Positions 1-64,000 of a DNA stretch of 64,000 nucleotides are shown here, in pieces. The notes under the pieces are model-generated. The model saw only the letters and a program-made list of their open reading frames with translations. It ran no database searches and was not told where the DNA came from. Origin of the DNA: Mobula birostris (taxonomy: Eukaryota); contig NC_092374.1 in the NCBI RefSeq assembly GCF_030028105.1, positions 179,941,487-180,005,486 of the forward strand. Direction: 5' to 3'. Position 1 is the stretch's first letter; each line of letters starts with the position of its first letter. The translations under genes were made by a program, and so were the position numbers.

Positions 1-523
1 TGTGAACAGTTTGGGCCCCTCATATAAGATTGGTGACGGTCCAGTGGACATTTCACAAGGATGATTCTGTGAATGAAAGGGTCATCGTATGAGGTATGTT
101 TGATGGCTTTGGGTTAGCACTCACTAGAATTTAGAAGGATGAGGGGGGGGATCTCATTGAAACCTTTCAAATGTTGATTAGCCTAGACAGAGTAGATGTG
201 GAAAGGGTGTTTCCCATAATGGGGGAGTCTAGGACAAGAGGGCAGAGCCTCAGGCTAGAGGGGCATCCATTTAAAACAGACATGGAGAATTTTTTTTCAG
301 CTAGAGGGTGGTGAATTTGTGGTATTCATTACCACAGACAGCAATGGAGGACAGGTTGTCGGATGTATTTAAGGCTGTGGATGGGAAACGACATCAGAGG
401 TTACAGGGATAAGGCTGGGGAATGGGGTTGAGGAGGGGGGGAATAAAACGATCAGGCAAGGTTGAATGGCGACACAGACTCGATGGGCCAAGTGGCCTAA
501 TTCTGCTCCTGTGTCTTGTGGTG
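1..523 (+). mobile_element. CR1 LINE 3' fragment (degenerate)
   Basis: Remnants of CR1 ORF2 C-terminus (FTRMI..MKG..YE, LEFRRM, RVVNLW) and the CR1 3' tail ggcctaattctgctcct...cttgtggt. Confidence 0.85.
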
Positions 524-789
524 ACAATAATACACTAATTACCAATATCATTACAATGTAGGAGCCTATTTGGCCTAGTCCTGTCCTGCCCTCCCACTTA
601 CTTCACTGCTCTCACACCATTCACTCCCTCCCCTCCACACCCGATTCCCCCAGAAGCTGCCTGGAGCAGCCAATTAATTTACCAACCTGCTGATGTGACC
701 TTCCCACTATTCAGGACATTTACAGTGACAGGTGCGTAAAGGGCCCGAAGGATCATTGGGGACCCAAATCACCCGACCACAAACTGCTC

Positions 790-1058
790 CAGCTGTTACT
801 ATCTGGAAAATGGTACCGCAGCATAAAAGCCAGGACCAACAGGCTCCGAGACAGATCCTTCCACCAGGCCAACAGACTGATTCATTCACGCTGATACAAT
901 TGTATTTCTATGCTATATTGATGGTCCTGTTGTACATACTATTTATTACAGATGTCTATAAATTGCACATTGCGCATTTAGACGGAGACATAACGTAAAA
1001 ATTTTTACTCCTCATGTGTGTGCAGGATGTAAGTAATAAAGTCAATTCAATTCAATTG
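790..1058 (+). mobile_element. Rex1/Babar-type LINE 3' end
   Basis: RYRSIKARTNRLRD-like remnant followed by aataaagtcaattcaattcaatt tail. Confidence 0.65.
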
Positions 1059-1842
1059 TTTGGAACGTGGGAAGAAACCGGGACACCTGGGGAAAATACA
1101 CACAGTCACAGGGAAAACATGAAAACTCCACACGCACAGACAGTGCCAGAGGTTGGGATTAAATCTTTATCACTGGAGTTGTGACTATCACTTGGTTACC
1201 CCGTGCCTCTAAAACCTCATGCACACAGAGAGAAAAACAGACCCTTCGGCCCAGTGAGTCCATGCCGACCCTCAACCACCCATTTAAGCTGATCCCATTT
1301 TATTCTCCCCACATTCCCAGAACTCCCCCCCCACCAGATTCTGCCACTTGTCCCCTCCCCCCGCACTAGAGACAACTCCCAGCAGCCAATTCACAAGGAG
1401 GTCAGCACATTGTTAGTACACAGAAGCCACTGGATGAAACCCATGCAGGCACAGGGAGAACATGCAAATGCCACACAGATTGCTACCATCAGGGAGGAGG
1501 TACAGGAGCCTGACGACTTGCACTCACACTCTTAGGGCCGGCTTCTTCCCCTCTGCCATCAGATTTCTGAACACTACCCCACTATTCCTCTCTTGCACTG
1601 TTTAATTATTTTTCTATTGGAACTTCTGGTAATTCTTTAATGTCTTGCACCACTGTACTGCTGCCAGATGCCACAAATTCCACAATGTGTCCGGGACAAC
1701 AAACCTGGTTCGAACGGCACTGGAGGTCGGAACTGAACTCAAAGCAGTGCCTTTCCCCAGTACACCAAATGAATCAATGCAAACCGACTACAACTGACAT
1801 CACCTGCTCGACAATCACATCCTTGTGGTCACGGTTACTCAC

Positions 1843-1997
1843 TTGTTCGCCCATTGTACATTCGTCCTTCTCCGAGGTCAATGAGGTCAAACAGGAGGTA
1901 GCCGAGGAGACAGATGATCAGCCCACAGCCAAAGAGCTGCTGAGGAGCGAGACGGGTCTGGTCCACGTACCACCAGATGACGACAAATACACAAACA
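1843..1997 (-). CDS. PIGC: PIGC coding exon 3 (GPI-GlcNAc transferase subunit C)
   Basis: Acceptor ttgccccgcag|, donor |gtgagt; encodes (S)[51 protein letters not shown], matching human [19 protein letters not shown]...LIGYVLFDLIDGGEGR (recalled); phase fits exon 2. Remaining exons are outside the window. Confidence 0.93.
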
Positions 1998-3196
1998 CTG
2001 CGGGGCAAGAAGCATAGAGATGAGAACCGGGGACACAAAAGGGGCACGAGTGTGGTGAAAGTTGTCAAGAGTGGGTGAGTGCGTACTCTGCTGGCACGAT
2101 TTAATGGGTTGCATGCCACAGTGGCTGGGGCAGCTTCCACAATCAGAATCAGGTTGATTATCACTAACGTTACGTGAAATTTGTTTTGTAACAGCAATAT
2201 AATGCAAAGACAAAAATTTACTGTTTCTGTAATTATATAGTGCAAACAGACATAGTGAGGTGAGCCACATTTTAATGGTTCATGGAAATGGCTTTGATGA
2301 AGTTATATGTGTAAAGTTTCCTCATGACACATTGAATTAAGTTGTGAAGAGGGCATTAAGAAGCTACAAAGCTTAGGTAAGCCTGGTGCTGGCAGCTGGA
2401 GCATGATAAGGGAAAATAAGAAACTGAGTTATCCGTCAGAAAAAAAAACCATTATCTGAAGGGTGTACGATCTGCAGAGCTGTGAGGTATTTTTAGGATC
2501 TTAGTACCTGTGTAGATGTCAGGTACAAAAAGTAATTAGGATGAAACAACAGACCATGTTAACTTATTGCTAGAGGAATTTAGTACAAAGGCGAGAAGAT
2601 TTTGCTTCAGTAAGGCGGGAGAGTGAGACACCAATTGTACCTGCAGAGGAAGAGACACCACCTGTACGCAGGGGGATTTCATGTGACACAACAGCTGGAG
2701 TAACAATAACAAACCGGCCTTCAAATCAAACTCTGGGATGCAAATTATCATTATTCTCGAATATAAAAGCCCATCTGTTACCCCAGGGCTGGAAGACCGC
2801 AGTTCTTTCCCACACCTCACTACACATCGTGGGCTGATTCTTAAACACCCAGAGTAGCAGTTGAGCACCCTGATCAGTTCACGGCCAACCAGTGATGGAC
2901 GACGAATGCCAGCATTCCACATCTCCCAAATCCTGAAACTCAAACAAATCAAACACACGCACCAAAGGATTGCACAGTGATTCAGCAGGAAGAGTCGCTG
3001 CTTCACATCTCCAGAGACCCAGGTATAAGGTCAGTACGTAGTCCCTGTGACCATGCAGGATCTCCTCCCGGGCGTTCCAAAGAGACAGCTGTAACTGACC
3101 CCTTATTTTGCAGCTGAGTGGAGAACGTGCAGGGGTGGTTGGAAGTAAAACTGGTTTAGTGTAGAGACGTAGATATTTATTTTATTACTTGTGCCA

Positions 3197-3408
3197 AATA
3201 GGCCTTTCTGGCCCTTCAACCCACACCACCCAGGAATCCCGATCTAATCCGAGCCTAATCACGGAACAATTTACAATGACCAATTAACCTACCAACCGGT
3301 ACGTCTTTGGACTGTGGGAGAAAACCCACGTGGTCACGGGGAGAACGTACCCACTCCTCACAGTGCAGACATGTGCTGTAAAGCGTTGTGCTAACCACAG
3401 TACCGTGC
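3197..3408 (-). mobile_element. HE1-type tRNA-derived SINE
   Basis: Reverse complement carries the gtacgttctccccgtgacc...tcccacagtccaaagacgtac...ggttaattggtcattgtaaattg core; related copies near 1060-1205, 21050-21290, 22300-22585, 49530-49640, 51030-51235 and 58770-58950. Confidence 0.75.
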
Positions 3409-3519
3409 GTGTCAGATGTCTGTATATCTAAAATGCACATCACACGCACAGAAATAGCACATCCCAGACCAGCCCCCTACCCCACTCCTTCACGTCCCCT
3501 CACCCCCACGCGTGCTTAC

Positions 3520-3589
3520 CTGGAGAGCTGCTGGATAACTACACTGGATTCAAGCACCACCGACCAATACTGGTACTGCCGCACGTAAA
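3520..3589 (-). CDS. PIGC: PIGC coding exon 2
   Basis: Acceptor ctgtgtttcag|, donor |gtaagc; 70 nt encoding (I)[22 protein letters not shown](S), matching human [24 protein letters not shown]; phase 1 in, phase 2 out. Confidence 0.93.
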
Positions 3590-4337
3590 CTGAAACACAG
3601 AATCAGGGCAGTGAGACAAGGACAGGAAACCCTGCTCTGAGGATGTGACCTGGACGATCTCTCTCCCTGCTCCTCTCCTCACAACCCTGTGACTTCCGTC
3701 TTGGGTTCCCACTTCCTCTTTCTGGAGCTTTCGCTGAAACACGGGTTTCACCATGCTTCCAGTTAAATTTTTGAATCTCTTTCTCGACGCCTATTTTGTT
3801 TGCCTGTCAGTTCAGATCTGTGTTCTCTGGACACAAGTGGAACAGGCTGCCCTGCAGTAGCGTGGGATTGGGATGGCAGTGGGTTCAACAGCACTCCCGA
3901 CTTCACCCTCTCCAAGTCCTTTGCCCTCTTTCTTTACAGCTCATTCCCTCTTCTCTCTCCAACTGCCTTCTGTCTGGTGGGAAATGCTGAAATCTGTGGT
4001 AGTCTGAAACCAGTGAATCACCCAACTCCACCATCAGAACCTTCAAAATACCAGGGTGCTGGCGATTTACCACACTGGAGCCAAATTCATTTCTCCAACA
4101 ATTTATCACAGGAACAGGCCCCTTGACCTACAACTATACCAGAAATGATGCCAAACTGAACTGAATCTCTTGTGCTTGCATTCTCACTCACCAGTGTGTC
4201 TAACAGCATTTTATACACACTATTGTACCGGTTCCACATCTACATCTGGCATTCGGGTCACAGTTAGGCAGTCCCTTCCCAGAACTCTGTGTAAAAATAA
4301 ATATCTGTGCCGAACAACAACCCACCCTCCCTCAACC

Positions 4338-4473
4338 ACCAGGAATTCTGCAGATGCTGGAAATTCAAGCAACACACATCAAAGTTGCTGGTGAACGCAG
4401 CAGGCCAGGCAGCATCTCTAGGAAGAGGTACAGTCGACGTTTCAGGCCGAGACCCTTCGTCAGGATTAGGTCC
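4338..4473 (-). mobile_element. Penelope-like element terminus with hammerhead core, truncated by assembly gap
   Basis: Near-identical to the terminus at 34825-34950, which is attached to a GIY-YIG C-terminal remnant. Confidence 0.75.
4431..4469 (-). ncRNA. Minimal type I hammerhead ribozyme motif (Penelope-type)
   Basis: Minus strand reads ctaatc CTGACGA agggtctcggcct GAAAC GTC gactg: intact CUGANGA/GAAA/NUH core, stem II, minimal stem III, stem I with one mismatch. Confidence 0.65.
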
Positions 4474-4612
4474 NNNNNNNNNNNNNNNNNNNNNNNNNNN
4501 NNNNNNNNNNNNNNNNNNNNNNNNNNNNNNNNNNNNNNNNNNNNNNNNNNNNNNNNNNNNNNNNNNNNNNNNNNNNNNNNNNNNNNNNNNNNNNNNNNNN
4601 NNNNNNNNNNNN
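4474..4612. other. Assembly gap (139 N)
   Basis: Run of N. Confidence 1.
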
Positions 4613-5950
4613 TCTCTTTCCCCCTCCCCGTCCCCCTCTCTTTCCCCCTCCCCTCCTCCCCTTTCTCCCCTCCCCTTTCTCTCCTCCCCCCCTTCTCCCC
4701 CTACCCCCTTCCCCCCTCCCCCCCTTCTCCCCCTCCCCCCTTCTCCCCCCTTCCCCCTCCCCCTTCTCCCCCCTTCCTTCTCCCCCTCCCCCTTCCTTCT
4801 CCCCCCTCCCCCTCCCCCCTTCTCCCCCTTCCTTCTCCCCCCTCCCCTTCCCTCCCTCCCTCCCCCCTTCCCACCCTCACCCTCCCCCCTCCTCTCCTCT
4901 CCCCTCCCCCCTCCTCTCTTCTCCCCCTCCCCCCTCCTCTCTTCTCCCCCTCCCCCCTCCTCTCTTCTCCCCCTCTCCCCCTCCCCCTCCCCCCTCCCCC
5001 TCCCCCTCCCCCCTCTCCCCCTCCCCCTCCCCCCTCTCCCTCTCCCCCCTCTCCCCCTCCCTTCTCCCCCTCCCCCCCCTCTCTTCTCCCCCTCCCCCCC
5101 CTCTCTTCTCCCCCTCCCCCTCCCCCCTCCCCCCTCTCTTCTCCCCCTNNNNNNNNNNNNNNNNNNNNNNNNNNNNNNNNNNNNNNNNNNNNNNNNNNNN
5201 NNNNNNNNNNNNNNNNNNNNNNNNNNNNNNNNNNNNNNNNNNNNNNNNNNNNNNNNNNNNNNNNNNNNNNNNNNNNNNNCCCCTCCCTTCTCCCCCTCCC
5301 CCCCTCCCCCCCTCCCCTCCTCCCCTCCCCCCTCCCCCCCTCCCCCCCTCCCCCCCTCCTCCCCTCCCCCCCTCCCCCCCCTCCTCCCCTCCCCCCCCCT
5401 CCTCCCCTCCCCCCCTCCCCTCTCTTCTCCCCCCTCTCTTCTCCCCCTCCCCCCCTCCTCCCCTCCTCCCCTCTCTTCTCCCCCCTCTCTTCTCCCCCTC
5501 CCCCCCTCTCTTCTCCCCCTCCCCCCCCTCTCTTCTCCCCCTCCCCCCCCTCTCTTCTCCCCCTCCCCCCCTCTCTTCTCCCCCTCCCCCCCTCTCTTCT
5601 CCCCCTCCCCCCCTCTCTTCTCCCCTCCCCCCCTCTCTTCTCCCCTCCCCCCTCTCTTCTCCCCCTCCCCCCCCTCTCTTCTCCCCCTCCCCCCCCTCTC
5701 TTCTCCCCCTCCCCCCCCTCTCTTCTCCCCCTCCCCCCCCTCTCTTCTCCCCCTCCCCCCCCTCTCTTCTCCCCCTCCCCCCCTCTCTTCTCCCCCTCCC
5801 CCCCTCTCTTCTCCCCCTCCCCCCCTCTCTTCTCCCCCTCCCCCCCTCTCTTCTCCCCCTCCCCCCCTCTCTTCTCCCCCTCCCCCCCTCTCTTCTCCCC
5901 CTCCCCCCCTCTCTTCTCCCCCTACCCGTCTCTCTTCTCCCCCTACCCGT
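4613..5950. repeat. Polypyrimidine/polypurine minisatellite (about 21-22 nt unit ctcttctccccctccccccct) in PIGC intron 1; contains a second gap at 5149-5279
   Basis: Almost pure C/T on + strand; G-run-rich on the PIGC sense strand. Confidence 0.95.
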
Positions 5951-5967
5951 CCTTTATTACCACTCAC

Positions 5968-6118
5968 TGTTCTTCCGCAGTTCCTCCAGGAAACTCCCAT
6001 CCACATAATTATCGGGGAACGGTTGCCGCTCGTACAACACCTTCTTCCAACGCCCGCGCCTGCAGCGAACCGCTGGGGCCGCGGGGCCCGCACTCGCCGG
6101 CTCCGGAACCGTCCTCAT
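5968..6118 (-). CDS. PIGC: PIGC coding exon 1
   Basis: ATG at 6118 with in-frame TGA two codons upstream; [50 protein letters not shown] matches human [28 protein letters not shown]; donor a|gtgagt; CpG-rich. Confidence 0.95.
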
Positions 6119-6256
6119 CAATCACCGGGGCAGCTGCGGGGCCTCCCGGCTCGCCCGGGGGATAAACGATCCTGGAACTTCAGGCGGCTGGGTCGGCTGC
6201 CCGCGGACCGGAAACTGAGGCACACTAACCGGAACTTGATGTCACCATGACAACGT
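6030..6256 (-). promoter_or_regulatory. CpG island / PIGC promoter with ETS and RFX X-box motifs
   Basis: CpG-dense; two ACCGGAA ETS/GABP-type cores near 6207 and 6228; GTCACCATGACAAC at 6241-6254 fits the RFX X-box consensus GTYNCCATGGNAAC. Confidence 0.6.
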
Positions 6257-6294
6257 TTGTAGTTTATCCAGTCTGGGGATTAAACTTCCATCAG

Positions 6295-6615
6295 ACTCAG
6301 AATCAAGTTTATTGTCACTGACATATGTCGTGAAATCTGGTGTTCTGCGGAAACACCACAGTGCATAACAGAAAAAATTACTATAACTTACAAGAAGAAA
6401 TATATATATAAAATAAATAGTGCAAAAAGAGAGCAGAATAGTGATGTAGTACTCATGGACTGTTCAGAAATCTGATGGTGGAGAGGGGAAGAAGCTATTC
6501 TTAAAACGTTGAGTGTGTGCTTTAAAGCTTCATATACCTCCTTCCTGATGGGAGCAATGAGAAGAGGGCATGTCCTGGGTGACGTTCTTTCATGACTGAT
6601 GCTACCTTTCTGAGG
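6295..6615 (-). mobile_element. Rex1/L2-type LINE 3' fragment
   Basis: cagaatcaagtttattgtcactgacatatgtcgtgaaat tail recurs at about 2143 and 62921. Confidence 0.55.
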
Positions 6616-7009
6616 CATTGCCTTTTTAAGATTCTTTTGATAGAAAGTGCTGTGTCACTGAAAACTCCTTTATTGATGAAAATATTTTTGCCTTCTCTGA
6701 AATTAACACAAAATTAAACTCAGCAATCTTGTTAAAATGTGTGTTTTAATCACTATCCTGCAGATACTCCTATACCTAGTGTCACTTTATGTTCATACAA
6801 TTAGAATACATATAATCTTATCTTATGTAGCTCTAGCTATTTTGTTGTTATTGCAGTCTTTTTTTTTGTTTTTTTCATGCTACTTCAGATGCAGAGTCAC
6901 AATCATTTCATTCTCCTTTACACTTGAATACTGAAGAATGACAATAAACAAACTTGAATCTTGAATAGATGTAAGTGAAAATAGTGGAAATTTGGTATAA
7001 AAATGGAAA

Positions 7010-7610
7010 AATAGTCGATTCCAGTAATTGGGACACATCAGGACCAGCACATTTTGGCCCAATAAAGGGCTGCTTCAATTAGCCGGTTTCTTAGAAATAG
7101 TTAAAAATGTAGAAAAAGATAAATTGAGAAACAAATTATGCATTTAAATGATATACAGAACAAATTAGAACACTATCAATACTACTACCATACTATAAAA
7201 CTGTGCATTAATTCCTAATAGTTATCAATGGAGGAATTCATCCAGTGTAAGCTGGCACTTTGATTTGATTGATTGTAACTGAACATAATCAGTGCAAGCA
7301 GCTCGTGCAAATAATGGGCGACCTTCATATAATGCTATCAATGATTTCATCTTCCAAATCTTCATTTTCATTTTACCCTTCAAGATGATTGTCGATACTT
7401 TCAAATTCTTCATATTTCCTATCTTGTTGAATTGGTGAAATTGTTTCATTTTCAGTCCCGGCTCTTTCAGGCATCTCCAAACCGGAATGCTTGAAACTGC
7501 AGTGAACAAAACAGCTCAGAATTGTCTTACTGCTTACTTCTTGCCAATTATCAGTCACAAAAATTAGGGCTTATGAACACAAACACACAGAACTGACACT
7601 ATTTATTGTG
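7010..7610 (-). mobile_element. Tigger/pogo-like DNA transposon remnant
   Basis: Minus-strand WQEVSSKTILSCFVHCSF resembles the W..V...TI.NCF...GF motif of pogo/Tigger transposases; TIR-like agtcgattccagtaattgggacac at the left end. Confidence 0.55.
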
Positions 7611-8189
7611 AAAAAGTGCCCTCTAGTTCCAGATTCCTTAGCCAGAGGAATCCTTTTTGTAAGCAGCCTGTTGAGTCCTGTCAGATTTTGTATTGTCATC
7701 TCCTCTCATTCTTCCTGACTCCAGAGAACACAGGTCTTGGCAAACACAACATTCCTGGGATCAGTTTCTTGAACATCTGCTGCTCGCCCATTGGTGACAA
7801 GTCTATCACTACTGAGAAAAAACTAGTCCAAGATTGCACATAATATTAAAGATGCAAGGTTGTGTTCAAATGTAGCAAGATATCATTAACTCCAGTCCTC
7901 AGGTCCCCTAAGAATAAAGGCCAACAGACAATTTCCCCTCAAATTACACGTTGCACCTTGATGCTGGCTTCCAGTGACTTGTGCATAAGGGCATCCTTGT
8001 CCATTTGTACATCAACACCACCCAATCTCCAACTATTAAAGAATACTCTACTTTTCTCTGACTATTTGTGCAACCTTATGGTTTTGCACATTATATCCCA
8101 TGTGCCCATGCTCTCCTCAGCTTGTCTTTATCCCCTTGAATCCTTTTACCAATAACAGACATTGTATCCCTCTCCAAAGCAGGCAGCAC

Positions 8190-9075
8190 TGTGCTACCAT
8201 CCTTAAGATGGCTTCAGGATCTTGGTCTCAATACCTCCTTGTGCAATTGGATCCTCGATTTCCTCACTTGCAGACCCCAGTCAGTTCAGAATGGCAACAT
8301 CTCTTCCATAATAATCATTTACACAGGTGCGCCACAAGGCTGTGTGCTTAGCCCTCTGCTCTACTCACTTTACACTTGCGATTGTGATGCTAAGCACAGC
8401 TCCAATGACATATTTAAGTTTGCTGATGACACCACTGTCACTGGACAAATCAAAGGTGGTGACGAATCAGCATGTAGGAAGGAGAGCAAAAATCTGGCTG
8501 AGTGGTGCCACAACAAAAACATCACACGCAATGTCCGCAAGGCCAAGGAGCTGATTATTGAGTTCAGGAGGAGGAAAACAGAGGTCCATGAGCAAAGCCC
8601 TCCCCTCCGGTGAGCACATCTACAAAGAGTGCTGTCGCAAGAAAGCGACACCTGTCATCTGGGACTCACGGCACAGGCTATGCTCTCGTCTCACTGTTGT
8701 CATTAGGAAGAAGGTGCAGGAGCCTCAGGACCAACACCATCAGGTTCAGGAGCAGTTATTACCCCTCACCTATCAGACTCACTCAACCCATCATCCAACT
8801 ATCCCCACAAACTATGGATTCACTTCCAATGGCACTTCATGTTATATTATCGATATTTATTACTTAATAAATATTATTATTTTCATTTTTCTTTTGTACT
8901 TGCGCAGTTTGTTGTCTTTTACATTGATTGTTTGTCCATTCCTTTGGGTGTGGTGTTTCATTGATTCTAATATTTCTTGGATTTACTGAGTATGTATGAA
9001 AGAAAACGAATCTTATACAGTAGTTGTATATGGTGACTTTTTTGTATTTAGATAATAAATTGACTTTGTTCTTGA
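8190..9075 (+). mobile_element. Rex1/Babar LINE, internally deleted RT fragment plus 3' end
   Basis: [15 protein letters not shown]...[20 protein letters not shown]...KFADDTTV.G...KELIIEFRR. Confidence 0.85.
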
Positions 9076-9129
9076 ACTATTAATGAATAGGGTATGTGAG
9101 CATTTGATTCATTTTTTAGCTGGCAGGAA

Positions 9130-9240
9130 AGTCGCCAGTCGGCCATCTTTGCTTTTGGCAAGGGCCGCTGTCTCTTATGGAGTATGCTTGTATCCGCCAT
9201 CTTTATTGTGGGCAGAGGCGCCAGTCACAAAGATGGCGTG
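9130..9240 (+). promoter_or_regulatory. CpG-island promoter/5' UTR of the plus-strand gene with three YY1-type motifs
   Basis: GGCCATCTTT 9141-9150, CCGCCATCTTT 9194-9204 and AAAGATGGCG 9229-9238, the last overlapping the ATG. Confidence 0.6.
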
Positions 9241-9420
9241 CGCTGGGCCGACGGATGGAGCGGTTAGCGGGCGGGCTGAGGCCGCGGCTCCGGAGTGGCG
9301 ACTGCCGCCTCGGGAGCGCTCGCTGATGGATATCGGCGACCAGCTTCACCGCTGGAATCGCGTGAAGAGCCAGCTGAATTTGCAGAGCGACGAGGCGATG
9401 GCCCGGACCCTGCTGGATGC
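9233..9420 (+). CDS. Uncharacterised tandem-module gene, exon 1 (A1)
   Basis: Kozak aagATGg in CpG island; MACAGPTDG...LMDIGDQLHRWNRVKSQLNLQSDEAMARTLLD(A); donor gc|gtgagt, phase 2. Confidence 0.85.
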
Positions 9421-10272
9421 GTGAGTGTAGGGAGAAGGAGAGGGGAGGGCTGGAGTTGGTGGATGGGGTGGAGGAGGCGGTGGGGAGGAATGGGAGAGGG
9501 AAAAGGGTGGGATGGAGTGGGCGGAGGAAAGGGAGGGGGTTGGGTAGGGAATAGGGAGGGAATGGACGGGGATGTGGGCGGGTTCAGAGTAGAGAGAGGG
9601 AGGCGGTGGGCAGAGAGGGATGAGGCTGAAGGAGGGGTGGTGTGTGGGGAGCAGTGTGGAATAGGTGGGCAGGAGTGAGGGATGGCGGGAGGGAAATGGC
9701 GAGTGGATTATAGAGGGTGAGAGTGGAATGGGGAATGGGGAGGGAGCGTCTGAGAGATTGAATGAAGTTGAGGAATGAAGGTGGACTGAGTGGGATGGAT
9801 GGAGGAAGGGGGGGTGGGGTGGACTGGAGTGACGGAAATAGGCTCCACCACTTCAGTGTTTTATTTTACTGAGGCAGTGGAGATTTGAGAAAATGAGTTT
9901 GAGAGGGTGGGTGTGGGAAATAGTGGGGTGGGTGTGTAACCACTGAAGGGTTTCCAGTGTCCCATGAGCATCTATCAGCAGGAAGGCCCAGGGATGCACG
10001 TCAGGAAGTGTGGGTCATCTGATCCTTGGTTTGCGGACACACCTTAACCTCACAGAGACGGGTTGTGAAGCATTTCACCTCTCGGTTAAACTGAAGCCTC
10101 GGACTTTCTTCAGCCCTGCGTTCCGTCCACATCTAACTCTCCATACCCCTAGGACCATTTATGGGTTCATTTATCCCCCTAGAACCAGTTATGGGTGCCA
10201 CACATAAATGAAGTGGCCCCTGGGCCCTCTTCTCTCAGGGAGCAGGAACTAACTGAAGTCTTCTTACTCCAG

Positions 10273-10373
10273 GTTTGTAAAGATCCACATGAGCCACGCC
10301 AGCCCTAGCCAGAACGAGCTTGAAGCCTCTTGCGCTGAAGAAGTTGTGGTGACTCATGCTGCCCTTGGGAAAG
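10273..10373 (+). CDS. Tandem-module gene, exon 2 (B1)
   Basis: ttcttactccag| ... aag|gtgggc; 101 nt, phase 2 to 1; FVKIHMSHASPSQNELEASCAEEVVVTHAALGK; paralogous to 22125-22222. Confidence 0.75.
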
Positions 10374-10619
10374 GTGGGCCTTACGGAAAGCATTGAAAAG
10401 TGTTCAACAGGACTTGGTGAATCTTCTCTGCACACTCTCCAGAGCAATCACCTCTTTTCTATTGTGTCCACGCACTCCACATTCCTTCCACTCCAGCCCA
10501 CCACTCCATTCATTCCTATTTTCACCCCAAACTTCCCCCCCTCCATCCTTCAAACCCAGTTCTTTGCCCTCCTCACTCTCCTCAACTAGAGGGAAAAGAA
10601 GTCCGGCTTATCTAATCTC

Positions 10620-11650
10620 TGCCCGTAAGTGAAATCCTCCAGTCCAAGCAGCATCTCCTGGACTAGAAGTGAATTTCCTCTGCAGAGCAATTTCATCTTT
10701 TCTATAGCATGATGCCTAGAAATGCATAAGAATTCCAGAGGAACTCAGCAGGCCAGGCAGCATTTTGTGTGTGTTGTTTGGGTTTCCAGCATCTGCAGAT
10801 TTTCTTTTGTTTGTCACAGAATTCCAGGTTCAATCCAACCAATGTTTTATAAAGTTGTAGCATGATGTCCAGCTCTTTTGTTCTCTGCCACGATTGATGA
10901 GGGCAGGCATCCTGTTTGCCGCCTTTGCCGCCTTGAACACTTGTGCTGCCACTTTCAAAGATCTACGGACATGTACCTCACAGTGCTTCTTTTCATCTTT
11001 ACTTGCCCTCTTCAAGCTCAGCATGTTCATACACCTTGGAAACGGACTCTACAGCCCACCGTTGGCCAAGATGCCAATCTAACCTAGTCCCAATTGCACT
11101 TGTTTCTCCCATATCCCTCAGCCTTTCCTATCCATGTACCTGTCCTAGTGTCCTTTAAATGTTGCTAATGTACCTGCTTCAGCCATTCTGGCTGCTAATT
11201 CTATGTGTAGACCACACTCTGGGTGAAAAGGTTGCCCCTCAGGTTTCTATTAAATCTCTCCCCTCTCACCTTAAACCTGTGCCCCCTGATTCCCCCATCC
11301 TGGGGAGAAAAAAATCTGTGGATGATCCGCAGGATATGCCCTCATGATTTTTACACCTGTATGTCATCTCTCCTTTTCCTATGCTCCAATGAATAAAGCT
11401 TCATAGTGATCTTCTCGGACCCCTGGTAAATCTTTTCTGCACTTTTTCCAGCAGGTGACCAAAACTGAATACGGTATTCTGAATGCGACTTATTAGTGTC
11501 TTATATAACTACTGCAAAATGTCCCAACTCGATGCCTTGACTGATGAAGGCCAGCATGCCTGATACCTTTATATGCTCCCACTTTCAGGGAACCATGTAC
11601 TCCAAGGTCTCTCTGTTCTAAAACACTCCCCACGGCCTTACAGTTCACTG
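10620..11650 (-). mobile_element. Degenerate CR1 fragments with a short Penelope-terminus insertion (10739-10817)
   Basis: CR1 C-terminal remnants (ALINRG.E.KS); the insertion is flanked by a 10-bp direct repeat agaattccag (10729-10738 and 10818-10827). Confidence 0.65.
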
Positions 11651-13464
11651 TTCAAGTCCTAGACTGATTTGAATCCCCAAAATGCAAAGCTTTGCATTAT
11701 CTGAAATGAACAACATTTGCCTTACCCAGATGATCAAGATCTCCCTGTAATTTTTGATAACTGTCCACAACACTAACTGTTTAACTGGTATCCACAACCT
11801 CACTACCCTTACCATGTATATTCTCTTCCGACTAGTTTACATAAATAACAAGCAACAGTGAGTCCAGCATCTGAGGCGCATCACAGTCACAAGTCTCCAC
11901 TCCGATAAGCAACCTCTACCTTCAGCTTCATACCATCGAGCCGTTATGTAGGTGGCTGTTCCTGGATCTCATGTGATCTAACCTTCTAGACCAGCCGAGA
12001 ACACAGATGTAGATTGTGTGATTGCAAGACTGACCCAGAGCCTCCAGCTGTGCATCACTTTAACCGTCCACTGGACATCCACTCGAGATCTCCCTATCCT
12101 CCAGTGTTCCAAGGAAGGCCAACGTAGGTTTGAGCAGCATCACCTCATCTTCTGTCTGGGCATCGTTCAGCCTTAGCAACTCATTGAGCTATAGAGTGAT
12201 AAAGCACAGAAACATACCCTTTGGCTCACTGTATCCATGTTGAATTTCTACACTAATCCCATCTGCCGGCATTAACTGAGCGCCTGTATAAAGGCCTCTG
12301 AAGTGTGTCTGAGCAATTGCACCTGATTTCATCACCACGTCTGGCAGCATATTTCCAGGTGTCAATCACTCTCTAAGTAAAAAGAGCTTGCGCCATCAGT
12401 ACATTCAGCAATTTCAAATAACCAGGCTGCTGTGCTTTTGCTGGAGATTTTAGTTTCAGCGTGTTGCTTTGTTTCTTTTCCATCGCCAAATGCCGGAATT
12501 AGATTTAATTGTTACCTTGGCGACCTTGATTTGCAGCTTGTCACATTTCCTCTTTGCTTTCCCCTCTATCTCTCCTTTTGCAGCGTAAGACATGCTCACT
12601 TTCTCAGTTTTGAAGGGACTTGGACCCCGTTTCTCCCTCCTTGGATGCTGCCTGACTTGCTGAGTGTTTCAGGCATTCTTTTTTAATGCCAGCAAAGTAT
12701 TTGGCTGAGGATTAGTATCAGTAAGAGTTCCTCTTATTCTCAGGATGGGAGCTTGAGCTCTTGTACAGAGGTACAGCGACAGACTTGTATACCATACACA
12801 CAGTACAGACGAATTGACATAGTACAAGGTAAAGCAGTAACGGAATAAAATGATGCAGTATGTGGTGACATGCCAGTAATTCCTTAGCTTCTAAGAAAGT
12901 AGAGACACTGGCGGGCCTTCTTCGTGACTGCTTCCATGTGCAATATCTTTGTATCTTCATTTTTCCATAGCCTGTAATTCCCTGATTTTTCAAGAGCTGG
13001 TCTACCTCCTCCTTAAATACCCCCACTGATCGAGTCTCCACAATTCTCCCAGACTGAGAGATTCGTCCTCTCATCCCCTCTGAGGGAAGAAGCGGGTGAC
13101 TCTTATCCTATTGGAATTATTTTTGTTGACATAATGCTCAGCTTTAAGTATACCCAGTGACGTGGCCTCCGCAGTTGCCCGTAGCAATGAATTGCACAGA
13201 TCCACCACCCTTTCTGGCTAAAGAAATTTCTTCTCACTTCCGTTTGCATGTGTCTTTTGCACGTTGGTTGCTTGTCTGTCTTCATTGTGTGCGGGTTTTC
13301 ATTGATTCTGTTGTTTCTTTGTATTTGCCGTGCGTGCCCTCAAGAGAGTGAATCTCAGGAAAGTACTTGGTGACATTATGGATGTTGATAATTAATTTAC
13401 TTTGAACTTTGAAGTGAATTGCATTTGGCTGATGGGTTCCTATTTGCCTGTTCTCATCCCCAAG

Positions 13465-13606
13465 GTGATGCTGTCCACAACACCAGCTCCTTCTGGCCTC
13501 CGGCAGCTGTCAGTAAAGTACGGAGGCTTGCAGTCCGCACCCAGTCATGGAAGAAAGGTCGCTCTGAGGAGTCAAAGCACAAGGGCAGGAGGTCCCGGTC
13601 AGAAAG
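13465..13606 (+). CDS. Tandem-module gene, exon 3 (C1)
   Basis: ttctcatccccaag| ... ag|gtacca; 142 nt, phase 1 to 2; (G)DAVHNTSSFWPPAAVSKVRRLAVRTQSWKKGRSEESKHKGRRSRSE(R), basic and NLS-like; splice sites are weaker but the phases fit both neighbours. Confidence 0.6.
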
Positions 13607-14241
13607 GTACCAAGCTGTATCTCACAGGAGATGTGTCTGGTGTAGGGGGATTGATGTGGCTGCTGTGTCATAGTGTCCCAGGGGACAAAAACAGGCCCTG
13701 TGGTCCAACTGGTCCATGCTGATCAAGATGCCCATCTAAGATGGTCCCAAACACTGTCTGGCACCTGTCCCTCAAAATCTTTCCTGTCCACATGCCTGTT
13801 CAAGGATGAGAAAGTCTGCAGATGCTGGAAATCCAAGCAACACACACAAAATGCTGGAGGAACTCAGCAGGCCAGGCAACATCTATGGGAAGGAGTAAAC
13901 AGTCGATTCTAGCTGTGAGAATACTGAAGCATAGGATTTCCGGTAGGCCATTTGGCTCTTTCAGTTCTGCTGTCATTTAATACAAGTAGAACTACTGCTC
14001 TGTCTCCATGTCCCTGGCTCTTCCCAAACCCCTTGATGCCTTTGTGTGTAGAAATTCATAGTTACACGGCACAGAAGGTGGCCCGTCAGCCCAGCTCATC
14101 CATGCCAATCAGAATGCTTCTCTGCATTAATCACATTTCCCTGCATTTCGCCCATATCCCTCTAAACCTTTGCTATCCATGTACGGTACCTGTCCAAGTC
14201 AGTAAACACAAGAGATTCTGCAGGTGCTTGAAGTCCTGAGC

Positions 14242-14242
<1 letters not shown>

Positions 14243-14312
<70 letters not shown>

Positions 14313-14322
14313 ACACACACAC
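14243..14322. repeat. (CA)n microsatellite expanded inside a Penelope-terminus fold-back element (about 14205-14470)
   Basis: About 40 CA units at the caacacacacaaaa position of the element. Confidence 0.9.
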
Positions 14323-15722
14323 AAAAAATACTGGAGGAACTCAGCAAGTTAGGCAGCATCTGTGGAAGTGAATAAATAGTTGATGCTTCAGGCCATGACC
14401 TTTCATCAGAACTGCTTGTTTATTTCCATAGGTGCTGCCTGACCCAAGTTCCTCCAGCATTTTGTGTATTACCCATACAACTGTTTTTTTAACTTTGTAA
14501 TTGTACCTACTCTATCACTGCCAGTGGCAGCCGTTCCATATTGCCAACACCCTCAATGTGCATTCACTTGCCCCTCAGGTCCCATTTAAATATTTTCTTT
14601 TACACCTCATGCCCTTGAGTTTTAGAATTTCCTATCATAGATAAAGAATGTGGCTATTCAGCTTATCTGTGCTCTTCATCTTTTTTATAAATGTCTATCA
14701 GGTGACCCCTTCAGTCCCATTCACTCCAGGGAAAGCAGTTCTAGCCTATACAGTTTCTTTGTGTAATTTAATCCCTCTGGTCCCAATAACAGCCTGGTGA
14801 ACCTTCTGTGGCTTTCGTCACTTTCTTCCTATGGCGTGCACAAGAAAGATGAACATCCCTTAGAGTTAAACCAACAAAAGTCAATCTTGATGGAGCAAAA
14901 ATCCAGGTTACTGTGGTGTAATCAGTGAAGTAGGGGTGAGAGGTGAAATGATCATCTTTTATTTCCATTTGTACTGAGCTTAGTTGAAACTTGGCTGGAT
15001 TCTAACCTCCAGCAGACTCCCAATGCAATCAACGTTATTATCTCTAACTTGTTGGTCCTGCTGCAGGGTCTCGTGCCATCCAACCTCCCTTCAATCAAAG
15101 ACCCCTCCTGCCCAGTCATTCTCTAGTCTCTCTTCCGTCAGGCAGAAGATACAAATGCTTACAAACACATACCACCAGGCTGAGGGAGAGCTTTTATCCT
15201 GCTGCTATCAGACTCTTGAATGGACCCTTTGTTTGATAAAGACGATCTCCCAGTCTACCTTGTCCTGGCCTTTACACTTTATTTAACTACCTGCACTTTC
15301 TCTGTAACTCTGTACTCACATTCTGTTGTTGCTTTCCCTTGTGCTATGTTATGTCAATTGGTGTGTCTGGATGAGATGCAAACGAAAGCTTTTCACTGCA
15401 TCTCAGTACAGGTGACAGTAATAAACCAGTTACCAACACCAACCGTCCTTCTGCCTCCACTGATGCTGCCTGACCTGCAGAGTTCTTCCTGCAGTTTTGT
15501 TCTGGCTCTTTCACGTTCTTGCCTGATGACCAAGATGATCAGCATAGAGACAGGCTGAGGGACCTGTTTCTCTCCCGAACCTAGAAGGGATCGAAAGTGT
15601 TCAGTGGGCATGGTTGGTGGAAATTTGGTGTTTGAGGAGGGGGGTGCACAATTCTGATTCCAAGTCTTTTTTTTAAAAACGGGAGGTTTTGTACCCAAAT
15701 AATTTGTTGTTTGTTTTTCCAG

Positions 15723-15971
15723 AAGTGCCAGGCATGGAACAGCTGGTGGCTGTCCTGTTTTTCCAAAGGTTGGATCTGATAACGCTGGGCAGACGGCTGA
15801 GCGGGTGCCACTGGCGAGGCTGCCCTTGCCGCTGGAAGAAGCCAGCCGAGATGTGCGGAGGCGACAGAGACACAAGATCTTCATCGGTGACCAGCGAGTT
15901 CGTTGGAATTCTCTGAAGACTCGTCTCGAGGTGAGGAGCGACGAGGAAATGGCCAAGATTCTGCTGGACGT
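15723..15971 (+). CDS. Tandem-module gene, exon 4 (A2)
   Basis: ttgtttttccag| ... gt|gtaagt; 249 nt, phase 2 to 2; ...RRRQRHKIFIGDQRVRWNSLKTRLEVRSDEEMAKILLD(V); this frame is absent from the ORF track. Confidence 0.85.
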
Positions 15972-16068
15972 GTAAGTCAGAGTATTGGTATTGGTTCGTA
16001 CTGACATACAGTGAAAAGCTTGTCTTGCCTACCATGTGGGGATCAAATCATTACACAGTAGAACAAGG

Positions 16069-16810
16069 TTTCAAAGGTACATTTAATGTCAGAGAAATGT
16101 ATACAATATACATCCTGAGATGCTTTTTCTTCACAACCATCCACGAAAACAGAGCAATGCCCCCAAAGAATGAATGACAGAACCCCAAAGTCACCCCCAG
16201 ATCCCCTCCCTCCAGAGCGTAAGCGGCAGCAAACAATGATCTTCACTCCTCCCACCAGCAAAAGAAAAAGCATCGGCACCCACCACTGAACACTCAAGTG
16301 TGAGCAAAGCAACAGTAAAGGCACGGACTTGCAGTACTCCAAAGACGACTAATTCACCCGCGCTCTCCCTCCCCCTAACAAGGGAAAAAGAGGTGTCTCC
16401 ATTTCACTGCAAGAGGGGAGACATAACAGACAACTCGCTGGTTTACGATGTTAAAAGTCCATTGCGTCACTTTTTCTGAGCTCTGTGCCCGAAGATCTCA
16501 GGTCTCTGGGCACACAGCCTTAGAACTTCCATCTCCCATGACACACCAATCTGCCCGGGCCCCGACCTTCGATCTGCCTGTCTCCAGAGCTACGAGATCT
16601 CATCCCTCCGAAGGTGAGTGAAACTTGGACCGAGCCCTTGGCGTGCCAAATAACGGCCAGTCATGAAATCCCGAGAGCAGGTCCCATTCCCGCAAAGAAC
16701 CGTAGTCAGCGTGTAACTCCAGGTCAGGGTCTTCTAAAGAACCCCGACAGGGAAAATAGAGCTGTTTCCGAAGATGCAAGTAAAGATGTCACCATTAGGT
16801 GCCATTAAAC
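16069..16810 (-). mobile_element. Unclassified interspersed repeat (probable non-autonomous retroelement)
   Basis: End sequence ggtttcaaaggtacatttaatgtcagagaaatgtatacaatatacatcctga recurs inverted at about 18660-18720; related copies at about 53345-53820 and 63140-63270. Confidence 0.5.
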
Positions 16811-17439
16811 CTCCTTAAGCCCCTGAAACCATATCTGAATGCGGAATGAAGGTAACAGCTGCAGAGAAAGTGCAGTGAATACTGTAACGAGCCATGCAAC
16901 ATGGAAACAGGCCCTTTGGCCCATCTGGTCCATGCTGACTAAGATGCCCATCCAAGCTAGTCCCACTTTCCCAGGTTTGATCTCTATCTCTGTAAAACCT
17001 CTCCTATCCATGTATCTGTCCAAGTACCTTATAAAATATATGCCTGCTCATTGGTGCTTCTGAACCCTGGGTAAAAAACTGTGTGCATTCACCTTATCTA
17101 TGCTCCTCATGATTTTATACACTTCTATGAGGTCACCTTTCACTCTCTTATGCCCTGGTGAATGAAGTCTGCTCAATTTCCTTCCAGAATTGCTTGCCTT
17201 GAGTCCCAACAATATCCTCATAATTCAGCATGGAAGTTGGCCATTCAACCCATCTACTCCATGCCAACCAGACGCCCATCTACAGTCGTCCCATTTGCCT
17301 GTATTTAGCCAAGCATCTCTAAGCCTGTCCTATCTGTGTACCTATCCCACTGGCATTGAAATTTAAAATGAAAATGGATTTCTAGATGTAGGTAATCAAG
17401 AGGTGTAGAATCATACAACACAGAAACATAAAAGCCAAA

Positions 17440-19025
17440 GGGAGGCCATAAATAGGTCTAAAATTAGTGGAAAGTCTGAGGATTGGGAAGCTTGTAAAAA
17501 AAAAAAACAACAGAAGGCAACTGAAAAGTCATTAAGATGGTAAAGATGAAATACAAAAGTAGGCTAGCTAATAAAATTAAAGAGGATATCAAGAGTTTCT
17601 TCAGATACATAAAGTGTAAAAGAGAGGCAAAGATGGATATCGGACTGCTGGAAAATGATGCTGGAGAGATAGTAATGGGGGATGAATTGAATAAGTATTT
17701 TGCATCAGTCTTCACTGTGGAAGGCACTAGCAGTATGGTGGAAATCCCAGGTGTGAGGAGTCGTGAAGTTTGTGAAGTTACCATTACTAGGGAGAAGGTT
17801 CTTGGGGGAACTGAATGGTCTGAAGGTAGATGAGTCGCCTGGATCAGCTGGTGTATAGCCCAGGGATCTGAAAGAGGAGGCTCAAAGATTGTGGAGACAT
17901 TAGCAATGGTCTTTCAGGAATCATTACATTCTGGAATGATTCTGCAAGACTGGAAAATTGCAAATGTCACTCCAGTCTTCAAGAAGGGAAAGAAGCAGTA
18001 GAAAGGAAATTATCGGCCAGTTGGTTTGCTCTCAGTGGTTGGGAAGATGGAGTTGATTGTTGTGGATGTGGTTTCGAGGTACATGATAAAAAAGACCATA
18101 GTCGGCATGGTTTCCTCAAGGAAAATCTTGCCTGACAAATCTGTTGGAATTATTTGAAGAAATAACAAGCAGGATAGATAAAAGAGATTCGGTTGATGTT
18201 GTGTACTTGGATTTTTAGATGGCCTTTGACAACCTGCCACATATGAAGCTGCTTAACAAGCAACGAGTCCATGGTATTACAGGGAACATTCTAGCATGGA
18301 TAAAACAGTGGCCGATTGGCAGGAGGCAAAGAGTGGGAATAAAGGGAGCCTTTTCTGGTTGGCAGCCGGTGACTAGTGGTGTTCCACAGAGGTCTGTATT
18401 GGGCCTGATACTTTTTACATTATATGTCGGTGATTTGGATGATGGAATTGATGGCTTTGTTGCAAAGTTTACAGATGATATGAAGATGGGTGGAGGGGCA
18501 AATAGTTTTGAGGAAGTAGAGAGGCTACAGAAGGACTTAGATTAGGAGAATGGGCAAATACGTGGCAGATGGAATAGTGCCGGGAAGTGTATGGTCATGC
18601 ACTTTGGTAGAAGAAATGAAAGGAGTGAAAGGCCTTGAGAGAATGAATGTGGAGAAAAAGCTTTTCAGGATGTATATTGTATACATTTCTCTGATATTAA
18701 ATGTATCTTTGAAACCTTTGAAAGGATGTTTCCTATGGTGGGAGAGTCTAAGACCAGAGGACACAGCCTCAGAATAGAGAGGCATCCTTTTAGGATGGAG
18801 ATGATGAGGAATTTCTTTAGCCAGAGAGCAGTGAATCTGTGGAATTTGTTGACGCAGACAGCTGTGGAAGCCAAGTCTTTATATTTAAGGCAGAGGCTGA
18901 TAGATTCTTGATTGGTCAGGGCATGAAGGGATATGAGGGAGGAGGAGGTAGGAAAAATGGATCGGCCATGATTAAATGATGGAGCAGACTCAATGGGCCA
19001 AATGGCCTAATTCTTCTATATCTTT
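17440..19025 (+). mobile_element. CR1 LINE ORF2, degenerate
   Basis: KSFFRYIK.KR, ELNKYFASVFTVE, AFDNLPH, VTSGVPQ.SVLG, KF.DD.K motifs with frameshifts; CR1 3' tail. Confidence 0.9.
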
Positions 19026-19149
19026 TGGGAACAGGCCCTATGGCCCAATTGGTCCAGGATGTCCAAGACCAGCATGTGGCCCATATCCCCTTTAAACCTC
19101 GTCTATCCATGTATCTACAATATTTTGTAAAAGTTGTTATTGTACTTTG

Positions 19150-20760
19150 AGAATGTAGATATTAAGAAAAGCTTGAGAATGTATATATTAAAGAGGATGT
19201 GCTGGAGCTTTTGGAAAGCATCAAGTTGGATAAGTCACTGGGACTGGAGGGGATGTACCCCTGGCTACTGTGGAAAGTGAGGGAGGAGATTGCTGAGCCT
19301 CTGGCAATGATCTTTGCATCATCAATGAGGCCGGGAGAGGTTCCAGGGTTGTGGATGTTGTTCCCTTATTCAAGAAAGAGAGTAGGGATACCCAGAAAAT
19401 TATGGGCCAGTGAGTCTTAACTTCAGTGGTTGGTAGGTTAACGGAGAAGATCCTGAGAGGCAGGATTTATGTATATTTGGAGAGGCATAATCTGCTTAGG
19501 TATAGTCATCATGGCTTTGTCAAAGGCAGGTCGTGCCTTACTAGCCTGATTACATTTTGTGAGGATGTGACTAAGCACATTGATGAAGGTAGAGCCGTAG
19601 ATGTAGTGCATATGGATTTTAGCAAGGCATTTGATAAGGTACCCCATGCAAGACTTATTGAGAAAGTAAGGAGGCGCGGGATCCGAGGGGAAATTGCTTT
19701 GTGGATCCAGAACAGGCTTGCTCACAGAAGGCAAAGAGTGGTTGTAGATGGGTCATATTCTGCATGGAGACTGGTGACCGGTGCTGTGCCTCAGAGATCT
19801 GTTCTGGACCCCGACTCTTTGTGATTTTTATAATTGACCTGGATGAGGAAGTGGAGGGATGGGTTAATAAGTTTGCTGATGACACAAAGGTTGGAGGTGT
19901 TGTGGATGGTGTGGAGGGCTGTCAGAGGTTATAGCGGGACATTGATAGGATGCAAAACTGGGCTGAGAGGTGGCAGATGGAGTTCAATCCAGATAAGTGT
20001 GAGGTGGTTCATTTTGGTAGCTCAAATATGATGACAGAATATTGTATTAATGGTAAGATTCTTGGCAGTGTGGGTCCGAGTTCATAGGACACTCAAAGCT
20101 GCTACACAGGTTGACTCTGTGGTTAAGAAGGCATACAGTGCATTGGCCTTCATCAATTGTGGGATTGAGTTTAAGAGCAGAGAGGTAATGTTGCAGCTAT
20201 ATAGGACCCTGGTCAGACCCCACTTGAAGTCCTATGCTCAGTTCTGGTCGCCTCACTACAGGAAGGATGTGGAAGCCATAGAAAGGGTGCAGAGGAGATC
20301 TACAAGGATGTTGCCTGGATTGGGGAGCATGCCTTATAAGAATAGGTGGAGTGAACTCGGTCTTTTCTCCTTGGAGTGGCGAAGGATGACAGATGACTTA
20401 TTAGAGGTGTACAAGATAATGAGAGGTATTGATCGTGTGGATAGTCAGAGGCTTTTCCCCAGGGCTGAAATGGTTAGCATGAGAGGGCACAGTTTTAAGG
20501 TGCTTGGAAGTAGGTACAGAGGAGATGTTAGGGGTAAGTTTTTTACGCAGAGAGTGGTGAGTGCATGGAATGGGCTGCCAGCGGCGGTGGTGGAGGCGGA
20601 AACGATAGGGTCTTTTAAGAGTCTTCTGAATGGCTACATGGAGCTTAGAAGAATAGAGGGCTATGGGTAAAGCCTAGGTAGTTCTAAGGTAGGAACATGT
20701 TTGGCCCAGCTTTGTGGGCCGAAGGGCCTGTATTGTGCTGTATGTTTTCTCTGTTTCTAC
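19150..20760 (+). mobile_element. CR1 LINE ORF2 (second subfamily), 5'-truncated
   Basis: HGFVKGRSCLT, DFSKAFDKVPH, KFADDTKVGG, LYRTLVRPHL, ERVQRR; tail gggccgaagggcctgtattgtgctgta. Confidence 0.92.
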
Positions 20761-21409
20761 GTGTACCTGCTTCAACCACTTCCTCTGGCAGCTTATTCTA
20801 CATGAATACCACCCTCTGAGTAAAAATAAATGGATTGATCCTTCAGTTTGTCTAAATCTTACCCCTCTCTCCCTTTCACCTTTAATCCTATGTCCTTTAG
20901 TTCTTGATACTTGAACCACTGAAAAAAGACTGTGTACACTCATGCCCTCTGTCCCTCATGATTTACACCTCTATAAGGCCAGCTCAATCTTTGTTCTGCT
21001 GCAGATCTCCTTAGTCCACTTTGGGACTACTGTCTAGGCAAATCCTTTGGCTCTGTGGCACAGCGGTTAGAGCTGCTGCCTCTCAGCTCCAGAGGTGGGG
21101 TTCAATCCCGAACTCTGGTGCTGTCCGTGTGCAACCTGCTCGTTCTCACTGTGACTTTCTAGATTTTTCCCTGGTGCTCTGGTTTGCCCCAACATCCCAA
21201 AATCATCCACTGTAAATTGCCCCTAGTGTGTGGGTAAGTGGTGTAATCCTGGAGAGTTGATGGGAGTGTGGGGAGAAACATAAAGTCATAAGGGGGATAA
21301 ATTGAATGGATAGTCAACTTCTCAGCACAAGCGAGTGTAGAAAAGGGGGCTCAGATTTAAGGTGCGGGTGAAATTTAAAGGGGAACTGAAGATAAGTTTC
21401 TTGTTCATT

Positions 21410-21960
21410 ACGTTTTACGTGGTTGGCATCCATCCGTCTGTCTCGAAGGACAATGGCTGATGATCATCATCACAAGCCTGGGCAGAAGGTATGGAGATCC
21501 TGAGATGCCCAGTCATCAAGATCCCCCTCTCAGCCTCACCAGTGTAGTCCAAAGGAAAGCTTATGAAGCAATACGTTTGGCACCAGCTTGGCTGCTGGAG
21601 CTGCCGGAAGGATGTTCAATGATGTCCGTCCACCATAGGGACTCCACTCTGGATTTGCTGTCTGGTTTTACCCTATAGCCTTCATCTCTCCCGAGGCTGC
21701 CCATAAGGCAGTGGGGCTATTTACCCGTAGCTGGGGATTTGGTTCATGAGCCTGCACCTGAAAGGAGTTTAGTTTTCGTGTGTTGCCAGTGAGGAGGCAC
21801 TACATGAGGCTTGCTGTTGGAGAGGCTATGTACTGGCAGGGAAAGACTTACACATTCAGCTCTCCTTGTTACAAGATAGCTAGCCAGCGGTGGAAGGTGA
21901 AAGTGGGAGCGTCAAGCACTACCCACTACACTACCACGATGGACATGTCACAACAATAAT
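21410..21960 (-). mobile_element. Probable RTE-related non-autonomous element
   Basis: Shares ttggcaccag / tccaaaggaaagc blocks with the elements at 52496-52790 and 57300-57850; RTE assignment is an inference. Confidence 0.45.
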
Positions 21961-22124
21961 TTTACATACAGCAATGTGAAATGAGCTTCCAGAGGAAATG
22001 CCCACAGTTGCAGCAGAGTGCTGCCTCCTTAATCTAATTTTGCCTGTCTCATTTCACTCAATTGTTTATACACTCACTGCCTCCAGTGGGTTAGGAGCTA
22101 ACTTGTATTTCTTTAATTTTCTAG

Positions 22125-22222
22125 CTTTATAGAAAATCAGATGAATCAGCCAGGGCCGAGCTGTGATTTCCTGGAAGCTGCTCCTGACGAGAGAGCAGCT
22201 ATCACTTGCGACACAGTCACAG
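22125..22222 (+). CDS. Tandem-module gene, exon 5 (B2)
   Basis: ttctttaattttctag| ... cag|gtttgt; 98 nt, phase 2 to 1; FIENQMNQPGPSCDFLEAAPDERAAITCDTVT aligns with B1 (F....M....PS...LEA.......T). Confidence 0.8.
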
Positions 22223-24422
22223 GTTTGTATTTCCTTCTGGACCTTTGAAGTGCACGGGTTATAGGTCACACGAGAGAAAGGAATGGAGAGGAAAGGCAGG
22301 CGGTAGACTGCTGCCCCTCAGTGCCAGAGGCAGTTCAGTCCTGACCTGTGGTTTCGAAGCAACTGTGTGGATTTCCCCGGCGTGCTCTGGTTTCCCTCCA
22401 ATTCCCAACGACGTGTTTGTTGGTGGATGAAATGGTTGCTGAAAATTCCCCCCAAATTTGTGGGTAAGTGGAGTAAATCTGAACATGGGTAAAATAAAAA
22501 AAACTGTTTATGCAGGATCGGTGTAAATGGGTGATGGTTGATGCAAACTTGATGGTCCGAAGAGCTCATCATGCTGTGTGACTCAAAATCCAGACAACAC
22601 AAGCAATATTTAAGAGCTCTCTTGGCTTAAATAGGTAAAAGCAGGATGTAACACACAAAACACTGGAGGAACTGAACAGGTCAGGCAATATCTGTGGAGA
22701 GAAATGGACAGTTGACTGTTGGGTCAAGACATATCTGTCTTGATGACCTGGTGAGATTAGACCCTCTGGTGGTTGATTCTCATTGAGTCTGGTATCGTTT
22801 AAACATCTCTCAGTAACTTAAAAGGACACGGGAGGGGGTGGGTTGGGTGTAACACTGACGACCATTAATAAATGTGACTTTGCCAGAGTGTTCTTTATAA
22901 GGGTCAGTAACCTGTCCACAGCCCTTCTTCTGCATCCAACTGAAACTTCCAAGAAACTTTTGGTGGCGACCGTTAGCTATTTCGTGTGTCACCATCACTT
23001 AAACACCTGACTCTTGCCCAGAAGCTGTTCAACCTGACATTGTCCAGTGCAGAAAAGTGTAGTTGGATGGACATAATGGGCTGAAGGGCCTGTTTCTGTG
23101 CTGTCTGAGTACTGAATTTTCCTGGGGGCTTTGCAAAATAAAGGTTTCGATAGAACGTTTATAACTATGAAGTGTTGCCAGTGTCATAGGGTTAATCAGC
23201 ACCGAAACTGGTCCTTTGCTTCACCAAGGTCTTGATGTATGAGGAGAATGTATCCGCGCCTGTACTTGTAGATTTCAGAAGGAATGAATTGGGGGTGGGT
23301 GGGGGTGTGGAATCTGATTGAAATCTACTGGATATTTAAAAGTGTGCATAGGCTTAACACAGAGAGGATGTATGCAGTAGTGAGAAAGTCTACGACCAGA
23401 GGAACAACTTCAGAATAAAGTGGTATCCCTTTAAAATTGAGAGGAGGATGAATTTCTTCAGCCTGGGGGTGGTGAATCTGTTGCCATTGAGTACTATGGA
23501 GGCCAAGTCTGCAAGTGTAACGCAGAGATTAATAGGTTCTTGATTGGTAAAGCGGTTAAAGGTCATGGGGAGTGGCAGGAGAATGAGGGTTGATAAAATC
23601 AGCCTTAACCGAGTGGTGGAGAAGATTCAGTGGGCTGAATGTCCTGATTCTCCTCCTGTATCTTACAGTCTTATCAACTCTGTGTTGACCATCAATGACC
23701 TATCCCACATTAATCTAATTTTATTCTCCCCTCTTTCCCAATTTCTACTTCAAACTAGGGACAACTTTCAATGAGCAATTAAATTACCAACCCTTTGTGT
23801 GAATGAACCATGCTGAAACAATCGCCTGGTAAAATTTTTACAGATATCCATAACTCAGAAAATATGTTAAAAATAAATAAATAACTGCGGTAACCATATC
23901 TCCAGGATGCTATAACAACAACATCAAAAGCACATGAGACTGATGAGAATGATCACTAAAAATAGAGAGAGAGAGAGAGGATGAAGGGAAACTAATTCTG
24001 CCATCTGTAGGATGGACATGTGTACTTACGTCAGACTTGAATTTAATAATTATTTAAGGAAGCTCAGGCTTGTGCAGGGGTGACTACAAGCTGGGCATTC
24101 ATGAGCTGGGGACAGCCTGTAACCACATTTTACAATGGATATACTTTATATAGAATAGTGCTTTTGTACAGAAAGGTATGCAATTGGAACGAATTTAAAC
24201 CAAGTCACTCTGTTGAGCACAGAGCAGTAGCAGTGTAGGAAATTTTGTGCACAAAGCTGTCTTGAAGGTTGCTACTTTCCAGCTGTGCTCCGGGATCTTT
24301 ATACTGCTGCCGAGGGTCTTCGGGGTACCTTGTGGTGAAGAAGATTTCCTCATGTAAGTACTTTCTCTGATCCCAGATCCCAGTCACATGACTTTTTTTT
24401 GTTGTTTGGCCATTCTTCCCAG

Positions 24423-24501
24423 AACAAGATGATTTGGACAGCTTCCCCTCGTCTCAGTCAGCAGGCTCGGAATCGACAGTCACCCTGTCACATCCTAGCA
24501 G
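24423..24501 (+). CDS. Tandem-module gene, exon 6 (C2)
   Basis: ttcttcccag| ... cag|gtacgg; 79 nt, phase 1 to 2; (E)QDDLDSFPSSQSAGSESTVTLSHPS; paralogue of 43849-43930. Confidence 0.8.
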
Positions 24502-25569
24502 GTACGGTACTTTATTCCTCAGTATGTGAACATCATCAGTTATTGTTGATCCCAAATTTCCCTTCTTCACTTGTCTCAAACTGCTACAATCCTTCCAGCG
24601 AAGGTGCTGTTGCGCAGGCGTTTCGACCAGGAGAGAGGTTCTGCAGGTTGTGGTTTCCTTATAGGACCTCAAAACAACCCAAAAAATAGTCAATGTAGGT
24701 GTGAGGTATGAGTTGGCAACGATCTGTGGAAATCTCTGCCCAGAGAAGCAATGGAAGCTGCTCTCTAAATGTACTTAAAGACACAGCTAGATAGGTCTTT
24801 GCATTTGGGAAATTAAGGGCTATGGAGAAATGACAGATAGGTGGAGCTGTTCCCACACCTAGACGAGCCAGGATCTTATTGAATGAAGGAGTATGCTTGA
24901 CAGACCACATAGCCAGCTCCTGCTCCAATTACTTATGTTCTTATGACAGATTGGTGTGTTTCAGTGAAAGGAAATTTATGTTTGAGGATAAAGACAGGGA
25001 CTGAAAATCTATATATTCCTTTTTTTTTGGTTCATAGAGCAATGCAGGGACAGGTCCTATAGCCCCCAATGTCTGCCTTGGACATGGTGCTGCATTAAAC
25101 TAAATCTCTTCTGCCTACACATAACCCATTCCCTTCAAATACATGTAGTTGTCACTCTCTTAAACGTCTCTACTGTATCTGCTTCCACCCTGGCAGCTCA
25201 TTCCAGGCACCACCACTGTGAAATAATTTTTTAAAAATGCCCTGCACAATTCTTACAAACTTTCCTCCTCCCTTAAATTGCAGCATCCTACTATTTGACA
25301 TAACCTGGGAGAAGATCCCGATTCTCCACCCAGTGTATGCCAGCCATACTTCTATCAGACACACAGAGATAAAAGAAAGAAACATGACTAGGCAAGAAAG
25401 TGAAAGTTTGAATTAGATTTAAAGAGGAATCACAGGGTTCTACAACTTGGAAACAGGTCCATCGCTCCAACTTGTTCATGCTGACCAAGATGTTTGTTGG
25501 AGCTAGTTCCTTAGCTCCTTTTTTGGCCCATATCCCTCTAAATCTTTCAAAAATCATTGGACTGTGGTG

Positions 25570-26910
25570 TAGTGCCAGAGGACTGGAAAATTGCGAATGT
25601 CACTCCACTCTTAAGCGAGGAGGGCAGCAGAAAGGAAATTATAGACCAGTTAGCCTGACCTCAGTGGTTGGGAAGATGTTGCAGTCAATTGTTAAGGATG
25701 AGTTTATGGAGTACTTGGTGACATGGAGCAAGATAGGACAAAATCAGCATGGTTTCCTTAAAGGAAAACCTGTTGGAATTCTTTGAGGAGGTTACAAGTA
25801 GGATAGATAAAGGGGATGCAGTGGATGTTGCATATTTGGACTTTCAGAAGGCCTTTGACAAGATGCCACACATGAGGCTGCTTACCAAGTTAAGCTCATG
25901 GGATTACAGGAAAGTTACTGGCATGGCTAGAACATTGGCTGATTTTTAGGAGGCAGCAAGTGGAAATAAAAGGATCCTTTTCTGGTTGGTTGCCAGTGAT
26001 TAGTGGTGTGCTTTAGGGGCCAGTGTTGAGACTGCTTTTTATGCTGTATATCAATGATTTAGATGATGGAATAGATGACTTTGTTGCCAAATTTGCAGAT
26101 GATACAAAGATTGGTGGAGCAGTAGGTAGGCTGTAGAAGGACTTAGACGGACTAGGAGAATGGGCAAGAAGTGGCAGATGAAATACAATGTTCGAAAAAG
26201 TGCAGACTATTTTCCAAAACTCTTGAGATGCAAAGGGATTTGGGAGTCCTTGTGCAGAACACCTTAAAGCTTAACTTGCATGTTTAGTTGGTGGTGAGGA
26301 GGCCAAATGCAATGTTAGCATTCATTTCAAGAGGTCTAGAATACACGAACAGGGATGCTGAGGCTTTATAAGGCACTGGTGAGGCATCACTTTGAGTATT
26401 GTGAACAGTTTTGGGCTCCTCATCTAAGAAAAGATGAGCTGGCATTGGAGAGGGTTCAGAGGAGGTTCACAAAGATGATTCTGGGAATGAAAGGGTTATC
26501 ATACGAGGAACATTTGATAGCTCTGGGTCTGTATTTGCTGGAACTTAGAAGAAAGGGGGGATCTCATTGAAACCTTGCAAATGTTGAAAGGCCTAGACAG
26601 AGAAGGTGTAGAAAGAATGTTTCCCATGGTGGGGGGGGGGGGGGTCTAGGACAAGAGGGCACACTCTCAGGATAGAAGAGTGTCCATTAAAAACAGATGC
26701 AGAGAAATTTCTTTAGCCAGAGGGTCGTGAATTTATGGAATTTGTTACCACAGAGAGCTGTGGGGGGGCAGGTTGTTGGATGTATTTAAGGCAGAGATTG
26801 GTAGGTTCTTGATTGGGCGTGACGTGAAAGGTTGCAAGGAGAAGGCCGGGGAGTGGGATTGAGGAGGGGAGAAAAGGATCAGCCATGATTGCTCCTATGT
26901 CTTACGGCAT
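25570..26910 (+). mobile_element. CR1 LINE ORF2, degenerate
   Basis: NYRPVSLTSVVGK, YLDFQKAFDKMPH, LYKALVR.H.EYC.QFWAPHLRKD. Confidence 0.9.
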
Positions 26911-27379
26911 AAGCCTTTCTTTGTAATCCGTAAATTTGTATCAATGTCTTTTAAACATTAGAATTGTATCCATATCTACATTGTCCTACAGTTTGTTCCA
27001 TCTTCCATCCTCTGTGTGGAATAAGTTGTCCCTAAGGTTTTTTTTTTTAAAATCTCTCTTATATTTGATGTGCCAAAGTTCCCGAGGAGACATTGGGCTT
27101 TGTAGAGAGAGATAGAGAGTTTAAGAGAAGCGAGTGGGAGCTGTCAGCGCATTTTGCACTCCTCAGTTCCCAAGGAGACATTGGATTACATAGAGGGAGA
27201 GAGAGGAAGAGTGTTAAAAGAAGCAAGCAGGGGAAGTCACATATTTTGCATGCCACAGTTTTCGAGAAGGCATTGGTTTACACATAATTAGGCATTTAGC
27301 AGGGTCCAATGAAAAGAAGTTAGGTTTAAGCTGCACAGCCATTGTGTAAGTGGGCCAGTATTAGAGTGGGGAGTTGAGG

Positions 27380-30300
27380 GTTTGGCGAGGAGAGGCATAG
27401 GCCGTAGATGGATTTCTTTTATTGTTATTCTTTCTTTATCTCTTATTGCTCATTTAGAGCAGTGGGGATGCCAGACGGGATAGTGGAGTGGTCTTCTTAC
27501 AGGATGTGAGAAGGCAGGAAGACCTCCAGTATTACTGACGACTACACGTGCAAGAGGTGCATCCAGCTGCAGCCTCTAACAGACTGTGTTAAGGAGTTGG
27601 GACTGTTGTACTCTGGTTCTGGGCGGAGGGATTGATAGGTAGGACATACTGGGAGGTAGTCAGACCCAAAGTGTAGAACACAAGAGCTGGGTGACAGTGA
27701 GAAGGGGGATTGGCAACAAGTGCAGAATACCTGTATGCCTTTTCCCCTCAATAACAGGTGTACTGCTTGGATACAGTTGGCGTGGGTGGGGGGGTGGTGA
27801 TGGAGGATGACCTAGCAGAGGGAGGTTACAGTGACACTGAGTGGCTCAGAAGTTTGCGGGGAGGGGGGAGAGAAGAAGAAGTAGTGAGCTGTAGTGATTG
27901 TGAAGTCATTAATTAGAGGAACAGAAAGGAGGTTACGTGGACAAGAACAGGATTCCTGGATGGTATGTTGCTTCTTGGGTGCCAGGGGTCAGGGGCTTAC
28001 CTGATCGAGTCCACAGCATTCTTAAATGGGAGGCTGAGCAGCCGGAGGTTGTGATCTATGTAGGAACCAATGACTTGGGTAGGATGGGTGATGAGGACCT
28101 GCAAAGTGAGTTGAGGGAGTTGGGTACTTAGTTAAAGGACAGGACCTCCAGGGTTGTGGTTGCAGGGTTGCTACCCGTGCCATGTGCCGCTGAGGCCAGA
28201 AGCAGGAAGATCGTACAGTTTAACATGTGGCTAGGTGATGATGCAAGAGGGGGGGCTTCAGTTTCTTGGATCATTGGGCTCTCTTCCAGGGAAGGTGGGA
28301 CCTGTACAGAAGGGAAGTGTTTCACCTGAGCTGGAGGGGGACTAATATCTTAATGGGAAGGTTTGCTAATGCTGCACAACGTGAGGGTGGGATTTAAACT
28401 AGAGTTACAGGGAGATGGGAAACAGAGCGCCAGAACAGATAGTGTAGTGGTGTGGAGAAAGATATTGTTAAAGCTACAAACAAAGGTTAGGAATCCAAAG
28501 ATAGAGTATGGTAGGATTAATACTCTGAGCTGTGTACATTTCAGTGCAAAGAGTATTGTATGAAAGGCGGATGGGCTTAGAGCATGGATCAGCGCATGGA
28601 GTTATGACATTGTGACCATTAATGAGACTTGGTTCCGGAAGGGGCAGGACTGGTAGCTCAATGTTCCAGGGTTCCATCGTCTTAGGCCAGGTAGAGTGGG
28701 GGGGGGGGGATTAAAGGGGGAGAGGTGGCATTACTGGTTAGGGAAAATGTCATGGCAGTACTCAGACATGACAGACAGGAGAGCTCATCTACTGAGGCTC
28801 TATGGGTAGAAAGGGGGAATAAGAAAGGTATGACCAAGTTAATGGGATTATATTATAGACCACCCGCTGTCCACAGGATTTAGAGGAGCAAATTTGTAGA
28901 GATTATAGACTATTGTGGGAAATACAAGGTTGTGATAGGTGACTTTCACTTTCTACTTATTAACTGGGACTCCCATACAGTAGAAGGACTGGATGGGAAA
29001 GAGGTTTTCACATGTGTTCAGGAAAGTTTCTTAATCAGTACATAAAATCTCAACTACAGAGAGAGTGGGGTACTCAGTCTCCTACTAGGAAATAAGACAG
29101 GGCAGGTAACACAAGCTTGTGTAGGAAAACACTTTGCATCTTGTGATCATGATGCCATTATTTCAAGGTAATTATGAAAAAGGTTGGGTCTGCTCCTCAG
29201 CTTGAGATCCTAAATTGGAGGAAGCTCAATTTTGAAAGGATCTGGCATGTGTGAATTGGGAAAGGTTGTTTTCTGGCAAATGTATACTTGGTAACTGGGA
29301 GGTCTTCCAAAGTGAAATTTTGAGAGTACAGAGGTTATATGTTCCTGTCAGAATAAATGGCAAGGATAACAGATTTAGGGAACCTTGGATTTTGAGGCTC
29401 TGGTTAAGAAAAATAGGAGGTGCATAGCAGGTATTGGCAGACAGGACCAAATGAGGTTCTTGAGTACAGGAAGTGTAAGAGAACACTTAAGAAGGAAATC
29501 AGGAGGTCTAAAAGATACGAAGAAGTTCCTCTAGCAGACGAGATGAAGGAGAATCCTAAGGCTTCTACAAATATATTAAGAGCAAAAGGATACCGAGAGA
29601 CAGAATTGGTCATCTGATAGACCAGAGTGGTAATCTGTGTGTGGAGCCAAAAGAGAAGAGGACATCTAAAATGGATCTTTTGCATCTGTAATTACTTGAG
29701 AGATGGACACGGAGTCTTTCGAAGTGAGGCAATTCAGCAGCGAGTTATGGACCCTATACAGATTACAGAAGTGGAGGGTGTTTGCTGTCATGTGGCAAGT
29801 TAGAGTTGCCTGACAACGTGTTCCCTCCCACTCTGTGGGAGGCAAGTGCAGAAATTGCAAAGGCCCTAGCAGACATATTTAAAACATCCTTTGCCACAGG
29901 AGAGGTGGGGAGGACTGGAGGGTAGCTAATGTTCATCCATTCTTTAAAAAAAGGCTCTAGGAACAAGCCAGGAAATAATAGGTCGGTGAGCCTGACATCA
30001 ATAATGGGAAAGTTATTATAAGGTGTTCTAAGGGACCAGATACTTAATATTTGGATAAACAGGGACTGATTAGAGATAATTAACTTGGCTTTGTGCGTGG
30101 TAGCTTGTGTCTAACCAATGTTTTGAGGAACTTAATGGGAAAGTTGATGAAGGCAAAGCAGTGAAAGTTGACTTCATGGACTTTAGTAGGGCCTTTGACA
30201 AAGTCCCGAGCGGGAGGTTGGTCAAGAACATAGAACACTGTGGGGAGATTTGATGAAGGTATACAACATTATGTGGGGTATAGATCGGGTAAATGTAAGC

Positions 30301-30580
30301 AGGCCTTTTCCACTGAGGTTGGGTGAAACTAGAATTAGAGGTGGTGGGTTAAGAGTGAAAGTTGAAGTGTTTAAAGGTAACTTCTTCACTCAGGGTAATG
30401 AGATTGTGGAATGATTGTGAGCCAGTGCAAATGGTGGTTGTGGGATTGATTGAAACATTGAAGAGAAATTTGGATAGGTACATGAATGTGAGAGGTATGG
30501 AGGGCTATGGTCCAGGTGCAGGTTGACAGGCATGGACTAGATGGGCCAAAGAGCCTGTTTCTGTGCTGTAGTATTCTTTG
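27380..30580 (+). mobile_element. Long decayed CR1 with ORF1 (Zn-knuckle plus SGNH esterase) and ORF2 endonuclease/partial RT
   Basis: DYTCKRCIQLQ, VVIYVGTNDLGR (ORF1); endonuclease remnants (NETW, IGDF, DHDAI); internal deletion near 30230; CR1 3' tail. Confidence 0.85.
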
Positions 30581-31824
30581 TCTGATCTTAAATCTATGTC
30601 CTTTAGTTTTAGCCACCCCTCCCATGCTGGAAACAGGACTCTGATCATCGACCTTATCTACTCCCCTTATCATAAGCTATTGCCAGAAAAAAGATAGTAA
30701 ACCTGTGTTTTCGAACTAAAGGATTCATCCAATATGGTCCAAGAGATTGATTAAGACAGCAAAGATTGTGAAAGCTTCTAAGTATGGAAAGAAAATAGTT
30801 GAGTGAACACATGAAAGGTCCTTATGTGCGGAAGCTGGAGAGTTATACGGGGAACAAAAAAAACACAAACCAGCATTAACTAACACATTAGCCTGCCTTC
30901 AGATTGGAGGATACCAATAACTTTCCAGGAAAGCTGGGAATGAAGAGCTAATAAAAGGAGGAAATGAGCAATGTTATTCAATGTTATGCAGGGAATACTA
31001 ATGGGACTGAAAATCTGTGTCCCAGAGTAGCGAAAGAGGCAATCAAAGTTATTACCACTTGTGTGAGTACATTTATGCACAGGTGCAATGAAAAACTTGC
31101 TTGCAGCAGCATCATTGGCATATAGTATTAGAGAAACAACATTCACGTGAAAAACATTAAACATAATGTATTAAACATAAATTACATATTAAACCCATTT
31201 GGACCAAAAAAAACAATTTTAGTGAAAAGTGATCATAGTGTTAGTATGCTGAGCAGATGATCAGGGTTGTGCAAGTTGGTTCAAGTACTGACTGGCTGAA
31301 GAGAAGCAGCTGTTCTTGAAACTGGTGGCGTGGACTTTCAGGCTTTTGTAACTACTGCCTGATAGTAGCTTTGGTTAGAGCTTGGCCCAGATGGTGAGGA
31401 TCTGTGATGGATGTTGTCTCCTTGAGGTAGCCGCTCCTGTAGATAATTCCAGTGTTTGGGAGGGACGTGCCTGTGAGTTATTCTAACAGACTGCAGCTTC
31501 TAACATCCCTCGGCTTTCAAATTACCATACCAATCAATGTTGTAACCAGTCAGAATATTTTCAACGGTACATCAGTAAAAGATTGTTAGGTGACAAGCTG
31601 AACCTTCTTAGCTCTGCAAGTAGTCCAGGCATTAGTTGTTATATTGAAAAATGTTACAGGTTATGGAAGTATTCCTCAAATTTGGATGGATTTTAAAACT
31701 TGACATCATTGGCTGGGAAAGTGCTTGTGTCATTAAAAAATATTCACTGAGTTAGGCAAGGAATTATGTTCAAAAATCTACAGGAGTTTGTTTTAGGATG
31801 TGAACTGGTATAGTGGGTAAGGGG

Positions 31825-32040
31825 CAACACACACAAAATGCTGGAGGAAATCAGCAGGCCAGACAGCATCTATGGGAAAGAGTACAGTCAATGTTTCGGG
31901 CTCAGACCCTTCAGCAGGACTCGGCCCGTAACACCGACTCTATTCTTTTTTTTTATGGATACTGTCTGGCGTGCTGAGTTGCTCCAGTATTTTGTGCATG
32001 TTGCTTGGATTTCCAGCAACTGCAGATTTTCTCTTGTTTG
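31825..32040. mobile_element. Fold-back Penelope-terminus insertion with 16-bp TSD
   Basis: Inverted arms; flanked by tatagtgggtaagggg (31809-31824) and tgtagtgggtgagggg (32041-32056). Confidence 0.75.
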
Positions 32041-33849
32041 TGTAGTGGGTGAGGGGATGTGGTTATGCTCAATTTGGATTTCGTCTTTGATAAGTTCCCA
32101 AAAAAGAAAATGGTGTGCAGAATCAAATTGTGTGGGATTGTGGAGGGGGGTGGTGAGGTACTTGCATGTATCATTAATTGGTCAACAGATAGGACAACCT
32201 AGGGTGGAGGATGTTCTTGGAATGATAGCAGGTAACTGCAGGGATCATTTCTTGTACAGCAATGAGGGAGGTTGTAGAAAGGTAACAGGAGTTTGAAAGG
32301 TCCAGAATTCTGATGGGGCTGGACAGATTGAGTACAATAAAGCTGATTATTTCAAATCACAATTGCACTGAAGTACGGGAAGAGCAAAAACAGAAGGCAG
32401 AATAAATTGTTGCAGAGGAAGTGCAGTGTGGGCAGACATTAAGGTGTAAGGGCCATGATGTGGTGGACTGTGAGGTTGAGTTCTTCTTTACCATACTAAA
32501 GTTTAATTCAAGAGTCTAATACCAACAAATTTCACGTCATGTCAAGCAGTGATATTAAATCTGATTCTGAACATTGGGATGGAACAAGGGATATAGAGTC
32601 ATAGGGCAAGGAAACAGGTTGTTCAGCCCAGCTAGTTGATGCTGACCATGATGCCCATCCAAGCTAGTCCCATTTACCAGCATTGGGCCCATAACCTTTA
32701 AAACCCTTCCTCTCCATGTACCTGAATAGAAAAAGTTGTGAAGGTTATGGGCCAAATGCTGGCAACATCCTTTAAACGTTGTTCTTGTACCTGCCTCAAC
32801 CACTTCCTCTGGCAGCTCATTCCTCATACATACTACACTGTGTCTAAAAGAAAAAGTTGCCCTTCAAGTCCCTATTAAATCTTTCTCCTCTCACCTTAAG
32901 CCTATGCCCTTGAGTTCTTGATTGCCTAATCCTGGGTATTGGTGCATTAATTCTAATAAGGCCCTTATGATTTGATATGAGGTGAGAATTTGAATGTTAT
33001 TGAAATGGAGGATCAGTCTGTATCAGTCAGACTGTAATGAATGTTGGAACAGGTCTGAAGGACTAAATATCCTGAGACTACTTTGTATGTTTTATTTTTT
33101 GAAGCCATGAATTCAGGATATGGTGTTGGCATAGGCTAGGTGAAGAACTATAGTGCATTTTGTAGTCAGTTCACATGCCGATGGATTAAGGCTGCAGATA
33201 AGACTGCTTTGTACGAGATGGTGTTCAGCTTCTTGAGTGCTGTTAGATTTGTTGGAGCTGTCCTCATTCAGGTAAATGGAAAATTATTCCAGCACATTTG
33301 TAACATGTTCCTAGGTGATGGTGGAACTGCTTTGAGATGTTAGGAGGTGAGTCACTCGCTACAGAACAGCCAGCCTCTGCTCTGCCGTTGTATTTACGCC
33401 GTTGATTTGGTTAAGTTTCGGTGGTAATTCTCAGGGTGTTGCTGGTGGGGGCTGAGCAATAGCAAAGCAATCGAATGAGAAGGGTCTAATCAGAAACAAG
33501 AGAAAATCTGCAGATGCTGGAAATCCAAACAACACACACAGAATGCTGGATGAGTGGAGTCCAGTCCTGATGAAGGGCCTTGGTCCAAAACGTGAACTGT
33601 GCTCTTTTTCATATACTACCTGACCTGCTAAGTTCCTCTAGCATTATATATGTGTTGAACGGGAAGGGTAGTTGGTTGGAGCATACCTTATTTAAGATTT
33701 TAATGCTTGGTAATTCTGTGGTATAGGTGCTTCCTGAATGCTGTCCAGATCCTGCTACACACAGGCATGGACTGCTTCATTTACCGAGGTGGTGAATAGA
33801 ATTCAACATTGTGCAATCTTCAGTGAGATTCAGGTTTTTTTTTTTTTTG

Positions 33850-34480
33850 CCGAGTTCAAGTTTATTGTCAACGTACTTACTCAAGGTATAAATGTAATGA
33901 AAATTTGCTTTTTGCAGCAGTAGCACGGTACATTACGAATATGACAAAAATAAGGTAACAAACTTCAATTTACATAAATTGTCCATAACTTCTGTGACAA
34001 AATATAGATAGAAACATTTAGTGCAAGTTGAGAGAGGGGGAGAGGGGAGAGATGTAATCTGAGGTAGTGTTTGGGTTTTTCAGGTCAGTTCAGGAACTTG
34101 ATGGCATTGGGGAAGAACGTGTTGTTGAACCTTGAGGTTTTGGGTCTCTAGGCTCCTGTACCTCCCGCCTAATGGTGGTAATGAGAAGAAGAGCAAGGTC
34201 CAGACGGTAAGGGATCTTAATTATGGAACGGTAATATCTGAGATATATTCTCTTGTAGATATTCTCGATGGGAGAGCCGTACCTGTGATGGAACTGGCTG
34301 AGTCCACTACTCTTTTTAGCCCCGTGCATTAAAGTGCATTAGAGCCTCCATACCAAATAAACCCAGATAGAATGCTTTCCGCTGTACATCTGCAGAAGTT
34401 TGTCAGACTCTTCGGTGACCTGCTGGATCTCCTTAAACGTCTAAGAAAATAAAGATGTTGCTGCACCTTCTTTGTGGTTT
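33850..34480 (-). mobile_element. Rex1/Babar LINE 3' fragment
   Basis: KKVQQHLYFLRRLRR...LTNFCRCTAESILSG...WYG. Confidence 0.8.
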
Positions 34481-34814
34481 TGTCTATCCTATGCTGCTCC
34501 CCCCCCCCCCCCCAATTTCTGACCTTGTGACAGAAGGAAACTAGTAGAGAAAAAATGTTTAGGTTGGACCTTTGCCCCGAGGAACTCCTGGGGTGGGATG
34601 TGTGACCTCCAACAACCACAACAGTCTGCTTTTATATGAGATTGAACTCCAACTGCCATTTCATCGCGTTGCCCATAGAGTTCAGCTTCAAATGGACATC
34701 TTAGGACCACGGTTGATGTCAAGCGCTCTTGCTCTCAAATCACATGATGAGGAAGATAGTGGGGTTCAGAGTTCATCCTTGGTTCAGTAGTCTCATAACT
34801 GTGGGATAGAATGC

Positions 34815-35320
34815 AAACAACAGAAATTCTGCAGATGCTGGAAATTCAAGCAACACACATCAAAGTTGCTGGAGAACACAGCAGGCCAGGCAACATCTCT
34901 AGGAAGAGGTACAGTTGACGTTTCAGGCCGAGACCCTTCGTCAGGACTAACTGAAGGAAGAGCTAGTAAGAAATTTGAGAGGGGGAGGGGGAGATCCAAA
35001 ATGATAGGAGAAGACAGGAGGGGGAGGGATGGAGCCAAGAGCTGGGCAGGTGATTGGCAAAAGAGATATGAGAGGATCATGGGACAGGAGGTCCAGGGAG
35101 AAAGACAGTGGGGGGGGAACCAGAGGATGGGCAAGGGGTATAGTCAGAGGGACAGAGGGAGAAAAAGGAGAGTGAGAGAAAGAATGTGTGTATAAAAATA
35201 AATAACGGATGGGGTACGAGGGGGAGGTGGGGCATTAGTGGAAGTTAGAGAAGTCGATGTTCATGCCATCAGGTTGGAGGCTACCCAGACGGAATATAAG
35301 GTGTTGTTCTTCCAACCTGA
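34815..35320 (-). mobile_element. Penelope-like element 3' fragment (GIY-YIG C-terminus, pyrimidine-rich UTR, hammerhead terminus)
   Basis: Minus strand LRLEEQHLIFRLGSLQPDGMNIDFSNFH*, typical of the PLE endonuclease end. Confidence 0.85.
34911..34950 (-). ncRNA. Minimal type I hammerhead ribozyme motif
   Basis: ttagtc CTGACGA agggtctcggcct GAAAC GTC aactgt; core intact, first stem I pair mismatched. Confidence 0.6.
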
Positions 35321-35730
35321 GTTAGAGTTGGGTAGCCTTTGGTATCTCTGCCCAATGGAAAGGAGGAGAAGAGGGAATGTCTGGGCTGAGTGAAGAGTTT
35401 GATTATGTTGGCTGCTTTCCTGAGGCAGTGGGAAGTGTAGAAAGAGTCCATGGAAGTAAGACTGGTTTGTGTGATTGACCAGTTGCTAGTTTGCATACTC
35501 ACTGGATGTTAAATCATTGGGATTTCTGGAGAGTGGATTATCTGAGTTTTACTGTACTTGGGCATTTTTCCACAATGTTGTGGGTCCGTGAAGTGATGTG
35601 CATGTAAGCATTCACCTTCTTGAGTATCCGTGCCCTGCTGTAAACCCCCCATCTCTCAGTTGCTCTCTCCCACACAACAGCACATATCCAGTGCCTCCGT
35701 TTCTGAATGTGATGCTGTCTTCCTTTACAG

Positions 35731-35988
35731 CATCGACAGTTTCGAGGAGGACGCTGACGCCGACCTCTTCAGCGGCACGGACTCTCCGTCAGGGAGCAGC
35801 AGCAGGCTTCCTGCTGCAGCACACAGAAGAGCTAGAACCCTGCTGGCTAATCACGAGTTGCAGTCAGAGAAAGAGGAGGGAGAATGGGAGCTGGGCAGCA
35901 AGAACCACAAGTTCAAACGCTGTACGTTCAGCAGCAAAGTGTCGGATCAGAGGAATAACGAGATGGAATGGATAGAGTCTTCAAAGGC
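35731..35988 (+). CDS. Tandem-module gene, exon 7 (A3, module degenerate)
   Basis: tcttcctttacag| ... gc|gtgagt; 258 nt, phase 2 to 2; (S)IDSFEEDADADLFSG...WELGSKNHKFKRCTFSSKVSDQRNNEMEWIESSK(A). Confidence 0.8.
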
Positions 35989-36914
35989 GTGAGTAATGTT
36001 GCCTGGTCTTCCCTTTTCCACCTCTCCCTGATGAAATCACCACCAAACACTGAGCTGGTAGAGATCAACTCATTTCGTCACATCAGTATATTGAGGTAAT
36101 ACAAAAGAAAAGCAATGACAGAAAGTTCAGGGCAAGCCTAGGAAAAGATGCAAGGTTATAACGAGATAGATTTTGAGGTCAAGTGTCCATCTTATCATAT
36201 AAGGCGATCGTTCAACAGTCTTATCACCACAGGACAGAAGCTGTTCTTCAGCCTGGTGGTATGTGCTTTCAGCCTTTTACATCCTCTGCTCAGTGGGAGG
36301 GCGGAGACGCTGAGCTCACTGAGTGGAACTTTGCTCACCTGCCCAGGTATACTGCTTGGTCTGATTCTCAGTTCAACCACTACCCTATTTTATGTAGGAT
36401 TTGTTTTATCTAGTGGTTTGCTTTTCTATTGCTCTTCTTAGTTTAATCTCTGGTTTTGTTTACTCCTGCAGATTACTTTCCAGCCCCACATTCCCTCGTG
36501 ACTCCACGCAGTCTGTTTGTGTGCCTCTGAGCTTCAGTCAGTATTCTTCGATGTTTGTCGGTGTGTGACCCCTGTATGCAGTCACGCTATACTTAGTTAT
36601 ATTTTTCATTGACATTTTCAATTTATTTTGGGTCTAGCCAAGGGCAGCATTCATTATCCATCCCTGTGCTGGTAATTAAATACAGCCCAGTAGACAATAA
36701 CTTAAGTAATAACTGAATAGTGGAAATAAACTCAGAGTCACTGCAACATTTCCTCTATTTACTTCTTACTTTCATGACCCTTTTAAGTTCCACAACTTTG
36801 AACGTTAATCTGGACTCCCAGTCCGGGTAAGAGATCTCAATCTGAAACATTGACTGTCCATTTTCCTCCGCAGATACTGCCTGACCTGCCGAGTTCACCC
36901 AGCAGTCTTATTTT

Positions 36915-39900
36915 AGACCGTAAGATATCGGGAGGAGAATTAGGCCATTCAGCCCTTTGAGTCTGCTCTTGTCATTCCATCACAGCTGATCTGTTATCCC
37001 TTTCAACCCCTTTCTCCTGCTTTCTCCCTGTAACCTTTGATGCCCCGACTAATCAACAACCTAGCAGCCTCCACTTTATACTCTGTGACTTGGCCTCCAC
37101 AGCCCCCTGTGGCAATGAATTCCACAGATTCATTACCTACTGGCCAAAGAAATTCCCTCCTCATCTGTGTTCCAAATCGGTATTTCTCTAGTCTGAGGCT
37201 GTACCCTCTGGTGTTAGACTCACCCACTACAGAAAACATCCTCCCTACATCCACTCTATCCAGACTTTTCAATATTCGATAGGTTTTGGTGGGATCAACC
37301 GTCGTTCTTCTGAACTCCAGCGAGTACAGGCCCAGAGGCATCAAACACTCCTCGTAGATTAACCCTTTCATTCCTGTAATAAATCTTGTGAACTTCCTCT
37401 GGACCCTCTCCACTGCCAGTATGCCTTTCAGATAAGGGGTGCAAACCCCAAGTGAGGCCTCACCAGTGCCTTAGAAAGCCTCACAATTACGTCCTTGCTG
37501 TTATATTCTAGTCCTCTCAAAAAGAATGCTAACGTTGCATTTGCCTTTTTACCACTGTATTAATCTACAAGGTAACCTTCAGGGAATCCTGCGCAAGGAT
37601 TCCCAAGTCCCTTTGCACCTCTGATTTTTGAATTTTCTCTGTTTAGAAGATGTTCTACCCCTTTATTCCTTCTACCGAAGTGCATGACCATACACTTCCC
37701 CACACTATATTCCATCCGCCGCTGCTTTGCCCGTTCTCCCAAACGGACTCAGTCCATCTGCAGACTCCCTACTTCCTCAACCCTACTCAACCCTCCTCCT
37801 ATCTTTATATCATCTCTGGACTTTGCCACAAAAAAATCAATTCCATTATCCAAATCATTAATATATGATGTGAAAAAAAGCAGTCACAGTATTGACCTCT
37901 GTAGAACACCACTAGTCATCAGAGGATAACCAGAAAAGGCCCCCTTTATTCCCACTCTGCCTATCTTCTATATATGCTAGTATCTTTACTGTAATACCAT
38001 TGGGCTTTTAGCTTGTTTAGCAGCCTCATGTGCGGCACCTTGTCAAAGGTCTTCTGAAAATACAAGTAAACCACATCCTTTGTGTATCCTGCCTGTTACT
38101 TCCTCCAAGTGCTCCCCCAACCTACATCGGGTATCACCGATATACAAGGAGCCACACTGGGAGCACTGAACACAGTAAATCACCCCAACGGACTTACAGG
38201 TGAAGTATCACCTCACCTGGAAGGACTGTTTAGGATCCTGAATGGTAGTGAGGTAGGAGGTGTAGGGACAGGTGTAGCACTTGTTCTGCTTGCAAGGATA
38301 AGTGCCAGGAGGGAGATCAGTGGGGAGGGACAAATGAATAAGGGAGCCACGTAGGGAGCGATCCCTGTGGAAAGCAGAAAGTAGGGAGGAGAGAAAGATG
38401 ATTATGATGATTATGAAGACACGTAGTCCTGTTTTATTGTCATTTAGTAATGCATGCATTAAGAAATGATACATTATTTCCTCGGGTGTGATATCACAAA
38501 ACACAGGACAAACCAAGACTGAAAAAACTGACAAAACCACATAATTATAACATATAGTTACAAACAGTGTAACAATACCATAACTTGATGAAGAAGTCCG
38601 TGAGCATAGTAAAGTTCAAAGTTTCTCAAATGTCCCACATCTCATGCAGACGGGAGAAGGAAGAAAAACTCCCTGCCAGACCCGACCATGATCCGACTCT
38701 GAGTCATCCAAAAACTTCGAGCTCTGATCAGCTCTCCAACACCGAGTACTGAGCGCCATCACTATCCGAACGATTTGACCTCCTTCTCGGTCACCAAAAG
38801 CAGGCAAGGCCGGGGATTTTGAGGCCTACCCTCCAAAAGATTCACGACCATACAGTAACGACAGCAGCGAATGGGCGTTTCAGAAATTTCTCCAGATGTT
38901 CCTCTGTGCTTTCACGTCCATTCTCCATCAAATCAGAATTGTCCACGGCCCCTATTAAGATGTGCTTGGTGGTGGGATCCCGTTAGAGGTGGTGGAAGTT
39001 TCGGAGAATTATGTGCTGGACGTGGGGGTTGGTGGGGGGTAGGTGAGGACAAGACGAACCCTAACCCTGGTAGGGTGGTGGGAAGATGAGGCCACCATCA
39101 ATGCTCCCCTCAACCACACACCATCAACACTGCTCTCAAACGCATCTCTTTCATTTCATGCACGTCTGCTCTTACCCCATCTGCCTGCCACCCTACCAGG
39201 GACAGGGTTCCTCTTATCCTCACCTTCCACCCCACCAGCCTCCACGTCCAGCACATAATTCTCCGAAATTCCGCCACCTCCAATGGGATCCCACCACTAC
39301 ACTTCCTGCTTTCCGTAGGGATCGCTCCCTACGTGACTCCCTTGTCCATTGGGCCCTCCGTACAGATCTCACTCTGACCACTTCACTGAGCATCTATGCT
39401 CTGACTGCCAGAACAAGCAAGATCACCCAGTGGCTGTCCATTTCAAGTCCACTTCCCATTCCCATTCCGATATATCCATTCATGGCCTCCTCCACTACCG
39501 TGAAGAAGCCACACTTAAGGTTGGAGAAACAACATCTTGTATTTCGTTTGAGTAGCCTCCAAGCTGATGGTATGAACATTGATTTCTCAAACTTCCAGCG
39601 ATACCCCCACCCCCCTTCACCATTTACCACCTCCTTTTCTGTCTCTCACCTTATCTCCTTGTCTGCCCATCGCCTCCCTCTGGTGCTCCTCCCCCTTTTC
39701 CTTTCTTCCATGGCCTGTCTCTTTCATCAATCAACTTCCAAGCTCTTCACTTCATCCCTCCCCCTTCAGGTTTTACCTATCACCTTGTGTTTCTCCCACC
39801 CCTCCCCCACCTCAATCTACTCCTCAGCTTTTTTTCTCCAGTCCTGCTGAAAGGTTTTGGCCGGAAACGTCAATTGTACTTTTTTCCATGTGTGTTGCTC

Positions 39901-40270
39901 GGAATTCCAGCACCTGCAGATTTTCTCTTGTTTGCCATTCCAGAATCGAGTGATTCTTGATAGATCATTACCAATGCCTCCACAATCTCCTTAGGCACCT
40001 CTTTCAGAACCCTGGAGTGTACACCATCTGGTCCAGGTGATTCCTCTACCTTCAGACCTTTTATATTCCCAGGCATGTTTTCCTTAATAATTACAACTGC
40101 ACTTACTTCTGGCCCCTGACAATTTTAAATTTCTGGCATAGTGCTAGTATCTTCCATAGTGAAGAATTGACCCAAAATACTAAGTTCCTCTGCCATTTCT
40201 TTGTCCCCATTACTCCCTCTCCAGAGTTATTTTGTGGTCTGAAGTCCACTCTCACCTCTTTTACTGTATA
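36915..40270 (-). mobile_element. CR1 LINE split by nested Penelope fragments
   Basis: CR1 RT/C-terminus at 36915-38100 (ERVQRKFTR, LYSLEFRR) resumes at 39935-40270 (SPGPDGVHSRVLKEV). Confidence 0.8.
38105..39935. mobile_element. Rearranged Penelope-like element (minus-strand pieces 38105-39085, plus-strand piece 39086-39935) with a further insertion at about 38420-38950
   Basis: AF.RDRSLR.SL.H, GTYPCKQNKCYTCPY, HFTEHL...PVAVHF...H, RLEKQHLVFRLSSLQADGMNIDFSNF; terminal hammerhead at 39839-39876 mutated to CTGCTGA. Confidence 0.8.
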
Positions 40271-40326
40271 TATTTTCACGGTAACTCCTTAACAGGCAGG
40301 CCTCTCTTCCTGTTTGTATTTTCTAG

Positions 40327-40427
40327 ACTTGCCAAGGAGCCAGAGCGGCAACACTGTCTCGATAGGGAAATCATTGCTGTCTGCATCGGGGAAGGGGGTG
40401 TCCCAACCTGTGCTACAATCAAGAAAG
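40327..40427 (+). CDS. Tandem-module gene, exon 8 (B3)
   Basis: tttgtattttctag| ... aag|gtagga; 101 nt (same length as B1), phase 2 to 1; LAKEPERQHCLDREIIAVCIGEGGVPTCATIKK(E). Confidence 0.75.
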
Positions 40428-40982
40428 GTAGGAGCTTAACGTGGGGCCATGTAGTGCATTACTCACTGCCACCATCAAGATTTGGGATATGTCTAAATAA
40501 AAGGGGCCAGTGTCGATTCAGTGACAGGTTTGACAGTGAAGGGCACCCCCTTTTATTTTGTGTCTGCTCGATGAAAGAGGAGTGAGGAAGTTGTTGCAGC
40601 TTTGTACAGCTCTGGTTAGGTTACATCTGGATTAATTGTATTCAGTTCTGGTCTCCCCATTATAGGAAGGATGTTGAGGCTTTGCTGAGGTTGCTTTTGA
40701 AACTCAGCAGGATGCTGCCTGGATCAGAGGGCATATTCTATAAGGAGAGGCTGGACAAACGTGGGTTGTTTTCCCTGAATCAGGCGAGGCTGAGGGGAGA
40801 CCTGACGGAAGTTCATAAAATTATGAGAGGCGAAGATAAACAACTGGAATCTTGCCAGGGTCTAAATGTCAGATACTAGAGCGGACAAGATGTGTGGGGC
40901 AAGTTTATTGGTGGGTGTCTGGAATGTGCTGCCATGTGTGGTGATGGAGTCAGATGTGACAGAGGTCGAATAATCTCTTCTC

Positions 40983-43400
40983 CATAAGACCATAAGACAA
41001 AGGAGCAGAAGTAGACCATTCGGCCCATCGAGTCTGCTCCGCCATTTTATCATGAGCTGATCCATTTTCTCCTATTTAGTCCCACTCCCCTGCCTTCTCA
41101 CCATAACCTTTGATGCCCTGGCTACTCAGATACCTATCAATCTCTGCCTTAAATACACCCAATGACTTGGCCTGCACTGCTGCCCGTGGCAACAAATTCC
41201 ATAGATTCACCACCCTCTGACTAAAAAAATTTCTTCGCATTTCTGTTCTGAAAGGGCGCCCTTCAATCCATAAGTCATGCCCTCTCGTACTGGACTCCCC
41301 CGTCATGGGAAACAACTTTGCCACATCCACTCTGTCCATGCCTTTTAACATTCGAAATGTTTTTATGAGGTCTCCCCTCATTCTTCTAAACTCCAAGGAA
41401 TACAGTCCAAGAGCGGACAAACGTTCCTCATATGTTAACCCTCTCATTCCCGGAATCATTCTAGTGAATCTTCTCTGTACCCTCTCCAACGTCAGCACAT
41501 CCTTTCTTAAATAAGGAGACCAAAACTGCCCACAGTACTCCAAGTGAAGTCTCACCAGCGCCTTATAGAGCCTCAACATCACATCCCTGCTCCTATACTC
41601 TATTCCTCTAGAAATGAGCGCCAACATTGCATTCGCCTTCTTCACTACTGACTCAGCCTGGAGGTTAACTTTAAGGGTATCCTGTACGAGGACTCCCAAG
41701 TCCCGATGCATCTCAGAACTTTGAATTCTTTCCCCATTTAAATAATAGTCTGCTCGTTTATTTTTTCTGCCAAAGTGCATAACCATACACTTTCCAACAT
41801 TGTATTTCATTTGCCACTTCTCTGCCCATTCTTCCAATCTATCCAAGTCTCTGCAGACTCTCCGTTTCCTCAGCACTACCGGCCCCTCCACCTATCTTCG
41901 TATCATCAGCAAACTTAGCCACAAAGCCATCTATTCCATAATCCAAATCATTGATGTACAACGTAAAAAGAAGCGGCCCCAACACTGCTCCCTGCGGAAT
42001 ACCACTGGTAACCGGCAGCCAACCAAAATAGGATCCCTTTATTCCCACTCTCTGTTTCCTGCCAATCAGCCAACGCTCTATCCATGTATGTAACTTTCCT
42101 GTAATTCCATGGGCTCTTATCTTGTTAAGTAGCCTCATGTGTGGCACCTTGTCAAAGGCCTTCTGAAAATCCAAATATACAACATCCACTGCATCTCCCT
42201 TGTCTAGCCTACTGGTAATTTCCTCAAAAAATTGTAATAGGTTTGTCAGGCAGGATTTTCCTTTAAGGAATCCATGCTGAGTTCTGCCTATCTTGTCATA
42301 TGCCTCCAGGTACTCTGTAACCTCATCCTTGACAATCGACTCCAACAACTTCCCAACCACGGATGTCAAGCTAACAGGTCTATAATTTCCTTTTTGCTTC
42401 CTTGCCCCCTTCTTAAATAGCGGAGTGACATTTGCAATCTTCCAGTCCTCCGGAAGCATGCCAGAATCTATCGACTTTTGAAAGATCATCGCTAATGCCT
42501 CCACAATCTCCACAGCTACTTCCTTCAGAACACGAGGGTGCATTCCATCTGGTCCGGGAGATTTATCTACCTTTAGCCTATTCAGCTTCCTGAGTACTTT
42601 CTCTGTCGTAATTGTGACTGCACACACTTCTCTTCCCTGCCACCCTTGAGTGTCCGGTATACTGCTGTCTTTCTCAGTGAAGACTGATGCAAAATACTTG
42701 TTCAGTTCCTCTGCCATCTCCTCATTTCCCATTACAATTTCTCCAGCATCATTTTCTATTGGTCCTATATCTACTCTCACCTGTCTTTTACTCTTTATAT
42801 ACTTGAAAAAGCTTTTAGTATCCTCTTCGATATTATTTGCTAGCTTCCTTTCATAGTTAATCTTTTCTCTCTTAATGACTTTCTTGGTTTCCTTTTGTAA
42901 GGTTTTAAAAACTTCCCAATCCTCTCTCTTCCCACTAATTTTTGCTTCCTTGTATGCCCTCTCTTTTGCTTTAACTTTGGCTTTGACTTGTCAACCACGG
43001 TTGCATCCTTTTTCCACTCGAAAATTTCTTCTTTTTTGGAATATACCTGTCTTGCACATTCCTCATTTCTCGCATAAACTCCAGCCACTGCTGCTCTGCT
43101 GTCTTTCCCGCCAGTGTCTCTTTCCAGTCAACTTTGGCCAGTTCCTCTCTCATGCCACTGTAATTTCCTTTACTCCACTGAAATACCGACACATCAGATT
43201 TCGGCTTCTCTTTTTCTAATTTCACAGTGAACTCAGTCATGTTATGATCACTGCCTCCTAAGGGTTCCTTCAACTCAATCTCTCCAATCACCTCCAGTTC
43301 ATTACACAATACCCAACCTAGTACAGCCGATCCCCTAGTGTGCTCAACAACAAGCTGTGCTAAAAAGCCATCTCGCAGACATTCTACAAATTCTCTCTCT
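40983..43400 (-). mobile_element. Young CR1 LINE, 5'-truncated, ORF2 nearly intact
   Basis: ORFs 42971-43309, 41839-42780 and 41076-41891 join through a few frameshifts: SDHN, NYRPVSLTS, YLDFQKAFDKVPH, SGIPQGAVLGP, KFADDTK; (tcttatgg)-type tail. Confidence 0.95.
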
Positions 43401-43440
43401 TGAGATCCAGGCTATCATCCGGGTACAGTTGTTGATTTTA

Positions 43441-43482
43441 ACTGATGTTTCGATGACGAGCTCTGCCATTTTCATCAGGAAT
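43441..43482 (-). ncRNA. Second-family hammerhead motif (different stem II)
   Basis: Minus strand attc CTGATGA aaatggc agagctc gtcatc GAAAC ATC agt; atggc/gtcat stem II; stem I poor. Confidence 0.45.
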
Positions 43483-43848
43483 ATGATAGAGGTGCTTAAG
43501 AGGCTCATGGATCGGTACGTGACTATTCCGAGAATGGAAAGATATGGACATTGTGGCGGCAGAAGTGAGTAGTTTCATTAGGGATGTATCTTAATTAGTT
43601 TGGCACACAACCAAAGGTCCTGTGTCTGTGTTGCACTGTTCTGTTAAACAGCCAATTGATATCTTTACTCCACAGAATATTTTCCCATCTATTTGATTGG
43701 GATCTTGTTGTGTGTTGAATGGTGTCCATAGTGTGCTGATGTAACCTGGGACACTAGCTCGGGGAGTGGAAGCCGAGCAGCAGGACAGGTTTACCTGTGG
43801 ATCCATCCACGTGGAGTAAACGTCTTTGTTGTCCTTGTCTTCCCGCAG

Positions 43849-43930
43849 AGCAAGAGGAGTTGTACAGTCTGCCTTCGCCAGCGGCGTCTGCCTTCTCTGG
43901 GACCACGGTGACCCTGTCACATCCGAGCAG
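43849..43930 (+). CDS. Tandem-module gene, exon 9 (C3)
   Basis: cttgtcttcccgcag| ... cag|gtgcgg; 82 nt, phase 1 to 2; (E)QEELYSLPSPAASAFSGTTVTLSHPS. Confidence 0.82.
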
Positions 43931-44077
43931 GTGCGGGGGCTGCTTTAACCAGCTGGTCACGGGGCTCAGTAAATGCTAATGGGTGCCCAGGATGAACATG
44001 TAATTGTCCAAAAAATAAATGGTGAGAGGTGGTATGTATTGGGCAGAACAAGGAAAGGCAAAGCATGGACACGAGAG

Positions 44078-44283
44078 CAGCACACACAAAAGGCTGGAGG
44101 AACTCACCAGGTCAGGCAGAGCCTATGGAAATGAGTAAACAGTTGATATTTCAGTATGATGAAGGGTCTCGGCCCAAAACGTCGACTGTTTACTCATTTC
44201 CATAGATTCTGCCTGACCTGCTGAGTTCCTCCAGCATTTTGTGTGTGTTGTTTGGATATCCAGTATCTTCTGATTTTCTCGTT
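44078..44283. mobile_element. Fold-back Penelope-terminus element
   Basis: About 65-bp inverted arms (cacacacaaaa..ctatggaaatgagtaaacagt / actgtttactcatttccatag..ttttgtgtgtg) around a mutated hammerhead core. Confidence 0.75.
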
Positions 44284-45631
44284 TATAATCACAAGAGATC
44301 CTACTGGAAATCAAGCAACACATACAAAATGCTGGAGAAACTTCAGCAGGCCGGGCATCATCTATGCAGGGGAATTGGCAGTTGTTGTTATGTGCTGAGA
44401 CCTTTCATCAGAGCTGGGAAGGAAGGGGACAGAAGCCAGATTTAGAGGAAGGGTGGTAGCGGAGGAATACGAGCTGACATGTCTCGGGGAAGGTGGGCAA
44501 AGTCTAGGCGAGCAATAGTGATAGGGGATCCTGGAGTAAGGGGTACAGATTGGTGCTTCTGTGGCCACAAGCAAGACTCCGGGATGGTGTGCTGCCTCGC
44601 TGGTGCCAGAGCCAAGGATGTCTTAGTGGGCACAGGTTATTTTGAAGGGGGTCGGTAAGCAGCTGGAGGTTATGGTCCAGTGACATAAGATGGGGAAGGG
44701 GGACAAAGTCCTACAAAGACAGTGTAGGTGGAAAGTTTAAAAAGCAGGACCAGTAGGATTATAATCTCAGTATGGCTCCTTGTGCTAGCGAGGCAAGAAA
44801 TGGGAAGGTGATACAGTTAAATGCAGAGCACAGGGGACTCCTTTAGATACCTGAATAATTGGGATATTTACCAAGGCAGTGGGATTGGTACAAGAAGGAC
44901 GGGTTGTAGCTAAACTGTGATATCCTTACTGGGAGTTTTGCTAATACTATTCAGAAGAGTTCAACGTAACCTGATAGGGGTGTTGGATCTAGAGTAGCAG
45001 GTCAGCAAGTAGATGGGTTGACAAGAAGGTAGAGTTTAAGTCTGTAACGAAGGACGGGTAGGATCACATTAATATACAAGATGGGACTGATGGGCTGAGG
45101 TACATTTATTTCAGTGCAAGAAGTATTACAGTAAGGCAAGTGAACTTTGAGCCTGGATGAATATATGTGTAGTAGCCATTACAATGATGGTTGAGGGAAG
45201 GGCAGGACTGACAGCTCAACTTTCCAGGGTGCAGATGTTTCAGACGTGATAAAAGTTGGGGGCGGGGGGGTTACATTACAGATCAGGGAAAGCGGCAGAG
45301 CTGCTCTCAGTAACGACATACTGGAGAGCTCATCCACTGAGGGAAATGGGTGGAGATCAGGAATAAGAAGGATGTAAGCCCTCTGCAGTTGTACCATAGG
45401 CCTCTCAACAGGCAGCACGGGATGGAGTTACAGATGTAGGCAGGTTATGGAAGGATGCAAAAGCAATAGGGTAGTTGCAGTTGGTGAACTGCCTTGAGCT
45501 TGACTTCCAAGTTCAGTATTGACTTGGAACTGCCTTAGTACTTGACATTTGAGGCAGAATTTATTAGGTGCATTCAGGAAAGTTTCTTGATTCAGTATGT
45601 AGATAGTCCAACCAGGGAAAGTGTCACACTA

Positions 45632-45900
45632 ACATAAGGAAATCTGCAGATGCTGGAAATTTAAGCAACACATACTAAAACTGCTGGTGAACGCAGCAAG
45701 CCAGGCAGCATCTATAGGAAGAGGTACAGTCGACGTGTTGGGCCGAGACCCTTCGTCAGGACTAACTGAAAGAAGAGATAGTAAGAGATTTGAAAGTGGC
45801 AGAGAGAGGGGGAGTCTCGACCCGAAACGTCAACTGTACCTCTTCCTATAGATGCTGCCTGGCCTGCTGCGTTTACCAGCATTTTTAGTGTGTGTTGCTT
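45632..45900. mobile_element. Fold-back Penelope-terminus insertion with perfect 14-bp TSD
   Basis: aaagtgtcacacta at 45618-45631 and 45901-45914; about 90-bp inverted arms. Confidence 0.85.
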
Positions 45901-46183
45901 AAAGTGTCACACTAGACCTTTTTTCAGAAAATGAATCTGGTTAGGTGATTGAAGTTTCAGAAGGGAAAATATTTTAAGAACAGTGATCATATCTCCACAA
46001 GTTTTCAGACAGTGAAGTTGTCTGACTGATAGGACTGGACCTCCTGGCAAAGTGCTAAATTGGGACAGGGCTAATCACAACAGTGTTGGGCAGGAGCTGG
46101 GGAGAGGAGGTTGGGAGCAGGTTAGTATTGAGTAAGTCCACGTCTGACATGGGAGTTGTTTAAAGACCAGCTCGTTAGAAGTA

Positions 46184-47794
46184 CAATGCCTTTAAAAAGT
46201 ATTCACCCACCTTGGAAGTTTTCATGTTTTATTGTTTTACAACATTGAAACACAGTGGATTTAATTTGGCTCTTTTGACAGTGATCAACAGAAAAGACGT
46301 GTCAAAGTGAAAACAAATTTCTACAAATTTATTCCAATTATTAAACACAAAATAATTGATTGCATATTCACTCACCTCATTCAATTCAGTATTTAGTAGG
46401 TGTGCCTTTGGCAACAATTACAGACTTAAGTCTGTGTGAATAGGTCTCTATTAGTCTTGCACATCTGGACACTGCATGTAATTCTCATCCTTCTTTATAA
46501 AACTGATCAGACTCTGTCAGATTGCATGGAGTTGTTAGTGAACAGCTGTTTTCAAGTCCAACCACAGATTCTTAGTTGGATTGAGGTGTGGCTTAGCCAC
46601 TCCAGGACACTAACTTAGTTGTTTTGAAGCCATTCCTGAGAAACTTCGGCTTCATGCTTGGGTTCATTATCTTGCTGGAAAACAAATCTTCTCCCAAGTG
46701 GCAGTTGTCTTGTAGACTGCATCACGTTTTCTTCCAGGATCTCCCTGTATTTTGCTGCATTCATTTTACCCTCTACCTTCACAAGCCTTCCAGGGCCTGC
46801 TGCAGTGAAGCATCCCCACAGCATAATGCGGCACCACCATGCTTCACAGTAGGGAAGGTGTGTTTTTGAGTATGTGTTGTGTTGGGCCTACACCAAACAA
46901 TGGCATTTAGTCTGATGGTCAAAAAGCTCAATTTTGGTTTCATCAGGACATAGAACCATCTTCCAACTGACTTCAGAGTCTCCCACATGCCTTCTGGCAA
47001 ACCCTAGCTGAGATTTCATGTTTTTTTTTCCAACAGTGGCTTTCTCTTTGCCAATCTCCCATAAAGCTGAAACTGATGAAGCGTCTGGGCAACAGTTGTA
47101 TGTGCAGTCTTTCCCACCTCAGCCACTGAAGCTTGTAATTCCTCCAGAGTTGTCATAGGTCTGTTGGTGGCCTCCCTCACTAGTCCCCTTCTTTCATGGT
47201 CACTCAGTTGTTTGAGGACAGCCTGCTCTAAGCAGATTTACAGCTGTGCCATATTCTTTAAATTTATTGATGATTAACTTAACTGTACTCCAAGAGATAT
47301 TCAGTGACTTGGAGATTTTCTTTTCTCTATCTCCTGACTTGTGCTTTTCAATAACCTTTTCGCAGAGTTGCTTTGAGTGTTCTTTTGCTTTCATTGTGTA
47401 GTTTTTGCCAGGATACTGACTCACCAGCAGCTGGACCTTCCAGATACAGGTGTATTTTTACTACACTCAATTGAAACACCTTGACTGCACATAGATCTCC
47501 AAAAACAGATCTCTATTTAACTAATTATGTGACTTCTAAAACCAATTTGCTGCACCAGTGCTGATTTGGTGTGTCATGTTAAAGGGGCTGAATATTTGTG
47601 CAATCAACTATTTTGTGTTTTATATTTGTAATTAATTTAGATCATTTTGTAGAGATTGCTTTTTACTTTGACAGAAAAGTCTTTTTCTGTTGATCAGTGT
47701 CAAAAAAGCCAAATTAAATTCACTGTGATTCAATGTTGCTAAACAATAGAACATGAAAACTGCCAAGGCGGGTGAATACTTTTTATAGGCACTG
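46184..47794 (-). mobile_element. Full-length Tc1-family transposon (Passport-like), transposase inactivated
   Basis: TA duplications at 46182-83 and 47795-96; long (about 200 bp) TIRs starting ca[ag]tgcct[ta]taaaaagtattcacc; minus-strand MKAKEHSKQLCEKVIEKHKSG...WSTVK.II.KFKEYG, DETKIELF, TVKHGG, MLWGCF, FQQDNEPKH; frameshifts present. Confidence 0.92.
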
Positions 47795-49084
47795 TATGCT
47801 CCTGTGAGGAGGACAGTCAAGGATGGCAAGGTTTGGGGAGCTTGGATGATGAGAGATGTTGCAAATGTATTCAAGGAAGTACATGTAAACTGTAGGAAGT
47901 TGAAATTGGATGGGGTCCTTGAGAAATGTGAAGGAAGTAGAAAGGAACTTAAATGGACAATTAGGAGCATTCAAAGGAGCCATGTTAGAGAGAACTCCAA
48001 GGTATTTTAGACTCAAGACATTCTGCAGATGTTCTAAATATTGAGCAACACACACAGAATGCTGGAGGAACTCAACGGGTCAGGTAATGTCTATGGCAGC
48101 AATCATCAGTTGATGTTTTGAGCTGAGACCCGACATCAGGACTGGAAAGGAAGGGGGCAGAAGACTGAATAAGGAGTTGGGGAGAGTGCAAACTGGCAGG
48201 TGAGGGGGAAGGTGAGTGGTTTGGGGAGGGCGTAATGTGAGAATCAGTGGGTGTGCTAGAAGAAGTAAAGGGCTGCAGAAGGAGGAATCTGATTAGAGAG
48301 GACAATGGCCCATGGAGTGAAAAAAGAGGAGGTGGGGGACCAGAAGGAGGTGATGAGCACGTTATGAGAATAGGGAAGAAGAAGAGAAAGGGTGAGAGGG
48401 CCTCCAGGATGGGGTACATCAAGAAAGCAGAGGTGGAAGGAAGGGGAAACAGACAGGAATGGATGCTGGAAGTTAGAGAAAGCATTTAGACGTATATTAA
48501 AAACAAGAGGACAATCACAGAGAGGGTAACTAGTGATAGGTGGTCACCCACTAGTTTCTAATGTATGTCTAGTGCAGCTACCTCTCAACGACAAAGGAGG
48601 GAATGTAAGTTTGGAATTAGATGAAACAGTTGGGGTGCTAAAGAAGTACTTCACTCCAGTATTCACCAAGGAGTAGGGCATGGAGGACAGTGAAGCCAAG
48701 AGGGGTATGCTGATATTCCAAGGCATGTTCATAACACGAATGTGGTGTTGCTGGGTCTGGTGAAGATAAATCACTGGGGCCTGGTGGGATATACCCCAGG
48801 CAATTAGGAGGCGAGAGAGGAAATTATTTGGGCCTTGACAGAGATCATTATATCTGTTTTAGCTACAGGGGAGATGCCGGAGAACTGTGGATTAGCAATT
48901 GTTCTTTGGCTTATGTTGTACAATAGATACATATCAGGGAGTTATTACCCCGGTGAATTATACCTCAGTGGTAGGGAAAATATTGGAGAAGATCCTTGTT
49001 ATGCTACTGGTCATCAACACTTCCACCATTGCTTCCTTAATTACATTGTGCACCCTGTCTAAAGGTGTCCTCTCTGTGTCTTAG

Positions 49085-49336
49085 TGATGTGAGCCTTGAA
49101 GAGGAGTGCTTGGTCAACACAACAGTGGCATCAGAGAGTGAGACCGAGGGGACAGAGATGGTGACCAACCGAAGAAAGAGACCTGCCTTCCCAGATGAAG
49201 ACTCCAAGGGCAGCAATGTGCGGTGGGATCGTCCCGGGCTGTTGGACATTGGAGCAGAGATTGATCGTTGGAACTTTGTGAAGGGTTACTTGAAGCTAAA
49301 GACCGACGAAGAGATGGCTGGGGTGTTACTGGACTT
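49085..49336 (+). CDS. Tandem-module gene, exon 10 (A4)
   Basis: ctctctgtgtcttag| ... tt|gtgaga; 252 nt, phase 2 to 2; (S)DVSLEEECL...NRRKRP...LLDIGAEIDRWNFVKGYLKLKTDEEMAGVLLD(L). Confidence 0.85.
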
Positions 49337-50144
49337 GTGAGAACCCACTCATCGTTCTGTCCTTCAGGTTCTAATTAGGAGGATGCTACCAGGACTCTGG
49401 CCTGAGTTATAGGAAGGGAGTGGGCAGGCTCGGACAATATTCCTCATGTCCGTGGTCTACTGGCTGGTTGAAGCTGGCTGTTTCCCCCACTCGTGCTTTG
49501 CGCAAGGTATGAAAGTCAAGCCAGTGCAGTGGGTAGAGCTGCTGCTTCACAGTGCCAGAGACCTGGGATTGATCCTGACTTTGGGTGCTGTCTTTGTGGA
49601 GTTCGTATGATCCCCTTGTGACCATGTGGGCTCTCCCGCAATGCCGTAAAGTACAGCAGGGAATCAGGCCCTTTGTCCCAACTCATCTGTACTGACCAAG
49701 TTGCCTGACTAACCTTGTCCATTTCCCTGTGTTTGGCCCATATCCTTCTAAACCTTTCCTATCCATGTATCTGTCCAAATGTCTTTTAGACGTTGTAATT
49801 GTACTGACCTCTTACTCTTCCTTTGGTACCTCGTTCCATATATCCACTACCCTTTGTGAATACATTCCTCTTGGATCCTTTTGACATCTTTCCCCTCTCA
49901 CCCTAAACCCATCCCCTCTTTTTGAGGGACTAATTACCTGGGAAAAAGACTAACAATCCACCTATCTGTCCCCCTCATGATTTTACATATACGGGTCTCT
50001 CTTCAACCTCCTACGTTCCAAGGGAAAATATCCCAGCAAGTCCAGTCCATCCTTATAACACAATACCACCCCCCCCCGCCCCCCAGTGCTGATAACATCC
50101 TTGTAAATACATTTTCTGTCCAATTTAATGACATTCTTTCTTTA

Positions 50145-50430
50145 AAATTACTACTACATCGACTCAGGCCTGGGGGGGGCCGGCGTCAGGCACGATGATG
50201 GACTCTCCACTTCTCCCTCTCCCTCATCAGTGTGTTCAGTTCATCTACATTAGCCGCGCCGCTGTCTTCTAGGAGTGTGTTGACCATAGTCTTGGGAGGG
50301 CGCCCAGGGTTCATCCTCCCATGCTTGGGCTCCCATACCCATATGATGACTAGGCTGGCAGGTAGCTCAGGGTGGCGTAGACAGTGCCCCGCTAGTTGCA
50401 GTCTTCTCACCTCGATTTTAGTGGTGAATG
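50145..50430 (-). mobile_element. RTE-clade LINE 3' end
   Basis: RRLQLAGHCLRHPE...WEPKHGR.NPGRP.KT....L.ED...M..R.KWR followed by a tagtagtaa tail. Confidence 0.85.
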
Positions 50431-50663
50431 CAGTACGTTAAATGTGGCGTTACCAATGTCATGTACAGCTCTGGTTTCTTCCCACATTCCTGAGATGTAC
50501 AATTGTTTGATTAATTGGCTGTTATAAATTGCCCCCCAGTGTGTGGGTGTGGGGAGATTAAAATGGGATTAGTGTAAATGAGTGTTTAATGTTCAGAGTA
50601 AAATTTGTCCTTTTCTGTGCTCTATGACGCTCGTGAACATTTGGTGTTATCCTCTATTTCCAG

Positions 50664-50733
50664 ATACATGAAGACACATGCAAGTCCACCCCATCCACTG
50701 ACTTCATTTCCTGTGTTTGTGAAGAAAGTGTGA
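50664..50733 (+). CDS. Tandem-module gene, exon 11 (B4), coding to TGA
   Basis: cctctatttccag|; phase 2 gives (L)YMKTHASPPHPLTSFPVFVKKV*; the Y matches F in B1/B2; strong donor aag|gtcagt at 50754; the end of the CDS is ambiguous. Confidence 0.6.
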
Positions 50734-51514
50734 GAGGCTTCCCCCAGTTGTAAGGTCAGTTCCAACTCCTGGTTTTAATTAAGTCTTTTCCCATTTATCC
50801 TGGAGTGAATTGTTATGTTGATCAGCCACTGTTGGAGTATGTTCCCTATCTGTTGACTGTTCTCCTCCCCCCCCACCGCCCACTTCTGTCCTGAGAACCA
50901 CCGGAAGGTTCTGTTGCCGGGGAGCTGCTTGATACAGTGTATACCGGTAATACAACGGGGCTATTCTAGACCTTACATTGGGATCATCAACCAGCCTTTT
51001 ACACTGAGCTTATACTATTCTCCCCATATTCCAACAACTCCCTGCAGATTCTACCACTCTGCTGCCTGTACCATGTAGGTTACAGTGGCCAGTCAACCCA
51101 CTGAGCCACACATCATTGGAATGTGGAGGTAACCGAGCACCCAGGGGAATTCAACGTGGACACAGCGAGAACATGCAAACCCTACACGCAGCAGCTTTGA
51201 GGCAGCAGCTCCGCCCATTGCACCACTTTGCTGCCTACACATCTTACGGCAAGCATTGTCTTGAGGTTATATCAACGCTCCCTGCAAGTGTTTTCCTTTG
51301 GAGACACCAAGAGACTGCAAATGCTGGAATTTGGAGCAGCACAATCTGCCGGAGGAACTCAGTATTTGTGGGGTGGGGGAGGAGGAATTGTTGGCGATCC
51401 TGCAGCAGTTCCTCTACCACCTGGGGTGTTGGCCACAGTGTGTACACTCAGGGAGTGGGTGGGTGTGGCTGTGTGTGTGCTGCTAAGGGTTAATCCAGCT
51501 GCGCTTCCTCTCAG

Positions 51515-51645
51515 GTCGAGCAGAGCGGAGCAGCGCGGTGTTTGCAGCCACGAATGGTTAGCACGGCCGGCACCAGTGAGCCAGGAACTGCCTGCTTTTG
51601 CGGCCCAGGATCAGAGTTGGGAGCTAGCACCTCGCACCCAGGCAG
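51515..51645 (+). other. Probable exon 12 (C4) of the tandem-module gene, coding status uncertain
   Basis: cttcctctcag| ... cag|gtactg; the phase-0 frame ends GSELGASTSHPG(R), aligning without gaps to C2 GSESTVTLSHPS. Confidence 0.5.
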
Positions 51646-52495
51646 GTACTGCTTTGCAGAGCTTCACATTATACAGCACAGGCACGGGCTCTTAGCGTCT
51701 GACCTCGTCCATGCCAGCCACGCCTACACTGATTCCATTTGCTTCAATTAAGCCTGTTCAGAGGCTCCTAATCTTTTTTATGCCATGGACCCCTACCATT
51801 AACTGAGGGATCTGTGGACCCCAAGTTGGGTACCCCTGCTCTAGAATCACAGAGTGATGCAACACAGAAATAGGCACCCTGGCCCAATTTGTCCATGCTG
51901 AACAAAATGTCCACCAAGCTAGTCCCATTTACTTATGTTTGGTCCATGTTCCTATAGACATTTCTTATCCATGTACCTGCCTGAATGTCTTTTAAACATT
52001 ATCATTAAGACCATAAGACATAGGAGCAGAACTGGCTGTTCAGCCCATCTAGTCTGCTCTTCCATTTCATCTTGACTGATTCATTATCCCTCTCAACCCC
52101 ATTCTCGTGCCTTCTCCTAGTAACCTTTGATCTGCCTCAACTGCTTCCTCTGGAGTCTGATTCCACGTACCCATCTCTGCCTGAGGATGTCCTCAAATCC
52201 TTAAGCTTATGCCCTCTTGTTTCTGTTTCCCTTCCCTAGGCTCCTTTGCTCCTTTTCTATGCAAGTACGTACCCAGTGTCCTTCAAACATTATTTTGTAT
52301 CTACCTCCACCACCTCCTCTGGCGGCTTGTTCCCATTCAGATTAGTTCATTGTCAGCTTCAGGGTGTAATGAAATCCCTTGTTCATGGAGTAAATGGCAT
52401 ACTTGGTAATAATAAATACAGTGATGAGCATAAAACAGCAGAAAGGTACAAAGACTGTAATTCATTGTAATGTCTGACACCTCTGATCTTGTATA

Positions 52496-52790
52496 AAGGC
52501 ATCCGTTAGTCTTGCGAGACCATGGATCTGCACCTGGAAAGTCTTCACTCTCCTGGGCAAGGTTGTATGGAAGACCAGCAGCTGCCCATGCTGCAAGTCT
52601 CCCCTCTCCACCACTCCAATGTTGTCCAAGGGAAGGGCATTAGGACCCATACAGCTTGGCACCAGTGTCATCGCAGAGCAATGTGTGATTAAGTGCCTTG
52701 CTCAAGGACACAACACGTTCCCTCAGCTGGGGCTCGAACTCATGACCTCAGGTCGCCAGTCCAATGCCTTAACCACTTGGCGATGTGCCC
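52496..52790 (-). mobile_element. tRNA-derived SINE with RTE-type tail
   Basis: Minus strand A box gccaagtggttaaggc, B box gagttcgagccc, then gtgtccttgagcaaggcact and a tail shared with 57660-57850. Confidence 0.7.
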
Positions 52791-53115
52791 ACACTCTGAT
52801 CTTTTAAGTTTCACCTTAAACGTGTCAGTCCTTTGTGTTCTGGACACTGCAACCTTTTGGGGGGGGGGGGGAGAAAAAGTATCTCATCTTTTCATCTCCT
52901 AATTTTGTAAAATTACTCCCTACACTCTAGAGATAATAAACCCGCCCTTATCAGATTTTAACTACAGCCCTCCATTGCAGGTAACGTCCCAGTGGATCCT
53001 GCACACTCCCTACAGCTACCACATCTTTCCAGTGGTGTGGTGAGTGGAACTGTATCTGGTGCTCTGAGGTAGCTGGTGTGAGTGAGAGCCGTTCTGAATC
53101 CTCGTTCTGTTGCAG

Positions 53116-53218
53116 GTCCTGGATGAGGAAGCCTGAGACCAGCGTATGTCCCTCACCACCTCCAGTGGCTCAGGATATCCCGAGCAGACGTGCTGCAGCA
53201 ACTTTGATCGCGATGTGA
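53116..53218 (+). other. Possible terminal exon of the tandem-module gene
   Basis: Good acceptor gttctgttgcag|; GC-richer block; the phase-2 frame reads SWMRKPETSVCPSPPPVAQDIPSRRAAATLIAM*, followed by AT-rich sequence. Confidence 0.35.
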
Positions 53219-56200
53219 TGCCAGGCAGTTGGATTATTTATTTTTATATAGATATGTGAACATGTGTTCTGTATTTTTGTAGAAGATTCTAAAGTGAGGG
53301 AAACAACATGTTGGATTTTTATGAACCATTGGTTGTCTCTTTGGTTTCAGTAGTTCTGTTTGATACCAGAGAATGAATGCAGTATGCAACCTGAAGTTCT
53401 TGCTCTCCACTGACATCCTCTGAACAGAAGAAAATCCCCAAAGAATGAATGACAAAAAAATGTAAGAACCCCAAAGCCCCTGCCTCCCTCCTTTCCACAA
53501 GCAGCAGCAATCCTCCTCCTCCTCCCTCCACTTACTGTAGCGTAAAGCATCAGCATCCCTACCACCCACCATGCAAGCAACAGGAAACCCTCAAAGAAAG
53601 ATCATGGTCTATATTACTTCAAAAGCTAACTGTTCACTCCCAACATTTTCGCCATCCCACGGGCACGCTGTCTCATTAACAAGGGAGAGACAGATATAGC
53701 TCCTTCCACAGCAGAGACAACAGTCGCTGGTTCGATGTTAGACAGTCGGAAGCGTTGCTTTTTATTCCTAGTTCCTTGACCCGAGAATCGGTAACAAATG
53801 CTGTCTCACCATCGGATTGTGAAGTTTTATTCCATATTGGTTTATTATTGTCATGTCTTCTGAGATACAATGAGAAACTTTGTTTTGCACTTCCATCGTG
53901 CAGATCATTTCGTCTCATCAGTGCAGTAAGGTAGTACAAGGGAAAAGCAGTAACAGAATACAGTTACAGAGGAAATGTAGTGGAGGCAGAGAATACATGC
54001 AAGGCCATAGCAAGGTGGATTATGAGATAAACCATTCCTCTTCATCCACAACATCTCCATGCAAGACGTACGACAGCAAGAGAACACTGTCCATGGTGAT
54101 TTATTCCCAAGCTGCCTGGTTGGGCGGGGGGGGGGGTGGTGGAAGAGAGAAAATGTTAGGGGTAGGAGGGCTCTTTAGTTATGCTGGCTGCTTTCCTGAG
54201 GTAGTAGGAAGTGTAGACAGAGTCTATGGAGGGGAGGCTAGTTTTCATAATGGACTGAGCTGTGTCCACAACTCCCTACAATTTCTTGTGGTCTTGGGCA
54301 GAGCGGTTACCTTATCAAGCCATGATGCATCGTGATAGGATGTGGTCTTTGTTGCATCTATAAAAGTTGGTGAGGGTCAAAGGGGAACATGCTAAAACAC
54401 TAAGGTATTAAACATTAACAAATCCTTTCCCCTACAGATGCTGCTTGAACCACTGAGATCCTCCTGCAGATTGGTTGTTACTTCAGATTCAACATCCACA
54501 GTTTGCTTCTGTCTGTATATCCCTTAATAACCTTCTTATATCCTCTTCACTCCCTTTTCTGTCTATCTTCATATCATCAGAAAACAACCACACCTTGTAT
54601 GCCTTCATCCAAGTCACTTGCAAGACACTATGCCAGACGGTGTAACACCCAACTGTTACACCTTGTCAACCTGATAAAGACCCTTCAGTGCCTATTTTGT
54701 TTCTGGTAAATTTGATTATAGTTATACGTACCAAGGTACATTGGAAAAACTGTTCTGCATGCTACCCATGCAGATTATTTCACTACAGGAGTGGACTGGA
54801 GCAGTAAAAGGGAAAGAGTAGCAGTGTACACATTAAAGTGTTTTAGAGAAAGTGCAGGCAGATAGATGCAAGGCCGTTATGAGATAAATGTTGAGGGCAA
54901 GAGTCCACCTTATTGTGCTGAGGGATCATTCAATGGTCTTATCACAGTAGGATAAAAGCTGTTCCTGGCTTGGTGATAAAACATGCTTTCAGGATTTTGT
55001 ATTTTCCATCTGATGGGACAGGGGAACAGAGAATGTCTGGGATGGATGGGGTCTTTGATTATGTTGTCTGCTTTACCAAGGTAGTGAGGTGTAGACAGAG
55101 TCCATGGATGGGGAGGCTGGTTTCTGTGATGGATTGAGCTGTGCCAACGTTCTGCATTTTTGTGGTCTCAGGCAGAACAGTGTCGTCAAGCAGTTTTCTA
55201 CCCATGATGATATGATGCTTCCTACATCTTGGGCATTTAATTTCTATAATAATCTTTGAAGTAGCATCTTGTCATCTGTGAAAAGCTGTAAGTATATCCC
55301 TTTTATACACAGCACGTATCAAAGTACTCTGTTAAATTGGTGGACCATATTTTCCTTTTACAAAACATTTTGATGTTTTTATTAGGTTCTACCCCTTAGT
55401 AAAAATGATCAGAGAGGCATAGAGAGAACCTGTATTTACTGAAAGTAAACTTTATTGTCTCAACTAAAAAGCATGTGGCTTTGCAAAGTAACTACATGTG
55501 TGCACACCCACTAGGATTCCCTGACCCTCTATGAATGGTCAATGAAGAGAAAAGGTATTACCTGGAAAAGGTGTCTACATTGGTCAGGCATTATGGTTTC
55601 TGCCCCCAGCCTCGTGCCATTGTTCCCTTCAACTCTGACTGGTTTAAACCAGTCAAACTTGGTGACCGAGACACTGTGTCTAACAAGATTACAGATTGCT
55701 TCTCTGGCAAGCCTGCTCTTTACATAATAAATGGCTGCTCATGAGAATAGTCCCAGGTTTATCAGGTCATCATCTGAAACTCCTTGTGTCCACATTCAAT
55801 TTTTCCAATTAGATTATTCCAGAGCAGGAATCAATTCAGCGTTCACAAAATGGAGGTGGTGGGTGGGGTAGGGGGGGGGGGAGGCTGAAGGGACAGACTC
55901 ACAAAATGACTGCCTCCATTGCCTTCAAGCACATGACAAGAACAAAGACTACTTCCACTGTCCTTGATTCATCCAAATTCACTGATTTGTAAACTGTAGT
56001 TATTTCTGGCCAACAATGTTGACTGTTTATATTCATTTTTATATCAATGCCGATTATTTAATTAATATTAGCTTTTAACATGTTCCTATGGTGGATGTTA
56101 AGCTAACTGCCTCCTTTGAATAAAGGAGTTATGTTTGCTTTTTTCTAATTTAGTTGAATGTTCCCCGAATCCATGACACTTCTGGAAGTTAAAACTTTGA

Positions 56201-57299
56201 AACAGTTAGTATAGCTGTGTTAAACCCATGGCCCAGTGGTTATGACACAGTATGCACAGCTACTGCAGTTTTATTCTACAGACTATTTATTATTCATTCA
56301 AAGGGTGTGAGCTTTGCAAGCTGAGCCAGCATTTAATTGCCTGTCCCCAATTGTCCATGAGGAGCTGGTGAGCTGCCTTTTACAACCACCACAGTCTGTG
56401 AGATGCAGGTATATGTTGAGAGAGTTGAACCATCTAGATTTGTTTCTTTGTGGCCTTTTTTGATGTCTGTTGCAACCAGATAACTTGTGGGGCAATTTCA
56501 GAGGGCAGATAAGAGTCCTGCTGCAGGGCTTTGACCCGAAACATCGATGATTCCTCCCCTCTACCAGTGCTGTCCCAGCTGCTGAATCCCTCTAGCAGAT
56601 TCAGTTACATTGCCTTGTGTATGTAGCAAATGAGACCAGGTAAGAGTGATAGATATGTGACATTAGTGAACCAGCAACTTTACAACCATACAAATTTGGA
56701 ATAATGGCTGTTTGACCCTTCAAACTTGCTTTGCTATTTATAAGATCATAAGAAAATGGAAGCTCCTCCCCACCATTCAATGTGATCGTAGCTGGTCTGT
56801 CATGAACCTCATCTCTTCTGTGCCAGTAGATTGGATCATGGGCAATCCCAATGTAACCCCTTTGAAACCTGCCCCTCCTCTGCTGCCTTGCTTATCAAGT
56901 CCCTATAAACTCTGCCGAAAGGATATTTAAGACTCACTGTCTCTGGCCTTTATGGAAGCTGGATCAAAGGACTTTGAACTCTGAGGTAAAAAGAGCAATT
57001 CTCCTCATTTCTGTCTTAGACAGCCCCTTATCTTGAAACTAACCTTGAGTTCTAGACTCTCCCAAATGCGGAAATGCCTTCTCTATGTCACCCTGTCCAG
57101 ACCCTCACTGTTTCAAATGAAATTGTTTCACTTTTTTAAACTTCAGAAGATATAAATGTATCTTACCCAACTTACGCATTTAAATTATTAAACATCTTTG
57201 AGGATAGGATAGTGGGTATTTTCTCTATCACCTCCACACAACACCTATATGATTGTCTCATGTTAGACCTAGCTGAGGCAAGTGTATTTCTGACAGGAT

Positions 57300-57850
57300 A
57301 TGTGGTTCCAAGGTTGTCAAGCTGAGGAGTGGTAGTGGGGACAAGCTCCCACTACCTAAAAGTGCCCCTCACGGCATGTGCCTCAAATAGCCTCTGATAA
57401 CAAAGTCCGGTGGAACTGTTTCTGCTGACAGGAGAAGGGGCGAAGGCGGGTCCTGGCGCCTTAAAACCAGTGCTTCGGGTAGATGGAGCTCGTCAGCCTG
57501 GGAAGTCAGTCCACCTAAGACAGGGAAAACTCTGATTTCAAACCTCTGCTGCCTTGCGGCCATACCCACTCATGGGAAAGACTTTGAGAGTAAACCCTGA
57601 GGACAGATCCGGAGCTGGAGTCCCTAAGGCAGTCCAACCTCGTTCTGGCAACTCCTGCAACGACACTGGTGCCAAGCTGTATCGGCCCTTGCCCTTCCCT
57701 TGGACAACATCGGTGTGGTGGAGAGGGGAGACTTGCTGCATGGGCAACTGCGGGTCTTCCATACAACCTTGCCCAGGCCTGTGCCCTGGAGAGGACACTC
57801 CAAAGACCTTCCAGGCGCAGATTCATGGTCTCGCGAGACTAATAGATGCC
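57300..57850 (+). mobile_element. Non-autonomous RTE-like element
   Basis: Last 190 bp are homologous to the SINE tail at 52496-52672; no tRNA head. Confidence 0.55.
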
Positions 57851-59934
57851 ACCATGTGTTTGTACTCTGGAGCAAGTCTGTTATCTATTCCGGAGGCACA
57901 AGAGACTGCAGGTACTGGAATGTGGAGCAATGCATGAGATGGTGGAGATGCAGCATCTGTAGGGGCAAATGAACATTGGTGAGTCCATTTGAGACCCTTC
58001 ATCTGGACTGAGAGTGTGGGGGGAGCAGATGGTCAGTAAGTAAACGGTGGAGTGAAGGGGTAGAGCAGGCGATAGGTGGATTCAGGTGAAGTGGAGTGAT
58101 AGGCAGATAGAGGAGGGAAAGAATGGGAATAGTGACAGAAGATGGAGGGGAGAAGGGACACAGTTGGGAGATGGGCAGGTGGAGGCAGACAAAGACAGAG
58201 AAAAAAGCAGTAAAATGAGACGTTGAGCAAGAGAGGACAATCAAGTTAGAAGGGCAGTAGGAAGGTTTGAAATGGCTGCAGGTGGGAGAAAAGCAGGGGC
58301 ACAAAGAGCTAACAGTACTGAACTCTCAGGGAGGTGAGGATGGGAAATGAAAGCAGAGGGAAGGAGAGAGCCTGTGGTTGAACTGCACAGTGAATAGATG
58401 GAATCAGTAGGGGAGGGGCGTAAGTGAGTGATGGTGGGGGAAGAGTTTCTTGGTTTGAGGGAATAGGACCAAAAATGAGGGGATTGGATGGGGATGGGAG
58501 GTAATCACAGATCACACAGGGCAGTTTTCAAGCCAACATTGAAGCTGATAATATTCCCATTGAGTCAAATATTGGTAGGTCTTCATTTGAACTTCTGGAA
58601 AGTAAACCTTTCAATCTGATCGGTGAATCATACCAGTGAGAAGGCAGCCATCTTCACCTCCTTCCTCTGCTGGCTGTTCAATGATCTTTTCGAAAAAAGC
58701 TCGCTAACCTACACTTTCCTTGTAGCCCCATGATCCAGTCCATACCCAGTTCCCTCTAGTGTTTCACAACTAGTAAAGCTGCTCCCTCCTGTGACTCGGG
58801 TTCAATCCCAACAGTGTTTCCAAATTTTGTGACGATGTGAGTTTCCCCAGGTGCTCCTGTTACTCCCACATCCCAGAAATATGTGGGATTTCAGGTTAAT
58901 TGGCCATTGTATATTGCCCTTAGTGAGTGGAAGAATTGATGGGAATGTGGGGACCCTTAGTTATCATTTTTGCAGAGAACTGGCACCTGTTGCCTGTAAC
59001 TTTATTTCTCTGCCCTCCTCTGATCTCTGTGACCTACAATGAGGCTTAATGCGAGCTTGAGGAACAACACCTCACCTTGCAGCCTTCAAGACTCGATTTC
59101 AAATTCCTCAACTTTAAGTAAGTTATGGTTTCATTCTCTCTATCAGAATTGCCTGTTTCAGTCTCTGCTCATTTTCAGTTTTTCTTTCTCTGTTATTACA
59201 GCTTACCCTCTGAGCATGCACTGTGGCCAACATACCACTCTAAGACGCTTCATGTGACCTCAAATGCAATCTAACTATCACATTAACCCATTTAGTCTGC
59301 CCAATTGGAGATGTGCTACCATTGGTGGTGTCAGATTTGTGAGGGCATTGCCAGGACTGGAGCCTGAGTTACAGAGAGAAGTTGGCTCTCCTTGGAGGAG
59401 AGGAAAACTGAGTCAACTTCCAAGGGTGGTCTTTTTAGTAGTGTGATTCACTGATTAAATTGCCAGGTTTCATTTCCAGTAGAAGCCAGAAGGTGAGAGC
59501 CCTGCCAATGTGAGACTCACTGATGGGAAAGCTTTATTGACCTTGATGTTTGTGTGGTAACCGGCTGATATGATAAGCAGCAGATGAGAAATCACCTGTG
59601 ATGGTAAGCATGAACCAGTTGACGGAAATAATGACAATGTAGACATATTGCTACACAGGCAGGCTTGTAGAGTAAGGGACATGTTGAGGTCCCTTGTATG
59701 GAAGTAGGCCATTTGGTCCACCACATCCATGTCAACAAGTAGGCATCCATCTGTATTAATCGAATTCCAAGCACCTGGTCCATAGCCTTTACTTGGGGAT
59801 TCAAGTGTTTGTACAGGTCTTTCAGTGCTGTCATTGACTGCTTTCACCACTCTCTCCGGCAGTGTGTTCCAGGTACTCAGAGCTCTCTGGATGAGAAAGG
59901 TCCCCTCAGATTCCTGCTACATCTCAACATAAAT

Positions 59935-61250
59935 TTATTATAAAGTACGTATGTATATGTCACCATATACAAACCCAAGATTCATTTTCTTGTAGGCATA
60001 GTTAATTAATTCATAATAGAATAATAACCATAATAGAATTAATAAAAGACTGCAGCTACATGGGTGTCCAATTAGGTGCAAAAGACTCAAACTGTAAATA
60101 CAAGAAGAAATCAGGTGGGGTCCCTGATAACGGATGCTGGTTTTTCTGCAACAACATTTCACGTAGATGTGCTCAATGCTGGCAAGGGCTTTATCCACTA
60201 TGGATTGCACTGTATCTACTACCTTTGTGGTATTTTTGGTTCAAGGGCATTAGTATTTCCATACCACACTGTGATGCAGTCAGTCATTATACTCTCCTCT
60301 ACAAATATATAGAAGTTTGTCAAAGTTTTACATGTCACACTGAATCTTTGCAAACTTCTAAGGAAGTAGAGACGCTGTTGTGCTTTCTTCGTAATTGCAC
60401 TTGTGTGCTGGGCCCAGGACAAATCCTCTGAAATAATAACATCAAGGAATTTTAAACTTCTGACCCTTTCTACCTCTGATACTCTGATGAGGACTGGCTC
60501 ATGGACCTCCAGTTTCCATCTTCTGGAATCAATAATCAGCTCCCTGGTCTTGCTGACATTGAGTAAGAGGTTGCTGTTAACTTGAATACGTCAATGGAGC
60601 TGTGCTTAGCCACGCAGTCATAAGAGTAAAACAAGTAGGACAGGGCTAAATATACAGCTCTGTAGTGCACCTGTGCTTATGGAGACCATGGAGGAGATGA
60701 TGTTCCCAATCCGAACCGACTCCAAATGAGGAAATAGAGGATCCAATTGCATGAGGAAGTATTGAGGCTAAGGTCTTGAAGATCAATGATTAGTTTTAAG
60801 GGGATGATGGTATTGAATGCTGAGCTGTAGCCGTTAAAGAACATCCTGATGTAAGGGTATTTGCTGTCCAGATGTTCCAGGGTTGCATATGGAGCCAATG
60901 AGTTGGCATCTGCTGTGGACCTGTTGCTCCGGTAGGCAAATTGAAGTGGTTTCAAGTCACTTCTTAGGCAGGAGTTAAGATGTTTCATCACCAACCTCTC
61001 AAAACACTTTGTCGCTGTGGATATAACTGCTACTGGATGATAGTCACTGAGGCAGGTTGCCACATTCTTCTTGGGTACCAGTATAGCTGAAACCTCAGTC
61101 TGCTGAAGTGAGAGGTTAAAGATCTCAGTCATCAGCACAGGTTTTTAATACTTGTCCAGGTACCCCGTCTGGGCTGGATGCTTTTTGTGGATGCTTCACC
61201 CTCTTGAAGGCTCACTCGATGGCCTTGGAGACTGAAATCATGATCATTGG
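59935..61250 (-). mobile_element. Rex1/Babar LINE, degenerate
   Basis: IFNLSLQQ, VPKK...LSDYHPVA, KCFERLV, LQFAYRSNRST.DA, YSSAFNTI.P, KKAQQRLYFLRSL. Confidence 0.9.
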
Positions 61251-63277
61251 GTCTGTGGGTGCTCTTTCCCTTTACCCTAAGTCTGTGCCCTCTAGTTTTA
61301 TCTACCTCTAGATGAAAGTTTCCTTCAGTCTACCGTATTTCTACCCCTCAAAATTATGTACCTCAGATATCCCCTCTTAACCTTCCTCGCTCTAAGGAGA
61401 ACAGACCCAGGTTTCTCCTGATCACTGAAACATTTCATTCCTGGTGAATTTCGCTGATTCGTCCTTTCTGCAGTGTGGTGACCAGAATTGCATATGGGTC
61501 TGGGGTTTATTAAGCTGCCACATAACATCCTTGTTCACAGTCTCACTCCATCCTGTGTATATATCCAACACAAAGACAGCTACTGCTTTATACCATTTCA
61601 TCTTTTCCTTGGATAGCAGCCATGTTGTCTTGTATGCTAGTAATATGGTGCATGGAATAGGAGTAATACCCTTCTGACAAATTAGAACCATTTAGCCACG
61701 ACTGTTGAAATTTCATTGTTGCTTTGAGAGAGCAGTAATTTTCCATTCAGTTGATTGTCATACTGTAGGTTAATTTTGTTTTATAGTTACATGTAAAACA
61801 ATTTACAACATTACAACATTTACTACACTTCTCAAAGGGTGTAAAGCACTTTGTAGCATCTGTACAGCTTTCTGCAGATGCAAATTTGTCTCTTACACCA
61901 AATCTTTTCTGTTTTCACTCTCTGGTCTTTTGTGTCTCACTTTTCCCCTTGTTCTCTCTTTCGCTAGCCCCTTCTTTCTCTCTTGTATAAAAATCACAAA
62001 TGCCGGAGATACTCTACAGAGCAGAGAAACACAGTTAATATCACAGGTCTGGACTCAGGCTTCATTTTGTCTTTACTTTTACCTCTCTTGCTTTTCGTGC
62101 TTTTGGATATGTTAGTTTCCTTTCCCTCTATCTTTGCTTTCTTTGTCTCGCTCTGACCTTCCCCACCCAGTTTTCATAATGCCAATTACACTGAGCACTA
62201 AGAAAAAGGAACAAAAGCAGATGGAAGTTAATTCTGATGTGCAATGTGATGAGTTTTGCAAAGACCATGAATGGTAGCATCCTTCGGAGTACTGGTGCAT
62301 GGCTTTAATTATTGTTATATGTACAGAGGTAGAGTGCTGGGGGGGGGGGTGCTGTGCTGCATGCGACCCACACAGATCATTTCATTGTAAAATTGTTTTC
62401 AAGTAGTACAAAAGGAAATACTAACAGAATTGCAGAATAACGTGCTACAGTTATAGATAAAGTCCAGTGTAGGCACGCAATTAAAGTGCAAGGTCATGAT
62501 GAAGTAAATTATGAGTTCAAGAGTCCAACTTATTGTGTATGAGTCCACTAGTCATATAACAACTGGAGAGAAGCTGGGCTTGAGCTGTCTTTTTCCTCTT
62601 CCTTTGCTCTTTCTGCCTCTTTTTTTTCATTTCCAGCTTTCATAAAATCAATTACTTTGGGCAATGTAAATAAAAGTAGAGGGAGGTTAATTCTGATGTG
62701 CAAGGGTGACTCATTTTGAGAGGACCAAAAGGATAGGAGAACATAAACCATGAATGATATGGCCCTTGAGAATCCTAAGGAGCAGAGGGGCCTTGGTGTA
62801 CACAGCCAAGGATCCCAAGAGATGGCATGACAAGTGGTGAAGGCGGCAGTTGATATTCTTTCTTTATCTGGGACATAGACTATACATGTAAAATAGGTCA
62901 CATTATAGAGCTTTAGGGTACAGAATCAGATTTATTATCAGTGACATTTGAGATGAAATTTGCTATTTTGGGGCAGCAGTACAGTGCAAAGTCATAAAAT
63001 TGCTATAAATTGCGCAATAAAGAAAGAATGTAAAATAAAATGAATAACAAACTAGGGTTCATGGGTTTATGAGGGCTCAGGAGATGAAACTGTTCCCAAC
63101 TCATTGAGTGTGTAGGTTTAGTGTAAGTAGTAGTAGGAGGTTCAAAAATTTATTTAATATCAGAATATGTATACAGTATACAACCTGGAATTCTTACTCT
63201 TGACAGACATCCACGAAACAAGAAACCCCACAGAACCAATGATAAAAACACCAAAACCCCAAAGCACCCATCCCTGC

Positions 63278-63518
63278 AATACACACAAAATGCTGGAGCA
63301 TTTCACCAGGCAGGCACCATTTTTGTAAAAGAATAAACACTCAATGTTCCGGGCTGAGACCCTTCATCAGGACTTCTTTATACACCCTGATGAAGGGATT
63401 CTGTCCAAAACGTCTTCTTTACTCATTTCCATAGATACTGCTTGGCCTGCTGAGCTCCTGGAGCATTTTTTTGTAGCGTTGCTTGGACATCCAGCATCTG
63501 CGGATTTTCTTGTGTTTG
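63278..63518. mobile_element. Fold-back Penelope-terminus element with two opposed hammerhead-like cores
   Basis: cccttcatcagg ... cctgatgaaggg inverted pair inside long inverted arms; GAAA positions mutated. Confidence 0.7.
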
Positions 63519-64000
63519 CCCTCCCCCACCCTTTACACAAGCAGCAGCCCCTCCTGCGCCAGCAGGAGCACCGACCCTTCCCCCAACCATGCCAACAAAG
63601 CAGAAGCCCAAAGAGTCCCTGATCCAGAATCTATCAGAAGGGATTTGCAGAGGTGTTTTTTTTCTTGCCCAGAGTGTAATGGGTAGCTGGAGCTCACTGC
63701 CTGAGGGAGAGGGGACAAGAGGGTTGAGAGCTTCAAATGCCTAGGTGTGACTAGACCAATACGTGGTTATACCGTCAGAGATACCGCAGCCAATGAGGTT
63801 GGGATTCTAAACTCCACATATCAATCAGTAACTTTGAACAGTACATTGCTAACTGTTGATTGATATGTAGGAGCGAGTCTGAGACTTCAACAGGTACCCA
63901 GGCGATGTGCTGTTGATCTCATTGTCCCAGTATGGCTTTTCTTCAACAACTGAGAATGTTGCTACCTCTGCTGTTTTGCCTTATCCCAGTGACCGAGCAA

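Follow-up and report, generated by a model that had tools for sequence, protein, structure and literature searches.

A shark and ray gene built by exon copying, with a roughly 40-residue module found also in Kolobok-type transposases and zinc-finger proteins

Gene structure at the locus

The window analysed here is a stretch of 64,000 nucleotides of the Mobula birostris genome (contig NC_092374.1), to which all positions refer. It contains PIGC on the reverse strand (1843..6118; coding exons 6118-5968, 3589-3520, and 1997-1843), identified by a GPI2 Pfam match (E 4.5e-11). An unnamed gene lies on the forward strand, head-to-head with PIGC, which is 3.1 kb upstream of it. Re-splicing gave a coding sequence of 11 exons and 1620 nt, with an open frame of 539 aa followed by TGA. 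The first ten exon lengths (188/101/142/249/98/79/258/101/82/252 nt) and the phases were those that an earlier note had read by hand, the last exon has 70 nt (50664-50733), and the ten junctions proposed there, read in the window, all delimit GT...AG introns with pyrimidine-rich acceptors. The gene end given in that note, position 53218, did not hold. The coding sequence ends at 50733, whereas the stop at 53218 would belong to an alternative last exon (53116..53218, forward strand), which would be joined in frame from a donor after 50729, would add 33 further residues, and is used by none of the orthologue C-termini examined. The first AATAAA signals downstream of the stop codon are at 52411 and 52935. 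Beyond 50800, the 121 ORFs of 50 or more aa included no downstream host gene and gave a single LINE-type match.

All features of the gene are on the forward strand. The proximal promoter (9139..9238) lies in a CpG-rich stretch and holds a pair of 34-nt direct repeats that are 71% alike, along with three CCATCTT/AAGATGG sites, which we take to be YY1-like; the third overlaps the ATG. Exon A1 (9233..9420) opens with the ATG at 9233, and the first module copy, D1, starts at 9323 and is completed in exon B1 (10273..10373), which carries the end of its helix 2 and, in sharks, also a strand-like motif V-L-Q-V-C-I. Exon C1 (13465..13606) is basic, with no detectable paralogy to C2 or C3. Exon A2 (15723..15971), which is symmetric (phase 2-2), holds copy D2 from 15874, preceded by RRRQRH, and helix 2 of D2 ends in exon B2 (22125..22222). 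Exon C2 (24423..24501) contains the Ser/Thr motif T-V-T-L-S-H-P-S at 24467-24499. Exon A3 (35731..35988) has an acidic N-half weakly akin to that of A4, a C-half that is the least conserved part, and no detectable module. Exon B3 (40327..40427) contains a SIM-like motif I-I-A-V-C-I (40370-40387) and the start of a SUMO-consensus site I-K-K-E, which is completed across the intron by exon C3 (43849..43930), the carrier of a second T-V-T-L-S-H-P-S motif (43896-43928). Exon A4 (49085..49336) has the basic cluster RRKRP and copy D4 from 49239, and the coding part of exon B4 (50664..50733) supplies the end of D4 and the stop TGA (50731-50733).

Exon copies and conservation in sharks and rays

The gene is real but uncharacterised, occurs in sharks and rays, and was built by exon copying. 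The earlier note had described four tandem copies of an A-B-C cassette, which overstates the count, as we found 3 2/3 cassettes. The paralogy that it saw in all exon classes held for A1/A2/A4, B1/B2, and C2/C3, was detectable by profiles only for A3 and B3, and was not found for C1. Within the window, the protein scores of A1-A2, A1-A4, A2-A4, B1-B2, and C2-C3 exceeded 500/500 shuffles, pairs with B4 were borderline (p 0.014-0.038), and no pair with A3, B3, or C1 was significant. Profiles built from the orthologues linked B1 to B3 (E 1.4e-5, prob 80%) and weakly linked the N-halves of A3 and A4 (E 4e-4, prob 35%), and linked C1 to no exon. An HMM of 182 domains found the module in A1, A2, and A4 only. 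Paralogy thus does not extend to every exon class in every copy, as A3 and B4 are weak and C1 is unlinked, and a strict fourfold A-B-C repeat is unsupported for C1 and weakly supported for A3.

Exons A2, A3, and A4 (249/258/252 nt) and the B+C pairs (243/177/183 nt) are all multiples of three in phase 2-2, so that they form the symmetric-phase, frame-preserving units of tandem exon duplication. In a tree of shark and ray copies, the repeats cluster by position. Together with the conservation of the module, the phases and this grouping support the proposal that exons were duplicated within the gene long ago and that the copies stayed under selection. The introns had been said to share nothing but unrelated transposons. 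Their flanks indeed lack homology around paralogous exons (0/24 pairs at p<0.01), but the same repeat families recur in them many times (127 pairs in a self-blastn of the window, with RVT_1 and DDE_3 fragments among the repeats), so that the transposons are better described as independently inserted than as unrelated.

The NCBI model LOC134346714 of Mobula hypostoma also has 539 aa, of which 535 are identical and 4/539 differ, and uncharacterized models in Pristis, Narcine, Pristiophorus, Carcharodon, Mustelus, and Hemiscyllium are further orthologues. Their annotation gives neither domain nor function. Two orthologue models, P0007 of Narcine and P0010, splice C1 straight to B2 and omit exactly A2, which independently supports those exon boundaries. 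Between rays and sharks, identity is 50-78% in the modules and 20-39% in the degenerate C-half of A3, a difference that at the protein level indicates purifying selection on the module. The earlier note was right, as far as we searched, in calling the gene unnamed; the sources term it uncharacterized, and neither Pfam nor PDB has a match. Literature searches by locus tag (five orthologue tags and a Hypanus tag) returned no papers.

The short motifs listed previously, KKGRSEESKHKGRRSR, RRRQRHK, RRKRP, and IKKE, are all present in the protein, which may be nuclear, as the earlier note proposed. A psi-K-x-E site (IKKE/VKIE/IKIE/IKQE/IKEE) occurs at the B3-C3 border in 10/10 orthologues checked, within a disordered region as in SUMO substrates, though as a consensus only. 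Both T-[VI]-TLSHPS motifs were likewise found in 10/10 orthologues checked, and few segments of the protein are as well conserved as that of C2. The SUMO and SIM labels follow from short consensus patterns, of a kind frequent by chance. As a whole, the observations of the earlier note were partly confirmed and its interpretation partly supported.

The module and its relatives

The main new result is a predicted two-helix module of about 40 aa, present in three copies in the ray protein and lost from A3. The earlier note had not recognised this repeated unit as a domain that Kolobok-type transposases and zinc-finger proteins of other animals share. As read from its sequence, the shark and ray gene is made almost solely of this domain. 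The module profile matched 222 of 1.84e9 proteins at E<=1e-3, with the family pattern R-[IV]-x-[ILV]-G, helix, x-L-x-[ST]-D, helix; P0123 and P0139 were removed as repeat-driven before counts and alignments. Among the 150 matches listed, 100 were fragments under 160 aa, seven had Kolobok-type transposase motifs, and nine had two or more C2H2 fingers. ZSWIM3_N occurred in 7 of the 53 module proteins scanned and FLYWCH in one. The sequence L-L-D-x, where the ray gene has its intron, is the end point of 38/144 non-orthologous matches, which hints at a common exon border. A homologue search with a deeper profile gave 3 matches among 7999 scored candidates.

Pfam had no family for the 539-aa ray protein (P0001), and nothing rose above its cut-off for eight single exons, ten members of the module alignment, and four orthologues. 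The ESM Atlas returned no named cluster and three unnamed eukaryote/chordate clusters at 0.88-0.90. PHROGs gave weak unnamed matches only, and plasmid and phage libraries, queried with one family member, gave none at E<=10. Covariation over 176 rows showed no interpretable pattern. Four alignments and a single transposase-like relative served as queries for PDB sequence searches, whose matches were rejected (best E 0.032, stretches of 14-15 residues).

The transposase-like relatives are illustrated by P0159 of Crassostrea angulata (759 aa), in which an N-terminal module is followed by GDGR-x-DSPG, VVTDAH, DIWH, H2CH, and ELENF, strings that match, in a by-eye comparison and not by alignment score, Kolobok alignment rows in the supplements of PMC9587614 and PMC6004289. 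By eye, both P0159 and P0117 have the D-D-E with DxxH and the H2CH strings of Kolobok; Pfam gave weak Mutator-like matches for such relatives (E 0.017-0.17). These THAP-less, Kol0-like members of the Kolobok superfamily of DDE transposases share the N-terminal module of about 40 aa with the ray gene, which differs in having three modules and 10 introns. Motif scans of the 539-aa protein found neither the DDE triad with its C/DxxH signature nor an H2CH zinc finger or THAP, for which it also has no Pfam family, and C2H2, KRAB, and SCAN are absent by pattern scan and Pfam. Five transposase-like relatives align to the window at the module only. In other Kolobok transposases the THAP DNA-binding domain occupies the module's position, as a passage of PMC6004289 describes; the passages of PMC6004289 and PMC9587614 on THAP or accessory domains do not mention the module. 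None of five motif strings, including four module strings, was found in four supplements of PMC9587614, nor was "LLDR" in seven supplements of PMC6004289.

Transfer from transposon to host is the more probable direction. The reverse, that the module is an old host interaction domain of a zinc-finger family which Kolobok acquired, the ray gene having lost its fingers, seems rather unlikely. It would agree with the slight excess of zinc-finger proteins (nine) over transposase-like ones (seven) among the 150 matches listed, and with the Arg-less strand G-L-x-D/N-I-G of D1 and D4, which recurs in the zinc-finger-type P0059. Vertebrate ZNF692 and ZNF653 seem to bear a similar pattern at the N-terminus, although a weak targeted search (10 matches of 1147 candidates) recovered neither. 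A 42-column tree gives no direction; it unites the copies of this gene with no Kolobok group and spreads the eight transposase-linked rows over the tree, which requires 5 changes. Against a host origin, the module of P0159, an apparently intact DDE transposase, comes with an RGRK motif and a basic helix, and the module is joined to C2H2, ZSWIM3_N/FAR1, and FLYWCH, as repeated capture predicts.

Fold, origin, and possible function

AlphaFold predicted three helix-loop-helix units for the full protein (7 sequences; 420/539 residues with pLDDT <50; pTM 0.17), and gave a pTM of 0.28 for a natural two-module protein (50 sequences). As single chains, neither showed a strand or packing between repeats. 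The pattern of the module, a short alternating strand-like motif before two helices, resembles ribbon-helix-helix (RHH) proteins such as CopG, ParG, and MetJ, which part of PMC3413123 describes for bacteria and archaea. In the wider family, which has a basic helix in front of the module, the arrangement is collinear with CopB in a forced global alignment. The module differs from them in that no significant sequence or profile similarity was found and no strand or dimer is predicted. An RHH fold is suggested by the pattern only; AlphaFold and the profile tests did not support it. RepB-RCR_reg was matched by 1/84 family members (E 0.01, basic helix and strand only) and PRK13702 by 1/49 (E 0.009). 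The lead through CopB, which like RepA2 we take to be RHH-like, was rejected at chance level (E 0.21; 8-51/60 shuffles as high in four settings). A fold search in pdb and a viral library gave no match at E<=0.001. Among 48,161 chains the best match had Z 2.9 (rmsd 3.9, 39 aligned), and no RHH entry was among the best 50; the models searched are open helix pairs and little informative.

Such a fold would fit a sequence-specific DNA-binding factor whose modules, as RHH-like dimers, would read DNA such as Kolobok ends or derived elements in the manner of host-transposase fusion factors, an explanation that we consider doubtful. The module sits where other Kolobok transposases have THAP (PMC6004289, in part; P0159), its family pattern is reminiscent of the RHH ribbons KRVNVNFD and KRLTITLS given in a passage of PMC3413123, and 76.5% of captured transposase domains are DNA-binding domains according to a section of 10.1101/2020.05.07.082677. 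RRRQRH precedes D2, whose flank is still basic and whose Arg persists in some sharks, so that DNA binding is conceivable. On the other side, in D1 and D4 the conserved Arg is replaced by Leu/Met/Thr/Ala and the residue two positions further on is mostly Asp, the strand has two inward hydrophobic positions only, and the 176-row family profile was at chance against 22 CopB/RepA2 sequences (23/60 shuffles as high). The conserved Arg and the basic helix of the module family are for the most part missing from this gene: the strand Arg/Lys is kept in 113/157 other copies and in 5/25 copies of this gene, and the median net charge upstream of the module is +7 and +2, respectively, which points away from DNA contact.

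Our favoured, if tentative, reading by analogy is that the protein may be a module-only nuclear adaptor or dominant-negative partner resembling SCAND1. An exon with the N-terminal module could have come from a THAP-less Kolobok-type transposase or a module-bearing zinc-finger gene, and would have undergone tandem duplication along with two linker exons before the split between sharks and rays, after which one copy lost the module. The resulting three two-helix modules on disordered linkers might pair mutually or with their counterparts in other proteins, be these Kolobok transposases, domesticated or still active, or module-bearing zinc-finger factors. Repressive partners might be recruited by the SUMO-consensus, SIM-like, and Ser/Thr motifs. 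Oligomerisation through the module is fairly probable, and a repressive or dominant-negative role is conceivable. The likeness to SCAND1 is a functional analogy only: in the relevant part of 10.1101/617753, a finger-less interaction module antagonises a finger-bearing partner, whereas the ray protein has no SCAN or KRAB match and three modules instead of one, and its partner binding is putative. The host-transposase fusion genes covered in part of 10.1101/2020.05.07.082677, where P element/Kolobok make up 21.3% of tetrapod cases, likewise have a conserved transposase-type domain in host exons. The ray gene is a candidate capture for which no donor element was found; unlike those fusions, it has no known host domain such as KRAB, and its module was multiplied by exon duplication and has apparently lost basic residues.

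A bolder version, in which the module would be an unrecognised animal RHH-like dimerisation and DNA-binding domain spread by THAP-less Kolobok into many zinc-finger genes, and the shark and ray gene a module-only, trivalent decoy that silences through SUMO, is quite unlikely. The decoy would form hetero-dimers with Kolobok transposases and module-bearing factors, as an independently evolved counterpart of the SCAN/SCAND1 system, and the zinc-finger recipients might include vertebrate ZNF692 and ZNF653. That the gene model is an artefact, joining exons that do not belong together or belong to separate genes, or describes the relic of a dead transposon, is very improbable: the Rhinoraja model (P0008) does join C3-A4-B4 to a complement C4-like protein and N-termini vary among orthologue models, but the independent M. 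hypostoma model has the same length, exon order is the same in six other named species, conservation focuses on motifs across sharks and rays, the start is CpG-rich, and two orthologue models skip an exon exactly.

NCBI already annotates the gene model, and neither exon duplication nor transposase capture is a new process. As far as the searched libraries show, the apparent novelty is a conserved, Pfam-less domain of about 40 aa linking Kolobok-type transposases, animal zinc-finger proteins, and a shark/ray gene. The full-text literature searched describes neither gene nor module, and subscription papers, Repbase reports, or bioRxiv supplements could still describe the module. If it serves dimerisation or DNA binding, it would be a candidate for the part by which THAP-less Kolobok elements recognise DNA, and would define a family of effector domains much like SCAN. 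The gene would then also offer a testable case of host control over a DNA transposon in cartilaginous fish. The stingray Hypanus sabinus has a protein (LOC132378131, P0103) that combines the module with a Kolobok-type C-terminal part, so that candidate partners are present in the clade.

The shark-ray gene and its orthologues

The earlier note had assembled by hand an 11-exon gene, and its 1620-nt coding sequence (539 aa), with the proposed phases, was reproduced here, with GT-AG at all ten introns and a last exon (50664-50733) ending in TGA. In a homologue search with an alignment of exons A1, A2, and A4, 8 proteins were found among 2184 candidates, every one elasmobranch, with matches in Mobula hypostoma (LOC134346714), Pristis, Pristiophorus, Carcharodon, Mustelus, Hemiscyllium, Narcine, and Rhinoraja. 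The M. hypostoma protein has 539 aa and differs from the window protein at 4 positions, and exon A2 is exactly skipped in Narcine P0007 and in P0010. The shark-ray gene is a real elasmobranch gene, already predicted, uncharacterised, and made by known processes; it is most unlikely that its model is an artefact. In the literature listings searched, no description of the gene or of its repeated module was found, nor any for the six locus tags searched. In Rhinoraja longicauda, model P0008 joins a complement C4-like protein to ~130 C-terminal residues that correspond to exons C3-A4-B4 of the shark-ray gene; this is probably a fused gene model or another neighbour in the skate.

Both ends of the gene carry further features. 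A possible phase-2 donor, GT|GTGAGAG, lies at the terminal Val-stop (window 50728-50736), with an in-frame acceptor downstream at 53116 (53116-53218). The C-terminal residue at that place is Val or Leu in 9/10 orthologues, as expected from read-through of a conserved donor. Window 9139-9238 contains two 34-nt direct repeats ahead of and over the ATG, and three CCATCTT/AAGATGG sites, which we take to be YY1-like, are packed before and over it. This core has only two further occurrences in the window.

Exon duplication

Four A-B-C cassettes had been claimed, and 3 2/3 are present. Paralogy, claimed for all three exon classes, proved uneven: at the protein level within the window, it is clear for A1-A2-A4, B1-B2, and C2-C3, borderline for B4, and not seen in any pair with A3, B3, or C1. 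Profiles from seven orthologues linked B1 to B3 (E 1.4e-5) and, weakly, the N-halves of A3 and A4 (E 4e-4); C1 had no paralogue link even with these profiles. The A exons, like the B+C pairs, are phase 2-2 units that keep the reading frame. The introns had been said to share only transposons; their flanks show no positional homology (0/24 pairs), and the common sequence consists of dispersed repeats. In a module tree of 71 rows and 42 columns, the nine shark and ray D2 copies (the module starting in A2) formed one group (99/98), plus one long-branch intruder, and 8/11 D4 copies (from A4) grouped together (89/88), while a D1 clade (from A1) was neither resolved nor rejected (AU p 0.42). Since D2 and D4 copies group across sharks and rays, the exon duplications are most likely older than the shark-ray split.

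The module and its wider family

The module, ~40 aa, comprises the end of A1, A2, or A4 and the first residues of the following B exon. A deep HMM found no fourth copy in the window, and the module had no Pfam match and no PDB sequence match. AlphaFold predicted helix pairs at residues 34-47/53-69, 198-211/217-233, and 488-501/507-522, with the residues outside them disordered. The module reads R-I-x-I-G, helix, x-L-x-S/T-D, helix, a pattern similar to that of a ribbon-helix-helix subunit (ribbon sequences as quoted from parts of PMC3413123). This likeness in pattern was unsupported by the tests run: a natural two-module protein was predicted as two separate helix pairs with no strands (pTM 0.28), and against 22 CopB sequences the family profile did no better than chance.

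A search of 1.84 billion proteins with the module profile gave 222 matches at E<=1e-3. Of the 150 matches listed, six were orthologues, and two others were set aside as repeat-driven; 100 were shorter than 160 aa, nine had C2H2 arrays, and seven had Kolobok-type transposase motifs. ZSWIM3_N was found in 7/53 scanned module proteins and FLYWCH in 1/53. Named carriers include Ptychodera, Saccostrea, Crassostrea, Apostichopus, and the stingray Hypanus sabinus. The wider family has a basic helix ahead of the module, with an RGRP/RGRK motif in some (27/150 listed), and 38/144 matches end at L-L-D-x, the site of the shark-ray gene's intron. Seven proteins (P0012, P0015-P0019, P0021) with a ZSWIM3_N/FAR1-like N-terminus and two modules are an independent two-module gene family. 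A tight cluster (P0052, P0063, P0073, P0075, P0077, P0087, and others) with near-identical module copies, a GRPP motif, and a basic helix suggests a further conserved host gene. Vertebrate ZNF692 and ZNF653 may carry the module at their N-termini; neither was among the matches of a targeted search, itself weak.

In Crassostrea P0159, the module is followed by D, D, DxxH, H2CH, and E strings that match, by eye, Kolobok alignment rows (PMC9587614 supplement 3; PMC6004289 supplement 1); the Kolobok-defining features were taken from parts of these two sources. Two further proteins, P0103 (H. sabinus LOC132378131) and P0100, combine the module with a Kolobok-type C-terminal part whose catalytic motifs are incomplete, and they pair in the tree (94/78). 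They may represent a domesticated cartilaginous-fish Kolobok gene and a potential partner of the shark-ray protein. The fungal Kolobok fusions in the part of PMC10799480 consulted are with helicases only. What the shark-ray gene contributes is a domain family, linked to Kolobok-type transposases, that lacks a Pfam model.

Putative function and genomic surroundings

By Pfam and motif scans, the shark-ray protein has neither a transposase core nor zinc fingers. The strand Arg/Lys of the family is present in 113/157 other copies versus 5/25 copies of the shark-ray gene, and the median charge upstream of the module is +2 in this gene versus +7 in the other copies. Apart from the modules, conservation is highest at two T-V-T-L-S-H-P-S motifs (C2, 73-96% identity; C3, 59-89%), and the C-half of A3 has 20-39% identity in sharks. 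In 10/10 orthologues, a hydrophobic SIM-like stretch is followed by a psi-K-x-E site; the SUMO-type and SIM-like labels are assigned from consensus patterns.

We tentatively favour a nuclear, module-only adaptor, whose modules would pair with module-bearing proteins and whose SUMO-linked motifs would recruit repression. This reading draws on analogy with SCAND1 (10.1101/617753) and host-transposase fusions (10.1101/2020.05.07.082677), as far as the parts of these sources consulted describe them. Two less likely but serious alternatives are direct DNA binding by the protein through D2 and a host origin of the module; the 71-row tree did not decide the direction of transfer between transposon and host.

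The neighbouring PIGC lies head-to-head with the shark-ray gene, 3.1 kb upstream, and has at least three coding exons on the minus strand (window 6118-1843; 151, 70, and 155 nt) with canonical donors and acceptors and an open frame. We take mammalian PIGC to have a single coding exon; if so, an intron was lost in one lineage or gained in the other. PIGC intron 1 contains a long C/T low-complexity tract with two N gaps (4474-4612 and 5149-5279), and the ORFs listed in this tract are artefacts. Decayed repeats occupy introns and flanks at 8140-8610, 17431-18625, 25542-26889, 36915-38078, 41049-42972, 46615-46887, and 60222-61144. They include a DDE_3 fragment and long reverse-transcriptase-type fragments (RVT_1 matches for three ORFs scanned), and a ~130-nt repeat has >10 copies.
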